This document shows positions 1 to 64,000 of a stretch of DNA of 64,000 nucleotides, piece after piece. The DNA lies in the IMG/VR virus record IMGVR_UViG_3300025073_000989. The stretch is one strand, 5' to 3'. The first letter of the stretch is position 1. The number at the start of each line of letters is the position of its first letter. The DNA is from a virus. Its lineage: Duplodnaviria > Caudoviricetes. The notes beneath the pieces are model-generated. The model saw only the letters and a program-made list of their open reading frames with translations, made no database searches and was not told the origin of the DNA. Both the position numbers and the translations under genes were made by a program.

Positions 1-192
1 TTCTAAGTTCTCAAGCTGATATAAGTTTTTAGCTTGTAGAGATTTTTTACATGAAATAGTAACAGCTGCTATAAATCATACAAGAGATCCATACGGCTAT
101 TGGACTAGCGAAAATAGTTCACCAATAGATTTAGAAAAATTAAGATTATTAATTCAAAAGTAAATAAGAAAAACAACGGAGGACTTTAAACT

Positions 193-1107
193 ATGAAAAG
201 ATTTACAATTGGTACTGACCCGGAATTTTTTCTAAAAGAAAAAGAAACCGGAAAATTAGTATCAGCCATACCATATATTAACGGAACAAAGCATGAACCT
301 GAAGCCCTACCATCTGGTGGTACTATTCAAAGGGATAATGTAGCAGTAGAATTTGCAACTGCACCAGCAGTCTCAATGGATGACTTTATAAAAAAGATCA
401 GAGAAACATTCAAAGATGTACTTAAAGTAATTCCAGATAATTTCGATTTAGTAGCAACACCATCTGCTGTATTTGATGATGATCAATTAGAACACCCTGA
501 CGCTTTGACTTTCGGATGTGATCCAGATTATAACGCTTGGACCATTTCCGAAAACTCTGAAAATAATAAACCTAGTCATCCGAACAAAAACTTTAGAAGC
601 TGTGGGGGCCATATACACGTTGGACATGTAAGCGGTGATGGTAACGATTTTCTGCTAGATCCTTTTGGTAAAATTAATATGGTTAGGGGTATGGATCTAG
701 TTCACGGAATAGTATCAGTTATACTAGATAGTTCTATCGAGTCGATAGAAAGAAGAAAGCTGTACGGAAGCGCCGGCTGTCACCGCCCAACAGACTATGG
801 AGTTGAGTATAGAGTTCTAAGTAATTATTGGCTAAAGAGCCCTTTTCTAGTAATGCTTATGGATTCTTTAACACAAGATGTTTTAAAGTTAATTAAAGAA
901 AACAAACTTAATCAACTTATTAATTTTGTTGGTGAACAAGAAATTCAAAGTATTATAAACAATGGAGATGTCGCAAATGCCAATAGTATTTTTAATAAAG
1001 CTATAAAGAGCTGTCTAAGTGCAGATTCTATTTTTTACTTTGAAGAGAGTCTAAAGAGAGTTGAAAATATTAACCTGAAAAAAGAATGGGGACTTGAGGA
1101 GGTCTAA
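193..1107 (+). CDS. phiEco32-like COOH-NH2 ligase (type 2), copy 1
   Basis: Motifs TIGTDPEFFL, DNVAVEF, GCDPDYNAW, RSCGGHIHVG, YGSAGCHRPTDYGVEYRVLSNYW; GGAGG RBS upstream. Confidence 0.85.
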   Translation: MKRFTIGTDPEFFLKEKETGKLVSAIPYINGTKHEPEALPSGGTIQRDNVAVEFATAPAVSMDDFIKKIRETFKDVLKVIPDNFDLVATPSAVFDDDQLEHPDALTFGCDPDYNAWTISENSENNKPSHPNKNFRSCGGHIHVGHVSGDGNDFLLDPFGKINMVRGMDLVHGIVSVILDSSIESIERRKLYGSAGCHRPTDYGVEYRVLSNYWLKSPFLVMLMDSLTQDVLKLIKENKLNQLINFVGEQEIQSIINNGDVANANSIFNKAIKSCLSADSIFYFEESLKRVENINLKKEWGLEEV

Positions 1108-1902
1108 ATGTCAAAACGTATTGCAATTCCGGCCAGTAAAAGTAAAAATCAATTTTTTATTAATCAAGCGTATATTGAATATTTAACACAGGCTGGGTAT
1201 GAGGTAGTAATAGTTACACCATCAAGTAGTATACATGACACTGTAGCATCATGTTTTGGTTTAGTACTACCTGGTGGAATTGATATAGACCCGATTTATT
1301 ATGGAGAAGATAATATATGTTGCCAAGGAAGTGACCCGGAAAAAGATGATTTCGAAAGGAAGTTGTTTTATTCTTTCTTGAATCAAAACAAACCAATATT
1401 TGGTATATGCCGTGGTTTCCAATTGATAATGCGAGAGCTTATAGTCAACAAAATTCCTGGATATAAGTCTTTTTGTTTCTATCAGAATTTAAATAGGCAC
1501 AAAAATGTAGACGAGCTAGGAATAGCAAGGACAATACCAAGCCATAGTGTTACAGCAGCAGTTGGTACTTTGTATGGAGTGGAAGAACTATATAGCAGCA
1601 TATTTGTAAATTCTATGCACCATCAAGCAGTAATTATTAAAGTAGAAAGAAAAACAAACCCTTTAGTCCAAGTAGGACAGATATTTCCTCTAGCTGTAAC
1701 AAAAATAGGTCTAACGAGTAATATTTCCAACGAAGAGATTAAGAAGAAAACCAAAGAGGCTTTTGTAGTAGAAGCTTTAGGGGCAAGTATAAATAACACA
1801 AAAATAAGAGCAGTACAATGGCACCCGGAAGAGCTTCGAGATATAGCTCTATTACAAAACTTCTTTGGTGAAAAAGAAGAAAAGTTAATTGTAGGTAAAT
1901 AA
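1108..1902 (+). CDS. Class I glutamine amidotransferase / peptidase C26 (PuuD-like), copy 1
   Basis: LVLPGGIDIDP, GICRGFQ (catalytic Cys), VNSMHHQA, VQWHPE. Confidence 0.85.
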   Translation: MSKRIAIPASKSKNQFFINQAYIEYLTQAGYEVVIVTPSSSIHDTVASCFGLVLPGGIDIDPIYYGEDNICCQGSDPEKDDFERKLFYSFLNQNKPIFGICRGFQLIMRELIVNKIPGYKSFCFYQNLNRHKNVDELGIARTIPSHSVTAAVGTLYGVEELYSSIFVNSMHHQAVIIKVERKTNPLVQVGQIFPLAVTKIGLTSNISNEEIKKKTKEAFVVEALGASINNTKIRAVQWHPEELRDIALLQNFFGEKEEKLIVGK

Positions 1903-1904
1903 AT

Positions 1905-2174
1905 ATGGTAGACACTATAGACGATAATAAACTTAATGCCACAAGATGGAAACTAACTGTTTCTAGAGAGAACGGTACTACAGAACTTGAGCGCCTCGGC
2001 TTATCGCAACTCAAGCCTGTTTTAAAAAGAATAAAAGAACAGAACCCAAATAGTGATGGAGTTAAATTAATAAATACTACATTACTTGTGTTTGCTTACA
2101 TTGAACACTTCCTACAAGAGAGTCCACTTTCTTCACCAGTAGACAGAATACAAATACAACCGCTTGATACATAA
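1905..2174 (+). CDS. Hypothetical protein
   Basis: 89 aa ORF packed between neighbours in the same orientation. Confidence 0.5.
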   Translation: MVDTIDDNKLNATRWKLTVSRENGTTELERLGLSQLKPVLKRIKEQNPNSDGVKLINTTLLVFAYIEHFLQESPLSSPVDRIQIQPLDT

Positions 2175-3630
2175 GAATATGAAAGATAAATACCTTAGAG
2201 AAATAAATCCAAATTTTTCAGTTGTAGAACTTATAGCAGAAAAGTTTGACGATTATGATAAGCACCTTACTCCAAATGCCATAGTATTTGGAGGGGCAGT
2301 TAGAGATATCCTAGCTGGGCTGCCACTAGAAGGAGATCTAGACGTTGCTATTTGCAAAGCCGAATTTCCAACTATAATTAAAAGTTTATTAGAATCACCA
2401 AGATGGCAAAAGACTTTGAACAAAGGTGAAATAAAAAAGTATAAAGCCTCGTTTTCAGTAGATTCAATAGTAACTTTTGAAAATCTAAATGGAAGTAAAG
2501 TACAAATAATAACACCAACACCTTCTCATTTACCTGAAGCCGATCCATTTGTCGAAGCCATTAGTATAGTAAGGCAAGTTGATATTTTATGTTGTGCTTT
2601 ATTTCTAGATAGTGATGGAAATATTTTTGAAGTTATACCTGGCGCTGAAGAAGATTGTAAAAAAAGAGTATTACGGTTGGCCAAAAAAGATAACCCAGAT
2701 CTAAATAAAATTAAAGAACGAATTAATAAGTTAGTTTCTAGGGGCTGGGTTTCTGAAATAGATCTTAGTAAACTTTTTTCTAAAAGTAAAAAATCAAGAA
2801 TAACTAAAAAACAAAAAATCGAAGATGAAACTAATTATTCACCATATAGTTACAAAGCACCATATAATTACAAAGTATTAATAACTGTATCAAACAACCC
2901 TTTTATTTCCTCAAAGTTGACTTTGAATCTAATTAAGTTAAGCCGAGAAGTAGATATAGCTTCAGGTGTTTTACGTAACAAGATTTTTAATTTTTGTTCT
3001 ATAAATAAAGGCTACACTATTGAACTAAAGCAAGTAAAACAAGAAGAAATGTACATTCGTTCTGACCTAAATAAATTACTTGAACTGTGTACTTTTTTGA
3101 AGTTAGAACCTGTAATACTAAATACATTAGAAAGAGAAAGTTCATATCATAACAGCGAAAAAAAATCTTTGGATACAGAACCTATACGAGGTATAATCGA
3201 CTTTTATAAATTAGACCAAGATCAAAAACAGTTTTCTGAGTCAATAAAGGACAAAATAACTGAAAGCCCATACGCGCTGGACAAAATAACTGAAAGCCCA
3301 TACGCGCCGGAAAGTACCTTGGCTAAAGCTAAAAATAGTATAGAAAATATCTCGGTAGAATATAATATTACTTATTCTCCACCAGAAATACCAAAACAAC
3401 ATACTAGTACTAAAAACGGATTTGATCCTAGTACTGTAATCGTTGATAAGGAGTTTTTTCTTATACCAGCAGTAAAGGGACAACAGACGGAGCACAGTAA
3501 CATAAACAGTGGGCGTAATTCTGCTAATAAGGATGGCCTATATTATCGCCTTGAGCCTGCTACTACGACTTTTGTGAATAAAGTAGAATATAGGCGCAGA
3601 AAGGAGCAACTAGATATAGATGAAGGATAA
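2164..3630 (+). CDS. Divergent class II nucleotidyltransferase (CCA-adding/poly(A) polymerase head) with long unrelated C-terminus
   Basis: IVFGGAVRDILAG..GDLDVAI matches the GGxVRD..DxD signature; downstream DFT(I/M)NA-type and RxxR motifs are degenerate. Confidence 0.7.
   Translation: MIHKNMKDKYLREINPNFSVVELIAEKFDDYDKHLTPNAIVFGGAVRDILAGLPLEGDLDVAICKAEFPTIIKSLLESPRWQKTLNKGEIKKYKASFSVDSIVTFENLNGSKVQIITPTPSHLPEADPFVEAISIVRQVDILCCALFLDSDGNIFEVIPGAEEDCKKRVLRLAKKDNPDLNKIKERINKLVSRGWVSEIDLSKLFSKSKKSRITKKQKIEDETNYSPYSYKAPYNYKVLITVSNNPFISSKLTLNLIKLSREVDIASGVLRNKIFNFCSINKGYTIELKQVKQEEMYIRSDLNKLLELCTFLKLEPVILNTLERESSYHNSEKKSLDTEPIRGIIDFYKLDQDQKQFSESIKDKITESPYALDKITESPYAPESTLAKAKNSIENISVEYNITYSPPEIPKQHTSTKNGFDPSTVIVDKEFFLIPAVKGQQTEHSNINSGRNSANKDGLYYRLEPATTTFVNKVEYRRRKEQLDIDEG
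3249..3308 (+). repeat. 30-bp in-frame tandem duplication (DKITESPYA x2)
   Basis: ggacaaaataactgaaagcccatacgcgc(t/c) occurs twice back to back. Confidence 0.95.
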
Positions 3631-4024
3631 ATTAGAGGACGTCGGTTATATTTTTGTTTATGGTACTTTAAAAGTAGGAGGTACGTTTTCAAAACAGTTT
3701 GACAATTTTAGATTGAAAACCACCCCAGCCTCAATAAAAGGAACGATGTTTTTAGCACCCGGTAACTGGTTTCCAATAGGAATTTTGGGCGGAAACAACA
3801 TCATAAGGGGTGAATTACACAAATACGATTCTTTTACAGAAGTAATTAGAAGTTTAGATAGAATAGAGGGTTACTACGGAGAAAACGAACACAACTTATA
3901 TAATCGCAAACAAACAGCCGTTATAACAGATACAGGTAAGACATATGTTGCTACAGTTTATGAGTTTAACAGGGATGTTAGCAAACTAAAAGTAATTAGA
4001 TCTGGAGAATGGGAAATTAAATAA
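3620..4024 (+). CDS. Gamma-glutamylcyclotransferase (AIG2/YtfP-like)
   Basis: IFVYGTLKVGG, LDRIEGY, YNR motifs. Confidence 0.85.
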   Translation: MKDKLEDVGYIFVYGTLKVGGTFSKQFDNFRLKTTPASIKGTMFLAPGNWFPIGILGGNNIIRGELHKYDSFTEVIRSLDRIEGYYGENEHNLYNRKQTAVITDTGKTYVATVYEFNRDVSKLKVIRSGEWEIK

Positions 4025-4046
4025 TTCCCGATAAGGAGTAATAGAA

Positions 4047-4316
4047 ATGAAAATTAGAAAAATTAGTACTAAAACGGACTACTCATACTCTGTTGGTAAC
4101 ATATCAGATGTAGATGGTTCAGAGTTAGTGGTAGAAAAAATTACACAAGTACGAAAAGGCCGGTATGATATCTACCATGAATATTGGTATTCCGTACATT
4201 TTGCTGATAGTACAGCACACTGTTTAATTCCGGCCTCAGAGATTACTAGTCTTATTTATGACGTAAGTAAAGAAGAAAAGAAAAAGAATGAAGTACCGGA
4301 ATTACCGGAAGAATAA
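4047..4316 (+). CDS. Hypothetical protein
   Basis: 89 aa ORF with AAGGAG RBS. Confidence 0.6.
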   Translation: MKIRKISTKTDYSYSVGNISDVDGSELVVEKITQVRKGRYDIYHEYWYSVHFADSTAHCLIPASEITSLIYDVSKEEKKKNEVPELPEE

Positions 4317-4353
4317 ACCAATTATTAAAATTATAGTAAAACGGAGTTACTGA

Positions 4354-5055
4354 ATGTCAGGAAACAAAATACTTGTTGTAAACGGCTATAGCTATGCTGC
4401 GGCTATTGCTGGATTAGGCGCAGTTACTTTTGATGTAAATGAATTTTATAGTAAACCAGAAGACTTCAAGTTGGTAATGTTTACTGGAGGGGAAGATGTT
4501 TCTCCAGAATTATACGGAGATACTAGTCCACGTAGAGTGTGCCAGAATAGCTGGAAAAGAGATATGGAAGAACTAGATATCTTTAATTCTGCCATTAAAC
4601 ATGGTATAAAAATGACAGGTATATGTAGAGGATCTCAATTTCTAAATGTAATGTCTGGCGGAAAAATGATACACCACCTAAATAATCATGGAGGAGTTAC
4701 GCATGGTTTTGTAAGCCCAAAAAACAGAGAAGTACTACTTGTAAACTCTTTACATCATCAAATGATGATTCCCTCTGAAGAAGGTATTGTAATAGGTTGG
4801 GCAGAAAGAAAATTAGCCACTATATACTTAGGCAACACTGATGAGGTTACTGCGTGGGATGATGTAGAAGTAGAGGCTATTTTCTACCCAAAGACCCTAT
4901 GTTGTGGAGTACAATATCACCCTGAAATAATGAAAAAAGAGTCAGACGGTTATAGATTTTTCCACGAAATGATAGCAGACTTTTTAATGATGACTGCAAA
5001 ACAATTTTCTAGAATATATACTGCAAATGAAAAAACACATCAAGCATATAGGTAG
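4354..5055 (+). CDS. Class I glutamine amidotransferase / peptidase C26, copy 2
   Basis: FTGGEDVSPELYG, GICRGSQ, VNSLHHQM, VQYHPE. Confidence 0.85.
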   Translation: MSGNKILVVNGYSYAAAIAGLGAVTFDVNEFYSKPEDFKLVMFTGGEDVSPELYGDTSPRRVCQNSWKRDMEELDIFNSAIKHGIKMTGICRGSQFLNVMSGGKMIHHLNNHGGVTHGFVSPKNREVLLVNSLHHQMMIPSEEGIVIGWAERKLATIYLGNTDEVTAWDDVEVEAIFYPKTLCCGVQYHPEIMKKESDGYRFFHEMIADFLMMTAKQFSRIYTANEKTHQAYR

Positions 5056-5506
5056 TCATGGTAAGAATGAACATGTACAATTAATTGTGGCAGCGCCGGA
5101 CGGAAGAATTCTACTTTTTAGAAGTAAAAGCCCAAATTCTACTTTTTATAAAAGTACGCATGTAGATACTTGGACCATTACAAATTCTAGGTTTCTGTCT
5201 GAAAATAAAACTGATTTAGAGATGATTGAAGTTTTGTTGTTTACCATGTTCGGTGTTAGGCTAGGACAAGCTGCAGAAAACTATATTTTAGAGCATTTAG
5301 TAGATATTAAAGTAAATGGGTACAAAGAGATTTTTGTATACCAACTAAAAATAAATAATTGTATAGAATTATTACCTAGTTCACTGGCTGAACTAAAACT
5401 ACTAAATTTTAATGATATTAAAAAAGAAATTAGAGATCGTCGTCATGCATTTGCGGTAGACTCTACTTCTGTAATAGAAGAACTAACAATCAAAAAACTA
5501 ATCTAA
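5027..5506 (+). CDS. Hypothetical protein, possibly degenerate Nudix fold
   Basis: N-terminal IVAAPDGRILLFRS resembles the first Nudix strands but no Nudix box is present. Confidence 0.35.
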   Translation: MKKHIKHIGSHGKNEHVQLIVAAPDGRILLFRSKSPNSTFYKSTHVDTWTITNSRFLSENKTDLEMIEVLLFTMFGVRLGQAAENYILEHLVDIKVNGYKEIFVYQLKINNCIELLPSSLAELKLLNFNDIKKEIRDRRHAFAVDSTSVIEELTIKKLI

Positions 5507-5516
5507 AGGACAAAAG

Positions 5517-6005
5517 ATGTTAGATTTTGAAAAAGTAGTAGGAGAAGAAGTATTTATAGCTACGGAAATCGAAGAAGGTGTCGTAGCTGATATATTTTTA
5601 TTTAGAAATATTTCAGATCTACATAAACACCTTCTAAGTATAAACCTAGATAGTGCTACTATATTACATGGTTATTTAAATCAAGCAAAGTTTTTGCCTA
5701 GTAAGTTAAACAATAGAAGCATTTTTATAATAATCAAAGACGATATAATTGACAATAAAGGTATTATATATGAATTTGAAGAGAATAAAATAGAACTATT
5801 AGAACAAGAAATAGGTGAAATTCTTGATGGAAAAACATGTTTGATGCTAGGATGTACATATGAGCCAGAAATAGAGCAAGTATATATACTTTACGGTTAT
5901 GAAGTGCCACTAAAGCTTACAGTCAGTGAGGCTGATTTAGATGAAGAGGCCATAGAAACCTGTAAAAAACTTTCATCAGAAGTAGATAATTTAAAAATAG
6001 GCTAG
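5517..6005 (+). CDS. Acidic hypothetical protein
   Basis: 162 aa ORF, AAGGA RBS, operonic spacing. Confidence 0.6.
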   Translation: MLDFEKVVGEEVFIATEIEEGVVADIFLFRNISDLHKHLLSINLDSATILHGYLNQAKFLPSKLNNRSIFIIIKDDIIDNKGIIYEFEENKIELLEQEIGEILDGKTCLMLGCTYEPEIEQVYILYGYEVPLKLTVSEADLDEEAIETCKKLSSEVDNLKIG

Positions 6006-6008
6006 CTT

Positions 6009-6404
6009 ATGGGAAAAAAAGTAAGTATTTTATTATCCCAATCCGAAACAAAGTATACTGGTAGACTCCTGGGATTTGTTACTGAAGAAGAGTTTAGATG
6101 TATAATAAGTAGTAACGGCTTGGTCAAAAAAATAAGTACTTCGGAATCTCTGAGTCTAAGAGATCTAATAAAGGCTGATGCTAGAATTAAGGGAAACAGA
6201 TTAGTTTTTTCCATAAATCTAGAAGAAAACAAAGCACAAGAAAAAATCAGTAACACTGTACACTACAATACACTGCTCATTACAGATACAATAGAGGATT
6301 TAACTTATTCAACTATGAGAACGGATTCTACTGAAGCTGGTTTCTCTTTTAGCTCAAACATAGAACAGTGGTTGATAATAGAAGAACCAACTAAACAGGA
6401 CTAG
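6009..6404 (+). CDS. Hypothetical protein
   Basis: 131 aa ORF, operonic spacing. Confidence 0.55.
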   Translation: MGKKVSILLSQSETKYTGRLLGFVTEEEFRCIISSNGLVKKISTSESLSLRDLIKADARIKGNRLVFSINLEENKAQEKISNTVHYNTLLITDTIEDLTYSTMRTDSTEAGFSFSSNIEQWLIIEEPTKQD

Positions 6405-6414
6405 TTTAAACGAT

Positions 6415-7113
6415 ATGGATATAAATACTAAGTATATAAAAAAGAATTTTTTACTACCTTGTACAAAATTTTCTATAGAGAAGATAACGTCAGGAGTTAT
6501 TATACCGGGTTCTATAGGGTTTGTTTGTTTTAATAGTAACAAAGATTTTAATCTATATAGCCTCGATGCAATTATAATAAGACGAGGCAAAAAAGGAAGA
6601 AATAGAGTAGATTGTGTACGAATTAAAAGTCCTGCCTTCTTTTCTGAAGAGACTGATGTTGCTATTGTAAATAATAGTTGTAATATACTACGTATTATTC
6701 CAGAATCCTTTGAAAATAATCACATATTAGCTATGTCAAATATTGAGTATATTGGATGGGCCATTTCTATGGCTAACTTTTTAGCTTTTATATATTCCAC
6801 ATATAGCAGTAAAACAGCTTGGCCGGACGGTCCTATAAATAATTTACATAACATTTCCTCTAAAGAATTAAAGTTGTTGGAGCATGAACCTGATTTGTTT
6901 TTCGAAAAATATTCTACAAGTAAAAGCAGACGTACTTTTATTCAAGCTGCAAGACGAATGTATTGTAGTTTAATGCTTGGTATAAAACGGTATGAAAAGT
7001 GGACAAAAGACATACTACATAATAGCAATCTAGGCTATCTAGCAGCAAATATTGACAAAAAGAATAAAGCACTGCATGCAGAACTTAAACTTCTTGCTGA
7101 GGGGGAAAATTAG
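6415..7113 (+). CDS. Hypothetical protein, paralog of next gene
   Basis: Shares GSIG(F/Y)V and IRxG..G.RV(D/E) N-terminal motifs with 7118-7972. Confidence 0.6.
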   Translation: MDINTKYIKKNFLLPCTKFSIEKITSGVIIPGSIGFVCFNSNKDFNLYSLDAIIIRRGKKGRNRVDCVRIKSPAFFSEETDVAIVNNSCNILRIIPESFENNHILAMSNIEYIGWAISMANFLAFIYSTYSSKTAWPDGPINNLHNISSKELKLLEHEPDLFFEKYSTSKSRRTFIQAARRMYCSLMLGIKRYEKWTKDILHNSNLGYLAANIDKKNKALHAELKLLAEGEN

Positions 7114-7117
7114 AACC

Positions 7118-7972
7118 ATGTATAAAACTGGTAGTAAAATTCAGCTTGTGGCTAGTAATGTCAAAAACATAGGACCAAAAACAGGGAGCATAGGATATGT
7201 AATTGATAGCCATGATATTGTTAGACTATCAACACTTAAAGAAGTAGGCTATGTAGTAAGAATTTATGTTGAATTTATTAGATACGGATTTGAAACAGGT
7301 CAAAGGGTAGAAAAAAGAAATATCTTTCATATAATACCGCTAAATACTGGGATAGATTTTTATACTAGTTTAGTACATAGTCCTGATTTTATAAGCGCGC
7401 TAGAAAGAGTGCTTGATACAAAAGATATTATTTGTTGTGTAGCGGTACCGATAAATAAAAAAACGTATTTTACAAAAGATAAAAATGAAGGTATAAATTG
7501 GTTGAACTCGTTTTTTAGTAGTTACTGTTTTCAGGGACTATTAGAAAATCTTAGCCGACGCGGAAACAAGGATTTTATAAAAAATACAGATATAGAGGAG
7601 CTTTTAAGTTTAGTAGAAAATAAAAACAAAAAAAGTATTATTTTTTCAGAGATAAGGAAAGGTAATTATAGTTTATTGGATTTAATAAGGTCGGTACAAA
7701 AAGTCTCAGCTGTATATGAAAAGAATAAACTAAATCAATCTATACAAAGAGTAGTACAAAGTCCAATGCAATTTCTTAAACCAGGTAGTATATTAACTAC
7801 TATGATACTAAGTAACCTATACTTGCCAGGCTGGCCTGAGATAAAAGAAAAGATTCTAGAAAAAACAAAAGAAACAGAAAGGAGGTTAGAGATATCGGAA
7901 ATCATTAAGCTCCATGAAACAGTTAGAGACAGCTTGGACTCTTTTTCCCGATCCTTAGAAACAAAAGGATAA
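7118..7972 (+). CDS. Hypothetical protein, paralog of previous gene
   Basis: Start moved from the track value 7052 to the ATG at 7118 just after the previous stop; shared N-terminal motifs. Confidence 0.55.
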   Translation: MYKTGSKIQLVASNVKNIGPKTGSIGYVIDSHDIVRLSTLKEVGYVVRIYVEFIRYGFETGQRVEKRNIFHIIPLNTGIDFYTSLVHSPDFISALERVLDTKDIICCVAVPINKKTYFTKDKNEGINWLNSFFSSYCFQGLLENLSRRGNKDFIKNTDIEELLSLVENKNKKSIIFSEIRKGNYSLLDLIRSVQKVSAVYEKNKLNQSIQRVVQSPMQFLKPGSILTTMILSNLYLPGWPEIKEKILEKTKETERRLEISEIIKLHETVRDSLDSFSRSLETKG

Positions 7973-8029
7973 GGACAGGACATTTAACGTTAAAATGTAT
8001 ACTTTTAACAAAAAAATCCGGAGGTACCG

Positions 8030-11000
8030 ATGTCTTCAGTACAGATTGATCAAAAATTGAAATTTCTCTGCGAAGGAATCAAAAAACAATTTTTTAGTAA
8101 ATCAAGTGTAGATCTGATCAGTAAAAAGAAAGAAGGAAATCTTAGTATTACTTTTGAAAACAACTCTTTATGGATCAATATTTATGATGGAAAAAATAGC
8201 CACAGCATAGCTATACCAATACCATATTTAGACAAAGATTTACAGCTTTTAGTAAAGAACGATGTAGTACGAGCAACTTGCCCGTATTTTGTAGTAGGAC
8301 TTAACCAAGAGTTAGATTATATGGATCTCCTGTATACGGTTATTTGTGGGGATCCGTCATGTATTATTGAGGAGGATATTTTTCAAAGAACGCCCTTTAT
8401 TCAGCAAATTAGCTATTCTATAGAAAATGGTAACACATCATTTATAGCCCTAAAACTACAAAAAGTTATCAACAATATAGTAAATAATTTACCACTGCAC
8501 GAGGGCTCAATGAAGTCTTGGATCATGAACAAACGGCTCATGTTTATAGATCCAACATTTAACGCTTTGATTAACCCGAAAGACAGACTTTCATATCAAG
8601 TAAGCAAAGCTGAAGCGTTTTTTAATAAAGGATGGACACAAATAGGTCTTCCTGATGGTACAATGGTAGATAAAAATTACATGTTGAAGGTAGATTTAAA
8701 GCGCTTTGTTCCTTTTGGAAACCAGTTTCACAACCCAGCTAGAAATTTATACTCTACATTGGGGATGAATGGCGACGAGCTGCCAATGGTTCGTTCTGAG
8801 TCAATGCAGATCCTTATTGATAAAGGTATAAGTAGAACAGGATGGAATTTGTTTACGGTTTTTTATGATATTCCTGATACATGGGAAGATCAAATAATGG
8901 TAGATAGTTCACATGCAACAAAATTTATAACATATACAAAAAGGTACCAATGCTTTGGCACTGTATTAGTAAAAGAAAACGACGATTTAAAACAAGGACA
9001 ACAACTATCAAAAGCAATAGACGGCAACGGTGAGATATTTGATGAATTAGCCGAAGAGGCACATGTATCTAAAATTAATGAAATACTAGTTAATGTTGGT
9101 GGTGTTCCAGTAAAAGGATTTAATGTTATAGTATCTTATAAACGATATCTAAAAGAGGGTGTAAAAATAACCAACCTTTCGGCAAACAAAGGTGTGATAC
9201 GATTAGGGAAGCTAGGTTTTGCTGTAGACCCAAAAACTGGAGAACAACGAAAAATAGATGTAATTGTAGGACTGTCAGCAGTTAAAAAAAGAAAGAATTA
9301 TGCTCAAATATTTGAAGCACTATTAAATGTTGTAAACCAAGAAAGAGTTACAATAGTAGCCGACGATATTAAAAGTACTCTCGGTGATATCAAAAATCGT
9401 CTATTGGCGGAAGGTTTTCCAGAAGACGGTAGTAGGATGTGTCATACATACGCAGGTAATTTTTCTGCACTATGTGGTACTGTTTTCTGGGGAGTTATCC
9501 ATGATGTAGAGAATACAATATGGGACAAAGATACGACGTTTGGGGTAAATGGTAGAGGTTTAAGGACAACTGGCTTAAAGTTTTCTACAGTTGAGTTTAG
9601 AGCGCTAGAAACACGCTTTGGTAAAGATAATCCAGTACTAGCAGAAGTGTTATCTTATTCCCAAGGAACAACCGATTTGACAAATATGTTGGATGTTCTA
9701 AAAAGTAAACTTAATATAATTAAACCAGAAACACCGTGTTTGACTATAGATAATGTTAGAGAGGTTGATCAAACAACGTCAACTATAGTAAACGGAGATA
9801 TACTTTACGGCACTGTTGTAGATGAAATGTTTTATCCTAATGGTTTTGTACTACAACTGCCCTATATTTTTACAACAGCCTTAAACGGGAACAATAAAGT
9901 TGTATATGAAGGCATAAAAAATACTAATGTAAGTGCCCACAAGAAAATTAGTATAGACAAATTATATATTCCATGTGGAAATTTAAGAAAGAGTTGGCGC
10001 CACGGTACAGCTAAGTATGGGTTAAGCGAGATAGGTTCCGCAGTAAATAGAATAGTAATTACATCAAAAAGGTTAATAAAAGAACCAACCTCTAAAAACA
10101 ACATTACTATGTATTACAGCGCAATATCAAACTACTTTAAGCTAATAAGTAGAATACTTGGCACTAAAAATGGAGAGCTAAATAACTACGGTATGGCTGT
10201 AAGATACCCATATTCTGCAAAAGCAGTTGCAACCTTAAGTACAACTTTACCAAAAAACGTAATAGAAATTAATTCATCAGTAGCAAAAAAATTACAAATA
10301 GAAACAGGAGATGTAGTACTAGTAGAAAGATTTCCATGTTTAGGTTTTATGTCGCTTAGGCCACAAAAAATAAAGGTTACAGAAGACGATAAATGCAGAT
10401 ACACGATACGTGTTAGCGGTAATAGTTTAGGTTCTATGGGGTTAGATTTTGATGGTGATGTTATATACATAGCTGCCTTTCATACAGAAGAAGCAAAAGC
10501 ACTTCTAAATAAAGAATGGAAAAATCCCGACAAAACGTGCTATGATATTATTAAAAAATACAACGTTCAAAAAAGTAACCCTAGATTACAGGAAGTTACT
10601 ATTGACAATATTGATATAAAGGGATTTTCTCCGCTAACTATAGAAGAGCAAACAGGTATAGTAGGAGAACTTGCGGGAGTAAAAGCCTTTACTGGACCGG
10701 TAATAGCCTTTTTATACAATTTAATGAGAATTCTTGAAAATTCTAATATAAATAATAAAAAAAGAACGGCCGCCGGTCTAGAAGAAATGTTTACCATAAT
10801 AGGAGAATCAGTTTTTGATTTAAAGCATGGGATCAAATCCCCACATGACGTGTTTGTAGAAGCAATATGTACAGCAGATATAAATACGTTAGTAGAAAAT
10901 GACTTTGATAGAAGTACTTCTACTATTTTATGTAATTTAATAAAACAAAAAGCAAAAGAACTCGGAGTTGTTGATTTAAAAACTTATCATGAAAGGGCTA

Positions 11001-11338
11001 AAGAAACTGGAGGTACAATAGTTGGTAAAATTGTAAGAGAGCAAAATAAAGTATATTTTGCCTCTAGAGCAATACTAGAAGCAAATAGCTTGTTGGAGCA
11101 CTTAAATAGTCCTATAGTAGACATCCCTAGCAGGATATTAAGTTGGACATTGTCTGGCAAAGCAGAGGAAAGGGACACTGCTCTAGATAAAAAGCGACAG
11201 AAAGCACAAATAGAAGAAATTCAAATTGAACCTGTTAAAGACGCCTGTAATATGTTATGTGCATACATAGAAAAATATCTTAATGGGGAAAAAATAGAAA
11301 ACAAATTTAACTATAAAGAAGCGTTTTTTCACAACTAA
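8030..11338 (+). CDS. Single-chain two-barrel RNA polymerase (fused, minimised beta + beta' homolog)
   Basis: Beta-like GVKITNLSANKGV (two Lys 8 apart), KIDVIV..KRKNYAQIFE and GLKFSTVEFRALE; then beta'-like GTKNGELNNYGMAVRYPYSAKAV, VLVERFPCL and GLDFDGDVIY (DxDGD at 10445-10459). Confidence 0.9.
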   Translation: MSSVQIDQKLKFLCEGIKKQFFSKSSVDLISKKKEGNLSITFENNSLWINIYDGKNSHSIAIPIPYLDKDLQLLVKNDVVRATCPYFVVGLNQELDYMDLLYTVICGDPSCIIEEDIFQRTPFIQQISYSIENGNTSFIALKLQKVINNIVNNLPLHEGSMKSWIMNKRLMFIDPTFNALINPKDRLSYQVSKAEAFFNKGWTQIGLPDGTMVDKNYMLKVDLKRFVPFGNQFHNPARNLYSTLGMNGDELPMVRSESMQILIDKGISRTGWNLFTVFYDIPDTWEDQIMVDSSHATKFITYTKRYQCFGTVLVKENDDLKQGQQLSKAIDGNGEIFDELAEEAHVSKINEILVNVGGVPVKGFNVIVSYKRYLKEGVKITNLSANKGVIRLGKLGFAVDPKTGEQRKIDVIVGLSAVKKRKNYAQIFEALLNVVNQERVTIVADDIKSTLGDIKNRLLAEGFPEDGSRMCHTYAGNFSALCGTVFWGVIHDVENTIWDKDTTFGVNGRGLRTTGLKFSTVEFRALETRFGKDNPVLAEVLSYSQGTTDLTNMLDVLKSKLNIIKPETPCLTIDNVREVDQTTSTIVNGDILYGTVVDEMFYPNGFVLQLPYIFTTALNGNNKVVYEGIKNTNVSAHKKISIDKLYIPCGNLRKSWRHGTAKYGLSEIGSAVNRIVITSKRLIKEPTSKNNITMYYSAISNYFKLISRILGTKNGELNNYGMAVRYPYSAKAVATLSTTLPKNVIEINSSVAKKLQIETGDVVLVERFPCLGFMSLRPQKIKVTEDDKCRYTIRVSGNSLGSMGLDFDGDVIYIAAFHTEEAKALLNKEWKNPDKTCYDIIKKYNVQKSNPRLQEVTIDNIDIKGFSPLTIEEQTGIVGELAGVKAFTGPVIAFLYNLMRILENSNINNKKRTAAGLEEMFTIIGESVFDLKHGIKSPHDVFVEAICTADINTLVENDFDRSTSTILCNLIKQKAKELGVVDLKTYHERAKETGGTIVGKIVREQNKVYFASRAILEANSLLEHLNSPIVDIPSRILSWTLSGKAEERDTALDKKRQKAQIEEIQIEPVKDACNMLCAYIEKYLNGEKIENKFNYKEAFFHN

Positions 11339-11350
11339 AGGCCTAAGTTT

Positions 11351-11890
11351 ATGAAAAATATTCAACATGTTACTATTACTACCCCCTCAAACACCACATT
11401 TACTTATAAAGTAAAAGAAACCCTCCTTTGTGTAAACCCTGGGCTTTCTATTAAAACATACAAAGTACTTAAAACAGGAGCGTCTGTAGTTATATACAAA
11501 ATACAAGAATACAACCCATACCATATAACTGTAGTTTTAATAGTAACTAAGCCTCTTCGTTGTGTTGAAGATTACACTAAACCATACAATTTTATAACAT
11601 TGTGTATGAACGTTAATGAGCTTCCCAAAGTGTTTAAAAAAATTAATTCTACAGTAAAAGAAACAAAAGAAGAAACAAAGGATTTAGGACCAAATTACAT
11701 AATTAATAGTAATCTAGAACATAATGGTTTAGCTTTGCTTGGTAAAAAATGTAAAGTACTTACATTTGGAAATTTAGGAACATTAGTTGAGTTTGAAGAA
11801 AATATCAAAGGAAGTAGTGGCGATGGCACAGGTAAAACTGGGCATTGCTTACTAGTAGCACCAGAAACACTAAAAAGAATAAGGGAGTAA
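11351..11890 (+). CDS. Hypothetical protein
   Basis: 179 aa ORF, same strand, operonic. Confidence 0.55.
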   Translation: MKNIQHVTITTPSNTTFTYKVKETLLCVNPGLSIKTYKVLKTGASVVIYKIQEYNPYHITVVLIVTKPLRCVEDYTKPYNFITLCMNVNELPKVFKKINSTVKETKEETKDLGPNYIINSNLEHNGLALLGKKCKVLTFGNLGTLVEFEENIKGSSGDGTGKTGHCLLVAPETLKRIRE

Positions 11891-11895
11891 AAAAA

Positions 11896-12291
11896 ATGGA
11901 AAAGAAACAGTATAAAGGAATTACGTTTAACGAGTGTAGTTTTATGGGAAAAGTACTTGGGGCACCAAAGTTTGTTCCGGCAGGCGATTCTGAGTATGTT
12001 TTTATTAACCTCTCTGTTCAACAAAGAGAAATGGACGCAAACCAACAATTTGCTGATATTGAAGTAGTTGTACCGCTATTGGTTATGGAGGCCTCTAAAG
12101 TAGAAGTTGTAAAGAAATACGTACAAGAAGGACGCCAGCTGAAGGTAGATGGTTATTACAAAAGTTGGCAAAACGACGGTCGTGCGGGGCATGCCATATT
12201 TGTAACTAAAATACAACTTGGTGATAGGCCATATGTACCAAAAGAGGAACAACAGGCTGCCTCAGCCATGGCTAACCTTCCACCAATGTAA
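11896..12291 (+). CDS. ssb: Single-stranded DNA-binding protein (OB fold)
   Basis: FNECSFMGKVLGAP, GRQLKVDGYYKSW pattern; start placed at the ATG at 11896 after GGGAG. Confidence 0.65.
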   Translation: MEKKQYKGITFNECSFMGKVLGAPKFVPAGDSEYVFINLSVQQREMDANQQFADIEVVVPLLVMEASKVEVVKKYVQEGRQLKVDGYYKSWQNDGRAGHAIFVTKIQLGDRPYVPKEEQQAASAMANLPPM

Positions 12292-12294
12292 TTT

Positions 12295-12416
12295 ATATAA
12301 CGCCTAAATAAGCCGCCGATATGTAGAGCGGTGGCGAAACTACAAGGAGAATTTGAATGAACAAACTTCGCAACAGAACAGAGCTTCTAGCGGCCGGCTT
12401 GATTTTTTTGTTGGGC
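12295..12416 (-). repeat. Integron attC site A1 (minus polarity)
   Basis: Ends ATATAAC...GTTGGGC on +; arms AAAT-AAGCC-GCCG / CGGC-c-GGCTT-g-ATTT with two unpaired bases on the right arm. Confidence 0.8.
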
Positions 12417-12635
12417 GTTTCGGCCTTGGCTGGGTGCACAGACGCAAAAATGAAACAGTTTACAGCCCTTGGGTCGCCAGGAGAGATTGTTTGTTTTTCT
12501 GGCGGTAAAGAAATTTACAAGGGAATTTCAACCGGGAAAATATCTACAGAACAAGGGAGTGACGGATGGTATTTCCAGGAGCAGACCACCGGAAAACTAA
12601 TCCGTGTTTCTGGCGACTGCCTTATTCGGAACTGA
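12357..12635 (+). CDS. Cassette-borne lipoprotein
   Basis: Signal peptide with lipobox LAGC; AAGGAG RBS and ATG lie inside attC A1. Confidence 0.75.
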   Translation: MNKLRNRTELLAAGLIFLLGVSALAGCTDAKMKQFTALGSPGEIVCFSGGKEIYKGISTGKISTEQGSDGWYFQEQTTGKLIRVSGDCLIRN

Positions 12636-12636
12636 C

Positions 12637-12724
12637 GCCCAACGGTATTTTAACCTGCCGCGCCTATGGCTTGGCAGCAAATGCGACCGCGCTGCTCGCG
12701 GTCAGGTTGAAAATTTTGTTATGA
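12637..12724 (-). repeat. Integron attC site A2 (minus polarity)
   Basis: GCCCAAC (complement of GTTGGGC in A1)...GTTATGA; arms ATTTT-AACCTG-CCGCG / CGCGG-t-CAGGTT-g-AAAAT. Confidence 0.85.
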
Positions 12725-12754
12725 TGCGTAAGTTTTATTCCATTTTTTAAAAAG

Positions 12755-13945
12755 GTGAATTGTATGAAACAAGTAATTTCTACGGAACAGAAGCCTATTA
12801 AGTTGTGGTTGGATGATATTGAAGACGGGGCGCTTGCCCAAGCCAAGAACCTTGCCAACCTTCCTTTTATTTTCAAGCACATTGCTATTATGCCCGACTC
12901 GCATCAAGGCTACGGAATGCCTATTGGCGGGGTCATGGCCACACAGGGCGTTGTTGTCCCGAACGCTGTCGGTGTTGATATCGGATGCGGCATGTGCGCC
13001 CTCAAGACTTCCATTGCTACCCTTGACCAAGCAACGCTGAAAAAAATTATGGGCGGCTCGAAGGAATATAAAGGCGGCATAAGAAGTGCTGTGCCAGTCG
13101 GGTTTTCGCACCATTCTAAAAAACAGGACGAGGGATTGATGCCAAGAATTACAACTGGCTTGCCAATTGTTGAGAAAGAATACAGTTCCGCCTTGAAGCA
13201 GATCGGAACCCTTGGCGGAGGCAACCATTTTATTGAGATACAACAAGGCAATGATGGATTTGTGTGGTTGATGATCCATTCCGGCAGCCGGAATATAGGG
13301 TTTAAAGTGGCGCATCATTATAACGATGTGGCTATTTCTCTGAATGAGCGGTGGCGTTCTGCTGTACCGGCAAACTGGCAACTGGCGTTTTTGCCTTTGG
13401 ATAGCGAAGAAGGGCGAAGTTACTTGGCGGAAATGCAATACTGTGTTGATTTTGCGCTTGCCAGCCGGGGGCTTATGATGGAGTTGGTTAAACGTTCTAT
13501 TGTTGAGGTGATTGCAGATGTTACTTTTGGCGATATCATAAACATTGCCCATAACTACGCCACTATGGAGCACCACTTTGGAACAAACGTGATGATTCAC
13601 CGTAAGGGGGCTACAAAAGCCTACCCTGACCAACTTGGCATTATTCCCGGCAGCCAAGGGACTGCAAGCTACATCGTTCGGGGTAAGGGTGAACCTGAAA
13701 GTTTTATGTCTTGTTCTCATGGTGCCGGTCGCAAGATGGGGCGCAAACAAGCCGAGCGAGAACTTGACCTTAATGCCGAGATTGAAAGGCTTGATTCTAT
13801 GGGCGTTATTCATGCAATCCGATACCAGAAAGATTTAGATGAAGCACCAGGGGCTTATAAAGATATTTCTACCGTGATGAGTAACCAAACTGATTTAGTT
13901 GATATTGCAGTGGAACTAAGGCCACTGGCGGTTATTAAGGGGTAG
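12755..13945 (+). CDS. rtcB: RtcB RNA 2',3'-cyclic phosphate/5'-OH ligase, cassette-borne
   Basis: MPDSHQGYGMPIGG, VGVDIGCG, GTLGGGNHFIE, MIHSGSR, IHRKGAT, SCSHGAGR, DEAPGAYKDI; visibly GC-richer than flanks. Confidence 0.95.
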   Translation: MNCMKQVISTEQKPIKLWLDDIEDGALAQAKNLANLPFIFKHIAIMPDSHQGYGMPIGGVMATQGVVVPNAVGVDIGCGMCALKTSIATLDQATLKKIMGGSKEYKGGIRSAVPVGFSHHSKKQDEGLMPRITTGLPIVEKEYSSALKQIGTLGGGNHFIEIQQGNDGFVWLMIHSGSRNIGFKVAHHYNDVAISLNERWRSAVPANWQLAFLPLDSEEGRSYLAEMQYCVDFALASRGLMMELVKRSIVEVIADVTFGDIINIAHNYATMEHHFGTNVMIHRKGATKAYPDQLGIIPGSQGTASYIVRGKGEPESFMSCSHGAGRKMGRKQAERELDLNAEIERLDSMGVIHAIRYQKDLDEAPGAYKDISTVMSNQTDLVDIAVELRPLAVIKG

Positions 13946-13947
13946 CA

Positions 13948-14034
13948 TCATAACGCCAAAATAAGCTGTGCCGCCTATAGCGGTGCAGCAAAAACACCGG
14001 ATTTCCCGGCATCAGCTTAATTTTATTGTTATGC
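13948..14034 (-). repeat. Integron attC site A3 (minus polarity)
   Basis: TCATAAC (complement of GTTATGA in A2)...GTTATGC; arms AAAAT-AAGCTG-TGCCG / CGGCA-t-CAGCTT-a-ATTTT. Confidence 0.85.
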
Positions 14035-14357
14035 CATTCGTGGCGAGGAATTTCCTAATGGTTAAAATGAAAATAATTGACATCGATGGTGGCATCGGCA
14101 TGGAGTTCCCGAATGGTGTGGACTGCCTCAAGCAACATGGATTCGGGATGTTTCTTGAGTCCTGGGCGGATGGGGAATTGGTGATTACGCCAGAGGCAAA
14201 AAGGGCAATCCTCGAACACGGCAAGGAAATGAGTTTGGGAGGTATCGCGTTTTTCGATCAAAAAATGATCGGATTCATGCAGAACGAGATTCCTTTCGAT
14301 GGCATATCGGTTAACGGGAAATCCAAGGATTGGATTCGGGAGTTACCAGAGGCATAA
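13968..14357 (+). CDS. Cassette-borne hypothetical protein (start uncertain: 13968, 14031 or 14058)
   Basis: ORF fills the space between A3 and A4; its stop TAA is part of GGCATAA, the core-site complement. Confidence 0.6.
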   Translation: MPPIAVQQKHRISRHQLNFIVMPFVARNFLMVKMKIIDIDGGIGMEFPNGVDCLKQHGFGMFLESWADGELVITPEAKRAILEHGKEMSLGGIAFFDQKMIGFMQNEIPFDGISVNGKSKDWIRELPEA

Positions 14358-14435
14358 TATCGCTGGCGTAACCAGCCTGTCGCACATGAAAGGAGATTGA
14401 CACCATGACAACGCCTATTGACGTAATTGTTAGCT
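14352..14435 (-). repeat. Degenerate attC site A4
   Basis: GCATAAT (one mismatch to the GCATAAC expected from A3)...GTTAGCT; partial arms GGCGT/ACGCC and TGTC/GACA. Confidence 0.5.
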
Positions 14436-14638
14436 GGGTGCGCTACCAAGCGCGAATGTTTAAGCACCGACCACGGATGTTGTGGAACCGCGCATTCGTG
14501 CGGAAAAATGAGTTTCACAACAGCCTCGATATGGATGTCCGGTCGATGTACGACATGAACACTGAAGACCGGCAGCGATACATTGCCGATTTGATACGCC
14601 GCAGGAACATTGCACATGAGCGTGACATTGATAGCTAA
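14405..14638 (+). CDS. Cassette-borne hypothetical protein
   Basis: AAGGAG RBS and ATG inside A4; ends at AGCTAAC (14633-14639), the complement of GTTAGCT. Confidence 0.65.
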   Translation: MTTPIDVIVSWVRYQARMFKHRPRMLWNRAFVRKNEFHNSLDMDVRSMYDMNTEDRQRYIADLIRRRNIAHERDIDS

Positions 14639-14642
14639 CACA

Positions 14643-14698
14643 ATATGATATGAAATTTAACAGTGTCTGTATAGCACTAGTTAAGTTTCATATCATAT
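14643..14698. other. Long AT-rich hairpin at the array boundary
   Basis: ATATGATATGAAA-t-TTAAC-AGTG...CACT-a-GTTAA-g-TTTCATATCATAT. Confidence 0.7.
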
Positions 14699-14739
14699 AT
14701 ATTTTTAATGAAATATATATATAAGGATGAATATATGGT

Positions 14740-15165
14740 ATGAATAATGAGAATTTGGTACTGGGAAGTAAAGTAAGAATAGGTATAGTAGAAGACAAAG
14801 AGCCACAAACAATAGAAGAACGTTTAGCCCGTTTAGAGGAAAAACTAAAAGCAATGATAGTAGCTTTTAACGCAACTAAAAGTATATTAAAAACTAAACA
14901 GAACCGAGATGAAATAGACGACAAAGTGTTTGGTGTAGATAAGAATAGGGATGGTATACCTATAGATACGGTTTTATTCGGAGTTACCAAAAGTATACCG
15001 TATATTTTAATCGTAAATAAGGAAGGTGAGTACATAGTTGGAAATAAAAAATATACTACACTATCTTCAGCAGCAGAAGAAATAAGCGGTGTAAGAAGAA
15101 GTGGTTGGGTTTTTTGGAAACTGCCTGACGGAAGGACAGCCAAAGAGGTATTTAGAAAAAGGTAA
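14740..15165 (+). CDS. RAMA-like domain protein with N-terminal coiled coil
   Basis: C-terminal YTTLSSAAEEISGVRRSGWVFWK resembles the S.SaAA...nGW.FW RAMA signature. Confidence 0.6.
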   Translation: MNNENLVLGSKVRIGIVEDKEPQTIEERLARLEEKLKAMIVAFNATKSILKTKQNRDEIDDKVFGVDKNRDGIPIDTVLFGVTKSIPYILIVNKEGEYIVGNKKYTTLSSAAEEISGVRRSGWVFWKLPDGRTAKEVFRKR

Positions 15166-15737
15166 TGGCTAAAAACAAAAAAGCAAAAAAGAGAGACAAA
15201 AATAGCAGAAAAGTAGCCATTAAACGTTTTATAAGAAATATCTGCGAAGAAAAGTGTAGTCTCTGCGACGTTGTAAATTATCTAGTTGATCTACCACCAG
15301 ACTTTATTTTTTGCTACGACCGAGTATATTTAAATAATACAAAGAAATTTAACTGTGTAGTTTTAAAAAAACTTAGAAAAATAAAAACATGGAACTATAA
15401 TACTTCCATGGACCCAACAGAGGGTGAAATATTAGTATTTACATATTTATTTTGTGATTCAGAAATCTGCAGTAAAGAAATAAAAGTTCTTGATGATAAG
15501 GGAATGTGTCTTAGTATAAAGAACTGTTTAGAGAAATTCAGATTACACGTTATTCCGGATAACTATGCAGTAGAAAACATGTTTCCAGTAGAAGAAGAAA
15601 AAAGTAGAAGAGTAAAAAAGCTGAAAATACAAAAGAAACCTAAAAAAAAAGAACCAACACTGTGTTTCTTTTCAAACATGAATGAGGAGCAACTTAGAGT
15701 GCATCTAGAAAAACTAAATGAAGATAACAATAGCTGA
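15165..15737 (+). CDS. Cys-containing basic hypothetical protein
   Basis: 190 aa ORF overlapping neighbours; CEEKCSLC near the N-terminus. Confidence 0.55.
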   Translation: MAKNKKAKKRDKNSRKVAIKRFIRNICEEKCSLCDVVNYLVDLPPDFIFCYDRVYLNNTKKFNCVVLKKLRKIKTWNYNTSMDPTEGEILVFTYLFCDSEICSKEIKVLDDKGMCLSIKNCLEKFRLHVIPDNYAVENMFPVEEEKSRRVKKLKIQKKPKKKEPTLCFFSNMNEEQLRVHLEKLNEDNNS

Positions 15738-17130
15738 CCAAATAAAACTATACAACGTACCAGAAGTAATCAAAAACGCTCTACTTGCTGAACTACGATT
15801 TGTTAACCCTAAATACACAGAAGCAAAAAAACAAGGGTACTGGACAGGAAATATTGAAAAATATATTACAAATTTTAATATACTCCTAGACGGAGCCATT
15901 CAAATGCCCAGAGGTATGCTAAGCTTTATATTAAAACTAGCAAAAAGTATAGAAGAAGAAATTGAAATAAACGATGAAAGAACCAGATTTTTACAAAACT
16001 TTGAAATTGATTCTTCAAATATAAAACTACGCCCTTACCAAATGAAAGGTATTAGTGACTTAGTAGGAAATGGGGATAATGGTCTACTAGTTTCAAAAGC
16101 TGGTAGTGGAAAAACAATAATGGGGATTTCATTAATACCATTACTGGGTCAACCAACATTGTGGATTACACACACTACACCCCTAATTAATCAGGTATTG
16201 GAACGTATACATCAATTTTTACCAAGCTTAATTAATGATGATTTAGGTTATATTGGTTCTGGAAAGTGGAAAGTTGGTAATGTAGTAACAGTAGCTATGG
16301 TTCAGACTTTAGTAAGAAGTTCGGAAAAATTAAATACACTAAAAAACAGATTTGGTTTAATAGTAGTAGATGAAGTACATCATGCTCCTAGTACTACGTT
16401 TACAACTGTATTAAAACAATTGAATCCTTATTATTTATATGGTCTTACGGCTACTCCTTATAGAAAGGATGGACTAGAAAAACTAATGTTTCAAACTGTG
16501 GGAGAGTTGTGTTCTGTAATACCAATAGAAGAGATAAAAAAAAGCGGTGGTATTTTAACACCAACTGTAATAAAAAGAAGAATAAGTTCTCCTACAACAA
16601 TTTTAACCGATGATTTTCAAAAAATTATAAACGGCTTGGTATATGATAGCTACAGAAATCAAACAATTGCTAACGATGTTTTAATAGAGGCTAGAAATAA
16701 TAACACCTGTATAGTAATCACAGATAGAAAGATTCATGCTGAATTACTATATACAATAATAAAAAAAGGTTGGCCAAAAACCACTATAGCTACCGGTAAC
16801 TATAGTAAAAAATATGTAAGAGAACAAATAGATAAATTAGAAAAAAAAGAAGTAACAGTACTAATAGCCACTGGGGCTTTATTGGGAGAAGGATTCGATT
16901 ATGCTCCGTTAAATAGATGTTTCCTTGGATTACCTTTTAGAAATGTAGTAAAAATTGAACAAATTATAGGTAGAATACAAAGACCAGCAATTGGAAAAAA
17001 AGATGCCATATTGTATGATTACGTAGACGACCATGGTTTATTAAAACATCAATTTTTTAATGAAGGCGTTAAAGGATGCAGATATAATGTTTATAAAAAC
17101 ATCGGAGCAACTATTGTAGAAAAAAAATAA
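15718..17130 (+). CDS. Superfamily 2 DEAD/DEAH helicase
   Basis: LRPYQ, KAGSGKT, VVDEVHH, GLTATPYRKDG, EGFDY, QIIGRIQR. Confidence 0.9.
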   Translation: MKITIADQIKLYNVPEVIKNALLAELRFVNPKYTEAKKQGYWTGNIEKYITNFNILLDGAIQMPRGMLSFILKLAKSIEEEIEINDERTRFLQNFEIDSSNIKLRPYQMKGISDLVGNGDNGLLVSKAGSGKTIMGISLIPLLGQPTLWITHTTPLINQVLERIHQFLPSLINDDLGYIGSGKWKVGNVVTVAMVQTLVRSSEKLNTLKNRFGLIVVDEVHHAPSTTFTTVLKQLNPYYLYGLTATPYRKDGLEKLMFQTVGELCSVIPIEEIKKSGGILTPTVIKRRISSPTTILTDDFQKIINGLVYDSYRNQTIANDVLIEARNNNTCIVITDRKIHAELLYTIIKKGWPKTTIATGNYSKKYVREQIDKLEKKEVTVLIATGALLGEGFDYAPLNRCFLGLPFRNVVKIEQIIGRIQRPAIGKKDAILYDYVDDHGLLKHQFFNEGVKGCRYNVYKNIGATIVEKK

Positions 17131-17182
17131 ACACAATGAAGGAAGGACATATTAGCTATGCGATAGTTTAAGGACAAAATAT

Positions 17183-18325
17183 ATGAAATTTAAGATACAA
17201 ATATCAGACAAAATGACACATGAGGACCAAAATGCTAAAATATTAAGAATACCGCGAGATTTAAGATCAGAACTTGGAATAAGTATTGGTGAAACTATAG
17301 ATCTTGGTACAAAAGATGGTAGTTTAATCAAATTAAACATAGGTCAAGCCTTTATAGAAGATAAAGATACAAACAGTAGAGTAGCTTTTGTTTCGAAACT
17401 TATTTTTGATGTATTGGAATTTATAGACAACGAAGAAAAAAACCCAATACCTCTAGTTAATGATATCACTTTAGGGGCTGATCCTGAATATTTTTTACTA
17501 AAAAAACAAAATCATAACATAGTAACAGCAAATAGCTTTTTTGGTAAATATGGTGCGATTGGCTATGATGGTATACTAGCAGAAATAAGACCAGAACCAC
17601 ATACATGTGAGGAAGGATTAACAAACAATATAAAAGGGTTACTTCAGAAAGCAAAAAACATAATAAGTACACATAAGACTCTAGGACAAGATACTACATT
17701 AGTGGCTAAATCTCATCATAGGGGAGTAGTTGCTGGATTTCATCTACATTATGGTATTATTTCTCCAGCATTACTAGCTCCAAATTACAACTATAATGTA
17801 TTAAATGTAATAATAGAACAAATAGTTAGAGTGTTAGATTACTATTTGGGAATTCCAAGTATAATACCTGAAGGGATTGAAGACTCGTCAAGAAGATGTG
17901 CCCCATTTACTTCTTATGGTAAAGCCGGAGACTATAGAGTAGATCATAGAACTTTAGAGTATAGAGTTCCAGGAGGACATCTTTTAAGGCATCCAAATCT
18001 AACTAAAGGTTTAATAGGTTTAGGGGCAGCTGTAATAGAAGATATTATAAGTAGAATAAAAGTATGTTCAGACAATTTTGATTTATCAAAAATATCCAAT
18101 ATCAACGAAAAAGATCTATATCCAAACATTCTTAGTAAGCAAGAATTAATTCAGACAATAGGTACTCCTGATACAAAAAAAGCAAAAGACAAATTAGACA
18201 GTATCTACAAGGATGTATCAAGTATGGTAAGTTACGGAAAAAGGAAAGAAACTATAGACTTGTTTTTCTCAGTCTTAGAAGAAAAATATAGTTGTTATAT
18301 TGAAGACAACTGGCAACTAAAATAG
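17183..18325 (+). CDS. phiEco32-like COOH-NH2 ligase, copy 2, with extra N-terminal domain
   Basis: TLGADPEYFL, DGILAEIRP, AGFHLHYG, YGKAGDYR, LEYRVPGG. Confidence 0.8.
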   Translation: MKFKIQISDKMTHEDQNAKILRIPRDLRSELGISIGETIDLGTKDGSLIKLNIGQAFIEDKDTNSRVAFVSKLIFDVLEFIDNEEKNPIPLVNDITLGADPEYFLLKKQNHNIVTANSFFGKYGAIGYDGILAEIRPEPHTCEEGLTNNIKGLLQKAKNIISTHKTLGQDTTLVAKSHHRGVVAGFHLHYGIISPALLAPNYNYNVLNVIIEQIVRVLDYYLGIPSIIPEGIEDSSRRCAPFTSYGKAGDYRVDHRTLEYRVPGGHLLRHPNLTKGLIGLGAAVIEDIISRIKVCSDNFDLSKISNINEKDLYPNILSKQELIQTIGTPDTKKAKDKLDSIYKDVSSMVSYGKRKETIDLFFSVLEEKYSCYIEDNWQLK

Positions 18326-18351
18326 TAACTATTAATAGCAGGAGTAATTTA

Positions 18352-20028
18352 ATGCGGAATAGTAAAGAAAGGTGGTTATTCTTTAAACATCCATCTAAAC
18401 CGGCAATTTCTCACGAAGAAACCTTTTACTGGAAAAACAACCTAAAGAAAATACTAAAAGTAGGAATGGAATTCGAGTTTAATCTACCCAATAAAAATGG
18501 TAGTTGTAAAGGAGACAATGAGGCATGTCCATGCAATTATTTGAATATTTCTAATTGCTGGACGCAGTGTGCAAAACAAGAAACATGCAGTATATCGAAA
18601 AATTTTAATTTTTGTCACAATGTAACTCTGGACTGTAGTAAAACAGACTGTAAAAAATGCAACAAATTTAAGTTAAGTTGTCCGAATATTAGCTGCTCTC
18701 TTTTCGAAAGCGCTTGTTCTTCGTGCCCTCTTTTTAAACAGGATTGTTATACATGTGAGCATAAATATGATCCAGAGAAAAACCCAGATCTTATTAGAAC
18801 CTCTATAGAGAATGAACTAAAGCCCAGTAACAGTTATGGTGTAATAAGTGAATCTGGAGTACATAGTGTTGTCAAAGATGGAAGTTTATTGGGCGGAAAA
18901 GGGATGGAGATAATTACCATAGGCCGTAGAATAGATTATTGGGAATTTTTCAAAATGGCTAAAACCATTATCGACAAAGCAGTAGCCAAAGGTGCTTATG
19001 TAAATGAAAGATGTAGTATACATATGCATGTTCTTGCAAGCTACTATTCTAGGCTTTTTGAAAACCAAGAGCAGCACGGAATTCCAAAGAAAATTAACGA
19101 ACTAGAAAAACCCATGCCAGAAATAATTTTAGCCAACTTTCATCAGTTATGCAGAAGATATCAAAATGCTATGACTTGGATGATGATGGGACTAGATGAC
19201 CCCAAAAAAATGACAAGATGGGAGAAGTTCAGGGTATCTATACTAGAAATTTCCCCCGTACTTAGTTCCATGGAACACGTTAAAGAGGCAGTTCGAGTAC
19301 ATTCCGGCGGAAATAAGTACGGTTGGGTCAATTATAACTATACAGAATTATTACCTAGTGGAAATGTCAATAGATTTCATGTCGAAATGCGAGCACTCGA
19401 TGGTATTCTTTGTCCTAGTGTTATTGCTGCAATAGCCTGCCTTTACTATGCATTGGCAATAAAAGCTGTAGAAATATCAAAGTATGGATTAGTAGAGGTT
19501 GGGAGTAAAGACTGGATGGCTACAGCATTAGAAGCAAAACAAGCCATTCTTAATAATATGAAGGGCTACCAAGACGGTGATAGGTGGGCAGATACTAGAA
19601 AAACCCTTAATTACAGAGAGTTATTTGTAGAAGAATCTTTAGATTTAATAAGGCAACTAAAACATATACTGGTAGAAATAGGCCCAGCCTATCAAGTACT
19701 GGAACAATTAGCAGAAAGACCTATTGCTATAAGGAGATGTGCAGGAGAAAGCTGGGCATCGATTGAGGAGACTTTGGCTGTTTCAACTAGACAAGAAAAC
19801 AATTTAGAGAGTCTTCTTTATGAGTATATAGACCTAAGATATATAGCAGAATGTAATGATATTGAAGAGTGGATATCGTCGGCTCTAGAAATCATCGTTG
19901 AAGAAAACAAAATTGAACACCGTTCAATAGAGGAGTTAAGAGAAGAAATAAAACAACAGATAAAAGGAAAACAAGATGACGGTGAAATTATATGGTCAAA
20001 GAAGTTAGGAACTATAGTAGTGGTGTGA
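18352..20028 (+). CDS. Putative amidoligase (Amidoligase_2-like) with Cys-rich insertion
   Basis: VGMEFEF, VKDGSL..GMEIIT, CSIHMHV, KYGWVNY, VEMRALDG; 16 Cys in about 90 residues after the first motif. Confidence 0.75.
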   Translation: MRNSKERWLFFKHPSKPAISHEETFYWKNNLKKILKVGMEFEFNLPNKNGSCKGDNEACPCNYLNISNCWTQCAKQETCSISKNFNFCHNVTLDCSKTDCKKCNKFKLSCPNISCSLFESACSSCPLFKQDCYTCEHKYDPEKNPDLIRTSIENELKPSNSYGVISESGVHSVVKDGSLLGGKGMEIITIGRRIDYWEFFKMAKTIIDKAVAKGAYVNERCSIHMHVLASYYSRLFENQEQHGIPKKINELEKPMPEIILANFHQLCRRYQNAMTWMMMGLDDPKKMTRWEKFRVSILEISPVLSSMEHVKEAVRVHSGGNKYGWVNYNYTELLPSGNVNRFHVEMRALDGILCPSVIAAIACLYYALAIKAVEISKYGLVEVGSKDWMATALEAKQAILNNMKGYQDGDRWADTRKTLNYRELFVEESLDLIRQLKHILVEIGPAYQVLEQLAERPIAIRRCAGESWASIEETLAVSTRQENNLESLLYEYIDLRYIAECNDIEEWISSALEIIVEENKIEHRSIEELREEIKQQIKGKQDDGEIIWSKKLGTIVVV

Positions 20029-20038
20029 GGTTTAATTA

Positions 20039-20851
20039 ATGTGCGCAATTTTTGGAATAGGTCTAACCAGTACTCATAGATTTAGAAATAAATTGTTTTT
20101 TAAAAAATTACTAAACAATTTAATGCTAGAATCGGAATTTAGGGGTATGGACGCCACTGGTCTAGCTTTTACAACAGAGAGTAAAATAGTAGTAATAAAA
20201 CATAACTACCGCGCCAATCGATTTCAAGAACTACCAAGAGTACAAAAAGCGATCGATAGTTATGGTGACATATCAAAAATAGGTGGTCCAGATAATTTAT
20301 ATTCTATTATAGGTCATTGTAGATTTAAAACAAAAGGGATTCCAGAAAATAATAAAAATAATCACCCCATCATAGCCAATGAAGTAGTCGGAGTACATAA
20401 CGGTGTAATATCAAATGACGATATATTATTTAGTAACTATTCTAATTTACCATATATTGAAAGGGCTGGGCAAGTAGATAGTGAGATTATTTTTAGACTA
20501 ATAGATTTTTTTATAAATAAAGGTTTAACGACAGAACAAGCAATTAAAGAGACTACTGCCAGAATTGCTGGGTCTTTTGCTTGTGCTTTAGTAACAAGCT
20601 GGGCACATGAAAATCTATATTTGTTTAAGAATGACAACCCAATAGCATTATCCTACTTTCCAAAAGTAAAGATTTTTGTTTTTGCCTCGGCTAATGCCAT
20701 TATTAAAAAAGCAACAAATGAACTCTTCTTAGGAGAAGAACGAGAGGTAGAAATACCACCGCAACACCAGATAGTTATAAACTTAACTGATGGGATAACA
20801 AAACTATCGCTACTAGGTTTAAATGTATTAAATACTAATACTAATAGGTAA
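20039..20851 (+). CDS. Class II (Ntn) glutamine amidotransferase, copy 1
   Basis: N-terminal MCAIFG, RGMDATG, GHCR, NNHP, GVHNGVI, VDSE. Confidence 0.85.
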   Translation: MCAIFGIGLTSTHRFRNKLFFKKLLNNLMLESEFRGMDATGLAFTTESKIVVIKHNYRANRFQELPRVQKAIDSYGDISKIGGPDNLYSIIGHCRFKTKGIPENNKNNHPIIANEVVGVHNGVISNDDILFSNYSNLPYIERAGQVDSEIIFRLIDFFINKGLTTEQAIKETTARIAGSFACALVTSWAHENLYLFKNDNPIALSYFPKVKIFVFASANAIIKKATNELFLGEEREVEIPPQHQIVINLTDGITKLSLLGLNVLNTNTNR

Positions 20852-20860
20852 ATTAGAATT

Positions 20861-21664
20861 ATGAATAGAAATCTATTATATAGAATTAAAAAAATATTAT
20901 ATGGTGGTAATCCGTATGATAAGCTTATGGTAGCAAACTTAAAGACGTCTTATAGCAGTGACCATGATTTTGTAATTCCAATAGGTACTCCTTGCTTATT
21001 AAGCAAGCATATATTTCATAGCGACAGTAAAATAGTAGAAGTAATGATAAAATATCCATTCCTTAAGTATTTAAGTTTTGATACTACTGTACTAATTCGA
21101 AAAGAAAATCTTATTCCAACAAAAAATAATTTTCCAAATGAACATACAATTATTTCAGAGAAAGATTTTTGTAGCGCAAAAAGATTTGATGATTTAAGAT
21201 TACTAGTAGATACCTACGGTGCTGTAACTATAGTTTTTGATACTATACCAAAAGGGGACCCATTGGCTGTTGTAGAAAGTCTAGTAAACAAATTTTACTA
21301 TAAAACTTGTGTAGGACATAGTATAGATTCTTCCGCAGAAGGAAGTACAAATATTTTTATAGATATTGTTAAGATAGAAAATGTAATTCCCATAATAAAA
21401 CCTAATAGAAATAATGGATTGTTTATATCAGTATACACTTGTGATGTACAAGAAAATATGTATAATGATTATGTAGTCTATAAAAATTATATAAATTTAA
21501 TAGTAAGCGATTATTTAGATAATGTATTTGTTTTAGATGGTTCCTTTATAAGAAGTATAAATTTAGGAATAGAAGATAAACTAATTTTTACTCTTAGGCA
21601 AGTATTCAAAAACATTTTAATAAAAAACAAGCAAAAAATTAAACAAACAAATAAGGAGAACTAA
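20861..21664 (+). CDS. Hypothetical protein within the ligase cluster
   Basis: 267 aa ORF, operonic. Confidence 0.55.
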   Translation: MNRNLLYRIKKILYGGNPYDKLMVANLKTSYSSDHDFVIPIGTPCLLSKHIFHSDSKIVEVMIKYPFLKYLSFDTTVLIRKENLIPTKNNFPNEHTIISEKDFCSAKRFDDLRLLVDTYGAVTIVFDTIPKGDPLAVVESLVNKFYYKTCVGHSIDSSAEGSTNIFIDIVKIENVIPIIKPNRNNGLFISVYTCDVQENMYNDYVVYKNYINLIVSDYLDNVFVLDGSFIRSINLGIEDKLIFTLRQVFKNILIKNKQKIKQTNKEN

Positions 21665-21667
21665 CGT

Positions 21668-23395
21668 ATGTGTGGTGTTGTTGGATTAATAGCTTTCACA
21701 GAAACACCGAAACAGGAAGAGGCTATTAGACAAGAAGCTATGATATTTTTACTAACAGAAATTCTTCAGCAAACAATAACTAGAGGTTCAGACGCTACCG
21801 GAGTAGCATCCTTATTTAGAGACGGCCAGTACTTTGGTCAAAAAATGGGAATATCTGCTATAGAGTTTATAGCTAGATTTGGAGGAAAGAACGAAGATTA
21901 TGAGGGATTCTTAAGGTCCTGGAGAAAACACGGAGCTCCAGCTACATGTTCAATTGGTCATTGTAGAAAGAGCTCTGTTGGAAATTCTACAAATAACGCC
22001 AATAACCATCCAATAAAAGTAGGAGAAGTTTTGGGAATACACAATGGCACTCTTACAAATCATAACACTATATTTAAGAATTTTGGTTGTAAGAGGGACG
22101 GTACTGTTGACAGTGAGGCCATATTTAGGCTGCTTCACTTCTTTTCACAAAACGGCACAAACCCATTTACTTTAGATATGGTACAAGAAGTAACTGCTAG
22201 ATTAGAGGGATCTTATTCTGTACTAGCATTTAGTGGTAATAACCCATTTCAAGTAGTGGCGTTTAGGGATTCAAGGCCCATGGAGTTTGCCCTAATAAAG
22301 CCACTTAAACTTGTAGTAGTAGCCTCAGAAAAAGATTTTATAAAAAAATCCCTTTTTAAAATGAATAAGGAAACGCTACTATACGGTAATAAAAGTAACT
22401 TTCCAAGACTTAATGCTAAGAGTATTGATTTTTTTAGTCTTCCTGACGATTCAATTGCAATTTTTAATTTAACAAAAAAAGTAGGGGAAGACACTCAGAT
22501 AGAAGAGTTGTATGATTTTGAGCGGATTAAAAAGACAAATAAAATTTGGAGAGCTGGATATAATTCGTACCCGGCTAAGACAGTAAACGAAGTTAATCCT
22601 ACCGCCCATCAAACTACGCCTCAAACAAATAATTTACCGACACCTGTCCAAGCTAAAGCAGTATTCATATTAGAAAATACTCAGCCTGCGGGTATTGGTA
22701 GAATTTATAACAAAGTCTTGAAGAAATACGTTGCAGCTTCGCCAGCTGTAGATATAACCACACCTATCAGAAATGTAAAAGTTAGTGCTTCTGAAGATAA
22801 AAGTAAACCTGAAATTATAGAAATTGAAGCTATCGATGTAGATGAAAGTGTAGATATAAACACTACAGCTAACGAAGAGGCTTTAAATACTGTAGAAGTT
22901 GTAATGGATGTAGACCCAGAAGCAATCGAAGCAGCAAACTTAGCTGTAAAAAGCTTAAAAAAGTATGAAAATGAAGAAGAATTATTAAATGATCTAGAAA
23001 TGACTAAAGATCAAGTAATAGTTCTAAAAGACCTACCAATACACTCTTTAGCAAATAAAGTAAGAAAAGCAGCATTCAAAGTTGGAGTTCATGAGGGCTA
23101 CGTATTAGGAAAGAATAAGTCGGACCCTGACTCAACAAATAAAAAATTAGAAAATGAAAAGTACATAAGGATATTAAAAACTATTTCTGGAATAATGGCT
23201 ATGCTTATCGAATCCACCAATGTATCTGCTATTGATTCCTCAACGATGGAACGTGTAGTTACAAAAGCATTCTCCGATGGCGAGGAAATAAGTAGTGATG
23301 CTATAGGTAGTTTATTTTCAATTGGTGATATGCGCAAACATGTTGTATTTAGACAAATAAGAGATATGGTTCAGTGCAAAGAACACAGGAGATAA
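21668..23395 (+). CDS. Class II (Ntn) glutamine amidotransferase, copy 2, with long C-terminal extension
   Basis: MCGVVG, RGSDATG, GHCR, NNHP, GIHNGTL, VDSE. Confidence 0.85.
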   Translation: MCGVVGLIAFTETPKQEEAIRQEAMIFLLTEILQQTITRGSDATGVASLFRDGQYFGQKMGISAIEFIARFGGKNEDYEGFLRSWRKHGAPATCSIGHCRKSSVGNSTNNANNHPIKVGEVLGIHNGTLTNHNTIFKNFGCKRDGTVDSEAIFRLLHFFSQNGTNPFTLDMVQEVTARLEGSYSVLAFSGNNPFQVVAFRDSRPMEFALIKPLKLVVVASEKDFIKKSLFKMNKETLLYGNKSNFPRLNAKSIDFFSLPDDSIAIFNLTKKVGEDTQIEELYDFERIKKTNKIWRAGYNSYPAKTVNEVNPTAHQTTPQTNNLPTPVQAKAVFILENTQPAGIGRIYNKVLKKYVAASPAVDITTPIRNVKVSASEDKSKPEIIEIEAIDVDESVDINTTANEEALNTVEVVMDVDPEAIEAANLAVKSLKKYENEEELLNDLEMTKDQVIVLKDLPIHSLANKVRKAAFKVGVHEGYVLGKNKSDPDSTNKKLENEKYIRILKTISGIMAMLIESTNVSAIDSSTMERVVTKAFSDGEEISSDAIGSLFSIGDMRKHVVFRQIRDMVQCKEHRR

Positions 23396-23401
23396 TTTTA
23401 T

Positions 23402-24709
23402 ATGCGTAAAAAACTTATTTTGGTAGTTTCTAAAAAAATGAATTCTGTTGGAAAAGAGAGAAACGAAAGCAACCTAATACGCATGACAGCAAATACTCGC
23501 CAGCATATGGGGTACAGTAACGATAAAGTAGAGGTTTGGCTATCTAGTAGTACCCAAGAAAGAATAGCTAGTACCTTATTATTAGATATAAACAGAGCCT
23601 ACAAAGATGACATCAAAAAACTCAATGAATTAGTGGCTGATGGAAAACTTTTACCTGAGGATATAGTTAGGGTAGGCTTTGTCACTGAAGATATATACCA
23701 AACCATAGTAGGTAAAAACAAAGCAGTAGATAGTAATATTTGGATATCAGATCGCATAGAAGATACTGTTATAGGTGCTGATCCTGAATTTATGCTGTTT
23801 GATAAAAACGGAAAGGTTGTTAGAGCCGACAAAATAGTAGGTTTTACAAAAATAGGTAATCTTGGACATGATGGGGCTATAGCTGAATTAAGACCTAATC
23901 CAGCTATGACTCCAATGGAACTAGCAAGCAATATACATAAAATACTTTCAGATAAAAATTTAACTAGTTCAATAGAACAATATGATTGGAGAGGAATGTG
24001 TTACTTCAAAGACCAAGACAGAGATTATACCGTCGGTGGTCACATTCACATAGGAAGTCCAATACAGATCGCAAAATTACCACCAGACAAACGAGAAGCA
24101 TTCTTTAAGGTTCTAAATAAAATACTAGATGAACTTTTGGCTATTCCTATGACACGGTTAGACGGGCAAAACGGTAAAATAAGAAGAACTACTGGTATTT
24201 TTGGTAAATATGGATATTTTGGCGAAATGCGTCAATGTAATGGACGACTAGAACATAGAACACTTAGTGGTATGTGGCTATGTCATCCAGAAATAACTAA
24301 AATGGTAATTGGAACAGCAAAATTAATTATCGATGAAGTATTTAGATTAATCTCAGAAAAGAAATTTAATATCAATTATATGTCTGTTCCAGACAAATAC
24401 AAATCAATAAATGTATTTACAAGTGATTTTGACGGGTGGAAGGATATAGAATTAGCCAGAGATATGGGATGCATTAGGCAATCTTCAGTGATGCGGTCTT
24501 TATTAAATGAAGCAGAACCACAAAAAGTAAATAAGGATTTTCTTACCAAATGGTATGCAACACTAAAGACATTCTCTAGTTATAGAGAAAATAGTATATT
24601 TTTAGATGGTTTGTTTGAATTACTTAAGATCCCACTAAAAAACTTAAAAGGAGTAGAAACAAATTTAAAAAAGACTTGGTTAGAAGGAAAACCAATATTT
24701 ATAAAGTAG
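23402..24709 (+). CDS. phiEco32-like COOH-NH2 ligase, copy 3, with extra N-terminal domain
   Basis: IGADPEFML, DGAIAELRP, GGHIHIG, YGYFGEMR, LEHRTLSG. Confidence 0.8.
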   Translation: MRKKLILVVSKKMNSVGKERNESNLIRMTANTRQHMGYSNDKVEVWLSSSTQERIASTLLLDINRAYKDDIKKLNELVADGKLLPEDIVRVGFVTEDIYQTIVGKNKAVDSNIWISDRIEDTVIGADPEFMLFDKNGKVVRADKIVGFTKIGNLGHDGAIAELRPNPAMTPMELASNIHKILSDKNLTSSIEQYDWRGMCYFKDQDRDYTVGGHIHIGSPIQIAKLPPDKREAFFKVLNKILDELLAIPMTRLDGQNGKIRRTTGIFGKYGYFGEMRQCNGRLEHRTLSGMWLCHPEITKMVIGTAKLIIDEVFRLISEKKFNINYMSVPDKYKSINVFTSDFDGWKDIELARDMGCIRQSSVMRSLLNEAEPQKVNKDFLTKWYATLKTFSSYRENSIFLDGLFELLKIPLKNLKGVETNLKKTWLEGKPIFIK

Positions 24710-24747
24710 TATTTAATAATAACTTAAACAATTAAGGAGAAAAGAAC

Positions 24748-25821
24748 ATGAACAAACAAACAGCAATTTTCTATAGTGGTGCCACTGACGTTACTGGTAA
24801 GGCTTTAGTGGAGGCATTAGAAGTTAATGGTTGTAGTAGTAAGCCTACAGGTGTAAAACTGGTCATTGGTTGGGGCGCAAAGGCAGAGGGACAAGTTGCT
24901 TTTGGTGGCGACGTAAAAGTATTAAACCATCCAGAAAGAATTCGTGATAATAGGAATAAAGTTAAAACACTGCATACTCTTAAAAAAAGTAACGTCCCTG
25001 TAGCAAGTTTTACTGAAGCTGCTACCATTAACAATGCTTTAGCAAATGGAACGTTAACTTTACCGGTAATCGGTAGAACTAACTTTCATCAAGGCGGAAA
25101 GGGTTTTTGGCTCTGCTTAACAAAAAATCACATAACCAATGCCATTAATGAAGGTGCTCAGTATTTCCAAAACTATTTAGATATGACAGATGAGTATAGA
25201 ATACATGTCTTTGGTGGAGAAGTTATTTATGCCCAAAAGAAAATCAAACGAGATAATATGTCCGATGCCTTTGAAGAGCAACATGCGGAAAAAATTATAA
25301 ATTCCGCCGAAAAGTCCGGAAAAAAAGTTGATAAAGATACGTTGACCTATACGTTAGAACAGGTAGGAAAACGTTTACAACCACAAGCAGACATGATTAT
25401 TAGATCCAATACTCGTGGTTGGAAATTTGTATCAGTTACTACAAATAAACTGAGTAAAGCCCTAGCAGAAGTAGCCATTGCAGCAGTTAAGGCTGTAGGT
25501 CTAGACTTCGGTGCCGTAGACTGCTGTATTACAGAACAAGGGCCTTATATTATCGAAATAAACTCGGGACCAGGATTAGAAAAAACTGCTTTTGAAAAAT
25601 ATGTAGCATGCTTTAAGAAAGTAATTTCAGATACTTTTACTGAAAAGCCAAAAAACACCAAATCACCGGAACCAGAAACACTACAATTTAAAAGTGCAAA
25701 GAAAGCTGAAGTAAGCAATCTGGTAACTAAGACTAAGTTAATGCTGGAAATGGCAGAAAGTGCGGATGAAGTAGAAGCGGCAGCATTAGAAAAGGTGTTT
25801 GCCAAAATGTTTAATAAATAA
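24748..25821 (+). CDS. ATP-grasp ligase (RimK/YheCD-like), copy 1
   Basis: LPVIGR..HQGGKGF, EYRIHV, GLDFGAVD, IIEINSGPG. Confidence 0.85.
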   Translation: MNKQTAIFYSGATDVTGKALVEALEVNGCSSKPTGVKLVIGWGAKAEGQVAFGGDVKVLNHPERIRDNRNKVKTLHTLKKSNVPVASFTEAATINNALANGTLTLPVIGRTNFHQGGKGFWLCLTKNHITNAINEGAQYFQNYLDMTDEYRIHVFGGEVIYAQKKIKRDNMSDAFEEQHAEKIINSAEKSGKKVDKDTLTYTLEQVGKRLQPQADMIIRSNTRGWKFVSVTTNKLSKALAEVAIAAVKAVGLDFGAVDCCITEQGPYIIEINSGPGLEKTAFEKYVACFKKVISDTFTEKPKNTKSPEPETLQFKSAKKAEVSNLVTKTKLMLEMAESADEVEAAALEKVFAKMFNK

Positions 25822-25834
25822 AGAAAAAAATATT

Positions 25835-26257
25835 ATGGCCGAGTTCTACATATCTTTAGCTAAGTCAGAAATAGCTGAACAAATAGCTAACATGCTTAAC
25901 AATTTTAATAAGTTAACTGTTTTACATGATGAATATACAATAAATAATAGTAATACTTGTTATTTTATTAAAACAGCTATTAGCTCAGTCAAAGCAGATA
26001 TAGTAATAGGATGTGTAGGGCTCTACCAAGACTCTCATAATACAAGTAAAATAAAACACCTGTGTGTAATTCCGCAGTATAGACGATTTGGTATAGCAAA
26101 AAATCTAATACAAGTAGCAATTTTAAACTGTAAAACAGACTATGTTTACATGACTATTAGAGAAGATAATATACCCAGCTTGATGTTAGCTAAAAGTTTA
26201 GGGTTTGTCTTTGTTAAAAAAAGTTGTAATATATTAACAGTGGCGAGGAGGAAGTAG
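25835..26257 (+). CDS. GNAT-family acetyltransferase
   Basis: IKHLCVIPQYRRFGIAKNLI acetyl-CoA motif, NIPSLMLAKSLGF; start moved to the ATG at 25835. Confidence 0.8.
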   Translation: MAEFYISLAKSEIAEQIANMLNNFNKLTVLHDEYTINNSNTCYFIKTAISSVKADIVIGCVGLYQDSHNTSKIKHLCVIPQYRRFGIAKNLIQVAILNCKTDYVYMTIREDNIPSLMLAKSLGFVFVKKSCNILTVARRK

Positions 26258-27025
26258 ATGCCGAATTGGACGTATGAGGGTGTTGATTATATTGTAGTAG
26301 AATTGGTAAATAAAGCAAAGATGATCAACGGTGTGTCCTCTATAGTAGCCGAACAAGATGTTGTACGTGGATTATTTGCTGGACTAAAACTAATTCCAGG
26401 AAACAGTAAAGAAAAAAGTAAATATTTTTGTTTAGTAAAGAAAGGAAACAACTATGAAATGTTGAATATGAATTTATGGTTGATCCTATCGATAGAAAAG
26501 CTGGCTAAATCAGTCAAAAGGCTTCTTTTATTTAGAATGCATGAAGAAGATCAAAAAGTAGCTACTGAAGTATTATTTGAGGCAGTTACTTCTTTTGTAG
26601 AACAGCAACTAATAATTCCAAATACTCTAATAATAGATACAACTAAATATAAAAACCCATCTGCTGCCGGCGAAGGTAATTATAAATATAAAAACCCATC
26701 TGCTGCCGGCGAAGGTAATTATAAATTTGCAAATACTAAACCAGCAAGTATTAATATAGATTATATAAATATAAACACGGCTAATAGTACAAGTACAACT
26801 TATAACGGTGTTAGTTCACCAGCTATTACAGTAATCAAAAGAAAAAGTAAAAAACCAAGTACAAAAGATTTGACAAACATGATGGAACTGGTTACTTTAT
26901 TAGCAAAGGGAGAATATAAAGCACCAGCAATTCCTATAATTAAAGAAAAAGAAAACAACGAAACCGTTGTTGATTATAATCCGTATATAAGAGACGCGGC
27001 TTTTGAAAACGAGTACTGTTGTTAG
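26258..27025 (+). CDS. Hypothetical protein with internal duplication
   Basis: 255 aa ORF; contains KYKNPSAAGEGNY twice. Confidence 0.6.
   Translation: MPNWTYEGVDYIVVELVNKAKMINGVSSIVAEQDVVRGLFAGLKLIPGNSKEKSKYFCLVKKGNNYEMLNMNLWLILSIEKLAKSVKRLLLFRMHEEDQKVATEVLFEAVTSFVEQQLIIPNTLIIDTTKYKNPSAAGEGNYKYKNPSAAGEGNYKFANTKPASINIDYININTANSTSTTYNGVSSPAITVIKRKSKKPSTKDLTNMMELVTLLAKGEYKAPAIPIIKEKENNETVVDYNPYIRDAAFENEYCC
26644..26726 (+). repeat. 39-bp in-frame tandem duplication
   Basis: taaatataaaaacccatctgctgccggcgaaggtaatta x2. Confidence 0.95.
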
Positions 27026-27034
27026 GTAATAAAA

Positions 27035-28021
27035 ATGGATTTGATAGGGCATGAAAACACTAAATTACAAATAAATATAGCTTTTCTTTCTGCAAAAAAG
27101 AGAAATATGGCTATACCACATATGCTTTTTTCAGGTACAGCTGGTTGTGGTAAGACAAGCATGGCAAAAGAAATTGCAAAATTAGATAATTCAGATTTTT
27201 TGTCCATTTCGCCAGAAGCAATAAAAGATTTAAAGAGCACAAAAAAATTAATGGAAAATCTAAATCATAGTGGCTATGATGCAAGCGGTAATAGAGTAGG
27301 AGCAATAAAACCTAGTATATTACTTCTAGATGAAATACATAAACTACCTCTAGCTGGTCAGGAAGCGCTTGGTATAGCTATGGAAAACTATATGCTAGAA
27401 ACTGGTAGAGCTAACAAATTTTACTGGCTACCATATTTTACTTTAATTGGCGCAACAACAATGGCAGGAGAGCTAAGTAAACCGTTTTTAGACAGATTTA
27501 AAATGAGTTTTACTTTTGAGCCCTATTCAATTTCAGATTCGTTTAAAATAGTAAAAGCACATTGTTCTAGGCTCAGTATAGCCATAACATCTGAATCTGT
27601 TGCTACAATAGCAAAAAGAGGAAGAGGTATTCCTAGAATAATGGTTAAGTATCTAGAAATGATCCGAGATTTTACTTTTGCTAAGAATAGCAAAGTCATA
27701 ACACTAGAAACAACATTAGAAACGTTTAGGTCTTTAGGTATTGATGTTGAAGGTTTTAGTCTTGTAGAAATTAAAATTCTAAAAACATTATATGAAGAAG
27801 ATAAACCGGTGGGTTTAGAAAACTTGGCAATAATAGTAGGAGAATCTGCAAAGACACTAAAAGAAACTATTGAACCTTATTTGATCCAAAGGGGTTTTAT
27901 ACTAAGAAGTGGATCAGGCCGTCTTATAACACGGCTTGGAAAAGAATATATAGATAAACAAAATTATGTAAATACTAAAACCAATAAAATAAATATACCA
28001 GCAAACTATGTAAGACAATAG
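27035..28021 (+). CDS. ruvB: RuvB-like Holliday junction branch-migration ATPase
   Basis: LIGHE, PHMLFSGTAGCGKT, LLDEIHKL, FTLIGATT, FLDRF, VGLENLA, IEPYLIQRGFI. Confidence 0.85.
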   Translation: MDLIGHENTKLQINIAFLSAKKRNMAIPHMLFSGTAGCGKTSMAKEIAKLDNSDFLSISPEAIKDLKSTKKLMENLNHSGYDASGNRVGAIKPSILLLDEIHKLPLAGQEALGIAMENYMLETGRANKFYWLPYFTLIGATTMAGELSKPFLDRFKMSFTFEPYSISDSFKIVKAHCSRLSIAITSESVATIAKRGRGIPRIMVKYLEMIRDFTFAKNSKVITLETTLETFRSLGIDVEGFSLVEIKILKTLYEEDKPVGLENLAIIVGESAKTLKETIEPYLIQRGFILRSGSGRLITRLGKEYIDKQNYVNTKTNKINIPANYVRQ

Positions 28022-28022
28022 T

Positions 28023-28793
28023 ATGATAAATAACGAGTACCAAAGTGATAATAAAAAAGATTTTCCTAGACACTTACTAGGTAACTCAATTGAAGAAGCA
28101 GAAGAAAACTTTAATAAATTTTCTGAACTACTAAATAATATTGCTTACAGTTATTATTCTATAACTGGAATAGACAAAGGAGACTTATTTGCAGAAGCGG
28201 TGTTTGGATTGGCGCGAGCACTGCGGGATTTTGATGATAATAGAAGCAAGGATTTTGTTGTTTATGCTATTTTTATAATAAAAGACGCTTTAAACGAGTA
28301 CGTCAGGAATTATTATCAAATTTCAACACCATCATACCTTAGAAAAGCCGCAAATTTAGTAGAAAAATTAAAAGCAATTTTTACGTCTAATAACATAGAA
28401 ATAGATTGGAATAATTTAGATTATAGTTATATTGAAAACAGTTTACCAGACAGTCAGAGTATTCTCTGTAAGGAGCTATTAGCTAAATTAAATAATTATG
28501 CGGATAGAGCAAAAATAAAAGTTTCTGAGTTAATAACAAGAATACAGTTAATACCTAGGAGCTTTGATTATGAACACAAGCACAACGAGATTGATCTTAA
28601 TGAAAAAACAAATAACTCAATACTAGTAAAACAACTACTTGAGCAAATGTCTGTAGACGAGAAAAAAGTTGCAATTGGCATAATGCAGGATAAAACTTAC
28701 CAAGAAATAGGAAAAACTTTAGGAAAATCTAATGCATGGGTATCAGATAAAATAAAAACTATGCAGAAAAAGTTCAAAAGAGACTGCTTGTAA
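28023..28793 (+). CDS. Sigma70-family sigma factor
   Basis: Region 2 DLFAEAVFGLARALRDFD..FVVYAIFII; region 4 HTH TYQEIGKTLGKSNAWVS. Confidence 0.8.
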   Translation: MINNEYQSDNKKDFPRHLLGNSIEEAEENFNKFSELLNNIAYSYYSITGIDKGDLFAEAVFGLARALRDFDDNRSKDFVVYAIFIIKDALNEYVRNYYQISTPSYLRKAANLVEKLKAIFTSNNIEIDWNNLDYSYIENSLPDSQSILCKELLAKLNNYADRAKIKVSELITRIQLIPRSFDYEHKHNEIDLNEKTNNSILVKQLLEQMSVDEKKVAIGIMQDKTYQEIGKTLGKSNAWVSDKIKTMQKKFKRDCL

Positions 28794-29831
28794 ATATCGT
28801 GGTCGAGATAAAAAAATGTCCGTAAAAATAAAAATCGTTATTGTAGTACAAAGCATTTTTGCTAATTCTTAAATAAATTTCATTGAGACAGGCTACAGGT
28901 CAAACAAAAACCGTAAGCACAAGTAAATACAATAAGAGTTTAATATTTTTCTAAAACTTATATGTATAAAAGTTTATTTAAGGTTAACATACACCAAACA
29001 GTTTATAGTGTTAGAAAAATCCAGTAGTTTTTTCAAACTCGAACACATTTTTCTGAATATAAACCGTATTATTTTAAATTGCTATAAAGCCTTTTTGGCA
29101 TGCATAGAATTTTAAACAAATAATACAGGGATTACTAGTTCAATAAACAACGAAAAGAATTCAATGATGTAGCATAGAATAGGCATAATGCAATTATTTA
29201 ATACTGACACAACCAGGTTTAGCTGAATTTTCCATCAAACAAAACAATTCAGTAAAGCTATCGGAAGATAGTTATAGCAATCAGTCGGCTGTAAGTTACA
29301 AAAAAAGACTGAGTCAGGGCATATTAAGTTTAAAATCTTTCTTAATATAAAAAAATCTTGACAGCAAGTAAAAAAAATTAACTACTAAAGTCAAATTAAA
29401 TAATTAAAGAAAGTTCGAATCTTTCTCTTCAGATACGCAATTAACTTAAACGTGTTTATTGAGAACTGTTTGGAGTATAGTACAAACACCCTCACTTGGG
29501 TGGTTTACTATACTTTAAATCCAATTTTTGTTGGTTATATTACTTAAGAGTTCTGTAGACGAGACAGGTAGATATTAGCGGAATTCCTATAGTGTATATC
29601 TACATATAACTAACAAAGTTATAATAATACCATTCTGCATAGTTAGTCCTTCCTTCAAAATTATTAACTATAGAGTGGATTTAAACTGGATAGTTTATCC
29701 AGTACATAAACCCAGAGAGCTTGTAGTTTTCACACACAACGGTAACTTTCTCATTCATGAGAACGGATTTAAGCTACATCCGATAAAGAGCTCTCTATTT
29801 CTTTAATATTAAATTTAAGGGTAATAAAATA
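28794..29831. ncRNA. About 1 kb ORF-free region rich in stem-loops; candidate structured RNA or control region
   Basis: No ORF of 60 aa or more in the track; many helices listed in findings; family not recognised. Confidence 0.35.
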
Positions 29832-30218
29832 ATGGGATTAGAATTTTCTATTGACGAAGACGATGAGCTTGATAACAACGAAAACGAATATCTAGTTGAT
29901 GAATCGGAGTCAGAAGTTGACTACGATAATGATGATGTAGATAATATAAATACAGATATGTACTCTAATCTAAACACAGAAAAATCACTAACAGATATAT
30001 TTGATAACGATGGTTCACTTTTTACATCAGTACAATTAGGATTAGCTTTAGGCTTGGCAGAAGAACTAGCACAAGACCAAGAAGATAGATATAGGCACAT
30101 AGATACATTGAGTAAACGCAGTATTAAAGCAAGACAGTTGGATTTGGTTTCTATTAAAAAAGAAGACAGACCCACAAGAAAATTTGAAGCATACGTAAAT
30201 AACCTGTTAAATCACTAA
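29832..30218 (+). CDS. Highly acidic hypothetical protein
   Basis: D/E-rich N-terminal half; AAGGG RBS. Confidence 0.6.
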   Translation: MGLEFSIDEDDELDNNENEYLVDESESEVDYDNDDVDNINTDMYSNLNTEKSLTDIFDNDGSLFTSVQLGLALGLAEELAQDQEDRYRHIDTLSKRSIKARQLDLVSIKKEDRPTRKFEAYVNNLLNH

Positions 30219-30232
30219 TATGGATTCTAAAA

Positions 30233-30967
30233 ATGATATTCATAACTGGTAAAAAAGGGACCAAAGCCAAACTGACTATTTCTAGAAAAGCAGAAATACC
30301 GTTATATAAAAAAAGAAAACTTGATGCCATCTTAATAAACTACGGTTCTCCTAATTTAGACAGGTGTATAAACGGAAACAATAAATTAGTAATTCTAAAT
30401 AGACATGTTTCAAAAACCAAATATGCTGTTATAAAAGAAGCTGAAGCTGCTGGTATTCTAGTTCCGGAAAGCAGAATACAATTACTTAGAAATGCAAATC
30501 TAGATGATTGGATCGAAAAAAAACATCACTCTATAGGTGGAGTAGGTATCATTAAGGCTAGAAAACATACAAAAATAAACGGAAAATATTATCAACGGTT
30601 TATAAAAGATAGATTATATGAATTAAGGGTACATGCTTTTGCTTGGACTAAGAATTGGTATGTACAAAAAAGACTAGGAAGTAAAAAGGAAATAGCCTGG
30701 AATTATAGTAACGGTGGTAAATTTCAAAATGTACAAAATAAAATTGGGGTCTTTAAGGAAGCCATAGAAATAGCCAAAAAAGTATTGAAACTAAGAAATA
30801 TGGCTTTCGGTGCCTTAGATTTTATTGTCGATAAGAACTTAAATATCTACTTTATAGAAGTAAATTCAGCTCCAGGCTTTACAGAATTTAGTGAACATAT
30901 ATACATAGAGGCATTTAAAGCGTTAAAGCAATTAAATAAAAAAGAATTATTAAAATTAGCTTCCTAA
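30233..30967 (+). CDS. ATP-grasp ligase, copy 2
   Basis: HSIGGVGI, ELRVHAF, AFGALDF, FIEVNSAPG. Confidence 0.8.
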   Translation: MIFITGKKGTKAKLTISRKAEIPLYKKRKLDAILINYGSPNLDRCINGNNKLVILNRHVSKTKYAVIKEAEAAGILVPESRIQLLRNANLDDWIEKKHHSIGGVGIIKARKHTKINGKYYQRFIKDRLYELRVHAFAWTKNWYVQKRLGSKKEIAWNYSNGGKFQNVQNKIGVFKEAIEIAKKVLKLRNMAFGALDFIVDKNLNIYFIEVNSAPGFTEFSEHIYIEAFKALKQLNKKELLKLAS

Positions 30968-31237
30968 GAGCTAACAATGTAGTACCCCAAAGGCGAAGGT
31001 ATTTATATTTGTATATAAATACTGTTGATTCTTTTGGACTGTATTGGTTCAGTAGCAGTGTTACATACTATTGTTCCAAGGACGAGTGGGTAGGGGCGGG
31101 CATAGGAAGAATATAATAATTTTAGAAAAAGCAATAAGTAAATTGTGCGTAAAAAACAAGCTTCTTACAAAGCTTTAAGTATACTATATCAATTTCAAAT
31201 AGCGACAAAACTAACTTTATTATATGCTTCGGCTAAT

Positions 31238-31283
31238 AGTACGGTAGAAATTCTACACATTGATGGAAAATTTCTACCGTACT
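31238..31283. other. Perfect 15-bp inverted repeat
   Basis: AGTACGGTAGAAATT ...16 nt... AATTTCTACCGTACT upstream of the zinc-ribbon gene. Confidence 0.75.
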
Positions 31284-31327
31284 TTAGCAATTTCAGTTGT
31301 AAACTAACGTAAAGGGATTTTAAAAAA

Positions 31328-31510
31328 ATGCCAATTTATGAGTACAAATGTGAAAGTTGTAATAACGTTTTTGAATGTAAATTTAGTATAAAAAGTGATT
31401 CAGCTACAACAATCTGCACAAAATGCAAAGGAATTGGAAAAAAAATACCGTCATTAGCTGCATTTCATTTAAAGGGAAAAGGTTGGTATAAAGAACCACC
31501 AGCTAAATAG
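31328..31510 (+). CDS. FmdB-family zinc-ribbon protein
   Basis: MPIYEYKCESC..CTKC..FHLKGKGWY. Confidence 0.85.
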   Translation: MPIYEYKCESCNNVFECKFSIKSDSATTICTKCKGIGKKIPSLAAFHLKGKGWYKEPPAK

Positions 31511-31515
31511 TTATT

Positions 31516-31800
31516 TTAGCTAAAACTAACCACTTCTTCTTTTTTATTTAGAAAACCATAAAATACTGGGAAAAACCCCAAAAAAGAGAGAGCTATTAGG
31601 TATTCAACTCCTTTAATATGAGTATAAAAATCTGAAAAAGTATTAAAATCTCTAATAAGACCAATAGACACTAGATATTGTCTTATAAACTCAGACATAC
31701 TCCAGTCAACCACGGCCAATCCAGACAGGATTGATGTAGCTGCCCATATACCTGCGATACTTCCAACAAAAATAGAACTATTAGTAAGTAATTTCTTCAT
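31516..31800 (-). CDS. Small membrane protein (third of a three-gene inverted block)
   Basis: Two hydrophobic helices; IAGIWAA motif; FYTHIKGVEYLI segment. Confidence 0.7.
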   Translation of the reverse strand: MKKLLTNSSIFVGSIAGIWAATSILSGLAVVDWSMSEFIRQYLVSIGLIRDFNTFSDFYTHIKGVEYLIALSFLGFFPVFYGFLNKKEEVVSFS

Positions 31801-31812
31801 TTCATTACCCCC

Positions 31813-32025
31813 TTACATTCCAGTAAAAGCTGTTATTAAATTTTTAGATATATTTTCTGACATTACTAAACCATTAATTAAACAAACAACTCCCCAAGCC
31901 CCAACAAGAGTAGACAGGGCCATAATAATTCTAATTCCAAATGTCGAGTTACCGACATCAAAAGTTATATTTTCTCGTTCTAAGGTAGAACTACAATTAA
32001 TAACAGCTTTAGTAATTTCATACAT
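31813..32025 (-). CDS. Small membrane protein (second of block)
   Basis: GGAGG RBS before MYEITK; LVGAWGVVCLINGL; ends ITAFTGM. Confidence 0.65.
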   Translation of the reverse strand: MYEITKAVINCSSTLERENITFDVGNSTFGIRIIMALSTLVGAWGVVCLINGLVMSENISKNLITAFTGM

Positions 32026-32029
32026 GTTA

Positions 32030-32182
32030 TTAGCCTCCAATGAAATAAGAGATAAGCATTGATACGGCTGCCCAAATTCCAGCTAAAGCCGAGATTGCCA
32101 TTATGGCACCAAAACAAACTTCCGTAACACCAGTTTCTTTTTTTTCTTCTAAAATAATATTTTCAGCAGTTGCAGTCTTCAT
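32030..32182 (-). CDS. 50-aa membrane protein not in the ORF track (first of block)
   Basis: MKTATAENIILEEKKETGVTEVCFGAIMAISALAGIWAAVSMLISYFIGG, GGAGG RBS, shares the LAGIWAA motif. Confidence 0.7.
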   Translation of the reverse strand: MKTATAENIILEEKKETGVTEVCFGAIMAISALAGIWAAVSMLISYFIGG

Positions 32183-32222
32183 AAAGAGATCCTCCAATAT
32201 TGATTAATCTTACTTAAATATA

Positions 32223-32238
32223 AGCAAAGAACGTGCCA
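32223..32238 (-). promoter_or_regulatory. Sigma54 (RpoN) -24/-12 promoter
   Basis: Minus strand reads TGGCACGTTCTTTGCT = TGGCAC-N5-TTGCW, about 40 nt upstream of the first gene. Confidence 0.75.
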
Positions 32239-32322
32239 ACGTGAAATAAAAATATAATTACTAATATTTATTGATATATATATATCTATATACTAATTAT
32301 AATATAAAATGTAAAAAATTAA

Positions 32323-32371
32323 ACTACATAAATGTAACTACATAAATGTAGTTTTACCACACAAATGTAGT
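32323..32371. promoter_or_regulatory. Three repeats of an ACTACA-N4-TGTAGT palindrome; candidate enhancer (UAS)
   Basis: actacataaatgta, actacataaatgtagt, accacacaaatgtagt, about 85-135 bp upstream of the -24 element across an AT-rich spacer. Confidence 0.55.
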
Positions 32372-32399
32372 AAAAAATCGGTACTAAGAAGAGGGTTTT

Positions 32400-32579
32400 A
32401 TGGAAAAGATTAAATATGTATGTTCAAAATGTAAATCAGAAAATATAGGCTGGGATGCTTGGGCTAAGTGGAACATAGAAAAACAAAAAGAAGAAATTAG
32501 AAATGTCTTTGACCAAGCATATCGTTTTAGTTGCGACGGGGAAACTAAACTAGAAAAGAAGGAAATAAATCATGAATAA
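32400..32579 (+). CDS. 59-aa hypothetical protein not in the ORF track
   Basis: MEKIKYVCSKCKSENIGWDAWAKWN..., GAGGG RBS, overlaps the next start. Confidence 0.6.
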   Translation: MEKIKYVCSKCKSENIGWDAWAKWNIEKQKEEIRNVFDQAYRFSCDGETKLEKKEINHE

Positions 32580-33147
32580 ACAAATTCTCATTGTAAATAT
32601 TCATTCAATATTAGATATAATAACCAACTCAAGCAGTGAGTTGTTTGTTTGCGACACAAAAAAGAGCCTAAAATTCATTAAACAGTTTTTAATGGATGCA
32701 TTGGCTTTATATTGTAGAGGCATAGAACAACCTAGAGAATTTGAAGATTGTTTTGGTGATATATATAAAATTACAGAAAAAAACGTAGACGAAGTTATTA
32801 ATATAGCTGTAGTAGACTATTTATACTATCATTGGCGTTGGCATGCTCTAGGTATAGCACTACTAAAGGGTGCTTATGATTTTGAACAAGAGTATAAAAC
32901 AAAATACAATTTAGTTGAAAGATATCCATACGCAGAAAGTGAACAGCACAACGATAGGATTAGAAAAAAAGTAAAAACAGCATACAAAGTCTATTTAAGA
33001 GATTGGAAAATAAATAATCTAGACAAACTTAGAAAACAACTTATAGGATCAATATTAATCCCTAGCCGTAAGACTAACAGTATTCCATATCCGCTTTTTA
33101 ATTTAATAGAGACGGTTTTTAATGCAGGTAGAGTACACTTAGGTTAA
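32572..33147 (+). CDS. Hypothetical protein with DIITNSSSELFV motif, radical SAM neighbour
   Basis: N-terminal HSILDIITNSSSELFVC; directly upstream of the radical SAM gene. Confidence 0.6.
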   Translation: MNKQILIVNIHSILDIITNSSSELFVCDTKKSLKFIKQFLMDALALYCRGIEQPREFEDCFGDIYKITEKNVDEVINIAVVDYLYYHWRWHALGIALLKGAYDFEQEYKTKYNLVERYPYAESEQHNDRIRKKVKTAYKVYLRDWKINNLDKLRKQLIGSILIPSRKTNSIPYPLFNLIETVFNAGRVHLG

Positions 33148-33150
33148 AAA

Positions 33151-34035
33151 ATGATAAACTATAGAATAAGAGAGTTCAAAGAACACAACTATAAAGCTAT
33201 TTTTAATAGTAAAACTGGACAAACTATGAGGATAGCGATTGACCCAACTAAACCTATTACTAGACTTAAATGGCCAGAAATAGTAGATATAAGTTTAGGA
33301 ACAAAGTGCTTTGGTAATTGCCCGTATTGCTACACCAGTGCAACTAGTAATGGTATTTTGTACGATGATGTTATTTTTAAAATAGATGGTTGGTTTGGGC
33401 ATATGGATACAAATGAACGTCCGTTTCAAGTTGCACTTGGCGGAGGAGGAGAGCCAACACTACATCCTGATTTTTGTAAAGTGCTGAGGATCTTCAAAGA
33501 ATTACTGATAGTACCAAACTATACCACTAATACCATGCATTTAACCGAAGAAATTATCAATACAACCAAAGAAGTTTGTGGGGGCGTAGCGATATCATGC
33601 CACCCACACTTAGAGAATGTGTGGAGAAGAGGAATAAAGCTTCTTACTGAATCAGGAATAAGAACTAATCTACACATAATGGTAGGAGAACCGTACAGTA
33701 CTGAAAGGTTTTGGAGATTATTTAGTGAATATAGTAGTTTAATCGACTATTTTGTACTTTTACCATATCAAAGTATGGGCCGAGCAAAACAAGTTAACAC
33801 AGAAGCAGAGCTAACCAAGCTATTTGACTCTTTTTTAAGTAATCTTCCAGAAAACGTGGCTTTTGGTGCTTTGTTGTACCCGTTTTTATTATCAACAGAA
33901 AATAAATATAAAAAACTTAATATATCATTATATGAACCAGAGATCGTTAGCAGCTATCTTATGTTAGATAACGACATTTGCTTTAGGAAATCTTCATTTG
34001 ATTTAGAAAGGTTATGGAAGGAAGGAGAACAGTAA
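33151..34035 (+). CDS. Radical SAM enzyme
   Basis: CFGNCPYC (CxxxCxxC), QVALGGGGEPTLHP, VPNYTTN. Confidence 0.9.
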   Translation: MINYRIREFKEHNYKAIFNSKTGQTMRIAIDPTKPITRLKWPEIVDISLGTKCFGNCPYCYTSATSNGILYDDVIFKIDGWFGHMDTNERPFQVALGGGGEPTLHPDFCKVLRIFKELLIVPNYTTNTMHLTEEIINTTKEVCGGVAISCHPHLENVWRRGIKLLTESGIRTNLHIMVGEPYSTERFWRLFSEYSSLIDYFVLLPYQSMGRAKQVNTEAELTKLFDSFLSNLPENVAFGALLYPFLLSTENKYKKLNISLYEPEIVSSYLMLDNDICFRKSSFDLERLWKEGEQ

Positions 34036-34036
34036 C

Positions 34037-34378
34037 ATGGAAAACTTTGAAACAATATATATATCCCCGGACGAATTAGAAAGTATTAGTTTTAATAATA
34101 AACAAAAAAAAGAAATAGCAAAACCAAAGAATTTAAAATGTGATGGAATAGACTTATGGCAGACTCCAACATATATAACCTATATGTGTTATTCTAACGG
34201 CGATGGAGGTAGTAAAGGAATACTATATAGATACATGGAATGGGTAAAATCATTTCTAAATAGGGCATGGAGTACGGAAGAAGGAAAAAATAGAGATCAG
34301 TTGCCGGCAAAAAAACATTTAGCTGAACTTAATAAATGGTTATCCCGCACTGAAGAATTACATTTTTATATAATGTAG
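34037..34378 (+). CDS. Hypothetical protein
   Basis: 113 aa operonic ORF. Confidence 0.55.
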   Translation: MENFETIYISPDELESISFNNKQKKEIAKPKNLKCDGIDLWQTPTYITYMCYSNGDGGSKGILYRYMEWVKSFLNRAWSTEEGKNRDQLPAKKHLAELNKWLSRTEELHFYIM

Positions 34379-34393
34379 AGCGAGGACTAAGCA

Positions 34394-35680
34394 ATGTATA
34401 AAGCTATAGTTTGTAGTATAAAGACAATGCAGCACCCAAATGCCATCAACATCCAGCTAGGTTTAGCCGGTAACTACCAAGTAGTAATTGGAAAAAATGT
34501 AGTCGATGGTGAGTTAGGTGTTTATTTTGGATCCGATGGGCAATTAAGTGAAGCTTTTGCGTTAGCAAATGATTTAGTAGAGCGTGTTGATGAGAATGGT
34601 AAAAGGGCTGGCGGCTACTTTGGAAAAACAAGGAGAGTAAAAGCTCAGCACTTTAGAGGAGAAAAATCAGAAGGATTTTGGTGTCCTATTTCATATTTTG
34701 CTTTTACTGGTTATGATCTTACTACTTTAAAAGAAGGCGACCAGTTTGATTCCCTTAATGATGTTCCTATCTGTAATAAATATTTTACGTCGGCGACAAT
34801 TCGTGCTATGGGCAATAAGGCTGGTAAACTGAGAAAGAAAAATCCATATTTTCTAGAACACACCGAAACTAAACAACTTAAGCATGAAATTAGACACATT
34901 CCAGTCGGAGTGCAGCTGTCAATAAGTGAAAAAGTACATGGAACCAGTCAACGTAGTGCAAATGTTCCGGACGAAAAAGAAATAAAGTTAAATACTTTTC
35001 AACGAATTTGTAGATTTCTGGCAGGAGAAGGTTTTTCTGACACACGGATTGAATCCAAGTTTGGTACTTTTCTAGGTACTAGAAAATGTGTTTTAAAAAG
35101 CTTGGATCATCCGTCATATTATGAAAACGAAACTTTTCGTGTAAACGCTGCTCGGCCATTTGAAGGCAAACTTCGCAAATGGGAGGAGATTTTTTATGAG
35201 GTAGTTGGTTTTACAACCACTGGTAAAGAAATAATGACTCCACAAGCCACAGAGAAGCTCAAGGATAAACGATTGAGTAAACAGTATGGCTCCCATATGG
35301 TTTATAAGTATGGCTGCTTACAGGGCACGTGTGACGTTTATGTATATCGTATAGCAATAATTAATGGTGATGGTATTGCGTTTGATTTACCTCTTGAGCA
35401 AGTAAAAGAAAGATGCAAAGAACTTGGGGTTAAATATGTCCCTGAATTATATGAACAGTTTATCTACGACGGCGATTCAGAAAAGCTACTCAACTTTGTA
35501 ACCCCACTTATGGAAGGCTCAAGTACGATAGACCAATCCCACATAAGAGAAGGCTGTGTGGTAAGGGTAGAACACTCAGGCGGAGTAGATTTTTATAAAG
35601 CCAAATCACATACTTTCGGTTTATTAGAGGGTTATGCTAAGGAAGACGAAAGCTTCGTAGACACTGAGGAGATAGCATAA
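34394..35680 (+). CDS. ATP-dependent RNA ligase, DRB0094/Rnl2-like, with N-terminal OB-like domain
   Basis: HPNAINIQLG..VVIG N-terminus; motif I SEKVHGTS; IFYEVVG; REGCVVR; FYKAKS. Confidence 0.75.
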   Translation: MYKAIVCSIKTMQHPNAINIQLGLAGNYQVVIGKNVVDGELGVYFGSDGQLSEAFALANDLVERVDENGKRAGGYFGKTRRVKAQHFRGEKSEGFWCPISYFAFTGYDLTTLKEGDQFDSLNDVPICNKYFTSATIRAMGNKAGKLRKKNPYFLEHTETKQLKHEIRHIPVGVQLSISEKVHGTSQRSANVPDEKEIKLNTFQRICRFLAGEGFSDTRIESKFGTFLGTRKCVLKSLDHPSYYENETFRVNAARPFEGKLRKWEEIFYEVVGFTTTGKEIMTPQATEKLKDKRLSKQYGSHMVYKYGCLQGTCDVYVYRIAIINGDGIAFDLPLEQVKERCKELGVKYVPELYEQFIYDGDSEKLLNFVTPLMEGSSTIDQSHIREGCVVRVEHSGGVDFYKAKSHTFGLLEGYAKEDESFVDTEEIA

Positions 35681-36009
35681 TGACAATATTAGATAAAGTA
35701 CTTCCATTTCTTACTGGAGTTAAACCAAACTATACTGAAATTATAAAGATTGGAAAAAAAGACTATACTAAAATTAACTGTGCAACAATATACATACAAT
35801 TATCTTATGGTGAGCCTTATATCCTGTTTAATAAAAACATAACCACAAAAGAAGAATTACTCAAAGCATGGGTAGAATTTTATAAATGGTGGTTTGAAGA
35901 AAATTCTCCTCAGTATATGTTTAAGTACAAAGACGGAGAAACTATGGTTTTAAGAAGTGCTATTATTTCTTTTACAATAAAATTAGAAGATCACTTAGTA
36001 GAGGTTTAG
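35680..36009 (+). CDS. Hypothetical protein
   Basis: 109 aa operonic ORF. Confidence 0.5.
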   Translation: MTILDKVLPFLTGVKPNYTEIIKIGKKDYTKINCATIYIQLSYGEPYILFNKNITTKEELLKAWVEFYKWWFEENSPQYMFKYKDGETMVLRSAIISFTIKLEDHLVEV

Positions 36010-36011
36010 AT

Positions 36012-36734
36012 ATGTATAATAAACCTTGGCCGTTCAAGGATCGCTGTAATGAATTAGGTGATTTACTTTATTGTCTGTATATTGCTGAAGAACAGCGAAA
36101 GGAAAAGGGCGAAGACTTTACTGGCATGGGAGATTTAATGCTTGAGTGGGCCAAAAGTAGATTTTATAGTCTTTTAGTTAGAGACCATATTCCTATTTTT
36201 CTTGAAGTTTGGAAAGTATTATCAGAAAAAGGACACACTTCAGAAGAAAACTGCTATACTTTTAATGACTTAGATATGCATATTTGGATAGAGAAAGTTA
36301 AAAACCCAAAAGATAAAAAAGTACTAGTTGGTAGAAATAGTAGCATATGTAGAGATGATAATACATACTTGTATATTCTTTCTAGCGTCTACTATGCTGA
36401 TTTAATGGAATTTAAATGTCGAACTGTTTGGCCCAAACAAAATAAAAATGGCGGTTACAGAGTAACAATAACCGAAAAAAATCCTACAGGGTGGTTTTCT
36501 TGGGGCGATGATAGAGACATAAAAACCCCATCACTTAAAACATACCAAGAACGAGATTTTGAATTTAGTTATGGAGATTGTAGAGATAAAGGCCATATTT
36601 TTTCTTATGAAAATTGTTTCGGTAAACATAACCTTGATAAACCGACTTGGCATGAAAATGAAATTATACATGCATTAAAAGAATTAGTTTATTACCATAA
36701 CACACTCAAAGATTATGAGGGAAATAAAGAATGA
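36012..36734 (+). CDS. Hypothetical protein
   Basis: 240 aa ORF, GAGG RBS. Confidence 0.6.
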   Translation: MYNKPWPFKDRCNELGDLLYCLYIAEEQRKEKGEDFTGMGDLMLEWAKSRFYSLLVRDHIPIFLEVWKVLSEKGHTSEENCYTFNDLDMHIWIEKVKNPKDKKVLVGRNSSICRDDNTYLYILSSVYYADLMEFKCRTVWPKQNKNGGYRVTITEKNPTGWFSWGDDRDIKTPSLKTYQERDFEFSYGDCRDKGHIFSYENCFGKHNLDKPTWHENEIIHALKELVYYHNTLKDYEGNKE

Positions 36735-37017
36735 AATTGAAAAGGAAATTTTGTAAAAAACAAAAGTACAGTTTAAAGCCTGGGAAAGGGACAATAACAC
36801 GGGAACAAGCAAAAGAAGCTTGTAAGATTGTGAAGTAGAAATATGATCACTTACCTAAAAAGATGATTAGAGGTAAAAATATACTAGAAAAAACTAAGTG
36901 GGGATCATATATAGACCCTAATGAAGAAAGTAGCTACGCACAACAAAAGAATGCTTTAAGATATGAACAAGCTATAAAATATGGGTACAAACCTGTAAAA
37001 AATGGATAATAATATAA

Positions 37018-37653
37018 ATGTACTATAAATATCCAAGAACTTTCCACTTACCATGGAGTCCTGGTGCCACCAGTGATGATAAAATATTAAAAGACACAAA
37101 ACATTTTGAAGATCAGTATGTGGTAGTATCGGAAAAGCGTGATGGTGAATGCACTACTATTTATCCAGATAAAGTTCATGCTCGCTCTATAGATTCAAAA
37201 GATCATCCATCTAGACATAGATTAAAACAACTACAAGCTGAAATAGGGCATTTAATCCCTCAAGGTTTTAGAATTTGTGGAGAAAATCTTTTTGCTAAAC
37301 ATTCTATTTATTACACAGATTTAACAAGTTACTTCGAAGTATTTTCTATTTGGGAAGATGATGAGGACGGTAACGTCTGTTTATCTTACGACGAAACTAT
37401 AGAATGGTGTAATCTATTAGGACTTACTCATGTCCCAGTTATTATGCAAGGGCCTTGGGAAGAAATAATGCCTAAACTATTAAATTTACCTCTTAACTTT
37501 TCCAAACAAGAAGGTTATGTTGTAAGAAACTCTTTTCGTTTTATGTATGAATCTTTTCATAAAAACGTGGCCAAGTATGTCCGGTCCTCACATGTTCAAA
37601 CAAGCGACCATTGGATGAATCAACAATTAGTACCTAATAGGCTAAAGAAATGA
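37018..37653 (+). CDS. ATP-dependent RNA ligase (small RNA_ligase family)
   Basis: KYPRTFHLPWSPG, SEKRDGECTT, RICGENL, QEGYVVR, VAKYVR..HVQT. Confidence 0.8.
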   Translation: MYYKYPRTFHLPWSPGATSDDKILKDTKHFEDQYVVVSEKRDGECTTIYPDKVHARSIDSKDHPSRHRLKQLQAEIGHLIPQGFRICGENLFAKHSIYYTDLTSYFEVFSIWEDDEDGNVCLSYDETIEWCNLLGLTHVPVIMQGPWEEIMPKLLNLPLNFSKQEGYVVRNSFRFMYESFHKNVAKYVRSSHVQTSDHWMNQQLVPNRLKK

Positions 37654-37838
37654 AAGAAAAGAAAAAATCAGGAACATATGAAACATGTTCTTTTTGTAAA
37701 GGTACCGGTAAAGTAAGAAAGATAAAAACAATAAGAAAAAAATGTGCGGATTGTCAAGACCATAATCACGGATGTTTTGGTTCAGGCCGAAAAGATGGTT
37801 TAGGAAACCCAGAGTGTTGTATATGTGAGGAATGCTAA
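37650..37838 (+). CDS. Small Cys-rich hypothetical protein
   Basis: CSFCKGTG and CADC, DnaJ-like zinc-finger fragment. Confidence 0.45.
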   Translation: MKEKKKSGTYETCSFCKGTGKVRKIKTIRKKCADCQDHNHGCFGSGRKDGLGNPECCICEEC

Positions 37839-38110
37839 AAATGTTAACAATAAATTTTATGGATAAAAGTGGAAAAGTTCTTCCTGATAGTGAAGTAGAG
37901 GATTTTGTAAATCAAACCATTAAGATGTATTTCAAAATTAAAAAATCCATCCCGGACTACGAAGTGCATATCTCAAACTTCCTTATTGCTCAATCTTTTC
38001 AAGTAGCCGTCAAAGAGGGTAAAATTCCAGCAGAAGAAGTATGCTTTAAAAATGGTAATTTTATAGCTTACGTTACGCCTGGTGGTTACCTTGATAATTA
38101 TTCAAGGTAA
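37832..38110 (+). CDS. Hypothetical protein
   Basis: 92 aa overlapping ORF. Confidence 0.5.
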   Translation: MLKMLTINFMDKSGKVLPDSEVEDFVNQTIKMYFKIKKSIPDYEVHISNFLIAQSFQVAVKEGKIPAEEVCFKNGNFIAYVTPGGYLDNYSR

Positions 38111-38201
38111 AATAATGAAGATGGCGGAAAGGTATATGATAATTTTTTAGATAGGCTTTTAAACTGATGAAGTAATAATTAACTAACCTCTGTAAGAGAT
38201 A

Positions 38202-38222
38202 GATAAAAGATAGACTTTTATC
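38202..38222 (+). promoter_or_regulatory. Leader hairpin with ATAGA loop (before nadM-nudix)
   Basis: GATAAAAG-ATAGA-CTTTTATC, 8-bp stem. Confidence 0.55.
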
Positions 38223-38248
38223 GCAACCATAACATAGGAGGATTTCTT

Positions 38249-39301
38249 ATGTCAAGAAAATTTAGTCATGTAGTATTCATTGGTAGATTTCAGCCAGTCC
38301 ATGTTGGTCACACTCGTATTATTAGGCAAGCTTTAGAGATTGCGGATAGTATAATTATTATTTGCGGTTCTGCTTATCAGCCACGAACAATCAAAAACCC
38401 ATTCACTGTCCAAGAAAGATGGAACATGGTTCTTGATGATTTAGTTGATATAGATCGTGCAAGAATTATCTTAACGTTTTCATATGATTATATGTATAAC
38501 GATCAGCGATGGGCAGAAGAAATACAACAAAGAGTTAAAGCTTTTGTATATGACCCTAAAGCTAAAATTGGAATCATAGGATTTAAAAAAGACCAAAGCT
38601 CATACTATTTGGACATGTTTCCTCAATGGGAACTAATACACAGTATTAAAACAGAAATTACAGTAGAAACACAAAATAAAAAACTAATAAATGCTACAGA
38701 CATCAGAGCGTGTCTGTTTGAAAGTAAGAATCTTACTTCTGTAGCTAATATGTTAACTAACACTACACTAAATTGTTTAGTAAGATTTAAAGAAACAGAA
38801 GAATTTAAATTACTTCAAAGAGAATATGATTATGTTCAAAAATATAAACAAGCTTGGACAAAAGCTCCTTATGCTCCTACTTTTGTAACAGTTGACGCAG
38901 TAGTAGTTCAGTCGGGTCACGTATTAATGGTTAGGAGAAAAGCTATGCCAGGTAAAGGCAACTTGGCGCTACCTGGTGGGTTTATAAACCAAAAAGAAAC
39001 TACCATAGAGGCTATGTTAAGGGAATTAAGAGAAGAAACAAAACTTAAGGTTCCGGTACCTGTTTTACGGGGCTCGATAAAAGCAAATAAATTATTTGAT
39101 CATCCTGATAGAAGTTTAAGGGGTAGAACACTAACAGATGCTTATTTAATAGAATTAGCAAATGGGGAACTGCATCCAGTAAAAGGAGGAGATGACGCAG
39201 CTAAAGCATTATGGATACCTATAGCAGATTTGAAAGGGCTACGTAATCAGATTTTTGAAGATCATGCTGACATCATTTTTTATTTCTTGGGTAGAGTGTA
39301 G
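38249..39301 (+). CDS. nadM: Bifunctional NMN adenylyltransferase / ADP-ribose pyrophosphatase (NadM-Nudix)
   Basis: FIGRFQPVHVGH, KNPFT..ER, INATDIR; Nudix box ALPGGFINQKETTIEAMLRELREET; GGDDA. Confidence 0.92.
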   Translation: MSRKFSHVVFIGRFQPVHVGHTRIIRQALEIADSIIIICGSAYQPRTIKNPFTVQERWNMVLDDLVDIDRARIILTFSYDYMYNDQRWAEEIQQRVKAFVYDPKAKIGIIGFKKDQSSYYLDMFPQWELIHSIKTEITVETQNKKLINATDIRACLFESKNLTSVANMLTNTTLNCLVRFKETEEFKLLQREYDYVQKYKQAWTKAPYAPTFVTVDAVVVQSGHVLMVRRKAMPGKGNLALPGGFINQKETTIEAMLRELREETKLKVPVPVLRGSIKANKLFDHPDRSLRGRTLTDAYLIELANGELHPVKGGDDAAKALWIPIADLKGLRNQIFEDHADIIFYFLGRV

Positions 39302-39307
39302 ACTAAC

Positions 39308-39328
39308 GCTTACCGATAGACGGTGAGT
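39308..39328 (+). promoter_or_regulatory. Leader hairpin with ATAGA loop (before nadV)
   Basis: GCTTACCG-ATAGA-CGGTGAGT, 8-bp stem with two G-U pairs. Confidence 0.55.
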
Positions 39329-39360
39329 AATTATTAACATCATTATGGAGGATTTCCACT

Positions 39361-40740
39361 ATGAGCAAAAACATTATTTTAAACACGGACAGTTATAAAG
39401 CCTCTCACTGGTTACAGGATCCAGACGGAACAGAAAATAAGTTTTCTTATATCGAAAGTAGGGGCGGTAGATATAAAAAAACTCTCTTTTTTGGCCTTCA
39501 GTACTTCATAAAAGAGTATTTGGTTAAACCGGTCACCAGGCAGATGATTGATGAAGCAGAAGTATTTTGGAAAATTCATGGTGAGCCTTTTAATAGAGAA
39601 GGTTGGCAGTATATACTCGAAAAACATAAGGGGTTTTTGCCAATCAAGATTAAGGCAGTAAAAGAAGGCTCTCTAGTACCAACTAGTAATATTTTGGTGT
39701 CAGTAGAAGCAACTGATAAAAAATGCGCATGGTTGGTTTCTTATGTAGAAACGTCACTGCTTCGAGCAATATGGTATCCTACTACAGTAGCCACAAATTC
39801 CTATGAGTGTAAACAAGTAATCAAAGGGTATCTTGATGAGACGGCTGATGACACTGCTGGGCAAATTATGTTTAAGCTCCACGATTTTGGATCCCGCGGT
39901 GTCAGTTCTTTTGAAAGTGCTGGTATAGGAGGTATGGCTCATCTAGTAAACTTTATGGGCTCCGATACTGTTACTGGTGTTTTATTTGCCAACAAATACT
40001 ATAATGTTCAAATGGCAGGTTTCAGTATCCCAGCAGCAGAACATAGCACTATAACTGTCTATGGTAAAGAGGGAGAAGTAGAGGCATACAGAAAAATGCT
40101 TAAGCTTTTTGCTAAACCAGGAACTTTAGTAGCTGTTGTTTCTGATAGCTATAATATCTACAACGCAGCCGAAAAGCTCTGGGGTGAGCAACTAAAACAA
40201 GAGGTAATCGCTTCTGGGGCTACTGTCATTATTCGGCCCGACAGTGGTAACCCTATTAATGTAGTAAGAGACGTAGTAAAAATACTTTCTGAAAAGTTTG
40301 GATATACTATTAACAATAAAGGGTATAAAATACTTAAAAATGTGAGGGTGATTCAAGGTGACGGTATAAACAAAAAGACTATTTGGGGTATTCTCGAAAC
40401 ATTAAAAGTACATGGCTTTTCTGCTGAAAATGTAGCTTTTGGTATGGGTGGCGCGTTGTTACAGCAAATAGATAGAGACACCCAAAAATTTGCCATGAAA
40501 TGTAGTGCTATTTTAGTAAACGGTGCTTGGATCGATGTGTTTAAACAACCGATAACTGACCCTGGCAAAAACAGCAAGAAAGGTAGACTAATGCTTTACC
40601 ACGAGGATGATGGAGGTTTTACTACCGATTTAGAGAGCAATGCACATGGTAGAAAGGAAGCACTTGTTACCGTTTTTGAAAATGGTATTCTTACGAAAGA
40701 ATATACCTTTGAAGAAGTAAGACGAGTAGCAAGTAAGTAA
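39361..40740 (+). CDS. nadV: Nicotinamide phosphoribosyltransferase
   Basis: TDSYKASH, LHDFGSRG, SIPAAEHST, VVSDSY, IIRPDSG, IQGDG, AFGMGGALLQ, KSKKG-type tail. Confidence 0.95.
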   Translation: MSKNIILNTDSYKASHWLQDPDGTENKFSYIESRGGRYKKTLFFGLQYFIKEYLVKPVTRQMIDEAEVFWKIHGEPFNREGWQYILEKHKGFLPIKIKAVKEGSLVPTSNILVSVEATDKKCAWLVSYVETSLLRAIWYPTTVATNSYECKQVIKGYLDETADDTAGQIMFKLHDFGSRGVSSFESAGIGGMAHLVNFMGSDTVTGVLFANKYYNVQMAGFSIPAAEHSTITVYGKEGEVEAYRKMLKLFAKPGTLVAVVSDSYNIYNAAEKLWGEQLKQEVIASGATVIIRPDSGNPINVVRDVVKILSEKFGYTINNKGYKILKNVRVIQGDGINKKTIWGILETLKVHGFSAENVAFGMGGALLQQIDRDTQKFAMKCSAILVNGAWIDVFKQPITDPGKNSKKGRLMLYHEDDGGFTTDLESNAHGRKEALVTVFENGILTKEYTFEEVRRVASK

Positions 40741-40745
40741 AAACT

Positions 40746-40774
40746 AAATGAGGAGTAGGCAGACTCCTCATTTT
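40746..40774 (+). terminator. Probable intrinsic terminator after nadV
   Basis: AAATGAGGAGT-aggcag-ACTCCTCATTT followed by T. Confidence 0.6.
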
Positions 40775-41040
40775 GGAGAAAAAATGATATGTCAAAAATA
40801 ACGGTAGCTTATCCGATAGAAGTTCCTCAAGGCCCATATTGTTGGAGTTATAAACCACCTTTTGTTATGAGGTAAAATTATGAAAAAATTAACTAAAATA
40901 ACATTAGTACTAGAAGAAGGTATTATACAAAATATTACATGCATTCCTGGATAGATTTATGTGGTCGAGGTGACTTTTGTTGTTGTGTCTGTAATTTTAA
41001 ATGTGGCGCAGATTAAAATTTTAGAGATAAAAAAAACAGT

Positions 41041-41751
41041 ATGAAGATAATAAGTAAGTTTAAAGATTATTATGATTCTATAGCTTTTTCCCAAACACCA
41101 GTATGGGAAAGAAAAACAACAGAAATACTGTTGGATGAAACAAAAAAACTTACTATTAACAAAGAACAAACTATATGGCTTCAAAAAACTCTGCAAGAAC
41201 TACCAAAACCTAGAATAAGTAGTACTAATAATTTATATAAACCTAATTTTTTTATGTATAAAATAGTAGGGTTTTGTGGTGTATTAATTCCCATTTTCCT
41301 TATCTTCAAAGAAAACTGTATTAGACCCACAGCTTATATAGATATTGATGAATTTAAAAAAATGCACAGCCATTTAGACAATAGAGTATCTTGTTTGTTT
41401 GGTAAAAAATTTGAAAAAGAAACAGTAGACGCCTGGAAAATCGAATTTAATGCTACAGCAAAATTAAACGATATCTTCCTAAAACTACAAACACCCATCT
41501 TTATACTTGAACATACTAATATTCGGCACATTATACTTACAACTAACCCAAAACTAGCTAATATTAATTTTCAAAGAATTATTAATCCTTATCAAACATA
41601 TCAACAAATAGAAATGTATCTTTTAAATGAACTTGCCACGGGCTATCAAAAAACACCAGAGTTCTCAGATGAAATAAAAAGAGATATGCATGGTTTTAAT
41701 GAATGGTCATTTAAAAAAAGAGGAATAATCAGTACAGGAGGAATAAAGTGA
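41041..41751 (+). CDS. Hypothetical phage protein
   Basis: 236 aa ORF starting MKIISKFKDYYD. Confidence 0.6.
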   Translation: MKIISKFKDYYDSIAFSQTPVWERKTTEILLDETKKLTINKEQTIWLQKTLQELPKPRISSTNNLYKPNFFMYKIVGFCGVLIPIFLIFKENCIRPTAYIDIDEFKKMHSHLDNRVSCLFGKKFEKETVDAWKIEFNATAKLNDIFLKLQTPIFILEHTNIRHIILTTNPKLANINFQRIINPYQTYQQIEMYLLNELATGYQKTPEFSDEIKRDMHGFNEWSFKKRGIISTGGIK

Positions 41752-42287
41752 AAGAAAAAGTAGATGACTGTTTAACGTGGGCATCCTGTAAAGAACATGA
41801 CCTGGTTTACCTAAAATCTAAACTTCTTCCAGTCAATATAAGACTATTAACAAAATCTTCAGACTACTCAGCTTTAATACGTAGTGCTTGTGAACTAATT
41901 ATAAAAAGACTAAAAACAGATTACTGTGATTACAAAAAACCACACGGAATGTCAGGAGCTAACTGTGCAGTGCCTTTTAATATAATTGCCTTTTTCTTAA
42001 ACAGGTCGAAAGACAATAAAAAAATTATATTAATGATAAATCCGAAAATATTACAATATCTAAAAGAAACTGAAATAACTGACTCTAACTGCGGTTCTAT
42101 AAGACTTAAAAATACTATAAAAGTACGACGCTATAAAGAAGTTAAAGTTTGTTGGTATGATTTAAATGGTAAAAAATATATCCAAATATTTAACAGAAGT
42201 AATGGAAGCTTCACAATACAACACGAGGTAGATCATAATAATGGCGTACTTATTACTGATAGAAACTTAGAACTAACATCTCGCTAA
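41748..42287 (+). CDS. def: Peptide deformylase, divergent
   Basis: MINPKI, SNCGSI (for EGCLS), IQHEVDHNNGVLITDR (HExDH). Confidence 0.75.
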   Translation: MKEKVDDCLTWASCKEHDLVYLKSKLLPVNIRLLTKSSDYSALIRSACELIIKRLKTDYCDYKKPHGMSGANCAVPFNIIAFFLNRSKDNKKIILMINPKILQYLKETEITDSNCGSIRLKNTIKVRRYKEVKVCWYDLNGKKYIQIFNRSNGSFTIQHEVDHNNGVLITDRNLELTSR

Positions 42288-42314
42288 CTTTTATATTAAT
42301 GAAAGGAGTAGTAT

Positions 42315-42824
42315 ATGCCTGGAGTACTGATAATAATTGTTTTATCTTTTTTAGCGCTCTTTATTTATTCAAAAAAGTTTAGAAAAATGGATTTTTTAGA
42401 AATGCTACTACTTGTAACTATTAGTCAACTAGTTCTACTTGGACTATCTGGTATCATAGGTGGTCATTGTGAAAAAATTGACTCACTTTCACAAGAAATA
42501 CCAATTGTATCGTTAAGGGACGAAAAAGGACTTTATGGAAACTTTTTTCTTGGTAGTGGAGAAATAGCCGACCAGCAGTATCTAATTACTTATGCCAAAT
42601 ACGATAAAGGCCTAGTTCCTGTAAAATTCAATTTACACACAGAAAAAGTATTTATAAAAGAAGGAGTATCAAATCCGAATTTTCAAACTTTTTTTGTCAA
42701 AAGTTTGAAAATTCGGATTTAAAAAATTCTTGTACGGTAACGGATATACAGTATATAGCGAAGGTAGATACCATATACTAAACGTTCCACATGAAACCTT
42801 ATTGAAACAGTTTAGAATAGAGTA
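42315..42824 (+). pseudogene. Membrane protein gene with an in-frame TAA at 42720-42722; frame continues to TAG at 42822-42824
   Basis: After the stop the same frame reads KFLYGNGYTVYSEGRYHILNVPHETLLKQFRIE; the stop lies at the end of a perfect inverted repeat. Confidence 0.5.
42671..42720. repeat. Perfect 22-bp inverted repeat with 6-nt loop
   Basis: AAATCCGAATTTTCAAACTTTT-tttgtc-AAAAGTTTGAAAATTCGGATTT. Confidence 0.95.
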
Positions 42825-42991
42825 GTGAAAAAAAATTCTATTAATTACTAGTCTCTTTCTTTTCTTTAAAGTGGTCACATTTTTCTTTTCCTTGATTAAA
42901 GTATACTGCGCTTTGTTCAAAGATATCACAATGTGGATGGCCTATCCATCTATAATGTGCACAGTTTCTACATACTGTATATAGAAAAGTA

Positions 42992-43327
42992 CTAGACACC
43001 TTGATGCACTATAATTTCAATTTTTAAAAACTTTATACGGTCATTGGGTACTACCCGCCACAGTTTTTTTCGTTTACTACATTCCCCTTCCTTGTAAAGC
43101 ACATCGTTAACGTAGGAAAATGTAGTTTCAAGTAATCCTACTTTATTGATTACTGCTTCTTTATCATCTATTACTACCAAATCCCCTTCCTCAAATTTAG
43201 AATTGATCCGGAACCATATACTACTAACTAAACTTTGGATGGTTTCCTTAAAAACTAAGATTCCTAGTGTACTGATTCCTGCAAAAATTATGGCAATTCC
43301 TTCTTTAGTAAACCATTGTTCTAGCAT
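42992..43327 (-). CDS. Small membrane protein with MscS-like beta domain
   Basis: N-terminal TM helix then FEEGDLVVIDDKEAVINKVGLLETT and VVPNDRI. Confidence 0.5.
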   Translation of the reverse strand: MLEQWFTKEGIAIIFAGISTLGILVFKETIQSLVSSIWFRINSKFEEGDLVVIDDKEAVINKVGLLETTFSYVNDVLYKEGECSKRKKLWRVVPNDRIKFLKIEIIVHQGV

Positions 43328-43447
43328 TGAGTTTTAGTCCTTTCTTTAATTTTTAGTTCTTTAGTCTTAGTCCTTTAGTTTTTTTTAAAAGAGTCGTTTT
43401 CTTTTCTAATGAACCGAAGTTAAAAGGGTGTCTAGGAAATTTACAAT

Positions 43448-43648
43448 CTATCCGTGACAAAAAAATAAACTGCCTGGAACTACAACTGGTCCAGATCCTC
43501 CTGTTCCATATGGAACAAAAGGTTCTCCAATAAACGAGTAGCTTAATAAGCCTGGATTTAATGAAGACTTTGCAGTAACTTGCACAGAAGGCTCACCAAT
43601 AAAGCTGAACTTCATAGTATAAATATCACTATTGGTTGGTAATGGCAT
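43448..43648 (-). CDS. Small hypothetical protein with internal SFIGEP repeat
   Basis: FSFIGEPSV / YSFIGEPFV. Confidence 0.55.
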   Translation of the reverse strand: MPLPTNSDIYTMKFSFIGEPSVQVTAKSSLNPGLLSYSFIGEPFVPYGTGGSGPVVVPGSLFFCHG

Positions 43649-43853
43649 CTTCTAATTCCTGATTTTTTGAAACCAAGTCTCCTTGAAGTACTTCTATTTG
43701 TCTAACAAGAATATAAGCTTCTACTGCTAAAGTCATTATCTCAGTAGAGGGGTCATTACTAAAAGAGAAGGATTGGTTTGAATAACTGTCTATCTGTGTC
43801 TGAACAATCCATTTACCTGACACATCTTGCTCCTTTGATATTATTGTAAACAT
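43629..43853 (-). CDS. Hypothetical protein
   Basis: 74 aa, GGAG RBS, overlaps next gene. Confidence 0.55.
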   Translation of the reverse strand: MFTIISKEQDVSGKWIVQTQIDSYSNQSFSFSNDPSTEIMTLAVEAYILVRQIEVLQGDLVSKNQELEDAITNQ

Positions 43854-43864
43854 GCCTTACTCTC

Positions 43865-46012
43865 CTATTCTTGCGAGATGGAAATATCATCTATCCATGT
43901 ATTATTAGTAGTAGCTCCCCCATAAACTTCAACAAATATTTCAACAACCCCTTCTTCAGTAGGGGTAAATTGCAGGGTTATCTGTTGCCACGTATCTGCG
44001 TCAACGCTGATCGTACTGCGAACATCTGATGATACGCCAGCAATTTGTCCTTTTTGACATAAAAGTGATGAGGTGACGTTTATGCTATCTCTTCGTAAAT
44101 AAGCCGAAACAGTCACCTGAGCATTGGCAGCACATGCAATTTTTGCTATAGAAAATAGAAATGGACAATACGAAGTCCACCCTGAAGGAATTTTCCAGGA
44201 CACATCGGACGCCGTATAACGAATTGAATTATCTGTTCGAGCAATGCGACTGTCTGGAAGATAAATTTTAGAATCTAGTTGATCATTGTTTTCTTTTCCA
44301 CTGAACACCTTTTGAATATATGGTGCAGGAGTAGCAAAAACGCCTATGGTTGCTTGATTGGTAGTCCAATTATAAAGACGATTTCCAATTGCACCAGCGA
44401 TTACATTGAATACGCCTGACACGTTACTATGAGCATCAAATCCTTTCACAATATTATTTGCTGACACACTGCCGAAATAAATCGCATACGCATAGTTATA
44501 GGAAAGGTCTGTAGCCGTAACAACATTATCCAAAGCATTTTGGAATGACAAACCAGACTGAGTGTTGAAATTAGCTGTACCAATCGTTGCTACATTATTA
44601 CAAGCACTATTGAATAAAATACCATTTGCGGTGTTATATTCAGCATTGTTCACTGTTATCGTGTTTGACCAGCTACTGGCCACTTGCAGTCCACTTCCAG
44701 CACCATTGTATATTTTTCCGATATTTATTGCATTTTGTGACGCACTTGATGTTTGTGCGTTGGATGTTGTACTATTTTTGACAGTATCTATATTAATAGT
44801 GTTGAATTTTCCTTGAAGATATAATCCAGAAACATTGTTATTTAGACATTTAACATTCGTTGTCAAGGATGCTGTGTTTCCTGTTGCATACAATGCTGTA
44901 GAGCAATTTGAAATACTACCGATATTTATTGTTCCAGTACATCCGGGATATTCATAAAAGCCATAATTCCCTCTAACAAAAGAAAATCCAGATATAGTCA
45001 CATCAGCAACACTGATATTGCAAGACCAATAAGAATGAAGTTCTATAAAGGTTTCGCCATCAACGACTCCAGATGAAGTATTGTATCCACCCGTATAGGT
45101 TACCCCTGCCTCATTGAATACTTCTGCGGCTATAACTTTTACCGGTTCTCTTTTGTAAGTAGAAACAGATTCAGTTGTTCCGAAATAAGAACGAAGTGGT
45201 ACGCTATTAAAGTATCCTGGGTTTATGTCAAGAATAAGAGTTGTTCCATTTATGGACTTTATTCCATACCAGCCATCATCGTTCGCCCCAACTATAGCGT
45301 TAGAACTTTTACTTATCAAACTTGAAAGGGTGATACTGTCAGCAGAAGAAGCCGCCTTGCAGGCTATTATGCAAGATAAACTGAAAGTGACTGTTCCTGG
45401 ATCGCTATCAGCATAAATGGTAACAGATTGAATTGAAGAGCCTAATGCCGAGCCTTTGTCAATAGTAATATTATAAGCATAACCCCCACCAGGAGTTACA
45501 GGGATTATAAAGGAATCAACTATCGTATCACCAGTAGTATCAGAGCATAAACATACTTTTAAGACATTTGCTGCGATGGCAGCATTTACAGCCGTCAACC
45601 AAAAACTTAATTGTTGATACCCTGAAAAGTCTTGAACCGATCCCAATGTCTTGTATGCAACTTTACCTGTTGTAAATCCAGCACCAATCGCAAACTGTGA
45701 AGCATAAGAACCAATTTTTCTACTTACGTTAGTCCCGCAAGTCACGTTGTCGGAAGCTGTCCAGGTGGTGCCTTCCACCTCTACATTTTTGGTAAGGACA
45801 GAAGGCAGAGTTATAGTGTCTGATTGATTGCTCCATGAGCATGTCCCAACCAGTGTAGGATCAGGCGTTTTGGCAACTCGTACTTCATCTCCGGACACTA
45901 GTCTGGCGGCAGTGGCTCCTAAAGCCAATGTTTTCCAAGCCGTACTATCTCCCCATTCCGAGCCGTCATTAGTATCATTTCCAAGTGTGTGGTCTATATA
46001 ATAAATAGTCAT
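43865..46012 (-). CDS. Putative virion fibre/spike protein with parallel beta-helix
   Basis: YYIDHTLGNDTNDG N-terminus; Asn/Gly-rich repeats of about 22 residues; C-terminal WQQITLQFTPT carbohydrate-binding-like module. Confidence 0.65.
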   Translation of the reverse strand: MTIYYIDHTLGNDTNDGSEWGDSTAWKTLALGATAARLVSGDEVRVAKTPDPTLVGTCSWSNQSDTITLPSVLTKNVEVEGTTWTASDNVTCGTNVSRKIGSYASQFAIGAGFTTGKVAYKTLGSVQDFSGYQQLSFWLTAVNAAIAANVLKVCLCSDTTGDTIVDSFIIPVTPGGGYAYNITIDKGSALGSSIQSVTIYADSDPGTVTFSLSCIIACKAASSADSITLSSLISKSSNAIVGANDDGWYGIKSINGTTLILDINPGYFNSVPLRSYFGTTESVSTYKREPVKVIAAEVFNEAGVTYTGGYNTSSGVVDGETFIELHSYWSCNISVADVTISGFSFVRGNYGFYEYPGCTGTINIGSISNCSTALYATGNTASLTTNVKCLNNNVSGLYLQGKFNTINIDTVKNSTTSNAQTSSASQNAINIGKIYNGAGSGLQVASSWSNTITVNNAEYNTANGILFNSACNNVATIGTANFNTQSGLSFQNALDNVVTATDLSYNYAYAIYFGSVSANNIVKGFDAHSNVSGVFNVIAGAIGNRLYNWTTNQATIGVFATPAPYIQKVFSGKENNDQLDSKIYLPDSRIARTDNSIRYTASDVSWKIPSGWTSYCPFLFSIAKIACAANAQVTVSAYLRRDSINVTSSLLCQKGQIAGVSSDVRSTISVDADTWQQITLQFTPTEEGVVEIFVEVYGGATTNNTWIDDISISQE

Positions 46013-46021
46013 ATAAATAAC

Positions 46022-46522
46022 CTAAAAACCAGTAGCAATATCGCACAGGTATAAACTATTTGATCGTAGAATAGTCACCACGTCTATGGATCCGCTAGCA
46101 GTAGTCAGTGCCTTTTGTGATCCTCCTCCCCATCTTATTGTATCACTCCAAGTAGGAATACGGCTACCTACAGAGTCCTGTATAAGTAAAAGTCTATATA
46201 CCATACCATTTACAGTATTTTCGAAAGTTATATCTGGATTTCCCTCTAAAGTCAAATATTTAGTAGCTGATCCTGACCAATCTATTGTTATATCAGACGA
46301 GTATACTATTTCATTTTCTCCGGCCGGCAAAAGAGTAGATCTTAATGTCCCAGAAATAGTATCTACTTTGTCATCCAATAATAAAATTGCTGATGTATTA
46401 GAACTTATATTAATTGCACTACTTGTAATTTGTGACTGTATAGTTCCTGAAGCAACAGCAAACTCTTCCTCCGATAGAAAATCTTCGTCTACTATTTGAT
46501 TTTCACTTATTAGTGATCTCAT
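46022..46522 (-). CDS. Putative fibre-associated protein
   Basis: ITIDWS..YLTLEGN..LLLIQDSVGSRIPTWSDTIRWGGG module typical of phage fibre proteins. Confidence 0.6.
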   Translation of the reverse strand: MRSLISENQIVDEDFLSEEEFAVASGTIQSQITSSAINISSNTSAILLLDDKVDTISGTLRSTLLPAGENEIVYSSDITIDWSGSATKYLTLEGNPDITFENTVNGMVYRLLLIQDSVGSRIPTWSDTIRWGGGSQKALTTASGSIDVVTILRSNSLYLCDIATGF

Positions 46523-46531
46523 ATTATATAG

Positions 46532-46870
46532 CTACTGAAGGCCCCCATGCCCTGTACTTGTAGCAGACAAATTAGTTCTTGCCACAGTTAAATCACCAAA
46601 ATCTACGGCATTACCAGTAGATGCGATAGTAACATAGTCAATAATATTTGAGTTTGACCCTGTGGTTCCTCCACCAAACAATGCTCTTGTCGATGACCCA
46701 GATGAGGCCAAACCGGTTCTTGCAATTGTTAAATTCCCAAACGTAGTTAAATTAGCTAAACTCTCAATATTACCATAGTCAATAACCTTTGAATTAGAAG
46801 ATACAAATCCCCCAGCAAACAATGCTCTTGTTGCAACACTACTATAAGAAATAAACCCAATAGTAAACAT
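46532..46870 (-). CDS. Short beta-propeller-repeat protein (TIASTGNAxDFGDL repeats)
   Basis: Two repeats; ends GHGGLQ like 47307-48536; own AAGGAG RBS. Confidence 0.7.
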   Translation of the reverse strand: MFTIGFISYSSVATRALFAGGFVSSNSKVIDYGNIESLANLTTFGNLTIARTGLASSGSSTRALFGGGTTGSNSNIIDYVTIASTGNAVDFGDLTVARTNLSATSTGHGGLQ

Positions 46871-46884
46871 ATATATATCACTCC

Positions 46885-47274
46885 TTATGATATAAGATTA
46901 CCAAGTAAGTACCATGTGTTTGTACCTTCTTTTACTAAAGTTACGCCTACATATTGAGCAGCTATTGATAAGTTTCCTGCCTGTGAGTTAATAGTTACAC
47001 CACCAGCAGCAGCAAACGTAACCTTTCCAGCACCCTTTTGGATTACATCTATTTGTGTATCTCCTATAGGGAAAGCAACAGTATCATTAGCAGGAACAGT
47101 AACAGTAACAGGACTAGCATTATTCAATGTTACCTTTTTGTCTGTTAATACAAACTGGTAGGTAGTTCCTGTTTGTGCGTTAATAGTAGGTGCAGCATCC
47201 GCAAAAGCAGGAGTAGTTGCTATTTGATTATAAGCTCTGATCGTATTTAGTATGTGGTCTGATAATTTAGACAT
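46885..47274 (-). CDS. Fibre adaptor-domain protein
   Basis: NAQTGTTYQFVLTD..VTVPAN..IDVIQ..WYLLGN, homologous to the N-terminus of 47307-48536. Confidence 0.7.
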   Translation of the reverse strand: MSKLSDHILNTIRAYNQIATTPAFADAAPTINAQTGTTYQFVLTDKKVTLNNASPVTVTVPANDTVAFPIGDTQIDVIQKGAGKVTFAAAGGVTINSQAGNLSIAAQYVGVTLVKEGTNTWYLLGNLIS

Positions 47275-47306
47275 TTCTATTCTCCTACATTTTTTTAATA
47301 AATTAT

Positions 47307-48536
47307 TTAAACTTGTAGTCCACCATGGTTTGAAGACGCCCCTGAAGAAAAACTCCTAGCAACCGATAAATCCCCAAAATCTGTGGCATTTCCTGTTGAA
47401 GAAATAGTTACATAGTCAATTACATTTGAATTGGAGCCTGTATATCCTCCAGCAAAAAGAGCTCTTGTATTAGAAGATACTGCACCTCCATTTTCTCTAG
47501 CAACCGATAAATCCCCAAAATCTGTGGCATTTCCTGTTGATGCTATAGTTACATAATCAATTACATTAGACAACGTCGGTACACTATTAGTTCCTCCAGC
47601 AAATATAGCTCTAGTAGACGAAGACGTAGCCGCAGTGTAACTACGTATTACAGACAAGTTACCAAAATTTAAAGCATTTCCAGTAGATGCTATTGTCATG
47701 TAGTCAATATTTATAACAGATAACGTTGTCCAGCCTCCTCCAAATAAAGCCCTAGTTGGAGAAGCCGCTCCCCCTGAAGTAAGTCTACTTCTAGCAGCAG
47801 TTAGATCCCCAAAATCTATAGCATTTCCTGTTGATGCTATAGTTATATAGTCAATTACATTTGAATTGGAGCCTGTATATCCTCCAGCAAAAAGAGCTCT
47901 TGTAGAATTAGAAGCCGATGATAGCTGACTTCTACTCACAGTTAACGTACCAAAATCTACAGCATTACCAAGAGTCGCTATTGTTATGTAGTCGGCAACA
48001 GAAGAGTAGGTAGTACCAAAACCTCCCCCAGCTATAAGCCTAGTAGTTGAAGACGCTGCAACGGCAGAATATCTATACATAGTAAGCTCCCCAAAATAGG
48101 TCGCATTGCCTAGTGTTTCTATTGTTATATAATCCAGTACCGTTCCTGAATTACCACCCACAAATACCGCTCTTGAGCCCATGGGCGCTATATAAACTAT
48201 ATCCCCGGTTAAATACCAAGTGTCAATTGAAGATTGTACTAAAGACACTTTACTGTATTGAGTATTAGTTGAGTAACTATTGGCCCTAGATTTAATTGTT
48301 ACACCGTTAGCCGCTGAAAAAGTTAAACCACCATTGCCGGCCTGAATAACATCAATACAGGTTTTAACAGAAAAAGCAACAGTAGAGTTTGCTGGAACTG
48401 TAACCGATATTGTAGTTGGGTTATTCAAAACAACCACACCATCTTTATCCTCAAGTACAAACTGATATGAGCTGGTATTTTGTGTGTTAACGTTCCCAAG
48501 ACTAGTACCAGTAATAAAATTAGACAATTTTAACAT
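47307..48536 (-). CDS. Fibre protein: adaptor domain plus about six TIASTGNAxDFGDL propeller repeats
   Basis: Repeat unit RALFAGG...NVIDY(I/V)TIASTGNA.DFGDL; near-identical DNA repeats. Confidence 0.75.
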   Translation of the reverse strand: MLKLSNFITGTSLGNVNTQNTSSYQFVLEDKDGVVVLNNPTTISVTVPANSTVAFSVKTCIDVIQAGNGGLTFSAANGVTIKSRANSYSTNTQYSKVSLVQSSIDTWYLTGDIVYIAPMGSRAVFVGGNSGTVLDYITIETLGNATYFGELTMYRYSAVAASSTTRLIAGGGFGTTYSSVADYITIATLGNAVDFGTLTVSRSQLSSASNSTRALFAGGYTGSNSNVIDYITIASTGNAIDFGDLTAARSRLTSGGAASPTRALFGGGWTTLSVINIDYMTIASTGNALNFGNLSVIRSYTAATSSSTRAIFAGGTNSVPTLSNVIDYVTIASTGNATDFGDLSVARENGGAVSSNTRALFAGGYTGSNSNVIDYVTISSTGNATDFGDLSVARSFSSGASSNHGGLQV

Positions 48537-48560
48537 TTAGCTTTATCCCTCCTCACATTA

Positions 48561-49307
48561 CTATATTAAACTAAGTATTTTCGGGTTGTATTTTGTTACT
48601 ACTATTGTATGCTCAAAGTGAGCAGCATAGCTTCCGTCTTTAGTTTTTACAGTCCACCCATCTAGCATGGTCTTTATCTCATGGGTACCTAATGTAAGCA
48701 TTGGTTCTATAGCTAGTACCATTCCCTCTTTTAGTAATAAGCCCTTCGCTGCTTGCCCAACATTTGGTATTTGCGGTTTTTCATGTAAAGATCGCCCTAT
48801 ACCGTGTCCAACAAAATGTCTAACTACACCAAATTTATTATTTTCAGCGTGTGTTTGTATAGCATACGAAATATCGCCAACCCTGTTACCAGGTACAGCT
48901 TGCTCTATTCCTCTATATAGGCACTCCTCAGTAATTCTTTTTAGCTTCTCTACTTGAGTACTGAGCCTTCCTACACCAAAAGTTATTGCAGCATCCCCAT
49001 GATAGCCGTTTTTTAATACACCAAAATCAATACTTAATAACGTACCACTTTCTAGCGGAATGTCAGAGGGAAATCCATGAACCACTTCATCATTTCTACT
49101 AGAACAAATAGAATACGGAAACCCCCTATACCCCTTAAATGAGGGAGTAGCATCATTATCATAAACAAACTCTTCAGCTAATTTATTTAATTTTAAAGTA
49201 CTAGTGCCAGGTTTAGCTTCTAATTTAATTAATTGTAATGCAGTAGCTACAAGCCTAGCACTAATACTTATCTTTTCTATTTCTTCTGCGGTTTTTATTA
49301 TAACCAT
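48561..49307 (-). CDS. map: Methionine aminopeptidase type I
   Basis: IKTAEEI, VVHGFP, SIDFG, GYHGDAA, FVGHGIGRSLHE, LAIEPM, AHFEHTI. Confidence 0.95.
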   Translation of the reverse strand: MVIIKTAEEIEKISISARLVATALQLIKLEAKPGTSTLKLNKLAEEFVYDNDATPSFKGYRGFPYSICSSRNDEVVHGFPSDIPLESGTLLSIDFGVLKNGYHGDAAITFGVGRLSTQVEKLKRITEECLYRGIEQAVPGNRVGDISYAIQTHAENNKFGVVRHFVGHGIGRSLHEKPQIPNVGQAAKGLLLKEGMVLAIEPMLTLGTHEIKTMLDGWTVKTKDGSYAAHFEHTIVVTKYNPKILSLI

Positions 49308-49313
49308 ATTATA

Positions 49314-51428
49314 TTAATCGTTTAATCTCCACCCTTTACTAGTATTGTAATAGACCAAAGAAAAAGAAGCATCATCGGTATCGATAGACATATCTTCAGC
49401 AGTACCCATTATATTAGACCCATTTCTAGCTACCGTAACACCACTAGTAGTACAATAAGACCCACCATCCAAAAAGCATACCTCATTGCCCATAGATGGT
49501 GAAGCAGGAAGAGTAACAGTAAAGGAACCTCCAACCGTTGTATCTATTATTATTCTATCACCATTTGAGGCAGTATAATTACTGGTTTTTAATATCCAAG
49601 GCTTTAGCCCAGAAGCGGCTGCTGGCTGGTTATATATAGCATTAACCCAATTATCTGCTATAGTTTCGAAGGTAAATTGAACTCTTAGTTTACCAGAAAC
49701 AATTGAAGCTGTATAATAGTCTGTATTATCTCTCTGTTTAACCCCATTATAAAATACCTGTAATCCATCAGGAACAATTGTAAAGTCATCTAGTGTAGAT
49801 TCCCAAACATCGCCAACACCACTTACCGTAGTAAAGACAAGATTAGTACTGACCATCTCTGTAACAGTACCACTAATGGTTACTGTTTGTGTCCCAGAAT
49901 CAAGATATAAGGTAATATTTCCTGCGCCTTCTAGATTTAATGTATCTTCATTTCCGTCAGCAGTAATTATATCTGTTCCATCTGTAAAATATTTAAATGT
50001 ATCTATAGCGGTTATTTGACCATCTAAAGTTCCAGACAGTGCAGCAATATTATCAGCATTTATTTTAATCTGATCATCCAATAAACTATCAGCATTTGCT
50101 AAGGATGTAGCAGCACTTATGTAATTAGTGCTCATATCAGGAGAATACGTCCCACTAGAGGTCAAACCTGCCCCTACTTGAGTAGTATCTAATTCTGATT
50201 CAACAGATATATTGGCGTACGAAGAATCATGGTCGTGACCTACCGGTGAGTATACCCCACTGTGATCATGCCCAGAATCTGCTTTTCCATCTATTTCAGA
50301 CTGTAGTGTTCCAGAAAGAGTGTCGATCTCGTTTTTTGTGTAATAACTTGAGTCATGGTCATGCCCTACAGGTGAATACACCCCACTATGGTCATGCCCA
50401 GAGTCAGATTTACCAGCAAGAGCGGTATCTAAGTCTTCTAAAGCCCCGCTTATAGTAGTAGCGGTATCAAGATAATTTGTACTAGAAAAAGGACTAAAAG
50501 TACCATCGGTGTTCAACCCTATAGCCGCCTCAATAAGGTTGATCTCGTCCGTATTAGCAGCAATACCGCTTAATGTACTTACAGCAAAATTAGGATCGTC
50601 GCCTAAAGCATCAGCTAGTTCATTTATTGTATCTAGAAGGGCTGGTGCCCCGCTAACCAATGTATAAATAGTTTGATCTAAAATTTCAGTGGCATCTTTT
50701 ATACTTGTAGATTCAGATAAGTAGGTATTAGGATATGTTGGAGCAGTATAAGTACCATCTGTGTTTAGTCCAGCACCAATCTGGGTATAGTCTATTTCAG
50801 ATTGTAGAGTGCCAGAAAGAGTATCAACTTCATTCTTTGTATAATAGCTTGAGTCATGGTCATGGCCTACAGGAGAGTACACTCCACTATGATCGTGTCC
50901 GGAGTCTGCCTTATTATCAATAGCTGCCTGTAATGTCCCAGAAGTAGTATCGATTTTTCCATCTAACGTTGTGTCTGTTTCAGACAGTGTATTTAAAGTC
51001 AATGCCATACTATACATGGACGTTCCTGGTATAGTGTGCCAAGTAGCTTCTTCACCAGAGATATTATAGAGCATCGCCCTAATGTAATTTAAATCATCCT
51101 CTAGGTTCTTAAAATAATGCTTGCTTCCTCCGGCGGCAGCGGCGGTCTCGGTAGGAGTTGGCGTAACTGTTGCATTGCTACCGTCTATACTAGAAATATA
51201 ATAAACTCCATTCGCAACAGAATCTACAACAACTATATAATTACCTACCTCTTCAGAGCTCAGCGATGCTGGACATCCTATGATGTTGGATCCAGAAGTA
51301 ACAGTAAATGTTAGGTTACTTTCATAAGGCCTACCTGTTAGTTCTGCATAAGCTACAGGTGTACTGGGGGTAAAGGCACCAGATCCATCTATTTGTACAT
51401 GTTGTTTAATTAGACTTCGGCTTCCCAT
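49314..51428 (-). CDS. Long tail-fibre-like protein with His-rich repeats
   Basis: ADSGHDHSGVYSPVGHDHDSSY three times; C-terminal YTASNGDRIIIDTT..TVTLPASPSMG..GWRL module of T4 gp34/cyanophage fibre type; start set to MGSRSL. Confidence 0.7.
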   Translation of the reverse strand: MGSRSLIKQHVQIDGSGAFTPSTPVAYAELTGRPYESNLTFTVTSGSNIIGCPASLSSEEVGNYIVVVDSVANGVYYISSIDGSNATVTPTPTETAAAAGGSKHYFKNLEDDLNYIRAMLYNISGEEATWHTIPGTSMYSMALTLNTLSETDTTLDGKIDTTSGTLQAAIDNKADSGHDHSGVYSPVGHDHDSSYYTKNEVDTLSGTLQSEIDYTQIGAGLNTDGTYTAPTYPNTYLSESTSIKDATEILDQTIYTLVSGAPALLDTINELADALGDDPNFAVSTLSGIAANTDEINLIEAAIGLNTDGTFSPFSSTNYLDTATTISGALEDLDTALAGKSDSGHDHSGVYSPVGHDHDSSYYTKNEIDTLSGTLQSEIDGKADSGHDHSGVYSPVGHDHDSSYANISVESELDTTQVGAGLTSSGTYSPDMSTNYISAATSLANADSLLDDQIKINADNIAALSGTLDGQITAIDTFKYFTDGTDIITADGNEDTLNLEGAGNITLYLDSGTQTVTISGTVTEMVSTNLVFTTVSGVGDVWESTLDDFTIVPDGLQVFYNGVKQRDNTDYYTASIVSGKLRVQFTFETIADNWVNAIYNQPAAASGLKPWILKTSNYTASNGDRIIIDTTVGGSFTVTLPASPSMGNEVCFLDGGSYCTTSGVTVARNGSNIMGTAEDMSIDTDDASFSLVYYNTSKGWRLND

Positions 51429-51578
51429 TTTAAATTTTCTCCTTTTTAAGTTTTGTTGTTTTTTGTGAAAATCAAAATCAAGCCTTCCAATTATAATTAG
51501 GTTAGTTAATTGCAATAAAAAAAGGGCGCCGACCGTGCGCCCTTTAATTAAACAATCAATAAAATGTAATTATTTTTT

Positions 51579-52541
51579 TTACTCTTCAAATAAATTACCG
51601 ACTGAAGTTTCTTCATGTACATTTTTTATAGCACTTGCTAGTAATGGAGCTATAGAAATAATCTCTATTTTACCACTAGCGACAGCATATTTATTTAGCG
51701 GTATAGTATCAGTAACATATACTTTAGAAAATTTTGAGTTGTTTATCTTGGTCACAGAAGTGCCGGTTAAGACTGGGTGAGTTGCATAGGCTACTATATC
51801 AGTAGCTCCAGCTTCCCAAACTACTTCAGAGGCACCACATAGAGTTCCAGCACTGTCTATCATATCATCTAACATTATAACTGTTTTTCCACTAACATCA
51901 CCAATTAATGTCATATCTTCTATTTGGCCTGGACCTTTTCTTTTCTTATATACTATAGCCATACCACAATTCAGTCGCTTAGCATACGCTTTTGCTCTAT
52001 TAGTACCGCCGGCATCTGGAGAAACAACGACAATATCATCAGCGGAATAATTTTCTTTTATTTGTTTAATAAAAATACCAGAAGCGTATAAATTATCTAC
52101 AGGTATATCAAAAAAACCTTGTGTTTGCCCTGAGTGCAGATCTATAGTAATAATTCTATCTATCCCGGAGACTGATATCAAATTAGCTACTGCCTTAGCA
52201 CTAATTGGTACCTGCGATTTTACTTTTCTATCTTGTCGTGCGTACCCATAATACGGTATTACTGCTGTTACTCTCCAGCAATTAGATCTTTTTAGCGCAT
52301 CCAAAATAAGACACAATTCCAGTACATTGTGGTTGGCCATCTTACAGGTTGGTTGTATGACAAACACATCCATACCGCGCATTGTGTCATATATCTCTAT
52401 TTGGCTTTCTCCATCCGAAAACGTGCCTATAAAAACTTTTGATAACCCGCCACAGTTAGGTAGTTGCAAACAAACAGTTTCTGCAAGTTTAGGATTAGCT
52501 GATCCTGATATAATTCTCATATCTCTATTATTAGTATGCAT
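51579..52541 (-). CDS. prs: Ribose-phosphate pyrophosphokinase
   Basis: FSDGE, IPYYGYARQDRK, DLHSGQTQGFF, VSPDAGG, LDDMIDSAGTL, THPVL. Confidence 0.95.
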   Translation of the reverse strand: MHTNNRDMRIISGSANPKLAETVCLQLPNCGGLSKVFIGTFSDGESQIEIYDTMRGMDVFVIQPTCKMANHNVLELCLILDALKRSNCWRVTAVIPYYGYARQDRKVKSQVPISAKAVANLISVSGIDRIITIDLHSGQTQGFFDIPVDNLYASGIFIKQIKENYSADDIVVVSPDAGGTNRAKAYAKRLNCGMAIVYKKRKGPGQIEDMTLIGDVSGKTVIMLDDMIDSAGTLCGASEVVWEAGATDIVAYATHPVLTGTSVTKINNSKFSKVYVTDTIPLNKYAVASGKIEIISIAPLLASAIKNVHEETSVGNLFEE

Positions 52542-52567
52542 TTTTATAAACCCCCGTCATGCCCAAA

Positions 52568-53005
52568 TCAAATAGTTTGCTTTACTTTATCTTCTCTTTT
52601 TAGCTCACATCCATTTTCTGATATTCTAAATGTTTCAAAATACACTTTGCCTTCCTTTACTAATTGTTTAGCTCGTTGCTGGCTTTTACTCAAGCGAGAA
52701 TGGCCGGTTTTAATTTCTACTAATATTATAGCATCGTCGTTTATTTGTATTCCGTCCACTGGATTTCCTAAAAACCTAAAATTACCTGGATCATACGGCC
52801 AAGCTGTAAGAAACGGCGCCAAGCTTTCACCAATTTTACCAAGCCTTACCTCCGAGCTTTTTCTAAAACTAAGCTCGTCGTTATATTTCTTCTGGCGCTG
52901 ATCTAACAATTCACGCCACTCTTTTGCATTAACATAATACAACAAAACACCCACAACTATACCTAATGTACCAACCACTAAACCCACTATTAACTCAATC
53001 CCCAT
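52568..53005 (-). CDS. Holliday junction resolvase-like nuclease (Endonuc_Holl type) with N-terminal membrane anchor
   Basis: GKIGESLAPF, FRFLGNPVDGI, LVEIKTG..LS..Q. Confidence 0.75.
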   Translation of the reverse strand: MGIELIVGLVVGTLGIVVGVLLYYVNAKEWRELLDQRQKKYNDELSFRKSSEVRLGKIGESLAPFLTAWPYDPGNFRFLGNPVDGIQINDDAIILVEIKTGHSRLSKSQQRAKQLVKEGKVYFETFRISENGCELKREDKVKQTI

Positions 53006-53249
53006 TACTTTCTTCGCTCCCTATTAAATTTTTGATGTCTTTTGGTGTAAATTCACTGTCTTTGCTTTTCCCGTAAATCTTATGAGTTAAAAAAGTACCA
53101 TCTGGTTTTTCTATAACAACCGCTATATAACAGTCCTCCAGATAATAACATTCACAATAATATTTACATTTACAAGAATGGCTTATTTTGTAGTAATAAG
53201 TTTTACCATTAATTATTATTTTTCTTCTACCCCTTTTAGGCATTGTCAT
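52995..53249 (-). CDS. Hypothetical protein
   Basis: 84 aa; RRKIIINGKTYYY. Confidence 0.55.
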   Translation of the reverse strand: MTMPKRGRRKIIINGKTYYYKISHSCKCKYYCECYYLEDCYIAVVIEKPDGTFLTHKIYGKSKDSEFTPKDIKNLIGSEESNGD

Positions 53250-53266
53250 AGTTTTTGTACTCCTGT

Positions 53267-54034
53267 TTAATTGTCTTCTTCTTTTTTACCCTTCAATTTT
53301 GGATACTCTACACGGCGTTGATAAGTCCCCATCAGCTCTCTAGCAAGAGCCTCTTTAATCTTTTTAAGATCTCCCAACTTTATACTAACTTCATCCAATT
53401 CTCCAGTATCAAGTAAATTTGTAATGGTGCTTTCTATTACCTGCTTTGGGTCCAACTTATTAGTTTGAAACAAAGACCTAGACGTAGCTTCTACTTTATC
53501 AGCTATCATCAATACCATGGCCTCTATAGTTTTAGGCCGTGTTCCTTTATGACTAAATCTCTCTAGATCTTCTTCTTTTTCACCTGCTTTCACATAAAAA
53601 TATTGCATCAAACCACGCCCATGGTGCTGACTTATTATTTCAATAAGATCCCTGGGAAAGTTATGATCATTTATTAAAATATTAACTGTGTCGGCGACAT
53701 GGCTTCGAATAATCTGTGAACCTAACCACGGATCGAGCTCGACATATGGGTCCTCTCCGTCCAATTGATTCTCACTGAACATTCTTGGCGCATTTATTTT
53801 TCCGCAGTCATGATATAAGGCAGCTACCTTCATCTTTTGAATATCTAAACCTAATTCAATACTAATACTCTCTACTAAGGACATAAGGCTTTGTGAATGC
53901 TTATATGTCCCAGGAGCCTGCTCACGTAACCTCTGCAATAAAGGGTAACCTGTATCTAACAAATCCACTAAGGGCTTATCCAAACCATTACCATTCTTTT
54001 CTTTTTCTATGTTATCTATCATTAAAGTTCTCAC
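53267..54034 (-). CDS. Stand-alone HD phosphohydrolase of the PgpH/7TM-HD intracellular type
   Basis: LLQRLREQAPGTYKHS, ALYHDCGK, FSENQ, IIRSHV, ISQHHG, LMIADKVEA. Confidence 0.8.
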   Translation of the reverse strand: MRTLMIDNIEKEKNGNGLDKPLVDLLDTGYPLLQRLREQAPGTYKHSQSLMSLVESISIELGLDIQKMKVAALYHDCGKINAPRMFSENQLDGEDPYVELDPWLGSQIIRSHVADTVNILINDHNFPRDLIEIISQHHGRGLMQYFYVKAGEKEEDLERFSHKGTRPKTIEAMVLMIADKVEATSRSLFQTNKLDPKQVIESTITNLLDTGELDEVSIKLGDLKKIKEALARELMGTYQRRVEYPKLKGKKEEDN

Positions 54035-54263
54035 TTAATTCCGTATAATCTAAAGGATTACCACATCGTCTTAAATACCAACTTCCTCCGTCTACTGAAA
54101 CTGCACCGCAAGCACAGGACCTGTAATCGTGTCTATTTGTAGAACGAATTACTTCTCCACATAAATGACATCGTACTGAATTATTATAGATGGGCCCTAT
54201 ATTTAAACGGCTTCGTTCTTCCTTTGGTGTATCTATAGTTACAAAATTACGGTAGTACATCAT
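54012..54263 (-). CDS. Small zinc-binding phage protein
   Basis: RCHLCGEVIRS..HDYRSCACGAVSVDGG. Confidence 0.7.
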   Translation of the reverse strand: MMYYRNFVTIDTPKEERSRLNIGPIYNNSVRCHLCGEVIRSTNRHDYRSCACGAVSVDGGSWYLRRCGNPLDYTELSENFNDR

Positions 54264-55246
54264 ACTGGCCTCACATTATTAAAATACTTTATATCCAAAT
54301 CAAAAGTGTGTTTAATTCTAAGTTTGGCTATTTCAACATTTTTTGAATCCATTTCTATCCCCAAAAATTTTCTATTTAGTCTACGACAAGCTACGCCTAA
54401 AGATCCAGTGCCGCAGTAAATATCTACTACTAGTTGGTTTGGGCCACTTGTTAGCAACCGAACCAACCAAACTAAAATACCTAAGGGCTTGACAGAAACG
54501 TGCGTATTTTCAACCAAACCATTAGCTGTTTTTTCTTGACTGGAAGCTCTAGGACAATACTGAACATTGGTAGGAAGTGCACCCCTGGCAGAAGGAACCC
54601 AGCCCTTTCGACCTAATTTTTTAAATGTATTACTCTTAATATCAGACTGCATATGCATCTCGCCGGTATTTTCGAACCTTTTTATTATAGAGCTATGGTC
54701 TCCTTTATATGTCTGACGGGATTCTTCTAAATTTAGAAGATTTGTTTTATATAAATTCCAGTTGTTTAATTCAGAACCATCAAGCTTCTTCCTATATATT
54801 AAAATTGGGTTGTAGACGTTACGTAATTTACTACCGTAAGCTTCATCCTCCGTCCTGAAACCCTTAATATGAGTACCCTGTCCACACCACACCACCTGAT
54901 CCCTAAACTCAAATTGGGCTTGTGACATTCTTAGGCACAGTAACGGTACCATAGATGGCTGACAAAAAATGGCGATATGTCCACCAGGCTTAAGCTTGTC
55001 GTAGCAAAGATTCCAAATGTCTATGGACGGCATATCATCGTCCCAAGTTTCCATCTTAACTCCGTAAGGGGGATCTATAATAAAACAATGGACCGAACTA
55101 TCTGCTATTGTTGGTAAAATATCCTCACACCTTCCCTCTCTGACTTCAAAATCAGAACCCGCGCCAGTATATATTTCACTCTTCGGGTTATAGTTTTTTT
55201 CTCTAAATTCCTTGGTAAAAATATCATATATCATAGAATTGCTCAT
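54260..55246 (-). CDS. DNA amino-methyltransferase (N6-A/N4-C, beta class)
   Basis: Catalytic IIDPPYG precedes HVSVKP and SAM-binding VVDIYCGTGS. Confidence 0.85.
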   Translation of the reverse strand: MSNSMIYDIFTKEFREKNYNPKSEIYTGAGSDFEVREGRCEDILPTIADSSVHCFIIDPPYGVKMETWDDDMPSIDIWNLCYDKLKPGGHIAIFCQPSMVPLLCLRMSQAQFEFRDQVVWCGQGTHIKGFRTEDEAYGSKLRNVYNPILIYRKKLDGSELNNWNLYKTNLLNLEESRQTYKGDHSSIIKRFENTGEMHMQSDIKSNTFKKLGRKGWVPSARGALPTNVQYCPRASSQEKTANGLVENTHVSVKPLGILVWLVRLLTSGPNQLVVDIYCGTGSLGVACRRLNRKFLGIEMDSKNVEIAKLRIKHTFDLDIKYFNNVRPV

Positions 55247-55301
55247 TTATAATTTTCAATTAATCTATTATTACGTAAATAATTCCTTCGGAGTCGTCGG
55301 C

Positions 55302-56561
55302 TTAAACTAAGGCAGCGCTTTTCAGCGGCCGGCTAAAACGTCGTGTTTTAGGCCTTAGTAGCGATTTTCCTGTTTCAACCCGACCCCTATTTTCGGGAAT
55401 TGCTTCCCTATCGTCAAGTGGTTTTGCCGGTCCACAGGCTTTAGTAATTAAACTTCCCGCGCTCCTCGCGGTATTTAGTATCACCGTATTTTGGACGGTA
55501 TGCTTCAGTATAACCTGAGCTGCGGCTATATCTCTGTCGTGAGTTAGTCCGCAAGGGCATTTCCAGCTACGAATATTTAACGGGAGTTTCTCCGTAACAT
55601 AATTGCAATTAGGACAAACTCCTGTGCTTCGTTCGTATCTTGGATGTTTCAAAAGCTCTCTACCATTCCAGAGGGCTTTATGCGTTAAAAAAATGGTAAA
55701 CATGCCCCAGCCACAGTCTGTAACCGCACTGGCTAGCTTTCCCTGAGCTAAACTCGACACTTTTAGGTCCTCTATCGCTATCACTTGGTTTTCGCTTACG
55801 ATAGTGGTACTCAATTTGTGCAGGAAATCTTTCCGCTGATCACTTATTTTCTGGTGGAGATTTGCTACTTTTATTCTGGCTTTGGCTCTGTTAGAGCTTT
55901 TCTTCTTGGTTTTATTAAAACGTCTTTGGAGGATTTTAAGCTTCCTTTTAGACAGTTTATAAGGTATTGGTGGGGCAATTTTATCTCCGTCCGAAGTGGT
56001 AATAAAACTTTGAATACCAAGGTCAAGTCCGATCTTGTTATGAGACTTGAGCTTCATTGGTTTCGTGCAGTCGACCTGTAGAGAAACATACCAATCCCCA
56101 TTAGGCCTTTTTGAAATAGTGGCACTGTTGGGGAAGACTGGAACTTCATCAGACCATTTTACGTCGATTGGTCCTAACTTGGAAAGTTTTAGAAGTTTAC
56201 CTGATTGGAAGATATGAGTTCCCTGACGTTTATCCATTTGATAACACACGGAATTCTTGAACTTCTTAAACTTAGGATGCTCGGCTTCATGTCGGAAGAA
56301 CTTCTTATAGGCTTCATCCAAATCATACAAGGTGTTAGTCATTACCGTTACAGAAGCTTTTAAAAGCCAAGACTCATGCTTCTTAAGACAAGTTAAATCT
56401 CTGCTTAAGGTTACTACGTTGTGCTTAAATCCGTAGAGTTTGAACATGGAGTCTTTCTGATCCAGAGACCAATTCCAGACGAAGCGGGACGCAGCAAACT
56501 CCTTTTGGAGTTGTTTGCGCTGCTTAAGCGTGGGATAGATTCTGAATTTGAAAGCTCTCAT
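55302..56561 (-). CDS. tnpB: RNA-guided endonuclease TnpB
   Basis: AFKFRIYPT, RuvC IGLDLG / IAIEDL / HDRDIAAA, zinc finger CPNC..CPCG. Confidence 0.92.
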   Translation of the reverse strand: MRAFKFRIYPTLKQRKQLQKEFAASRFVWNWSLDQKDSMFKLYGFKHNVVTLSRDLTCLKKHESWLLKASVTVMTNTLYDLDEAYKKFFRHEAEHPKFKKFKNSVCYQMDKRQGTHIFQSGKLLKLSKLGPIDVKWSDEVPVFPNSATISKRPNGDWYVSLQVDCTKPMKLKSHNKIGLDLGIQSFITTSDGDKIAPPIPYKLSKRKLKILQRRFNKTKKKSSNRAKARIKVANLHQKISDQRKDFLHKLSTTIVSENQVIAIEDLKVSSLAQGKLASAVTDCGWGMFTIFLTHKALWNGRELLKHPRYERSTGVCPNCNYVTEKLPLNIRSWKCPCGLTHDRDIAAAQVILKHTVQNTVILNTARSAGSLITKACGPAKPLDDREAIPENRGRVETGKSLLRPKTRRFSRPLKSAALV

Positions 56562-56615
56562 TAATGCTCCTGATTAAGTTTAAAAATAGATCATACCATA
56601 CAAATTAGTTAAAGT

Positions 56616-56721
56616 CAAGTTAAATATTATAGAACGTAATATTTAACTCGTTCTTAGAAGCAAGTTAAATCTTATAGAACGTAATATTTAACTCGTTCTT
56701 AGAAGCAAGTTAAATCTTATA
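56616..56721. repeat. 45-bp tandem repeat (2 full units plus a partial) with internal inverted repeats
   Basis: caagttaaat(a/c)ttatagaacgtaatatttaactcgttcttagaag; AGTTAAAT/ATTTAACT and AGAACG/CGTTCT arms. Confidence 0.9.
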
Positions 56722-56750
56722 CTATTAAGGAAGCTAGTTAAACCCATGGA

Positions 56751-56880
56751 AAAATCGCCGCCGACGAAAGATACAACGCGCTACGACCTTCTGGCTAAGA
56801 GATACCAACCAGGTCGGCGGGCCGTAGCACATCCCTGTGCTACTTCAATGGCTGTCAAACAAGTAGCATTGAAAGATTTT
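56751..56880. ncRNA. GC-rich 130-nt multi-stem element, candidate structured RNA
   Basis: AAAATC/GATTTT closing stem, CCGCCGAC/GTCGGCGG, GTAGCAC/GTGCTAC, TTCAATG(G)CT/AGCATTGAA. Confidence 0.4.
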
Positions 56881-56908
56881 ACGTAAAAAACTTAACATAT
56901 TCAACCCC

Positions 56909-56956
56909 CTTCAACCAATACATCAACCTGACAAGCAGGTTATGTTTCTGTTGGGC
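56909..56956 (+). repeat. Short attC-like site B1 (plus polarity)
   Basis: CTTCAAC..ACAT-c-AACCTG-acaag-CAGGTT-ATGT..GTTGGGC; 48 bp, short for an attC. Confidence 0.6.
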
Positions 56957-57012
56957 CACATCTAGGTAGCCAGTTAATTTTAAATTCCTTCAATGATAAA
57001 GGAAGCTACATT

Positions 57013-57255
57013 ATGAACTTTGAAGACTTCAAAAATATAGTTCATTCAGAACCATACGAACGAGATAGTATTATTTACACTGTCTACGTAACATATGTTG
57101 ATAATCAATATTGTGGTTGGTGGTTTTGTGAAACATGTAATGTTAACTCAGATACAACCCCAAGTAAGCCATCAGATACAATTGAAAAAGCTATAATAGA
57201 TGCCAAAACTCATACAGGTGGACATCATTGGTCTAAACATCATCAAAGCACATGA
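57013..57255 (+). CDS. Cassette-borne hypothetical protein (sense to attC)
   Basis: AAGGAAG RBS; CxxC plus C-terminal His cluster. Confidence 0.6.
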   Translation: MNFEDFKNIVHSEPYERDSIIYTVYVTYVDNQYCGWWFCETCNVNSDTTPSKPSDTIEKAIIDAKTHTGGHHWSKHHQST

Positions 57256-57530
57256 GCAGGAATTAAACCACCGTATATTTCTAACTGCTCTGCTTTACAT
57301 AGATTATACAAAACTGGCTCAGGTACGATTTCCATACCAGGATACGGGTTTGTTTTAAAATTAACATTGACATCACTAGATAGTGAAATTGATAAATAAC
57401 CGTAAGTACCATCAGTGAATTTAATATCAACCCCTGTATGTGACCATTCTAATGTCTCTATTGTTTTACCTATGAAATCGTATAAAGGCATATTTGGATT
57501 TAATTCTTCTTTAGATTTTAGTTCTTTCAT
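57243..57530 (-). CDS. Cassette-borne hypothetical protein (antisense to attC)
   Basis: Minus strand GTTGGGC-AAAAGGAGGATTTATAT-ATG. Confidence 0.65.
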   Translation of the reverse strand: MKELKSKEELNPNMPLYDFIGKTIETLEWSHTGVDIKFTDGTYGYLSISLSSDVNVNFKTNPYPGMEIVPEPVLYNLCKAEQLEIYGGLIPAHVL

Positions 57531-57547
57531 ATATAAATCCTCCTTTT

Positions 57548-57640
57548 GCCCAACAAGTTAATCCAGCGGACGGCTGGAAGCTTGCTGAGGCGCTGCGCGG
57601 CGAGCTTATTGGCAGCCGCCGCTGATTAATAACGTTAGCA
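57548..57640 (+). repeat. Integron attC site B2
   Basis: GCCCAAC (complement of GTTGGGC in B1)...GTTAGCA; TTAATC-c-AGCGG-a-CGGCTG / CAGCCG-CCGCT-GATTAA. Confidence 0.9.
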
Positions 57641-57678
57641 AAACAATTACAAAACTTAAACCAACAAAGGAAACTCCT

Positions 57679-57933
57679 ATGAAAATCAAGTTTACATGGA
57701 TTAAAACTATTGATAACCCACAAGCCAGAACTTTTATAGAAAATAAAATTACTGAAATAATAAATTTAAAGAAATTTCCTGAGCATATCTATGAACAAAA
57801 TATTATCACCATACAATTAGAATCAAATAGAAAAGCTGAATATTCTGTGGACGGTATTATATTTGACCAAAATAATAAACAACTACACCGTTTTTCATTT
57901 GACTGTAGTAATGGTATCAACTCGCTAACATAG
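57679..57933 (+). CDS. Cassette-borne hypothetical protein (sense)
   Basis: AAGGA RBS; stop overlaps a core-like CGCTAAC at 57923-57929. Confidence 0.6.
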   Translation: MKIKFTWIKTIDNPQARTFIENKITEIINLKKFPEHIYEQNIITIQLESNRKAEYSVDGIIFDQNNKQLHRFSFDCSNGINSLT

Positions 57934-57936
57934 CAA

Positions 57937-58209
57937 TTAAATTTCGCGCGAAGAAGTGTTGTCCTCATTTATTGGGGTCTCTGGTTTCTGCTCAACTAAT
58001 CGGCTAATATCTGACATATTGTACCATATATGGTCGCCATTATATTTAACCATTATCCAGTCTTTAAAAAAGTGTATAAGGTAGGGTGTATAGTTATGAA
58101 CTTCCCCGTTCGTTTTAATTATGTGTAAATTTGCTTCAGGGTGTAATGAAGCTATATCATGACACATTTTATTTTCTGTTCGAACATCTTTAACTATTAA
58201 ACGTTCCAT
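57937..58209 (-). CDS. Cassette-borne hypothetical protein (antisense)
   Basis: AAAAGGAGATTTAT-ATG; RBS lies in a 12-bp inverted repeat 58209-58254. Confidence 0.6.
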   Translation of the reverse strand: MERLIVKDVRTENKMCHDIASLHPEANLHIIKTNGEVHNYTPYLIHFFKDWIMVKYNGDHIWYNMSDISRLVEQKPETPINEDNTSSREI

Positions 58210-58276
58210 ATAAATCTCCTTTTGTAGCCGCCAAACTTCGTTAGGAGATTTATAAAAAACCTAAAGAAAAACGGCG

Positions 58277-58366
58277 TGCTAACAACTGGTTCAACCTGAA
58301 CGGAACCAGCACTTGTTGTTTAAAAAATTACCCTTATTGGCCGTCAGGTTAACCAGGGTGTTATCT
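58277..58366 (+). repeat. Integron attC site B3
   Basis: TGCTAAC (complement of GTTAGCA in B2)...GTTATCT; TGGTT-c-AACCTGA-a-CGG / CCG-TCAGGTT-AACCA. Confidence 0.9.
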
Positions 58367-58391
58367 TCAAACTAAATAAAAATACTAAAAA

Positions 58392-58769
58392 ATGACTACA
58401 ACAATACTTGAATTAATTAATAACCACTGGACCACACTGATATCATTATTGATAACTATATGGTCTCTTTTAAGAAACTACAATTGGAAAAGAACATTAA
58501 GTATATACTTAAGTTTAATTGTAGATAACTCACATTCAGTTACAAAGTTAATAGCTGAGCATTGTGAAGACACTTGTATTAAACATAGTTCAGAAAACCT
58601 TAATCATCAAATAACTCATTTATTAAGTACCTTTCCAGCGCTGGCTAAAAAATGGATTTATATTAATAAACCAGAAGCTGAATGGCAGTCGTGGGAACAA
58701 AAACTTCAAATATCTATGGACACATACCGCTTGCGAAATCGCTTGCTAACTTTATTAAAACTGAAATAA
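58392..58769 (+). CDS. Cassette-borne membrane protein (sense)
   Basis: N-terminal hydrophobic helix; starts 25 nt after GTTATCT. Confidence 0.55.
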   Translation: MTTTILELINNHWTTLISLLITIWSLLRNYNWKRTLSIYLSLIVDNSHSVTKLIAEHCEDTCIKHSSENLNHQITHLLSTFPALAKKWIYINKPEAEWQSWEQKLQISMDTYRLRNRLLTLLKLK

Positions 58770-58887
58770 CAGCAACAGGTATTACAACATACTCAAAAAG
58801 TCCCATAAGTAACGGAGCAAAATCTATAATATCAAGTAAAGTAAAAATCATTACAGCAAATAAAACTAACATTACTATATTAAACAT
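58714..58887 (-). CDS. Cassette-borne two-helix membrane protein (antisense)
   Basis: Minus strand GTTATCT-GGAGGTGTAT-ATG (MFNIVMLV...). Confidence 0.6.
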   Translation of the reverse strand: MFNIVMLVLFAVMIFTLLDIIDFAPLLMGLFEYVVIPVAVISVLIKLASDFASGMCP

Positions 58888-58899
58888 ATATACACCTCC

Positions 58900-58987
58900 A
58901 GATAACAATTACATCCACCAGACGGCGAGAAGCTCGGAGTTTTTTATTCAAGCTTTTTAGCGCCGCTGGTGATGTAAGGCGTTATAC
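58900..58987 (+). repeat. Integron attC site B4
   Basis: AGATAAC (complement of GTTATCT in B3)...GTTATAC; TTACATC-c-ACCAG-a-CGGCG / CGCCG-CTGGT-GATGTAA. Confidence 0.9.
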
Positions 58988-58994
58988 TTTCAAA

Positions 58995-59747
58995 TTAAAA
59001 CACAATCCCCCATTTTCCTAACACATTAAGCCTACCAATGGGGTTTGTCAACTCGATAAGTTTCCTAAGTTTTAAACTAACAGCATTACCTAAAGTACCA
59101 TCCAACATTGCAGCAGCAAATGTATTATTTTCTGAAAGTAATTCGTTAATTTTGTCTGTATGTTTGTTCAAATCACCAAAGTATTTATGGCAGTCTACGT
59201 AGAGCCGTTCATTTATATCCCAATAATGGCCGTCAACAATAGCAAAACCATTTATAATATCTTTTTTATAGCTAACACAAACTACTAACACATCTAGCAC
59301 TGTGTTTTTAATATCCTTATTGGTCTCGGGATAAGTAAATTTTTTGGAAAGAGCGTTCTTAACAGTAACCGTGTCAGGATAAACAGAGGCGTTAGAAACA
59401 AAACGCTTATTTCTTCTATTAACGGCTTTCATTTCAATAATTACATTAGCACCTAAACATACAATATCAAAAGTTCCCTGAGAATGGATAGTTCTAAACT
59501 CCCACCCATCTTTAAATTCAGGAAACATATTATTTAAATGTTTTGCTAGTAATTTAGCATTAATATCTTCTTTATAAATAGTATCCCATGGTCTACTTAT
59601 TGCCGATAAATAGTCCGATATAGCCCTAGCCACAACCCGCTTAAAATAATTATTTGATTCAGTAATTCTAATATTTTCGTTGTAATTAATATACTCTTTT
59701 TTATTTTTAATTGCATTTATTGCATACTGATAGCTTTCTGTCCCCAT
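58995..59747 (-). CDS. Putative PD-(D/E)xK restriction-type endonuclease
   Basis: TFDIVCLGANVIIEMKAV fits a D-x(n)-ExK active site. Confidence 0.45.
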   Translation of the reverse strand: MGTESYQYAINAIKNKKEYINYNENIRITESNNYFKRVVARAISDYLSAISRPWDTIYKEDINAKLLAKHLNNMFPEFKDGWEFRTIHSQGTFDIVCLGANVIIEMKAVNRRNKRFVSNASVYPDTVTVKNALSKKFTYPETNKDIKNTVLDVLVVCVSYKKDIINGFAIVDGHYWDINERLYVDCHKYFGDLNKHTDKINELLSENNTFAAAMLDGTLGNAVSLKLRKLIELTNPIGRLNVLGKWGIVF

Positions 59748-59775
59748 AATAATTCTCCTTTTCCTTTTTGTTTAA

Positions 59776-59985
59776 TTAGTTTTTATCTTGTACCATATCT
59801 GCGCCACAAATATTACATATGGCAACTTCTCCAAAGGTGATTTTGGCGGTTATCGTATTACCGCATCCTAAACACTTTAAACCTTTAGCTTTAAAATTAG
59901 CTGTTTCTTCTTTTGAAGCTGGCCTTACTCTACCGTTCTCTTGTCTCATATTATTCTCCTCCCACAAACTCAGGCATAGTATCAT
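59776..59985 (-). CDS. Small zinc-ribbon protein
   Basis: CLGC..CNIC. Confidence 0.55.
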   Translation of the reverse strand: MILCLSLWEENNMRQENGRVRPASKEETANFKAKGLKCLGCGNTITAKITFGEVAICNICGADMVQDKN

Positions 59986-60457
59986 AAAAACTAGGATCTA
60001 CAGATAAAATATAACTAGTTACTACAGTAAGCGCTATTTTATTTTCTTCTACTAGAAACCTATATTTAGGATCATCGGCCCATATCTTTAGTCTTTGTTC
60101 TATTATCTTTTTTCCAAAATTTTGTATTGTTATCAGTTCTTTAAATTGTCTTGGAAATTTAGTTCTAATATAACGCATATACCCACTGCGCATTAATTCC
60201 CAAATAAAAGTATCTTTCCTTTCGTACAATAAGTCTTGAGTAGTAATATATACAACTCTCCAACCTTTTCCAAAACGCTTTATTATTGCTTCATTTATTG
60301 TACTGTATTCTGTTCTGTCTATACCACAAAGAATCACACCAAAATCTTCTATTATAAATTGAACAGATACTTCTTTTACTAAATAAATTTTTTTAAACTC
60401 AAGCCTTAGCGCATCGAGCATAATTTGCAAATCAATTTCAAGTTCATTTAGTAACAT
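59951..60457 (-). CDS. Hypothetical protein
   Basis: 168 aa, overlaps both neighbours. Confidence 0.55.
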   Translation of the reverse strand: MLLNELEIDLQIMLDALRLEFKKIYLVKEVSVQFIIEDFGVILCGIDRTEYSTINEAIIKRFGKGWRVVYITTQDLLYERKDTFIWELMRSGYMRYIRTKFPRQFKELITIQNFGKKIIEQRLKIWADDPKYRFLVEENKIALTVVTSYILSVDPSFYDTMPEFVGGE

Positions 60458-62541
60458 TATTCATCCTCTTTATCATCATGGCACTTACCACTACCATCAC
60501 AGCCGTCGCCACATGCACCACCACTACAACCAGACGTTGGTTCTATATCTGGATCAAATAAGGGCTTAGCTTTAGTTACTGAAGCCGTAGCTTTCTCTCC
60601 ACCGTCAGTTAAATAAAAAGGCGGATCATCGTTTTTATTTTCAAAACTAAACATAACATCGTTAGCTTTTGTACTAACATGTACTGTAGCAAGCCTATTC
60701 ACATCTTCAGATAACAATCTCCTAGCCAAAGGGGTGGCAATTTTCTGCTCAATACTTCTTTTAAGGGGCCTAGCACCAAAATCATCATCTATTCCATCTT
60801 TAAATATAAAATTTTTAATTTTCTTATCAAATTTTAACTCTACATGCTTATATTCAGTATCGTTTGTTCGTAAATTATCATTGAGCTTATAAAGTTCTAT
60901 ATCTATAATTCTCATATAGTCATCCCTCTTTAGGGTATTAAAGTGAATTATAGAATCCAATCTATTTAAAAACTCCGGTTTAAATTTCTTTTTTAACGCT
61001 GAGTCTAAAGCTGCTTCTTTTTTTTCCTCAGTTAGCACAGCAACATCACCAAAACCTATAGTCTTTTTGACGGCAGCAATCTCGGAAACGCCAACATTTG
61101 AAGTCATAATAATAATTGAATCTTTAAATGAAACGGTTTTACCTTTACCATCAGTAAGCCTACCCTCCTCCATGATTTGTAACAAAAGCTCGTGCACCTT
61201 TCTACTAGCTTTTTCTACCTCATCAAACACCACTACACTGAATGGATTTTTATACATGTGATTAGTAAGAAAACCACCGGCCTCAAAACCAACGTACCCA
61301 TTTGGCGCCCCTATTAATTTTGAATACTCATGGTCGGCAGAATATTCCGAGCAATCAATGTTTACTAAATTATTTCTATCCCTAATCAGTTCATCAGCTA
61401 GTACTTTGCTTGCTAAAGTTTTACCGCAGCCGGTTTTTCCTGCAAATAGGAAGGAACCAATTGGTTTATTGGGATCCTTTAGCCCGACACTTGCTCGTTG
61501 AATTGCCTCAGCAAGAGAGTCTACGGCTTTATCCTGACCAATTAAAAATACCTTCATATTATCTGCAAGATTGATGAGGTCTTCTTTAGGTAAATCTTTA
61601 AATCTCTTTTTTGGTTTAGTCTTCATGTACTGCTTCATGTTATTAGAAGCTGACTTTTTCTTTCTTGCTGTGGATTCAGAGGCATCGTCCTCATCGCCAT
61701 CTTCGCCCTCTTTATCTGAAAGTTTTTGTGCGTTTTCAAAAGTTAAAAACTCATTTACAGACTTACATAATTCGTATAACTCATGCATTAGTAATGGCGG
61801 AGCTACTCTATTAGGAATACCTAGATTATCTAACAAAGAAAAAAGCTCCTCGAAATCCTCTACACAGGTAGATACAACAAAGGTTCCGAAACTAGTTCTA
61901 TTATGAAAATAGCGTTTTTTAAGTATAACTTCTGCATCTTCTGCATTAAACTGCCTTATTGAAACATATTGGCCTATACGCTTCCACCATTTCTGTACTA
62001 CCTGGTACTCTAAGGATTTTATATCCTTATCTACTGGATTATCTGAAGCATTTTGTCCCTTTTTACCCCTATTGTCTTTGGTTGGTACTGCAGGTTTAGC
62101 TGTTAGGTCGTCTTCAACAGCCTCATCTTCAAAATAACTTAAATCCCAATGTTTGTTGTCTACAAGTTTTCTAGTTTCTTTGTCATTACTTTCAGTATCT
62201 TTAATTATTTTAACAACATAATTGTTATTTAATACTAGTTTTAAAGGATCTAATATTGGGTTAAACTTTAATATAGCGCTAACTACCTCATCTCTTATTT
62301 TAAGTACAATGGAAGCACCAATACCCTGCTGATTTAAATGAAACAAAAGTTGGTTGATATTAGCTATACAGGTAGCTATAATAAAATCCTCATAGAAATT
62401 TTTACTTATTTTACCTTTTTCTCTGGCTAAATAAGCCAGTTTATCCTCTATCTCATTTACTGGTATCTCCAAAATAAGTATTTCAAACTCGGCTTCTTTT
62501 ATAAAAACCTTATGTACCTTGTAATCACTATTATTTGACAT
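60457..62541 (-). CDS. ClpB/ClpC-like AAA+ ATPase with only the second (D2) module and a novel N-terminus
   Basis: LIGQDKAV, PIGSFLFAGKTGCGKT, IDCSEY, LIGAPNGYVG, FDEVEKA, IIIMTSNVG, FKPEFLNRLD, FGARPLKR. Confidence 0.85.
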   Translation of the reverse strand: MSNNSDYKVHKVFIKEAEFEILILEIPVNEIEDKLAYLAREKGKISKNFYEDFIIATCIANINQLLFHLNQQGIGASIVLKIRDEVVSAILKFNPILDPLKLVLNNNYVVKIIKDTESNDKETRKLVDNKHWDLSYFEDEAVEDDLTAKPAVPTKDNRGKKGQNASDNPVDKDIKSLEYQVVQKWWKRIGQYVSIRQFNAEDAEVILKKRYFHNRTSFGTFVVSTCVEDFEELFSLLDNLGIPNRVAPPLLMHELYELCKSVNEFLTFENAQKLSDKEGEDGDEDDASESTARKKKSASNNMKQYMKTKPKKRFKDLPKEDLINLADNMKVFLIGQDKAVDSLAEAIQRASVGLKDPNKPIGSFLFAGKTGCGKTLASKVLADELIRDRNNLVNIDCSEYSADHEYSKLIGAPNGYVGFEAGGFLTNHMYKNPFSVVVFDEVEKASRKVHELLLQIMEEGRLTDGKGKTVSFKDSIIIMTSNVGVSEIAAVKKTIGFGDVAVLTEEKKEAALDSALKKKFKPEFLNRLDSIIHFNTLKRDDYMRIIDIELYKLNDNLRTNDTEYKHVELKFDKKIKNFIFKDGIDDDFGARPLKRSIEQKIATPLARRLLSEDVNRLATVHVSTKANDVMFSFENKNDDPPFYLTDGGEKATASVTKAKPLFDPDIEPTSGCSGGACGDGCDGSGKCHDDKEDE

Positions 62542-62556
62542 ATAGTAGTAACTCCT

Positions 62557-63573
62557 TTATTTATTTTTTCTGAACAACTCATTACCATATTTAACTACTA
62601 TAACTGCTTCCTTATAAGTTAAGCCTTCGGGACTTATTGGAACAGTAACCGGATCTAAACCCTTGTCCACAAAAGCATCATGGGCCAGTTTTTTATAATC
62701 CATTCCCCTTACACTTAGTAAACCACGTAAGGCTGTAATTTGAACATCACTAATCATATCAACATTTTTCTTTGGCGGTAAATCACTACTATTTACTGAT
62801 GGTACTTTATTTACTTCTGCTAAAGGCATCGGAATCTTAGGAAAAGATGCCTCTATATTCTCAACTGCCTTTTCTAACTCCAGTGCTTTGTTTTTTTTAG
62901 TAACGCTGGTCTTATCTTTAACTACGGTATTATCGCTTTTGACAGCCGGAAAAGGAGGTAAGGAGTAATCAAACGCGCCTGATGCTTCTCCTATTATCTC
63001 AGAAGACCAACAAAGTCCCCCATCGAAATTATTCAATGGGGTATCGTTTTTAGGTTTATTTTCTCTAGTCTCTTTGTTAGAAATACTTACTTCCTTAGCA
63101 ATGTCTGTTTCTGGTATAGTAAAATCAGAAGCAGCTGTTTTGTTCCTATTTAGAGCCATGTTTTCGGAAGACTCTATAATCTCATCAGGCGATTCTTCTA
63201 AGTTTAAACCTACCCCCCATCTAGAACAAGCGTTTCTAATAGCTAAAGCCTCAGCTGCTTTAAATACAGCACCTAAATCAACTATTTTACCTTTATTGTC
63301 TCCGTAAGTAAATCTTTTTATGGAACTACTTCCATAGCCAACATGGCTAAACTCATTACCTACAGATACCCGTACTCTAATTAAAACAGTGTCCTCAATT
63401 AGTTCTTGGTGTTCGACCTCAGTAGACCATCTTCCAGAAAAAACTTTATTCATTCTGTCTATAACATCTATGCTTTTAATGTACTTATACCCCTGAGAAC
63501 CAGGCTTTGTTTTTATGTCAAAAGGCTCATACAGCTTTTTCAAAACTAAATCATCCATTTTAATTCTCCCCAA
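62557..63573 (-). CDS. Rad52/Rad22-family single-strand annealing recombinase
   Basis: YKYIKSIDVIDRMNKVF..WS, FKAAEALAIRNAC..WGVG; low-complexity C-terminus. Confidence 0.75.
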   Translation of the reverse strand: MGRIKMDDLVLKKLYEPFDIKTKPGSQGYKYIKSIDVIDRMNKVFSGRWSTEVEHQELIEDTVLIRVRVSVGNEFSHVGYGSSSIKRFTYGDNKGKIVDLGAVFKAAEALAIRNACSRWGVGLNLEESPDEIIESSENMALNRNKTAASDFTIPETDIAKEVSISNKETRENKPKNDTPLNNFDGGLCWSSEIIGEASGAFDYSLPPFPAVKSDNTVVKDKTSVTKKNKALELEKAVENIEASFPKIPMPLAEVNKVPSVNSSDLPPKKNVDMISDVQITALRGLLSVRGMDYKKLAHDAFVDKGLDPVTVPISPEGLTYKEAVIVVKYGNELFRKNK

Positions 63574-63600
63574 TCTTTAAATTTATATAATACTTCAGCG

Positions 63601-63885
63601 TTAAAGTAAACTATAAGCATTCCAGACTTCTAAATCAAGCTCTGCTGGCGATTTATTTTGACTATCCGCAATATACAGGAACTGCTGTTCTAATTCTAGG
63701 TATTTTTTCTTAGCTGGTGTAGCTTTTGGAACCTTAAAACCATATCCCTTCAAAAACTTAAGTATATGCGTATCTAGACCGGCATATCTGGAATCTTTAC
63801 GGCTGTGAAGGATAAAACAACGAGAAGTTTTCATACCAATACCATATATTTTTTCTAAATCTTCTGGTAAACAGGTGTGTGAATC
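63601..63885 (-). pseudogene. C-terminal part of an HhH DNA glycosylase (Ogg-like), interrupted by the element at 63886
   Basis: Frame runs from the junction: DSHTCLPEDLEKIYGIGMKTSRCF..LDTHILKFL..YLELEQQF..ELDLEVW. Confidence 0.6.
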
Positions 63886-64000
63886 TCGGAGTCGTCGGCT
63901 TAAACTAAGGCAGCGCTTTTCAGCGGCCGGCTAAAACGTCGTGTTTTAGGCCTTAGTAGCGATTTTCCTGTTTCAACCCGACCCCTATTTTCGGGAATTG
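63886..64000 (-). mobile_element. Right end of a second copy of the TnpB element (runs off the window)
   Basis: 115 bp identical to 55288-55402. Confidence 0.9.

Follow-up and report, generated by a model that had tools for sequence, protein, structure and literature searches.

Two integron attC arrays in a giant phage genome oriented against phage transcription

The stretch of phage DNA analyzed here (64,000 nucleotides; hereafter the window) contains two arrays of integron attC sites, A and B, located in transcription blocks of opposite direction, and in both the top strand of the attC sites runs against phage transcription. Integrons are usually described as bacterial devices, the promoterless cassettes of which are read from a single promoter; the window presents a giant phage with two arrays in the reverse of this polarity, and, judging from the gene layout, with cassette genes placed to ride on phage transcripts. 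On balance we favour an origin by host integrase insertion at G|TT sites just past phage stop codons, with the orientation fixed by selection for co-transcription.

Using a covariance model trained on window-type sites, seven attC sites in two clusters were discovered in the whole 64 kb (E 4e-20 to 3.5e-3; Table 1). The span considered in the sequence-only reading which preceded this work, 12295–58987, runs from the first base of A1 to the last base of B3. The AAC and GTT trinucleotides are invariant in all seven sites. The outer positions of the R'' and R' boxes fit the RYYYAAC/GTTRRRY consensus in part, which is expected since R' boxes within an array are hybrids. Between adjacent sites, R'' and R' are exact complements in five of the six testable cassettes (B1/B0, B2/B1, B3/B2, A2/A3 and A1/A2); thus the R' box of B0 (GTTGGGC) complements R'' of B1, and R'' of A1 (GCCCAAC) is the exact complement of R' of A2 (GTTGGGC). 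The complementarity fails in the g3-g4 unit, which has a degraded junction at 14351. The model also matched, each on its true strand, seven class 1 attCs from phage P1 L-II, three from TJE1 and four from H101, and the sites of the last two are known to recombine with IntI1 (Qi et al.). We conclude that the window sites are genuine integron attC sites. Screening of the window by tblastn with a Desulfobulbaceae IntI gave no match below E = 2.9, and the arrays are filed as CALINs because neither intI nor attI was found beside them in the window.

Table 1. Features of the two arrays and their flanks (bits and E-values of attC sites are from the covariance model; LLR, codon-usage log-likelihood ratio)
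Feature	Position	Strand	Remarks
attC A1	12295..12416	-	122 nt; 44.4 bits, E 2e-8
g1	12357..12635	+	92 aa; antisense to attC; lipoprotein-like (signal peptide ending LAGC); start inside A1
attC A2	12637..12724	-	77.3 bits; 40 nt upstream of RtcB start codon
RtcB RNA ligase gene	12764..13945	+	antisense to own attC; Pfam PF01139, 1.5e-107
attC A3	13948..14034	-	79.7 bits; fold z-score -4.4
g3	14058..14357	+	99 aa; antisense to attC; 99-aa gene also called on another contig
Possible degraded cassette junction	14351..14404		GCATAA|T (matches A3 R'' GCATAAC) and short hairpin
g4	14405..14638	+	77 aa; antisense to attC
Array A right junction	14633..14639	-	AGCTAA|C on +, i.e. G|TTAGCT on -
AT-rich phage hairpin (inverted repeat)	14643..14698		just beyond array A
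IS605-type element	55288..56740	-	tnpB 55302-56561; flanks array B; upstream boundary uncertain
c1, GC-rich stretch	56738..56908	+	no match to the model
attC B0	56909..56956	+	minimal 48-nt site; 24.2 bits, E 0.0035; fold
c2 sense gene	57013..57255	+	80 aa; LLR 0.17, within phage-gene range
c2 antisense gene	57243..57530	-	95 aa; LLR 0.22; RBS abuts R'' of B1; homologue 71% identity
attC B1	57548..57640	+	c2's own attC; 76.8 bits
c3 sense gene	57679..57933	+	84 aa; LLR 0.15; called as gene on 7 contigs
c3 antisense gene	57937..58209	-	90 aa; LLR 0.17; one relative, 40% identity, E 9e-12
attC B2	58277..58366	+	71.8 bits
c4 sense ORF	58392..58769	+	125 aa; weaker coding signal: LLR 0.07, shuffle p about 0.035
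c4 antisense ORF	58714..58887	-	57 aa, hydrophobic; RBS GGAGG abuts R'' of B3
attC B3	58900..58987	+	89.6 bits

The sequence-only reading had assigned polarity from the side carrying two extra bases, and the bulges do lie on the arm that it named. In folds of the bottom strand, two bases, mostly T and G, bulge from the 3' arm at a spacing of 6 bp; on the top strand they correspond to C16 and A23 of the alignment, where the aadA1, aadA2 and qacH attCs have theirs. The fold of A2 places both bulges on the 3' arm of the plus strand, as does a bulge-side scanner for A1, and for all seven class 1 attCs from phage P1 L-II this scanner chose the strand on which the cassette genes lie. The strand preferred by the covariance model agrees, with the P1 L-II (7) and TJE1 (3) attCs giving no opposite-strand matches. 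Two further tests, making four independent ones in all, concur: the natural junctions of cassettes, and an array linked to an integrase in a relative of the likely donor. In this relative, a Desulfobulbaceae MAG, IntI (387 bits; cut-off 265) is divergent and the attCs are directed away from it, the arrangement of classical integrons. ORFs of at least 150 amino acids taken as genes are all on the plus strand up to 42287 and all on the minus strand from 43865. Two long minus ORFs within the plus block were rejected as shadows of RtcB and of a 141 amino acid gene. The three sites of array A are therefore minus within a plus block and the four of array B plus within a minus block, and at both loci the bottom strand is the mRNA-like strand, just as had been read. 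The probability that both arrays are opposed by chance is 0.25, so that this agreement alone is not significant. GC skew runs in the same direction as transcription and cannot separate replication from transcription here.

All four genes of array A, RtcB included, lie on the plus strand, antisense to attC, as the earlier reading stated. The product of g1 gave no Pfam match and a weak PHROG match (E 0.006). The nearest named relatives of the RtcB protein are in Desulfobulbaceae and Electrothrix; going by its family, a role in countering host nucleases which cut tRNA is plausible. The end of the RtcB cassette, TCATAA|C, is common to the window and the phage-like contig L005, and beyond it the sequences diverge. 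In L001 a minus-strand attC resembling A2 is found 43 nt upstream of a plus-strand RtcB gene, and an RtcB cassette with an upstream attC also occurs in a bacterial defence-island context. No intact attC was located between g3 and g4, and the model gave nothing significant at the possible degraded junction there. The left junction of the array is marked by the R' box of A1, a hybrid with G from the cassette and TTATAT from the phage; at the right junction the GC content drops from about 47% to phage level. Both junctions fall at AA|C on the plus strand, and a single G|TT target reappears when the flanks are joined; the array would have gone in 9 nt beyond a phage gene's stop codon. The AT-rich hairpin beyond the array probably served at first to terminate the SSB-like gene upstream.

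For array B, the sequence-only reading proved half right. Cassettes c2, c3 and c4 each have the minus gene that it described, and each also has a plus (sense) ORF arranged tail to tail with it; the strong RBS claimed at the attC edge abuts R'' in c2 and c4 and is 55 nt away in c3. Sense genes, typical of classical promoterless cassettes, account for none of the four genes in array A and three of the six ORFs in array B. Both members of c2 and c3 are coding-like by phage-trained codon usage and by ORF length relative to shuffled sequences (0/2000). In L016, a copy of c2 at 75% identity has attC, antisense gene and convergent gene in the same order, and comparison with it gave dN/dS values of 0.12 for the antisense and 0.21 for the sense gene; both are under purifying selection. 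As judged by this copy and by the RtcB layout in L001, the cassettes conserve their reversed build.

The right junction of array B is the R' box of B3 (G|TTATAC), 8–13 nt past the stop codon of the phage gene at 58995–59747, and it recurs in six other contigs. The left junction could be G|TTAAAC at 56737, obscured by the IS605-type element and by c1, which is, with some uncertainty, a degenerate cassette or an attC remnant. An identical tnpB in L007 has Pfam OrfB_IS605 and Cas12f1-like_TNB domains; contig L007/L024 may be an assembly chimera. An exact 115-nt repeat recurs at 63886–64000. G|WT sequences thus bound array A at both junctions and array B at the right one, and no empty-site phage genome or variant was found, so that the insertion target is reconstructed rather than observed.

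Cassette c2 (56951–57634) has moved between contexts. It recurs at 100% identity in L008/L025 and at 99.9% in L011, next to other neighbours; the identity ends exactly at the G|TT of the B0 and B1 R' boxes, and the body of B1 is identical across differing neighbours. The same samples contain a Desulfobulbaceae-like chromosomal array, its genes mostly sense, in which c2 is 100% identical. Around this array lie Amt, P-II and TrkAH genes at 55–60% GC, the Amt being 79% identical to that of a Desulfobulbaceae MAG, and all four related MAGs carry an IntI above the curated cut-off. The donor, and the host, is likely a Desulfobulbaceae-type bacterium with integrons. The assignment of the host is indirect, and the phage has 32% GC against 50–60% for this proposed donor. 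Since a bacterial chromosomal array has c2 as well, the cassettes do not form a pool confined to phages, and an RtcB cassette is known from a bacterial defence island; the phage-adapted cassette pool suggested from the sequence is, as stated, unsupported. The base-for-base identity of c2 points to a recent exchange of cassettes between host integron and lytic-type phage.

The polarity of seven phage-borne arrays was compared. Four are opposed to phage transcription (window A and B, Pseudoalteromonas phage H101 and L005) and three have classical polarity (TJE1, attC2 of P12002L and virus Rctr41k). The polarity of H101 was obtained by mapping the primer table of PMC9892861 onto its genome, and was tested experimentally in that study. 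With four of seven opposed, the layout is not universal and any orientation rule is weak and should not be over-read (two-sided binomial p = 0.69 for 4/6, the count before Rctr41k was added). Regardless of attC polarity, cassette genes and neighbouring phage genes are co-oriented in six of the seven, the exception being the evenly split array B of the window. No IntI was found in the window, H101, TJE1 or P12002L; Rctr41k, the only IntI-bearing virus examined, has its own IntI and sense cassettes.

We infer the following sequence of events. A host integron integrase would have inserted cassettes into the phage chromosome by recombination between attC and a secondary site at G|TT. The cassettes are of a reversed type, with the start codon and RBS beside the R'' end and the gene reading away from attC, those of array B adding a second, sense gene which converges on the antisense one. 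Insertions would persist when useful genes follow the phage's own transcription, and reversed cassettes selected in this manner would end up with the top strand of attC opposing transcription and with an mRNA-like bottom strand. The sequence-only reading offered a rule of either insertion or selection. No integrase insertion can reverse a gene with respect to the attC it belongs to; "antisense" is thus intrinsic to the cassette, and all that could follow either rule is how the array lies in the phage. Deep sequencing of attC x attG insertions revealed no bias by strand, replication direction or gene orientation (Loot et al., bioRxiv 10.1101/2022.09.11.507474); array orientation is therefore best explained by selection, and nothing was found to back an insertion rule. 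The interpretation first drawn from the sequence thus survives in part. Two observations sit awkwardly with selection for read-through: the sense genes of array B oppose phage transcription and are nevertheless conserved, so that read-through alone is insufficient, and selection leaves unexplained how frequent reversed cassettes are in phage arrays when about 90% of genes in the sampled bacterial arrays are sense.

The leading alternative, which we consider unlikely, is that arrays are preferentially kept, or grow, when the recombinogenic bottom strand serves as non-template strand in transcription or as template of the lagging strand. Being single-stranded more often, it would let resident attCs fold and capture cassettes, and multi-cassette arrays would mostly be so oriented. 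The bottom strand is indeed coding-like in both window arrays, H101 and L005, and the GC skew is compatible with co-directional replication, but it cannot tell replication from transcription; moreover, the published attG insertions are also unbiased between leading and lagging templates, TJE1, P12002L attC2 and Rctr41k have the opposite polarity, and more folding would favour cassette loss too. Somewhat less probable is a functionally meaningless accident. Two opposed arrays out of two, or four of seven indistinguishable from one half, would suit it; against it are the genes following phage genes in nearly every array, the four array A genes co-oriented with their block between a gene and its presumed terminator, and the conservation of RBSs abutting R''. 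Lower again we place a dedicated phage-associated lineage of integrons with phage-borne integrases, of which the window arrays would be orphan members. The reversed layout shared with H101 and L005 would fit, yet IntI is missing from the window, H101, TJE1 and P12002L, the one virus with IntI has sense cassettes, c2 sits in an ordinary, mostly sense bacterial array, and the attCs match those of class 1 position for position. Finally, that the sites are phage terminators or REP-like hairpins is effectively refuted, intergenic hairpins without an Rfam match though they are, by the cross-matches to bona fide attCs with identical bulge positions, by the chaining of R''/R' boxes as neighbour complements and by the exchange of cassettes exactly at G|TT.

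The reversed and convergent designs are conserved under purifying selection, which raises the question of whether they form a class of cassettes fitted to existence away from an integron platform. Perhaps, though we regard it as doubtful, phage arrays preferentially hold a distinct class of reversed cassettes, with the gene starting at the R'' edge, which shuttle between host chromosomal integrons and phages, the convergent pairs being orientation-proof modules. One gene of such a pair would then be read in the bacterial integron and the other in the phage. In this way phages, both virulent and giant, would draw on host integrases for trying out accessory or counter-defence genes, RtcB among them.

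Sedentary chromosomal integrons, such as those of Vibrio, contain some inverted cassettes that carry promoters of their own and are mostly toxin-antitoxin pairs; in bacterial arrays inverted cassettes are a minority. As in such cassettes, the reversed genes of the window lie on the strand opposite to Pc-driven transcription; they differ in not being recognizable toxin-antitoxin genes, and in array A all cassettes are inverted. With class 1 cassettes (aadA1, aadA2, cmlA1 and dfrA; phage P1 L-II, MH445380) the window sites share the R''/R' cores, the G|TT crossover and the two extrahelical bases at top-strand positions 16 and 23. In class 1, a promoterless sense gene is followed by attC, whereas here an antisense gene starts beside R''; the unpaired spacer is 2–3 nt against 5, and the sites are 87–122 nt (plus one of 48 nt) with branched tips. 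The attG insertions (SALINs and small CALINs; Loot et al.) are alike in their G|TT junctions (G|WT consensus), in having no attI or intI nearby and, probably, in relying on neighbouring promoters for expression; these are from bacterial chromosomes, whereas the window has a phage genome as target, with several cassettes involved. Another close parallel is the report of attC arrays without IntI in lytic-type phage genomes, adjoining or following terminator-like sites (2023, Front Microbiol, PMC9892861), in which the cassettes of TJE1 and H101 are given as same-direction with a structure typical of bacterial arrays. These arrays lack IntI as do those in the window, and H101 has the same opposed polarity, though polarity against phage transcription is not discussed in that paper. 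To this picture the window phage adds two arrays in one genome of roughly 276 kb, with cassettes that hold two convergent genes, one that encodes RtcB and one that has an identical counterpart on a bacterial chromosome.

The window has a GC content of about 32%; GC is higher in two short islands (12.3-14.6 kb and 56.7-59.0 kb), which contain the candidate sites of array A (A1-A3) and array B (B0-B3), respectively. Plus-strand genes extend to about 42.3 kb, and minus-strand genes take over from about 43.9 kb. Matches of the large ORFs are to phage families (tail fibre, helicase, RNA polymerase beta-like, nicotinamide phosphoribosyltransferase), and one protein is also listed for a 275,832-base contig; we regard the window as coming from a very large phage. 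Megablast of the phage DNA against a phage collection gave no match, and protein-seeded scans of IMG/VR returned no related phages, which ruled out an empty-site comparison. Scans for sigma-70 promoters and terminators found no more than in shuffled sequence. Among the repeats, the diverged ones have periods of 141 and 147 nt (and 126/501 nt); one of the genes bearing them matches tail fibre families, and they are probably repeated structural domains.

Coordinates of features in the window and in the sequences compared with it
Sequence	Position	Strand	Feature
Window	12357-12416		Start of g1, within the R''-L'' arm of A1
Window	26644-26721	plus	Perfect 39-nt tandem duplication within a gene
Window	46536-48146	minus	Diverged repeats in a large gene
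Window	50224-50933	minus	Diverged repeats in a large gene
Window	54260-55246	minus	N6/N4 DNA methylase gene (Pfam 2.5e-26)
Window	55288-56740		IS605-type element, tnpB only
Window	56609-56698		Two 45-nt tandem hairpin repeats, upstream end of the element
Window	56951-57634		Cassette c2
Window	58995-59747		Phage gene next to array B
Window	63519-63885		Stretch joined to the IS element in L007/L024
Window	63886-64000		Exact repeat of the last 115 nt of the element
L007/L024	1-480		Counterpart of window 63519-64000
L025	1-10400		Desulfobulbaceae-like chromosomal cassette array
L024	2600-11400		Desulfobulbaceae-like chromosomal cassette array
H101 (NC_029094)	2380-4490		Four attCs (plus), every gene minus
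Rctr41k (KX853513)	4680-10101		IntI-like integrase and attC-like sites

Rfam holds no attC family, and searches at the gathering and E-value thresholds returned noise only; we therefore built our own tests. By reading, every site has on one strand YAAC, AA, six paired bases, a bulged C or T, six paired bases, a bulged A and a variable tip, followed by two complementary arms, a short spacer and GTT. The opposite strand, folded as DNA, takes the textbook form: an R-box stem, a short spacer without pairing and, on the 3' arm, two bulges of one base each, six pairs apart and mostly T and G. In an alignment of seven class 1 attCs (phage P1 L-II, MH445380) the invariant positions are those of the window sites, the bulged C (16) and A (23) included. 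A covariance model (R1), trained on five window sites and two from related contigs, found seven sites over the whole window (A1-A3 minus, B0-B3 plus), none of them outside the two islands, and matched all seven class 1 attCs, three in TJE1 and four in H101. Since a rule-based scanner, which calls the arm with the bulged bases, fails on short or atypical sites (B0 and those of contigs L001 and L005) and gives false positives in the AT-rich structural genes of P12002L, detection was rested on the covariance model. A1 looks truncated by eye; it is a full 122-nt site, and a half-site was rejected, as R1 and the scanner locate the second arm inside g1, the first cassette gene. In g1 both the start and the hydrophobic core of the signal peptide (lipoprotein type) are encoded by the R''-L'' arm of A1, so that the coding sequence overlaps the recombination site at its 5' end. 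These are real attC sites, and what the sequence-only reading observed was real and carefully measured.

Four independent lines agree on the polarity. The scanner, which puts 7/7 class 1 attCs on the strand of their resistance genes, places the top strand on minus in array A and on plus in array B. R1, trained with the called polarity, matches the class 1 and TJE1 sites on the known top strand only, and its strand calls for H101 and TJE1 agree with the bottom-strand primers of Qi et al. 2023 (PMC9892861), in whose assays the bottom strands of these two phages were more recombinogenic. Sequence identity between copies of cassette c2 begins and ends exactly at G|TT of the B0 and B1 right-hand boxes, and the whole B1 body moves with c2, which places R' (the crossover box) on the right, on the plus strand. 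The end that the RtcB unit has in common between the window and L005 points the same way. Finally, a Desulfobulbaceae MAG has R1-detected attCs directed away from a divergently placed integron integrase gene, which is the classical integron layout. The polarity first proposed for both arrays is thus upheld by bulge side, R1, recombination junctions and the integrase-linked MAG array; the opposite strand in a covariance model had been named beforehand as counting against it, and R1 supports the called strand instead.

Array A has ATATAA|C as its left border and AGCTAA|C as its right border, each G|TT on the minus strand, and joining the flanks reconstructs a single G|TT target. An SSB-like gene, whose Pfam match (E 0.009) does not reach the family cut-off, has its stop codon 9 nt ahead of this target, and an AT-rich hairpin resembling the terminator of that gene follows directly. 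Array B closes with G|TTATAC at its last site, 8-13 nt beyond the stop codon of the adjoining phage gene; six other contigs have the same junction. At its left end a GC-rich stretch of 170 nt is followed by the IS605-type element, and the exact border is obscured. To judge from their sequence, the borders of array A and the right border of array B match the attC x attG insertion route (consensus G|WT) of Loot et al. (bioRxiv 10.1101/2022.09.11.507474). No integron integrase was found within the 64-kb window. The exact 115-nt repeat at the window end indicates that a second IS copy runs off it. The methylase gene lies just past the IS element; phage CALINs (attC clusters without an integrase) repeatedly have an orphan methylase alongside (Qi et al. 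2023, PMC9892861).

Cassette genes had been described as antisense to their attCs at both loci. This stands for array A, whose four genes (lipoprotein-like, RtcB and two small ORFs) are all plus, and for only half of array B, in which c2, c3 and c4 each have one sense and one antisense ORF. The start of the plus ORF is 25-57 nt from the preceding R', the classical cassette arrangement, and the minus ORF lies tail to tail with it, its ribosome-binding site abutting R'' in c2 and c4 and 55 nt off in c3. In a codon-usage test both ORFs of c2 and of c3 fell in the range of real phage genes, above every wrong-frame control, and c2-like or c3-like ORF pairs arose in 0/2000 shuffles. Compared with a copy in contig L016 (75% identity, attC at the same place), c2 has dN/dS values of 0.12 and 0.21, that is, purifying selection on both genes.

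The reversed build is a property of the cassette itself. Contig L001, a bacterial defence-island context, has a minus-polarity attC resembling A2 43 nt upstream of an RtcB gene 81% identical to that of the window. L005 is an unrelated phage-like contig carrying DnaB, SSB and ERF genes; directly behind ssb it has attCs of minus polarity interleaved with at least four genes on the plus strand, RtcB among them. The RtcB unit ends in TCATAA|C in both L005 and the window, and the sequences diverge beyond. RtcB as a cassette gene in general was rejected, since its closest Electrothrix homologues sit in the chromosome as ordinary genes, and another sequence compared (L004) has no attC nearby.

Orientation in every verifiable phage-borne array (n=7); opposed, attC top strand against local phage transcription; sense or antisense, gene strand relative to its own attC top strand
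Array	attC and phage transcription	Cassette genes
Window A	opposed	all antisense
Window B	opposed	half sense, half antisense
L005	opposed	antisense
Phage H101	opposed; four attCs plus, gp132-gp136 all minus	antisense
TJE1	co-oriented	sense
P12002L (active attC2)	co-oriented	sense
Virus Rctr41k, own IntI	co-oriented; five chained sites, scanner calls only	sense

The tally leaves out five other CALIN-listed phages of Qi et al. and ctTUS972, in which R1 found nothing; of Vibrio-type sites it found one only. Either the model is too narrow or the CALIN predictions for those phages are weak.

Opposed arrays make up 4/7, no different from one half, whereas cassette genes are co-directional with the flanking phage genes in 6/7, window array B being evenly split. 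The bacterial arrays sampled are about 90% sense (class 1, 7:0; Vibrio chromosomal-integron fragment, 15:2; Desulfobulbaceae-like, 12:2). A gene-level Fisher test (34:4 vs 8:15, p = 2.5e-5, without Rctr41k) was rejected as evidence because genes in one array are not independent. Since the published insertions show no bias, the simplest account is that selection favoured co-transcription of cassettes that come in sense and reversed builds; it does not explain why so many cassettes in phage arrays are reversed. A rule of insertion, the other origin suggested for the orientation, is without support: Loot et al. found insertion unbiased by strand, replication direction or gene orientation, and the tally stands at 4/7. 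GC skew had been proposed as a check of replication direction; its sign does change, at the same place as transcription direction, and so adds no separate information on replication. A phage-adapted cassette pool finds no support in its stated form: c2 is 100% identical in a mostly sense bacterial array, and a pool shared by phage and bacterial chromosome is not phage-only.

Cassette c2 is 100% identical in L008/L025 and 99.9% identical in L011, with both neighbours different there, and these contigs run on into a cassette array coding for TIR-metallophosphatase-PNP (771 aa), HNH, nucleotidyltransferase, ankyrin and MazE/PIN proteins. Past the array are ammonium-transporter, P-II and TrkAH genes at 55-60% GC, the transporter being 79% identical to a Desulfobulbaceae MAG protein. 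An integron integrase above the curated cut-off was found in 4/4 related MAGs searched and in 0/14 control genomes, and the nearest named RtcB relatives are from Desulfobulbaceae and Electrothrix. The bacterial array has a single attC polarity with 12 sense and 2 antisense genes, one of the latter being the 95-aa gene of c2. It also holds an IS200-type transposase and the nucleotidyltransferase gene, convergent with an 80-aa gene, and looks like a store of defence genes. In L007/L024 the window stretch, the IS element and the segment from c1 (an uncertain stretch) to B1 are followed by bacterial-type cassettes. This is either a possible assembly chimera via the exact repeats or a further phage array past the window; since the contig may be chimeric, the bacterial context of c2 rests on L025 and L011.

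In H101 a leader of about 50 nt plus attC is duplicated before two minus-strand genes, and the opposition of genes to attCs there went unremarked in the original paper. The IntI-like integrase of Rctr41k is co-oriented with the chained attC-like sites (~128 nt) and with sense cassettes, two of whose genes are methyltransferase-like; the whole resembles a complete integron borne by a phage, its integrase reading in the cassette direction. The window arrays are a variant of the known phage CALIN, and what is unusual in them is the reversed and convergent cassette designs and the direct link to a bacterial integron.

What the first reader, a model, noticed from the sequence alone, without database searches (positions are those of the whole stretch)
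12340..12450. RBS, start codon and signal peptide are written inside the attC site itself
The lipoprotein ORF has its AAGGAG RBS and ATG (12357) in the loop of attC A1, and its hydrophobic signal segment AAGLIFLLG is the attC arm and core (GGCTTGATTTTTTTGTTGGGC). The 14405 ORF likewise starts in A4 and reads IDVIVS through GTTAGC, and 13968 can read QLNFIVMP through A3. The recombination site therefore doubles as translation-initiation region and coding sequence. Because the fused segment depends on the attC, hairpin folding could also gate translation.
Basis: seen in the sequence. Interest (0 to 1): 0.65.

Follow-up and report, generated by a model that had tools for sequence, protein, structure and literature searches.

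The report
Recombination hairpin doubling as gene start
In this large phage-like genome, a mobile-gene recombination hairpin (attC) lies back to front at the head of its own gene and also carries that gene's ribosome-binding site, start codon and most of its signal peptide; the same head is attached to an unrelated lipoprotein in another virus, so it may be a reusable "start and export" part.

Summary
Confirmed for A1 and A4, not for A3. RBS (12344), ATG (12357) and residues 1-20 of a 26-residue lipoprotein signal peptide lie inside attC A1; no usable start follows the core. The extra bases show that the genes sit on the attC bottom strand, so each attC heads its own gene: the start travels with the cassette and is not an order-dependent fusion. 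A homologous ORF4 cassette keeps the same head between other neighbours (L038). In viral contigs 41 of 225 dereplicated attCs carry SD+ATG on the bottom strand, none on the top strand; 37 read out into the gene (metagenome set: 6 of 151). New here: virus locus L281 has the A1 head, 89% identical up to the lipobox cysteine, on an unrelated mature protein. Hairpin gating is unsupported: the RBS is predicted accessible. GTG 13968 has no SD and is buried. The scan found the inverted RBS-in-attC layout before on other genomes (e1-5214830, e1-5377723, e1-5320424); my searches found no paper on it. Nothing shows translation directly. New variant of a known kind.

The parts
12295..12416 (-). attC A1, 122 bp; conventional top strand is minus, so the + (gene-sense) strand is the recombinogenic bottom strand; expected crossover in AAC at 12299-12301
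   Evidence: extra bases in the arm opposite AAC on +; detector finds it on + only; rebuilt circle junction folds at -23.5 kcal/mol with the R box paired at P 0.98 or more
12344..12349 (+). Shine-Dalgarno AAGGAG in the attC loop, 7 nt before ATG
   Evidence: L281 has a one-base variant at the same place
12357..12635 (+). 92-aa predicted lipoprotein; no Pfam or PHROG family; widespread in viral contigs
   Evidence: 52 homologues, 529 cluster representatives, conserved Cys27
12357..12437 (+). signal peptide (26 aa) plus lipobox Cys; residues 1-20 encoded inside A1, the hydrophobic LIFLL by the T-rich L''/spacer/R'' arm
   Evidence: hydropathy and Cys position 27 against family median 17; no homologue shares this N-terminus
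12298..12437 (+). portable head (attC + RBS + ATG + whole signal peptide) shared with an unrelated lipoprotein in L281/L283
   Evidence: 125/140 bases identical, then 55/195; BLASTP match ends just after Cys
12637..12724 (-). attC A2, head of the rtcB cassette; no start inside
12764..13945 (+). rtcB (PF01139), own SD and ATG after the core
13948..14034 (-). attC A3, head of cassette 3; no credible start inside
14058..14357 (+). 99-aa orphan ORF with own SD after the core; the 13968 extension is unsupported
14352..14435 (-). attC A4, degenerate (15-bp in-frame deletion, 3 extra bases at the crossover) but keeping RBS (14389-14395) and ATG (14405)
   Evidence: alignment with the intact copy in L038; folding z 0.23 against -3.35
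14405..14638 (+). 77-aa ORF started inside A4
   Evidence: 74% identical homologue P0055 started in the same attC loop
14633..14698 (.). array entry: bare core (14633-14639) complementary to A4's core, next to an AT-rich phage hairpin (14643-14698); no attC follows the last gene
   Evidence: (I15)
11896..12291 (+). phage ssb-like gene just upstream; the array lies in a + strand gene run
   Evidence: weak PF00436 hit, E 0.018; GC about 46% in the array against about 32% around it

Best explanation
This is an integrase-less array of four integron cassettes in a large phage-like genome, with every gene on the attC bottom strand. Each attC therefore lies at the 5' end of its own gene. By the established bottom-strand rule an integrase supplied in trans cuts in the left AAC, so the mobile unit is attC + gene + stop codon (inferred). 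In cassettes 1 and 4 the variable loop, which the integrase tolerates in almost any sequence, holds the SD and ATG; the ribosome reads out through the L'' and R'' boxes in one of the two stop-free frames, and in A1 the T-rich arm gives the hydrophobic core of a lipoprotein signal peptide. The start is constitutive and travels with the cassette, so the gene can be translated wherever it lands inside a phage transcript. Shown: positions, polarity, lack of another start, conservation in L038 and L281, enrichment and frame bias across phages. Inferred: real translation from 12357, lipidation, integrase activity on A1, transcription by read-through from upstream phage genes.
For: Polarity. Array starts with a full attC and ends with a bare core. 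ORF4 homologue keeps the head with different neighbours on both sides. Homologues have their own shorter signal peptides (median Cys 17); the family also occurs in a forward cassette (L032) and in an inverted cassette with ATG after the core (L034), so the A1 N-terminus is an add-on that the window copy cannot do without. Same head, in frame and without indels, on another lipoprotein. Survey: 41/225 bottom strand, 0 top strand; frames 29:1:11 with the TGA-blocked frame avoided; only 8 of 37 have their own SD start after the core. Neighbouring genes run on the bottom strand at 72 against 8 viral sites, and 17 against 62 metagenome sites. Family matches begin right after the core (phrog_424, phrog_2993, phrog_1273, PF01507). 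A4 lost its stem by an in-frame deletion but kept RBS and ATG.
Against: No integrase motif in the window or integron integrase in ten virus records, all incomplete. A1 in its present context folds no better than shuffles (z -0.48). The head-versus-tail test is small and not independent (6 against 2 pairs). Some gene bodies occur with different heads. The survey rests on one attC sequence pattern and scans cut at 120 rows. An in-frame deletion has a 1 in 3 chance by itself.
Confidence: 0.75

Rival explanations
1. Order-dependent fusion: recombination occurs at the G|TT next to the gene, so the attC and its leader belong to the upstream unit and are joined to whichever gene body follows.
For: Same gene body with different heads that differ right up to the GTT (L140 against L149; also L114/L146/L254, L125/L139), and one leader family on many unrelated bodies. 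Top-strand recombination exists at low frequency (PMC5027507, PMC8946536).
Against: Polarity and array ends fit the bottom-strand rule; ORF4 keeps its head in L038; the window/L281 exchange point is at the Cys codon about 25 bases past the core, not at GTT. It may be a minor route of head exchange, not the rule.
Confidence: 0.12
2. The hairpin gates translation: folding of the attC in the mRNA hides or frees the SD and AUG.
For: Forward attC hairpins lower translation of downstream cassettes (review PMC8876359); a few surveyed loop starts cost over 10 kcal/mol to open.
Against: At A1 the AUG is 96% unpaired and opening costs 3.2 kcal/mol, no more than most other starts tested in the window; loop starts as a class equal ordinary starts; A4 lost its stem and kept the start.
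Confidence: 0.1
3. The SD and ATG in A1 are unused relics; the lipoprotein gene is silent or starts at a TTG after the core.
For: No direct expression evidence; a charged residue (E9) and a long n-region make the signal slightly atypical; many phage attC loops hold decayed SD/ATG-like remnants.
Against: The head is conserved in frame on two different lipoproteins, SD-ATG spacing is intact, no workable downstream start exists, and the survey shows strong strand and frame bias.
Confidence: 0.08

Closest known systems
CALINs in phage genomes (Qi et al. 2023, PMC9892861) and attG-type genomic insertion (Loot et al., bioRxiv 10.1101/2022.09.11.507474)
   Same: attC-separated cassettes without an integrase in a phage; the entry point is a bare GTT core that fits the GWT attG consensus.
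   Different: The passages read describe typical arrays and mention neither inverted genes nor starts inside attC; here all genes are on the bottom strand and two start inside the site.
attI1 ORF-11/ORF-17/ORF-18 translation-initiation elements of class 1 integrons (reviewed in PMC8876359)
   Same: A recombination site supplies SD and ATG to genes lacking their own initiation region.
   Different: Those lie in attI, act on whichever cassette is first, mostly by coupling; here the start is in attC, travels with the cassette and is fused in frame.
Short ORFs inside forward attC sites (Jacquier et al. 2009, as reviewed in PMC8876359)
   Same: Translation inside an attC.
   Different: Top strand, short peptide entered by reinitiation; here bottom strand, own SD, N-terminus of the full protein including a signal peptide.
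Synthetic protein-coding attC sites (Nivina et al. 2020, PMC7439510)
   Same: Shows that an attC can encode protein and still recombine.
   Different: Engineered internal linkers; this is a natural case at the gene start.

Membership tests
integron attC site | RYYYAAC and GTTRRRY cores, complementary across each cassette | tested here: met
   A1-A3 intact, A4 damaged
integron attC site | L boxes about 5 bases from the cores, with extrahelical bases on one arm | tested here: met
   two extra bases in the arm opposite AAC on +
integron attC site | folds as a single-stranded hairpin | tested here: inconclusive
   A3 z -4.4, A2 z -1.8, A1 z -0.5 in place; A1 pairs correctly in the rebuilt circle junction; A4 does not
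integron attC site | recombined by an integron integrase | not testable with these tools
   needs an attC x attI assay; indirect support from the ORF4 cassette among other neighbours
canonical gene cassette | gene on the top strand with attC at its 3' end | tested here: not met
   all four genes on the bottom strand with attC at the 5' end
CALIN | two or more attC sites with no integron integrase nearby | tested here: met
   three intact sites plus one damaged; no integrase motif or similarity in the 64-kb window; rest of the genome not available
bacterial lipoprotein (SPase II substrate) | basic n-region, hydrophobic h-region, lipobox with invariant Cys | tested here: met
   by inspection and hydropathy, SignalP not available
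translational attenuator or RBS-sequestering hairpin | SD/AUG paired in a stable or switchable stem | tested here: not met
   (equilibrium model only)

The most novel reading that the evidence does not exclude
Phage-type inverted attCs are reusable expression heads: an attC plus RBS, start codon and, as here, a complete lipoprotein signal peptide that is grafted onto new open frames by a process other than the integrase crossover. The window/L281 pair, joined exactly at the lipobox cysteine, would then be a trace of how new cassettes are made, and phages would build new exported proteins from such heads.
Probability: 0.3. Interest if true: 0.82.

Novelty: new variant of a known kind. Interest (0 to 1): 0.62.

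Why it matters
Textbook cassettes put attC behind a promoterless gene. In the viral contigs sampled here the usual layout is the reverse, and about a fifth of the sites double as the gene start, so a DNA recombination site is also under protein-coding constraint. It affects annotation (starts inside attC, attCs that look misoriented), gives a natural counterpart to engineered coding attCs, and offers a handle on the open question of how genes become attached to attC sites: one head on two unrelated lipoproteins marks a junction that is not the integrase crossover.

Tried and rejected
13968 start: no SD, buried, not called. Gating: not supported. Rfam: no relevant match. Empty-site relatives: none found with the ssb or 14740 proteins in viral contigs, so the pre-insertion site is only reconstructed. 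No match of the A1 head or the L281 mature domain in INPHARED; the head was found only in L281 among viral contigs; no relative of the L281 mature domain (the Atlas DUF6440 lead at 0.84 is below its reliable range). Orientation by longest open frame was too noisy and was replaced by neighbourhood strand. No integron integrase in ten virus records, all partial. Whole genome and sequencing runs not available. Literature searches for inverted cassettes, starts within attC and SD in the variable terminal structure returned nothing on point; the library lacks many subscription papers. The genome scan gave one non-cassette homologue. No structure or complex prediction was run: not relevant to the question.

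Full report
Setting. The window looks like part of a large phage genome (RNA-polymerase-like gene 8030-11338, ssb-like gene 11896-12291); the lipoprotein is on record on contigs up to 275,832 bases. A GC-richer island (about 46% against 32%) runs from 12295 to 14639 and holds four genes and four attC-like sites: A1 12295-12416, A2 12637-12724, A3 13948-14034, A4 14352-14435.

Observation. AAGGAG (12344), ATG (12357) and codons 1-20 of the 92-aa ORF lie inside A1; the T-rich arm reads LIFLL and the lipobox Cys is residue 27. After the core there is no ATG or GTG before Cys, only two TTG without SD. A4 likewise holds AAAGGAG (14389) and ATG (14405). The third case fails: GTG 13968 has no SD, needs 15.5 kcal/mol to open, and databases call the gene from 14058, which has its own SD. 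rtcB also starts after its core. So two of four cassettes start inside the site.

Polarity. On the + strand the unpaired bases of A1-A3 lie in the arm opposite the AAC. PMC5027507 states that this is the bottom-strand arrangement, and the bottom strand is about 1000-fold preferred (PMC8946536). The genes therefore lie on the bottom strand, and the crossover is expected in the left AAC, right after the previous gene's end. Each attC then belongs to the gene that follows it. The array ends agree: a full attC precedes the first gene and only a bare core follows the last. Joining each gene's own tail to its own head gives well-paired sites for A1-A3. The ORF4 cassette occurs in L038 with the same head, intact, between different neighbours; the window copy has lost 15 bases of stem in frame and has 3 extra bases at the crossover, and no longer folds, yet keeps RBS and ATG.

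Is the N-terminus ancestral? No. The family is widespread; members have their own signal peptides, with Cys at a median position of 17, mostly in ordinary phage gene runs. One is in a forward cassette with its start after the core (L032) and one in an inverted cassette with its ATG after the core (L034). None shares the window's first 18 residues.

Same head, other protein. A pattern scan for long A1-type sites returned one locus, L281. It matches the window at 125 of 140 bases from the left core through SD, ATG and the whole signal peptide to the Cys codon, without indels, and then at 55 of 195; BLASTP aligns only the head. It is on record in three groundwater contigs. The exchange point lies about 25 bases past the GTT, so neither integrase crossover explains it; whether it reflects cassette formation or one later recombination event cannot be told from a single pair. 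A second, unrelated attC (L067) also encodes a hydrophobic stretch before a lipobox in the same reading frame.

Generality. One generic attC pattern was scanned in viral and in metagenome contigs (each cut at 120 rows). In viral loci 30 of 109 sites have SD of 5 nt or more plus ATG in the loop on the bottom strand, none on the top strand, 2.4 in shuffles; the ATG frame is open in 25 of 30 against 6 of 60 other frames. With a wider detector and dereplication by gene body: 41 of 225 against 0; frames 29:1:11, avoiding the frame closed by the TGA in L''; 37 open, only 8 with their own SD start after the core; metagenome set 6 of 151. Flanking genes run on the bottom strand at 72 against 8 viral sites and 17 against 62 metagenome sites (simple ORF picker). 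Thirty loop-started proteins fall into 25 families, and known domains begin right after the core. A few bodies occur with different heads, so heads are sometimes exchanged.

Gating. SD and AUG of A1 are predicted accessible (3.2 kcal/mol; AUG 96% unpaired), and loop starts do not differ from ordinary starts in the same loci (p=0.81). The loop presents the start; gating is not supported by an equilibrium model.

Mechanism. Inverted cassettes carry their own start in the one part of attC that is free to vary, and so can be translated wherever they land in a phage transcript. Shown: anatomy, polarity, conservation, statistics. Inferred: translation, lipidation, an integrase from the host (none in the window; none in ten partial virus records), entry at a GWT-type site.

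Prior knowledge. Phage CALINs (PMC9892861), attI1 ORF-11/17/18 and short ORFs in forward attCs (PMC8876359) and synthetic coding attCs (PMC7439510) are the neighbours; I found no paper on natural bottom-strand starts, within a library that is incomplete. The scan has reported the layout on at least three other genomes, so the layout is not new to the scan; the signal-peptide head shared by unrelated lipoproteins and the decayed A4 are what this locus adds.

Verdict. Real; first reading partly supported; new variant of a known kind; interest 0.62.

Noticed in passing
window 57548-58987: Second array of three attCs whose bottom strand is the minus strand, matching the minus-strand gene run there: same inverted polarity as array A.
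   Followed up: partly
window 14643-14698: AT-rich 19-bp-arm hairpin next to the array's bare entry core; may be part of the phage-side insertion site or a terminator-like element.
   Followed up: partly
window 14358-14360: Three extra bases sit at the predicted crossover of A4 compared with L038, suggesting an off-register recombination event.
   Followed up: partly
L041:4073-5272: Another virus carries a different RtcB next to an attC resembling A3, again with the gene on the bottom strand.
   Followed up: partly
L075, L110, L128, L145, L146 (attC loops): One attC family gives the same 13-residue leader, related to the start of window ORF4, to several unrelated small phage proteins.
   Followed up: partly
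L140 vs L149; L114 vs L146 vs L254: Same gene body with different attC heads, differing up to the GTT in one pair: possible top-strand or homologous head exchange.
   Followed up: partly
L283:3388-4350: An adenine/cytosine DNA methyltransferase gene follows the L281 lipoprotein cassette, within the same cassette-like run.
   Followed up: no
window 17183-23395: Run of genes that by their sequences look like amidoligase/COOH-NH2 ligase and glutamine amidotransferase types, as seen in some large phages (own reading, not tested).
   Followed up: no

Follow-up and report, generated by a model that had tools for sequence, protein, structure and literature searches.

What does a phage do with the bare catalytic domain of PgpH, a phosphodiesterase that bacteria carry as a membrane protein with its own sensor domain? 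The question is raised by one gene on the minus strand of the window (the whole stretch of phage DNA analysed, 64,000 nucleotides). The gene lies in a tight string of genes on the same strand, laid out in the order of transcription as follows:

54260..55246, minus strand: N6/N4 DNA methyltransferase, the first gene of the string, overlapping the DUF7695 gene by 4 nt
54012..54263, minus strand: DUF7695, a small Cys-rich (Zn-ribbon-like) protein of 83 aa, whose stop overlaps the start of the HD gene
53267..54034, minus strand: stand-alone PgpH-type HD gene, a predicted phosphodiesterase (Pfam, NCBIfam, phmmer against the PDB, AlphaFold/Foldseek)
52995..53249, minus strand: Cys-rich ORF of 84 aa between the HD and PF10107 genes, with no confident family
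52568..53005, minus strand: protein with an N-terminal membrane helix and PF10107 (Holliday-junction-resolvase-like endonuclease), the downstream neighbour of HD conserved across the clade
51579..52541, minus strand: ribose-phosphate pyrophosphokinase (PRPP synthetase, Prs), the last gene of the string
51521..51545, minus strand: terminator-like hairpin (9 pairs, 6 of them G-C, with a T tail) just after Prs

The HD reading frame is intact and encodes 255 aa when counted from the GTG at 54034. The public gene call P0001, an identical protein of 251 aa, fits the ATG at 54022, which is more likely to be the start; this ATG and the stop codon of the gene before it share letters (ATGATAGATAA). A protein identical to P0001 is present on 14 contigs, the largest of 275,832 bases. 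The overlap of the DUF7695 stop with the HD start suggests that the two genes are probably translationally coupled. From the methyltransferase to Prs the genes overlap or nearly abut, and a strong hairpin follows Prs, which suggests one transcription unit; the hairpin probably ends this unit. A scan for sigma-70 promoters gave no excess over shuffled sequences.

The surrounding DNA is that of an uncultured jumbo phage, and the initial annotation was right to call the gene phage-borne. The window (G+C 31–46%) encodes tail-fibre and virion proteins, a piece of an Rpb1-like RNA polymerase, phiEco32-type ligases, two RNA ligases, a ClpB-like ATPase, a Rad52-like protein, peptide deformylase and methionine aminopeptidase, TnpB, and an NAD+ salvage set (NMNAT-Nudix, NAMPT, PRPP synthetase). 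No tRNA was found in the window, and the phage has no near relative among catalogued phages.

The identity of the protein is clear at the level of family and fold. It matches Pfam HD (PF01966, E=1.2e-15) and NCBIfam TIGR00277 HDIG (E=9.7e-15), and a phmmer search of all PDB chains returned one real match, the HD domain of Listeria Lmo1466/PgpH (4S1B/4S1C, E=6.5e-39). In that alignment, residues 29–245 of the query pair with residues 4–221 of the 222 in the 4S1B chain; the next PDB match stands at E=0.047. The similarity to the PgpH HD domain is far beyond chance. An AlphaFold model, built on an alignment of 23 sequences, has a mean pLDDT of 81.5 with disorder confined to residues 1–19 and 241–255. 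Foldseek superposes this model on 4S1C/4S1B with a TM score of 0.89–0.92 and an rmsd of 1.6–2.6 Å. The runner-up fold is the dNTP triphosphohydrolase (E=4e-3), nine orders of magnitude weaker, and other HD families give E values of 4e-3 or above. HD-GYP structures (3TM8, 4R8Z, 4MCW, 9RBZ) reach TM scores of only 0.4–0.5 (E 0.03–0.17), and Pfam HD_5 scores 22.9 bits against a cut-off of 27.2; the protein thus has neither the HD-GYP fold nor the HD-GYP signature. Overall, HD-GYP, dNTPase, YqeK and the RNase Y HD domain are far poorer matches than PgpH.

The protein consists of the catalytic domain and little else. The HD domain occupies residues 29–245 of 255 aa, and the 7TMR-HDED domain and the seven TM helices of PgpH are absent. 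The protein is thus a catalytic-domain-only relative rather than a canonical PgpH. It contains no hydrophobic segment (maximum 19-residue Kyte-Doolittle score 0.86). A split PgpH with a separate 7TM gene was ruled out, since no polytopic membrane protein occurs among the window ORFs of at least 100 aa.

All metal ligands are present. The Listeria ligands H514, H543, D544, H580, H604, H605 and D648 correspond to H46, H75, D76, H112, H137, H138 and D179 of the phage protein, and the Listeria lysine K547 (oxyanion/catalytic) corresponds to K79; the Listeria residue list used for this mapping is published (PMC8177086, PMC12072042). The seven ligands and K79 are invariant in the alignment of 23 family members. 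The motifs named in the initial annotation were all recovered: APGTYKHS (40–47), YHDCGK (74–79), FSENQ (86–90), SHV (111–113), QHHG (136–139) and ADKVEA (178–183). Its reading as a stand-alone PgpH-type HD domain with a full set of ligands and no sensor or membrane part is borne out by the sequence and fold matches to 4S1B.

A wider residue comparison (194 sequences: 53 stand-alone and 141 full-length HD domains) places the phage proteins close to PgpH in their other residues as well. In each of the two groups the same 35 residues are conserved to at least 85%, among them FxENQ, P83, P102, P167, E182, A183, R241 and Y244. At sites conserved in full-length PgpH, the differences between the groups are conservative (L>F, L>M, A>L, R>K, Y>F, A>C). 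Residues specific to the stand-alone clade are L175, L207 and G221. Position 207 is Leu in 98% of stand-alone proteins, Arg in Listeria (R676) and Lys in 47% of full-length PgpH; the Listeria Arg has been called phosphate-stabilising, from docking only (PMC13700151).

The stand-alone form is widespread. A word-indexed search of 5.8 billion proteins gave at least 424 clusters at 90% identity (140–447 aa); the best 120 of these 424 are all 241–267 aa long and 53–63% identical to the query. Several clusters lie on contigs of 175–311 kb, and JGI automatic names among them include "cyclic-di-AMP phosphodiesterase PgpH". HMMER, run exhaustively over 1.84 billion representatives and without a filter on length, gave 6162 matches. 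The top nine are short (179–268 aa, 39–51% identity); next come PgpH proteins of about 700 aa whose C-terminal HD domain is 35–42% identical, interspersed with more short proteins. The IMG/VR collection has the gene at 23 distinct viral loci. In a pattern-seeded scan of 185,579 prokaryotes, one genome per species, 20 loci were found, and 18 of them are full-length PgpH of 500–800 aa from Bacillota, Spirochaetota, Actinomycetota, Armatimonadota and "Deltaproteobacteria"; the sampled cellular relatives as a whole are 500–850 aa long with the HD domain C-terminal. The other two loci are stand-alone HD proteins (240 and 232 aa, 56–58% identical), and since both sit on short contigs with the phage's own neighbour genes, they are phage contigs binned into metagenome-assembled genomes (MAGs), one of Desulfobacteraceae and one of Saccharibacteria.

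Reference phage collections do not contain the family. PHROGs gave no match and holds no family for a stand-alone PgpH HD domain, BFVD gave no viral structure below E=0.036, and no close relative was found among genuine INPHARED phages. Eight INPHARED "phage" matches are UNVERIFIED records and were rejected as bacterial phoH-pgpH-ybeY DNA; the two examined carry a full-length bacterial pgpH (ORFs of 490–732 aa) followed by a ybeY-sized ORF (157–159 aa). Plasmid matches were likewise set aside as cellular full-length genes.

A phylogeny of 100 HD domains was computed by maximum likelihood (IQ-TREE, LG+C20, quick search); in it, a branch of length 0.69 with SH-aLRT 100 sets all 39 stand-alone proteins (205–268 aa) apart. 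On the opposite side are 57 full-length PgpH proteins and four proteins of 300–314 aa, which are probably truncated gene calls. The stand-alone side includes proteins from unrelated phage contexts, and the grouping of all 39 therefore indicates that the stand-alone form is, on this phylogeny, one old and diversified lineage, so far only in phages, rather than several recent acquisitions from hosts. A recent host origin was also rejected on the ground that the sampled cellular PgpH proteins are all 33–42% identical to the phage protein regardless of phylum, with the phage clade outside them.

The position of the gene is conserved. Relatives more than 50% identical have the order Rad52-like, ClpB-like ATPase, a 168-aa gene, in many cases a Zn-ribbon ORF of 57–72 aa, HD and PF10107; beyond the PF10107 gene lie a tail fibre and a methionine aminopeptidase. 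In the window, an attC cassette array, TnpB, the DNA methyltransferase and DUF7695 are inserted between the 168-aa gene and HD, and the pairing of HD with PF10107 is retained. Of the 14 loci of the phage's clade, 13 have the upstream block or the PF10107 gene downstream, or both, and the two phage contigs binned into MAGs keep the same position. Remoter stand-alone relatives (41–47% identical) occur in other phage contexts, three of them with an NAD-dependent DNA ligase one gene downstream. The relatives carry a different small Zn-ribbon ORF in place of DUF7695; functional coupling of HD to such small neighbours was considered and dropped, the enrichment being weak (8/39 against 31/360, p=0.025) and the loci not independent. 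Such constancy of position would suit a function required whenever the phage infects, with a target in every host, better than it would suit membership of a variable counter-defence island.

The lead to a host is the Desulfobacteraceae MAG, which contains a sister phage contig and has a diadenylate cyclase. Desulfobacteraceae was the sole family that could be tried as host: 29 of 31 of its genomes encode diadenylate cyclase, as do 11 of 14 control genomes, and with the MAG excluded 29 of 30 have their own PgpH (frames of 321–966 aa, mostly about 800, at 33–40% identity). In 61 Desulfobacteraceae genomes the phage TnpB had no match, and the phage sigma-54/HmcD-like DNA had matches of only 36 nt. 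A competing hint comes from the Saccharibacteria MAG, into which another sister contig was binned. Desulfobacteraceae is accordingly not confirmed as host, the TnpB and sigma-54/HmcD searches having given nothing useful and the Saccharibacteria MAG also holding a sister contig.

The window copy itself departs from its family at several conserved sites:

H97Y: histidine of the NPHD motif, conserved in 98–99% of other sequences
S105G: conserved in 98–99% of other sequences
R161S: arginine of the RY motif, conserved in 98% of stand-alone and 77% of full-length sequences
Y162H: tyrosine of the RY motif, conserved in 96–100% of other sequences
D210T: conserved in 92% of stand-alone and 59% of full-length sequences
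Q212E: conserved in 98% of stand-alone and 87% of full-length sequences

R161 and Y162 correspond, by the mapping made here, to Listeria R630 and Y631. The window protein is alone among the 53 stand-alone sequences in having FSHK instead of [FYW]RY; the RY motif is kept in 52 of the 53 and the NPHD histidine in 51. The loss of both from the window copy was not mentioned in the initial annotation. Of the 25 most conserved columns the protein matches 22, the exceptions being H97, S105 and Y162; three or more such departures occur in only 7 of the 194 sequences, so that it ranks in the top ~4% by this measure. Although it has diverged by about 43% from its nearest relatives, it has lost none of the eight catalytic residues, a pattern that suggests a pocket remodelled under continuing selection for catalysis rather than decay. 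With H97, S105 and the RY pair changed, the specificity of the window copy may differ or its activity may be lower. Since the family at large keeps the RY motif and the NPHD histidine, any shift of substrate would be particular to this copy.

In many bacteria c-di-AMP serves as an essential second messenger, which governs K+ and osmolyte uptake and cell-wall homeostasis. PgpH converts it to pApA with Mn2+ (PMC8177086, PMC5575661) and reportedly acts on it specifically, leaving c-di-GMP uncut (PMC8177086). A crystal structure of the Listeria HD domain in isolation has c-di-AMP bound (title of 4S1B). Several links between this messenger and viruses have been described. When c-di-AMP builds up in Listeria, prophage genes are expressed less and fewer phages are produced (bioRxiv 10.64898/2026.05.13.725036). 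In Haloferax, a TIR-SAVED effector senses housekeeping c-di-AMP, which virus infection raises (bioRxiv 10.1101/2025.06.19.660554). In PanDA/Panoptoo systems, constitutive c-di-AMP or cUA restrains a toxic effector, and phage sponges such as Acb4 trigger these systems (PMC13640721; bioRxiv 10.64898/2026.08.10.743927).

The best-supported mechanism for the phage protein is that of an unregulated c-di-AMP hydrolase emptying the host c-di-AMP pool, a reading whose chances are about even. The predicted substrate, activity and benefit to the phage would be as follows. During infection the phage would make a soluble, constitutively active PgpH catalytic HD domain, a two-metal phosphodiesterase. By homology, 3'3'-c-di-AMP would be bound over the di-metal centre formed by H46, H75/D76, H112, H137/H138 and D179; a metal-bridged water would attack one phosphodiester, K79 would stabilise the leaving oxyanion, and the product would be linear 5'-pApA. 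Because the 7TMR-HDED sensor and the seven membrane helices are absent, the enzyme would be freed from host control and should collapse the housekeeping c-di-AMP pool. Uptake of K+ and osmolytes would then be de-repressed and cell-wall and turgor homeostasis altered, and any c-di-AMP-dependent brake on phage production, or any c-di-AMP-gated immune effector, would be lost. The earlier proposal of an unregulated phosphodiesterase of nucleotide messengers is indeed the most natural reading of a sensor-less PgpH-type domain. The reading as a c-di-AMP hydrolase is favoured by the fact that the only relative of solved structure, by sequence or by fold, is the PgpH HD domain, and further by the invariant ligands and lysine, the residues shared with full-length PgpH, the fully supported clade, the fixed place of the gene, the c-di-AMP-bound Listeria structure, the rise of c-di-AMP on virus infection in Haloferax and the frequency of diadenylate cyclase in the genomes searched for it. 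Against c-di-AMP as the substrate stand the changes at H97, S105, R161, Y162, D210 and Q212 of the window copy, the Leu at 207 throughout the stand-alone clade in place of Listeria R676, and a full-length P. gingivalis PgpH homologue that keeps the HD motif and reportedly has no hydrolase activity (PMC13700151). The 0.69 branch between the phage clade and cellular PgpH leaves room for a change of substrate, and depletion of c-di-AMP would set off guards of the PanDA/Panoptoo type (PMC13640721).

Three other readings of the same fold have to be weighed against c-di-AMP hydrolysis. The same chemistry may act on another substrate, in the whole clade or at least in the window copy; candidates are pApA or other linear dinucleotides, (p)ppGpp or (p)ppApp, and RNA ends with 2',3'-cyclic phosphates, the last of which would tie the protein to the RNA-repair genes of the genome, where two RNA ligases are found. 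The long branch and the clade-specific L175, L207 and G221 favour such a shift, as does the window copy's loss of H97, S105, R161 and Y162 with every catalytic residue kept; ppGpp is also reported to bind PgpH as an inhibitor (Huynh et al. 2015). Most PgpH-specific residues outside the ligand set are nevertheless retained (FxENQ to Y244, as above), the other HD families match far worse, and the near-universal RY motif and NPHD histidine would confine a shift to the window copy; another substrate is judged unlikely. Still less probable, indeed improbable, is a weakly active or inactive binder that would hold c-di-AMP at the metal site with slow or no turnover, as a sponge or regulator, the kind of role claimed for the P. 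gingivalis pseudo-phosphodiesterase. The P. gingivalis homologue, the loss of several ultra-conserved pocket residues from the window copy and the existence of c-di-AMP-binding phage sponges, e.g. Acb4 (PMC13640721), all lend it something. It fares poorly against the retention of eight of eight catalytic residues at about 43% divergence (as a rough estimate, a chance of ~0.57^8, or ~0.01, if they were free to change) and their invariance in the 23 family members, and the inactivity claimed for the P. gingivalis protein (PDEPg) rests largely on docking and simulation (PMC13700151).

A dedicated anti-defence nuclease would instead degrade immune cyclic nucleotides induced by infection and block effector activation, as Acb1 and Apyc1 do. 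The targets proposed are CBASS di- and trinucleotides, type III cyclic oligoadenylates, Pycsar cCMP/cUMP, and defence-specific c-di-AMP or cUA. The protein is confined to phages and has no regulatory domain, and the changes in the pocket of the window copy could reflect a different substrate. A complete NAD+ salvage set (NMNAT-Nudix, NAMPT, Prs) is encoded in the same genome, and NAD+ salvage is a known counter to NAD+-depleting effectors. HD-superfamily phosphodiesterases have been predicted to serve jumbo phages against immunity based on nucleotide signals (PMC7824862), and c-di-AMP itself has immune roles (bioRxiv 10.1101/2025.06.19.660554; PMC13640721; bioRxiv 10.64898/2026.08.10.743927). 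On the other side, PgpH is reported to be c-di-AMP-specific (PMC8177086), the gene sits in a core-like block rather than a variable island, the PHROGs phage catalogue gives no match, and PgpH-type domains are not known from experiment to act on CBASS, Pycsar or type III signals. This role is held to be rather unlikely, and the part of the initial annotation that envisaged an enzyme erasing immune signals at large (CBASS, Pycsar, type III CRISPR) found no specific support, given the reported specificity of PgpH and the fixed position of the gene. Its further statement that the enzyme would be distinct from Acb1 (2H fold) and Apyc1 (metallo-beta-lactamase fold) holds: the protein is an all-helical HD domain with no Pfam or PHROGs similarity to either family.

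The c-di-AMP hydrolase reading has consequences beyond this genome. c-di-AMP was linked to phage biology only in 2025–2026, through prophage inhibition in Listeria, TIR-SAVED in Haloferax and minimal diadenylate cyclases whose decoy signal guards against phage sponges. A literature search found no paper on a phage-encoded c-di-AMP phosphodiesterase, and a large, phage-only clade of bare PgpH catalytic domains would fill this gap. In its wider form, the proposal is that this old, diversified, sensor-less clade comprises the first viral c-di-AMP erasers, near-core in a jumbo-phage lineage and spread to other phages, and that they switch off c-di-AMP together with c-di-AMP-gated immunity (e.g. 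TIR-SAVED); this is a tentative reading whose chances fall somewhat short of even. If it is true, phages manipulate c-di-AMP enzymatically, PanDA/Panoptoo guards would have an enzymatic trigger besides sponges, and a regulator-free c-di-AMP hydrolase would be available as a tool. The finding is not new in kind: both fold and chemistry were known before, and the idea of jumbo-phage HD phosphodiesterases was predicted in 2021.

Among known systems, the closest are Listeria PgpH (Lmo1466; HD domain 4S1B/4S1C) and B. subtilis YqfF/PgpH, with a TM score of 0.9 and 33–35% identity over the whole domain. PgpH and the phage protein share the seven metal ligands, the catalytic lysine, FxENQ, QHHG and DxxEA. 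Unlike PgpH, the phage protein is phage-encoded and lacks the 7TMR-HDED extracellular domain and the seven membrane helices; its clade lies across a fully supported branch from all sampled cellular PgpH, the window copy lacks the NPHD histidine and the RY motif, and its activity is predicted.

Iyer et al. 2021 predicted HD-GYP and HD-alarmone enzymes, among six phosphodiesterase families, to counter nucleotide-based defences in cultured jumbo phages (PMC7824862). The likeness lies in the HD superfamily and in the proposed removal of host nucleotide messengers. The HD family is a different one (TM 0.4–0.5 to HD-GYP structures, HD_5 below its cut-off), and the PgpH type is not mentioned in that paper (PMC7824862). 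As no close relative occurs in genuine INPHARED phages or BFVD, the HD enzymes of cultured phages are not of the PgpH-type family. The initial annotation did not mention this published prediction.

Acb1, Apyc1 and the small sponges are likewise phage proteins that remove cyclic nucleotide signals, but their folds (2H phosphoesterase in Acb1, metallo-beta-lactamase in Apyc1) are unrelated to that of the HD protein. They are typically accessory genes, whereas the HD gene has a conserved position in its clade; experiments have shown that they act in immunity, which for the HD protein is only a possibility.

PDEPg (PGN_0521), described as a "pseudo-phosphodiesterase" of P. gingivalis (PMC13700151), is similar in being a PgpH-type HD protein with its ligands kept and its pocket substituted; at the position of Listeria R676 it has Ile, where the phage clade has Leu. 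Unlike the phage protein, PDEPg is a full-length bacterial membrane protein, and its inactivity was reported from assays and modelling. The phage clade, for its part, keeps most of the other PgpH-specific residues.

In the phage clade, a gene for a PF10107 protein comes after the stand-alone HD gene in 13 of 16 readable loci, and the two genes often adjoin or overlap. The protein has 130-155 aa, with a membrane helix at its N-terminus and a PF10107 (Holliday-junction-resolvase-like endonuclease) domain; it is a predicted membrane-anchored phage protein with a nuclease fold. Further loci also carry the gene besides the following:

Window 52568-53005 (-), PF10107 protein gene
L002 (related viral locus) 10698-11096, PF10107 protein gene
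L006 (related viral locus) 10764-11174, PF10107 protein gene
L031 (contig deposited in a bacterial MAG) 5825-6148, PF10107 protein gene

Small Zn-ribbon-like ORFs are enriched next to the HD gene, making up 8/39 adjacent genes versus 31/360 elsewhere in the same loci (Fisher p=0.025, from crude gene calls and non-independent loci). DUF7695 occupies this slot in the window, and its stop overlaps the HD start.

Window 54012-54263 (-), DUF7695
L001 9776-9985, Zn-ribbon-like ORF
L006 9762-9965, Zn-ribbon-like ORF
L017 5716-5928, Zn-ribbon-like ORF
L019 5711-5914, Zn-ribbon-like ORF
L029 3883-4095 and 5015-5302, Zn-ribbon-like ORFs

The block of ClpB-like and 168-aa genes lies about 250-2000 bases from the HD gene in relatives (L001, L006, L008, L015). 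Compared with these, the window has about 5.7 kb inserted between block and HD gene (54260-59747), comprising a 250-aa gene, an attC cassette array, TnpB, a DNA methyltransferase and DUF7695. The stand-alone HD gene of three distant lineages of phages has a gene for an NAD-dependent DNA ligase with a LigA-type N-terminus one small gene further downstream:

L022 7100-8137, NAD-dependent DNA ligase
L023 7086-8918, NAD-dependent DNA ligase
L025 2241-4118, NAD-dependent DNA ligase

The clade's gene block is also present on two contigs deposited in bacterial MAGs. On L031 (JASFHE010000010.1, Desulfobacteraceae), HD and PF10107 are accompanied by the ClpB-like and 168-aa genes; L032 (CAZNER010000097.1, Saccharibacteria), a contig of 7 kb, carries HD and PF10107. 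Both are almost certainly phage sequences that were placed in bacterial bins. Two phage-labelled UNVERIFIED records, L055 (OR846595.1 50417-57112, Enterococcus phage; pgpH of 732 aa) and L056 (MT835511.1 2439-9128, Bacteriophage sp.; 490 aa), were rejected as sources of a phage pgpH: they contain bacterial chromosomal DNA, with full-length bacterial pgpH and then a ybeY-sized ORF.

Elsewhere in the window, the phage encodes a protein-maturation set that is unusually full for a phage:

41748-42287 (+), peptide deformylase
48561-49307 (-), methionine aminopeptidase
60457-62541 (-), ClpB-like AAA+ ATPase
62557-63573 (-), Rad52-like protein

The window also holds a complete NAD+ salvage set, whose PRPP synthetase gene shares a gene string with HD:

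38249-39301 (+), NMNAT-Nudix fusion
39361-40740 (+), NAMPT
51579-52541 (-), PRPP synthetase

This salvage set may counter NAD+-depleting defence effectors.

What the first reader, a model, noticed from the sequence alone, without database searches (positions are those of the whole stretch)
56909..58987. Second attC array (B) in which every cassette holds a convergent gene pair
Four attC sites are chained by exact core complementarity (GTTGGGC/GCCCAAC, GTTAGCA/TGCTAAC, GTTATCT/AGATAAC); B2-B4 have the textbook C and A extra bases. Each of the three cassettes contains one plus ORF and one minus ORF meeting tail to tail (13-bp overlap, 3-bp gap, 56-bp overlap). In two cassettes the minus gene RBS starts directly at the core site. 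Such two-way cassettes would express one gene in a host integron and the other in the phage context, or act as antisense-controlled pairs. A stray CGCTAAC at 57923 hints at an older nested cassette.
Basis: partly seen in the sequence, partly recalled or inferred. Interest (0 to 1): 0.85.

Follow-up and report, generated by a model that had tools for sequence, protein, structure and literature searches.

The report
Phage attC array with two-way cassettes
A jumbo-phage genome carries a real integron-type array of three mobile gene cassettes, each holding two small genes that face each other, and one cassette also occurs letter for letter in a bacterial chromosomal cassette array, so phage and bacterium draw on the same cassette pool.

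Summary
Four attC sites lie on the + strand: B1 56909-56956 (short and weak), B2 57548-57640, B3 58277-58366 and B4 58900-58987. They bound three cassettes. A covariance model built from the phage's own sites also finds the genuine attC of aadA1 in plasmid R100, and attCs beside a bona fide intI in a Desulfobulbaceae genome. Both hits have the classical polarity.

Cassette c1 (56950-57636) recurs at 100% identity in other metagenome contigs. Identity starts at the G of GTTGGGC and stops after AACGTT. In those contigs c1 sits between different cassettes in a 57%-GC chromosome related to Desulfobulbaceae.

All six ORFs look real:
- Diverged copies of c1 and c3 keep both genes tail to tail (dN/dS 0.12-0.26, and 0.69 for the 57-aa membrane protein).
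- The c2 genes have no homologs, but they pass a coding test trained on the phage's genes.

No integrase was found in the window, so the array is a CALIN (attC cluster lacking an integrase), a kind already reported in phages.

New here are the conserved, promoterless convergent gene pairs and the attC polarity opposed to phage transcription. Expression in two directions is inferred, not shown. The nested cassette proposed at 57923 is not supported. Other first-reader notes on this same genome describe array A and the reversed polarity.

The parts
56909..56956 (+). attC B1: minimal 48-bp site (R'' CTTCAAC, L box ACAT-C-AACCTG-A-C, R' GTTGGGC). It marks the left edge of the array and may be the entry site.
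   Evidence: Model R1 gives 22.7 bits, E 0.005 over 139 kb and E 1e-4 locally. It also scans as a terminator-like hairpin on +.
56950..57636 (+). Cassette c1 as a mobile unit (G|TTGGGC ... AACG|TT).
   Evidence: 100% identical over exactly this span, with different flanks, in L002/L016, L005, L007 and L200.
57013..57255 (+). P0001, 80 aa, attC-sense gene of c1. Small protein with a conserved C-x2-C...H-x4-H pattern, consistent with metal binding.
   Evidence: 25 family representatives at E<1e-3. C39, C42, H71 and H76 are invariant. AF2 pLDDT 88. 74% identical copy in L021, dN/dS 0.26. Coding score is above all 61 shadow ORFs.
57243..57530 (-). P0002, 95 aa, attC-antisense gene of c1, with RBS AAAAGGAGG next to the B2 core.
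   Evidence: Homologs at 71% and 67% identity. dN/dS 0.12 against L021. Partial homolog paired again with a P0001 relative in L107. Coding score 0.142.
57548..57640 (+). attC B2 (93 bp) with extra C and A.
   Evidence: R1 81.7 bits. The body is identical in the bacterial array, but R' is GTTCGGC there and GTTAGCA here.
57679..57933 (+). P0003, 84 aa, attC-sense gene of c2, with a weak HPF/YfiA-like fold.
   Evidence: Coding score 0.093, above all shadow ORFs. ESM model pLDDT 0.80 with TM 0.58 to HPF clusters. AF2 single-sequence pLDDT 77. Many HPF/YfiA rows at E 0.06-0.5. No sequence homolog among phage records.
57937..58209 (-). P0004, 90 aa, attC-antisense gene of c2, with RBS AAAAGGAGA.
   Evidence: Coding score 0.120, above all shadow ORFs. 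No homolog found. It rests on intrinsic signal only.
58277..58366 (+). attC B3 (90 bp) with extra C and A.
   Evidence: R1 76.6 bits on +, 16.3 bits on -.
58392..58769 (+). P0005, 125 aa, attC-sense gene of c3, no visible RBS.
   Evidence: 60% identical homolog P0011 on three contigs. dN/dS 0.25. Weakest coding score of the six, 0.038.
58714..58887 (-). P0006, 57 aa, attC-antisense gene of c3, with two hydrophobic segments and RBS GGAGGTG next to the B4 core.
   Evidence: 35% identical 63-aa partner at the same place in L023 (E 5e-8 pairwise). Both are strongly hydrophobic. Coding score 0.126. dN/dS 0.69, saturated.
58900..58987 (+). attC B4 (88 bp) with extra C and A; right edge of the array.
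   Evidence: R1 89.2 bits. Phage gene 58995-59747 (-) follows directly.

Best explanation
Array B is a genuine integron-type cassette array without its own integrase (a CALIN) inside a jumbo-phage genome. Its three cassettes are units cut and joined at G|TT by an integron integrase that the phage borrows from a host. The nearest bacterial relatives of the second carrier of cassette c1 all encode such an integrase. Each cassette is a conserved two-gene unit with the genes tail to tail. Neither gene has room for a promoter of its own: 25-56 nt lie between the R' core and the + start, and 12-17 nt between the - start and the attC in c1 and c3. Each gene therefore depends on transcription entering from its own side. 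In the phage the attC polarity opposes local transcription, so the attC-antisense genes, which have strong RBSs, are read as the tail of the phage operon running 63.5 to 59 kb on the - strand. In a bacterial array read from Pc, the attC-sense genes are the ones read. Because the 3' ends touch or overlap, reading one gene makes antisense RNA to the other. Shown: the sites, their polarity, the cassette boundaries, the sharing with a bacterial array, and that the genes are real. Inferred: the integrase source, which strand is transcribed where, and the antisense effect. I put the structural part at about 0.9 and the orientation-dependent expression at about 0.4.
For: attC identity and polarity: model R1, built from six sites of this window and one locus, finds attC aadA1 of R100 on the aadA1 strand at 44 bits against 11.6 on the other strand. 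It also finds two sites beside a TIGR02249-positive intI in Desulfobulbaceae genome G006, pointing away from intI. Mobility: c1 has exact G|TT-type boundaries and different neighbours in at least four independent assemblies. Independent assemblies also confirm the order phage genes-c3-c2-c1-B1 (L003, L010, L014). Bacterial carrier: c1 lies between an Ank cassette and an HNH-to-Polbeta cassette, followed by a TIR-phosphoesterase-PNP cassette, MazE-PIN, and then Amt, P-II, TrkA and TrkH at 55-59% GC. Amt is 79% identical to Desulfobulbaceae MAGs. The neighbours there are attC-sense. Gene reality. Promoterless layout and RBSs. The promoter scan was not above chance. A P0002 relative (P0010) sits alone among co-directional genes, so P0002-like proteins do not strictly need a P0001 partner.
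Against: There are no expression data. No integrase was found in the 64-kb window or any fetched locus, and the other 212 kb of the genome could not be searched. Both genes of c1 show steady purifying selection over about 50-70% divergence. That fits a pair of products working together at least as well as alternating use. P0005 has no recognisable RBS. P0004 has no homolog. One contig that links phage and bacterial sequence (L001/L015) is probably a chimeric assembly through the shared repeat, so the 100% sharing rests on the other contigs. The phage's 33% GC against the bacterium's 57% GC makes a host relation uncertain.
Confidence: 0.55

Rival explanations
1. Each cassette is a self-contained two-protein module, such as toxin and antitoxin or effector and immunity. 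Both products are made in the same cell and act on each other. The convergent overlap serves only to tune their ratio by antisense RNA. Host or phage context plays no role.
For: The P0001/P0002 pair is kept together in three copies diverged to about 50-70%. The P0005/P0006 pair is kept in a copy at 35-60% identity. Both members are under purifying selection. P0006 is a tiny two-segment membrane protein, as many small toxins are. Two-gene cassettes in chromosomal integrons are typically toxin-antitoxin pairs (established knowledge). c1 sits among defence-like cassettes.
Against: Known toxin-antitoxin cassettes carry their own promoter and are co-directional. Here there is no room for promoters, and the promoter scan is at chance level. 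There are no matches to Pfam, NCBIfam or PADLOC toxin, antitoxin or defence families. P0010, a P0002 relative, occurs without a partner.
Confidence: 0.28
2. The pairs are historical accidents. Each arose from two single-gene cassettes, one of them inverted, that fused after losing the attC between them. Only the phage-sense genes matter in the phage, and the attC-sense genes are passengers.
For: All seven cassettes of arrays A and B have a gene antisense to their attC. Array A has only such genes. The Atlas look-alikes of P0002 and P0004 are viral, and those of P0003 are bacterial (all scores under 0.9, so these are leads only).
Against: The same pairing and the tail-to-tail contact recur in diverged copies (L021, L107, L023). 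The attC-sense genes there show dN/dS of 0.25-0.26, so they are not decaying passengers. No attC remnant lies between the genes.
Confidence: 0.12
3. The hairpins are native phage intergenic elements (terminators or regulatory stem-loops) that merely resemble attC, and the units are ordinary phage morons.
For: A related jumbo phage has a single AAC...GTT hairpin just before an RBS (L192). B1 scans as a terminator-like hairpin.
Against: The model built on these sites finds real attCs with the right polarity. c1 moves as a unit with boundaries at G|TT between unrelated neighbours. Relatives of the phage have no such sites at this locus.
Confidence: 0.04

Closest known systems
CALINs (clusters of attC sites lacking an integrase) in phage genomes: Qi, Rajabal, Ghaly, Tetu and Gillings 2023, Front Microbiol, PMC9892861
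   Same: Arrays of at least two attC sites without intI in virulent and temperate phages. That paper also reports divergently oriented attCs, several ORFs between adjacent attCs, a DNA methyltransferase association, and a CALIN next to a terminator-like hairpin with GTT cores. Here a DNA methyltransferase gene lies 1.7 kb away and B1 is terminator-like.
   Different: This is a ~276-kb jumbo phage with two arrays. Every cassette carries a gene antisense to its attC. Three cassettes are conserved convergent pairs. One cassette is shared letter for letter with a bacterial chromosomal array.
Classical integron cassettes, for example aadA1 with its attC in In2 of plasmid R100
   Same: R''/R' cores, L boxes, an extra C then A on the top strand, crossover at G|TT, and core chaining between successive cassettes.
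   Different: Classical cassettes hold one promoterless gene in the attC sense and are read from Pc beside intI and attI. Here there is no intI, attI or Pc in view, and each cassette has a second gene on the other strand.
Two-gene toxin-antitoxin cassettes of sedentary chromosomal integrons (Vibrio superintegron)
   Same: Two small genes in one cassette, often reversed relative to the array (established knowledge).
   Different: Those pairs are co-directional operons with their own promoter and belong to known families. These pairs are convergent, promoterless and match no family.
Antisense promoters in integron cassettes: Blanco et al. 2024, NAR, PMC11014356
   Same: Transcription entering a cassette from the antisense side exists in superintegrons and silences the sense gene upstream. 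This is the interference proposed here.
   Different: That work concerned gene-less cassettes and reporter genes, not protein-coding genes placed on the antisense strand.

Membership tests
attC recombination site | R'' ...AAC and R' GTT... cores flanking imperfect L''/L' repeats; length about 57-141 bp | tested here: met
   B2, B3 and B4 are 93, 90 and 88 bp. B1 is 48 bp, below the usual range, and scores only 22.7 bits.
attC recombination site | Two extrahelical bases at fixed places on the bottom strand (top strand: extra C then A in the 5' arm) that set polarity | tested here: met
   The pattern matches attC aadA1 in the cmsearch alignment. Strand asymmetry is 77-89 bits against 7-16 bits.
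attC recombination site | Cassette exchange at G|TT of R', seen as breakpoints between natural variants | tested here: met
   c1 is identical from G|TTGGGC to AACGTT| with unrelated flanks on both sides.
attC recombination site | Recombined by an integron integrase as a folded bottom strand | not testable with these tools
   This needs an attC x attI conjugation assay, as in PMC9892861.
Complete integron | intI with attI and Pc next to the array | tested here: not met
   tblastn with IntI1 of R100 found nothing at E<=10 in the window or the c1-bearing loci. The rest of the genome was not available.
CALIN | At least two attC sites close together with no intI nearby | tested here: met
   Four sites lie within 2.1 kb, with no intI within the 64-kb window.
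Toxin-antitoxin cassette | Match to a known toxin or antitoxin family, own promoter, co-directional operon | tested here: not met
   No Pfam, NCBIfam or PADLOC match. The genes are convergent. The promoter scan is at chance level. Toxicity was not tested.
HPF/YfiA ribosome hibernation factors (for P0003) | Sequence match to Ribosomal_S30AE and the beta-alpha-beta-beta-beta-alpha fold | tested here: inconclusive
   No Pfam hit. Fold likeness is weak: TM 0.58 by query in the Atlas, and Foldseek E 0.06-0.5 with TM about 0.4 against many HPF/YfiA chains. The last helix is missing in the model.

The most novel reading that the evidence does not exclude
Cassettes written on both strands serve as a shared currency between phage and host. 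The attC-sense gene serves the bacterium when read from an integron promoter, perhaps as a defence function, since c1 sits among defence-like cassettes. The attC-antisense gene serves the phage when the same cassette sits reversed in a phage operon, perhaps as a counter-measure. Transcription of one silences the other through the 3' overlap. The phage arrays would then be a selected, reversed subset of the cassette pool. Their recombinogenic bottom strand lies on the non-template strand of phage transcription.
Probability: 0.15. Interest if true: 0.85.

Novelty: new variant of a known kind. Interest (0 to 1): 0.62.

Why it matters
Phage CALINs are known, but their cargo and their traffic with hosts are barely described. 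Three points stand out here.
- A cassette is identical to the base in a jumbo phage and in a bacterial chromosomal array, with textbook crossover points. This is direct evidence that a phage and a bacterium use one cassette pool. It also gives a host lead for an uncultured jumbo phage (Desulfobulbaceae-like).
- The cassette architecture, two promoterless genes tail to tail and conserved across diverged copies, is not part of the standard picture of one sense gene per cassette.
- All seven cassettes of the two phage arrays carry genes antisense to their attC. This suggests that phages keep a special, reversed class of cassettes.
If strand choice decides which protein is made, integron cassettes would be orientation-dependent switches. 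That could be tested with simple cloning in both orientations.

Tried and rejected
- Whole genome: not held for this window.
- Phage records: no DNA match for the region or for 20 kb of the window. No protein match for P0003 or P0004.
- IMG/VR: no relative of P0002 or of the P0001 family.
- GTDB genomes: no P0001 family member. The full 22-sequence alignment was too diverse to use as a query.
- Metagenome scan: returned only the same sample.
- Rfam: nothing in 54-60 kb.
- Pfam, PHROGs, NCBIfam and PADLOC: nothing for the six ORFs.
- Fold search with the P0001 model: no solved structure, and only unnamed small proteins in AFDB.
- Promoter scan: 13 sites found against 15 expected.
- RNA fold of the P0004 leader: the minimum-energy fold does not use the anti-SD/SD repeat, z -2.1.
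- Nested cassette at 57923: rejected.
- attC sites at the same locus in 13 related phage loci: none.
- attC or intI near Amt in related Desulfobulbaceae MAGs: none.
- Upstream extension of the bacterial array: the Ank protein lookup returned only the same contig, and the 333-aa phage protein lookup returned only short contigs.
- Contig L001/L015, which joins phage and bacterial DNA: judged a likely assembly chimera through the shared TnpB and c1 repeats, and not used as evidence.

Full report
**What is there**

The window is a 33%-GC stretch of a 275,832-bp contig. Its gene content is that of a jumbo phage: RNA polymerase beta-like protein, helicase, RNA ligase, NAMPT and tail fibres. Relatives at 52-61% protein identity lie on IMG/VR contigs of 73-228 kb. 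From 43.8 to 63.6 kb the long genes run on the - strand.

Between 56909 and 58987 lie four imperfect palindromes on the + strand:
- B1, 56909-56956
- B2, 57548-57640
- B3, 58277-58366
- B4, 58900-58987

Each R'' core is the exact complement of the preceding R' core: GTTGGGC/GCCCAAC, GTTAGCA/TGCTAAC, GTTATCT/AGATAAC. B2-B4 have an extra C and then an extra A in the 5' arm.

**Are they attC sites, and which way do they point?**

I aligned six sites (B2-B4, two from array A, one from a related contig) and built covariance model R1 with a hand-set structure. Window hits:

| Site | Strand | Bits |
|---|---|---|
| B4 | + | 89 |
| B2 | + | 82 |
| B3 | + | 77 |
| Array A, three sites | - | 47-81 |
| B1 | + | 22.7 (E 0.005) |

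The model was built on my own choice of strand, so I tested it on independent sites.
- In plasmid R100 it finds the attC of aadA1 directly after the gene and on the gene's strand. The score is 44 bits, against 11.6 bits on the other strand, and the C and A bulges align.
- In a Desulfobulbaceae genome it finds two sites next to an integrase that passes the curated integron-integrase cut-off. Both point away from intI.

So the sites are of the integron type and the top strand of array B is +. B1 is a minimal 48-bp version that keeps the L box but has no variable loop. It is also terminator-like. It may be the site through which the array entered.

**Are the units mobile cassettes?**

Yes for c1. 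The stretch 56950-57636 is 100% identical in contigs from several other samples. Identity begins at the G of GTTGGGC and ends after AACGTT. Outside these points the flanks are unrelated.

In those contigs c1 sits in a longer array:
- an ankyrin cassette, then c1;
- an HNH-to-Polbeta cassette and a TIR-phosphoesterase-PNP cassette;
- an IS200/IS605 transposase and MazE-PIN;
- then Amt, P-II, TrkA and TrkH at 55-59% GC.

The Amt protein is 79% identical to Desulfobulbaceae MAGs. The three nearest MAGs each encode an integron integrase. The neighbouring cassettes look like defence genes. Their genes are attC-sense, as is P0001 there.

Independent assemblies confirm the order phage genes-c3-c2-c1-B1. 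Cassettes c2 and c3 were seen only in the phage context. One contig that joins phage and bacterial sequence (L001/L015) passes through two repeats and is probably chimeric, so I did not rely on it.

No integrase was found in the window or in the c1-bearing loci, so the array is a CALIN.

**Are both genes of each pair real?**

| Cassette | Evidence |
|---|---|
| c1 | A diverged cassette (L021) keeps both genes tail to tail: 74% and 71% identity, dN/dS 0.26 and 0.12, with a different, shorter attC. A third copy (L107) again pairs a P0001 relative (52%) with a P0002 relative behind an attC. |
| c3 | Three contigs keep P0005 (60% identity, dN/dS 0.25) overlapping a 63-aa partner of P0006 (35% identity). 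Both partners have two hydrophobic segments. |
| c2 | No homolog was found for P0004, and none for P0003 among phage records. |

P0001 belongs to a family of about 75-aa proteins with invariant C39, C42, H71 and H76. Its predicted fold is confident but unlike any solved structure.

For c2, a three-periodic Markov model trained on 35 long genes of the window scores both ORFs above all 61 shadow ORFs, and each scores best in its own frame. P0003 folds confidently from a single sequence and weakly resembles HPF/YfiA. Long ORFs on both strands arise in at most 0.02% of shuffled cassettes.

**How it most likely works**

The space between the R' core and the + start is 56, 38 and 25 nt. The space between the - start and the attC is 17, 67 and 12 nt. 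The promoter scan is at chance level. Both genes thus depend on outside transcription.

In the phage the - genes have strong RBSs (AAAAGGAGG, AAAAGGAGA, GGAGGTG) and follow the phage genes of the same strand. They should be read as the tail of that operon. In a bacterial array the + genes lie in the Pc direction.

The touching 3' ends mean that reading one gene gives antisense RNA to the other. Antisense silencing inside cassette arrays has been shown experimentally in Vibrio (PMC11014356).

The main rival is a self-contained two-protein module. The steady co-inheritance and purifying selection of both partners favour it. The promoterless convergent layout, the lack of any family match and a lone P0002 relative count against it.

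**Comparison with what is known**

CALINs in phages, their recognition by IntI1, mixed orientations and several ORFs per cassette were reported by Qi et al. 2023 (PMC9892861). Defence genes in integron cassettes are also known (bioRxiv 10.1101/2024.07.02.601719). Three things are new here:
- the conserved convergent pairs;
- every cassette of both phage arrays carries a gene antisense to its attC;
- a cassette is shared to the base with a bacterial array.

Related phages lack attC sites at this locus. One of five related phage records has a single attC-like hairpin.

**Verdict**

This is a new variant of a known kind.

Noticed in passing
window 55288-56745 and 63886-64000: There are two copies of a TnpB (IS200/IS605-type) element. 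Their 3' ends are identical over 115 bp, and the second copy runs off the window. They bracket array B plus five phage genes. Metagenome assemblies break or mis-join here (L001/L015, L010).
   Followed up: partly
window 56600-56745: Tandem copies of a roughly 45-bp unit (AAGTTAAAT...TTAGAAGC) form long hairpins just upstream of tnpB. This is probably the left end of the IS. It scores as a false attC in naive AAC...GTT scans.
   Followed up: no
window 56746-56900: A 49%-GC segment lies between the IS end and B1. Its 46-aa ORF fails the coding test and Rfam finds nothing. A weak + strand promoter-like site, TTGAAA-18-TAACAT, lies at 56869-56898 and faces the array.
   Followed up: partly
window 58210-58260, - strand: AAATCTCCT lies 27 nt upstream of the P0004 RBS AGGAGATTT and could mask it. 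The minimum-energy fold uses another pairing.
   Followed up: partly
window 12295-14640 (array A): Three strong attC hits lie on the - strand (47-81 bits) around + strand genes, including an rtcB-like ORF, in a 46%-GC island. The genes are all antisense to their attC, as in array B.
   Followed up: partly
L016 1-6000 and L200 (bacterial contigs): The Desulfobulbaceae-like cassette array holds defence-like cargo: a TIR-phosphoesterase-PNP protein of 771 aa, an HNH effector-like protein and a small Polbeta nucleotidyltransferase. An IS200/IS605 TnpA and MazE-PIN lie nearby. L200 shows at least one more attC further upstream.
   Followed up: partly
L192 1501-1551 (related jumbo phage, IMG/VR 3300022188_000229): A single 51-bp attC-like hairpin (35.9 bits) lies on the strand opposite to the genes, directly before an AAAAGGAGG RBS. 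The geometry matches that of the - genes of array B.
   Followed up: partly
L021 462-809 (-): The database gene call of 115 aa for the P0001 homolog probably starts too early. The match to P0001 begins at its residue 36.
   Followed up: yes
window 54260-55246 (-): An N6/N4 DNA methyltransferase gene lies next to the TnpB element, 1.7 kb from the array. Qi et al. noted methyltransferases as cargo of phage cassettes.
   Followed up: no
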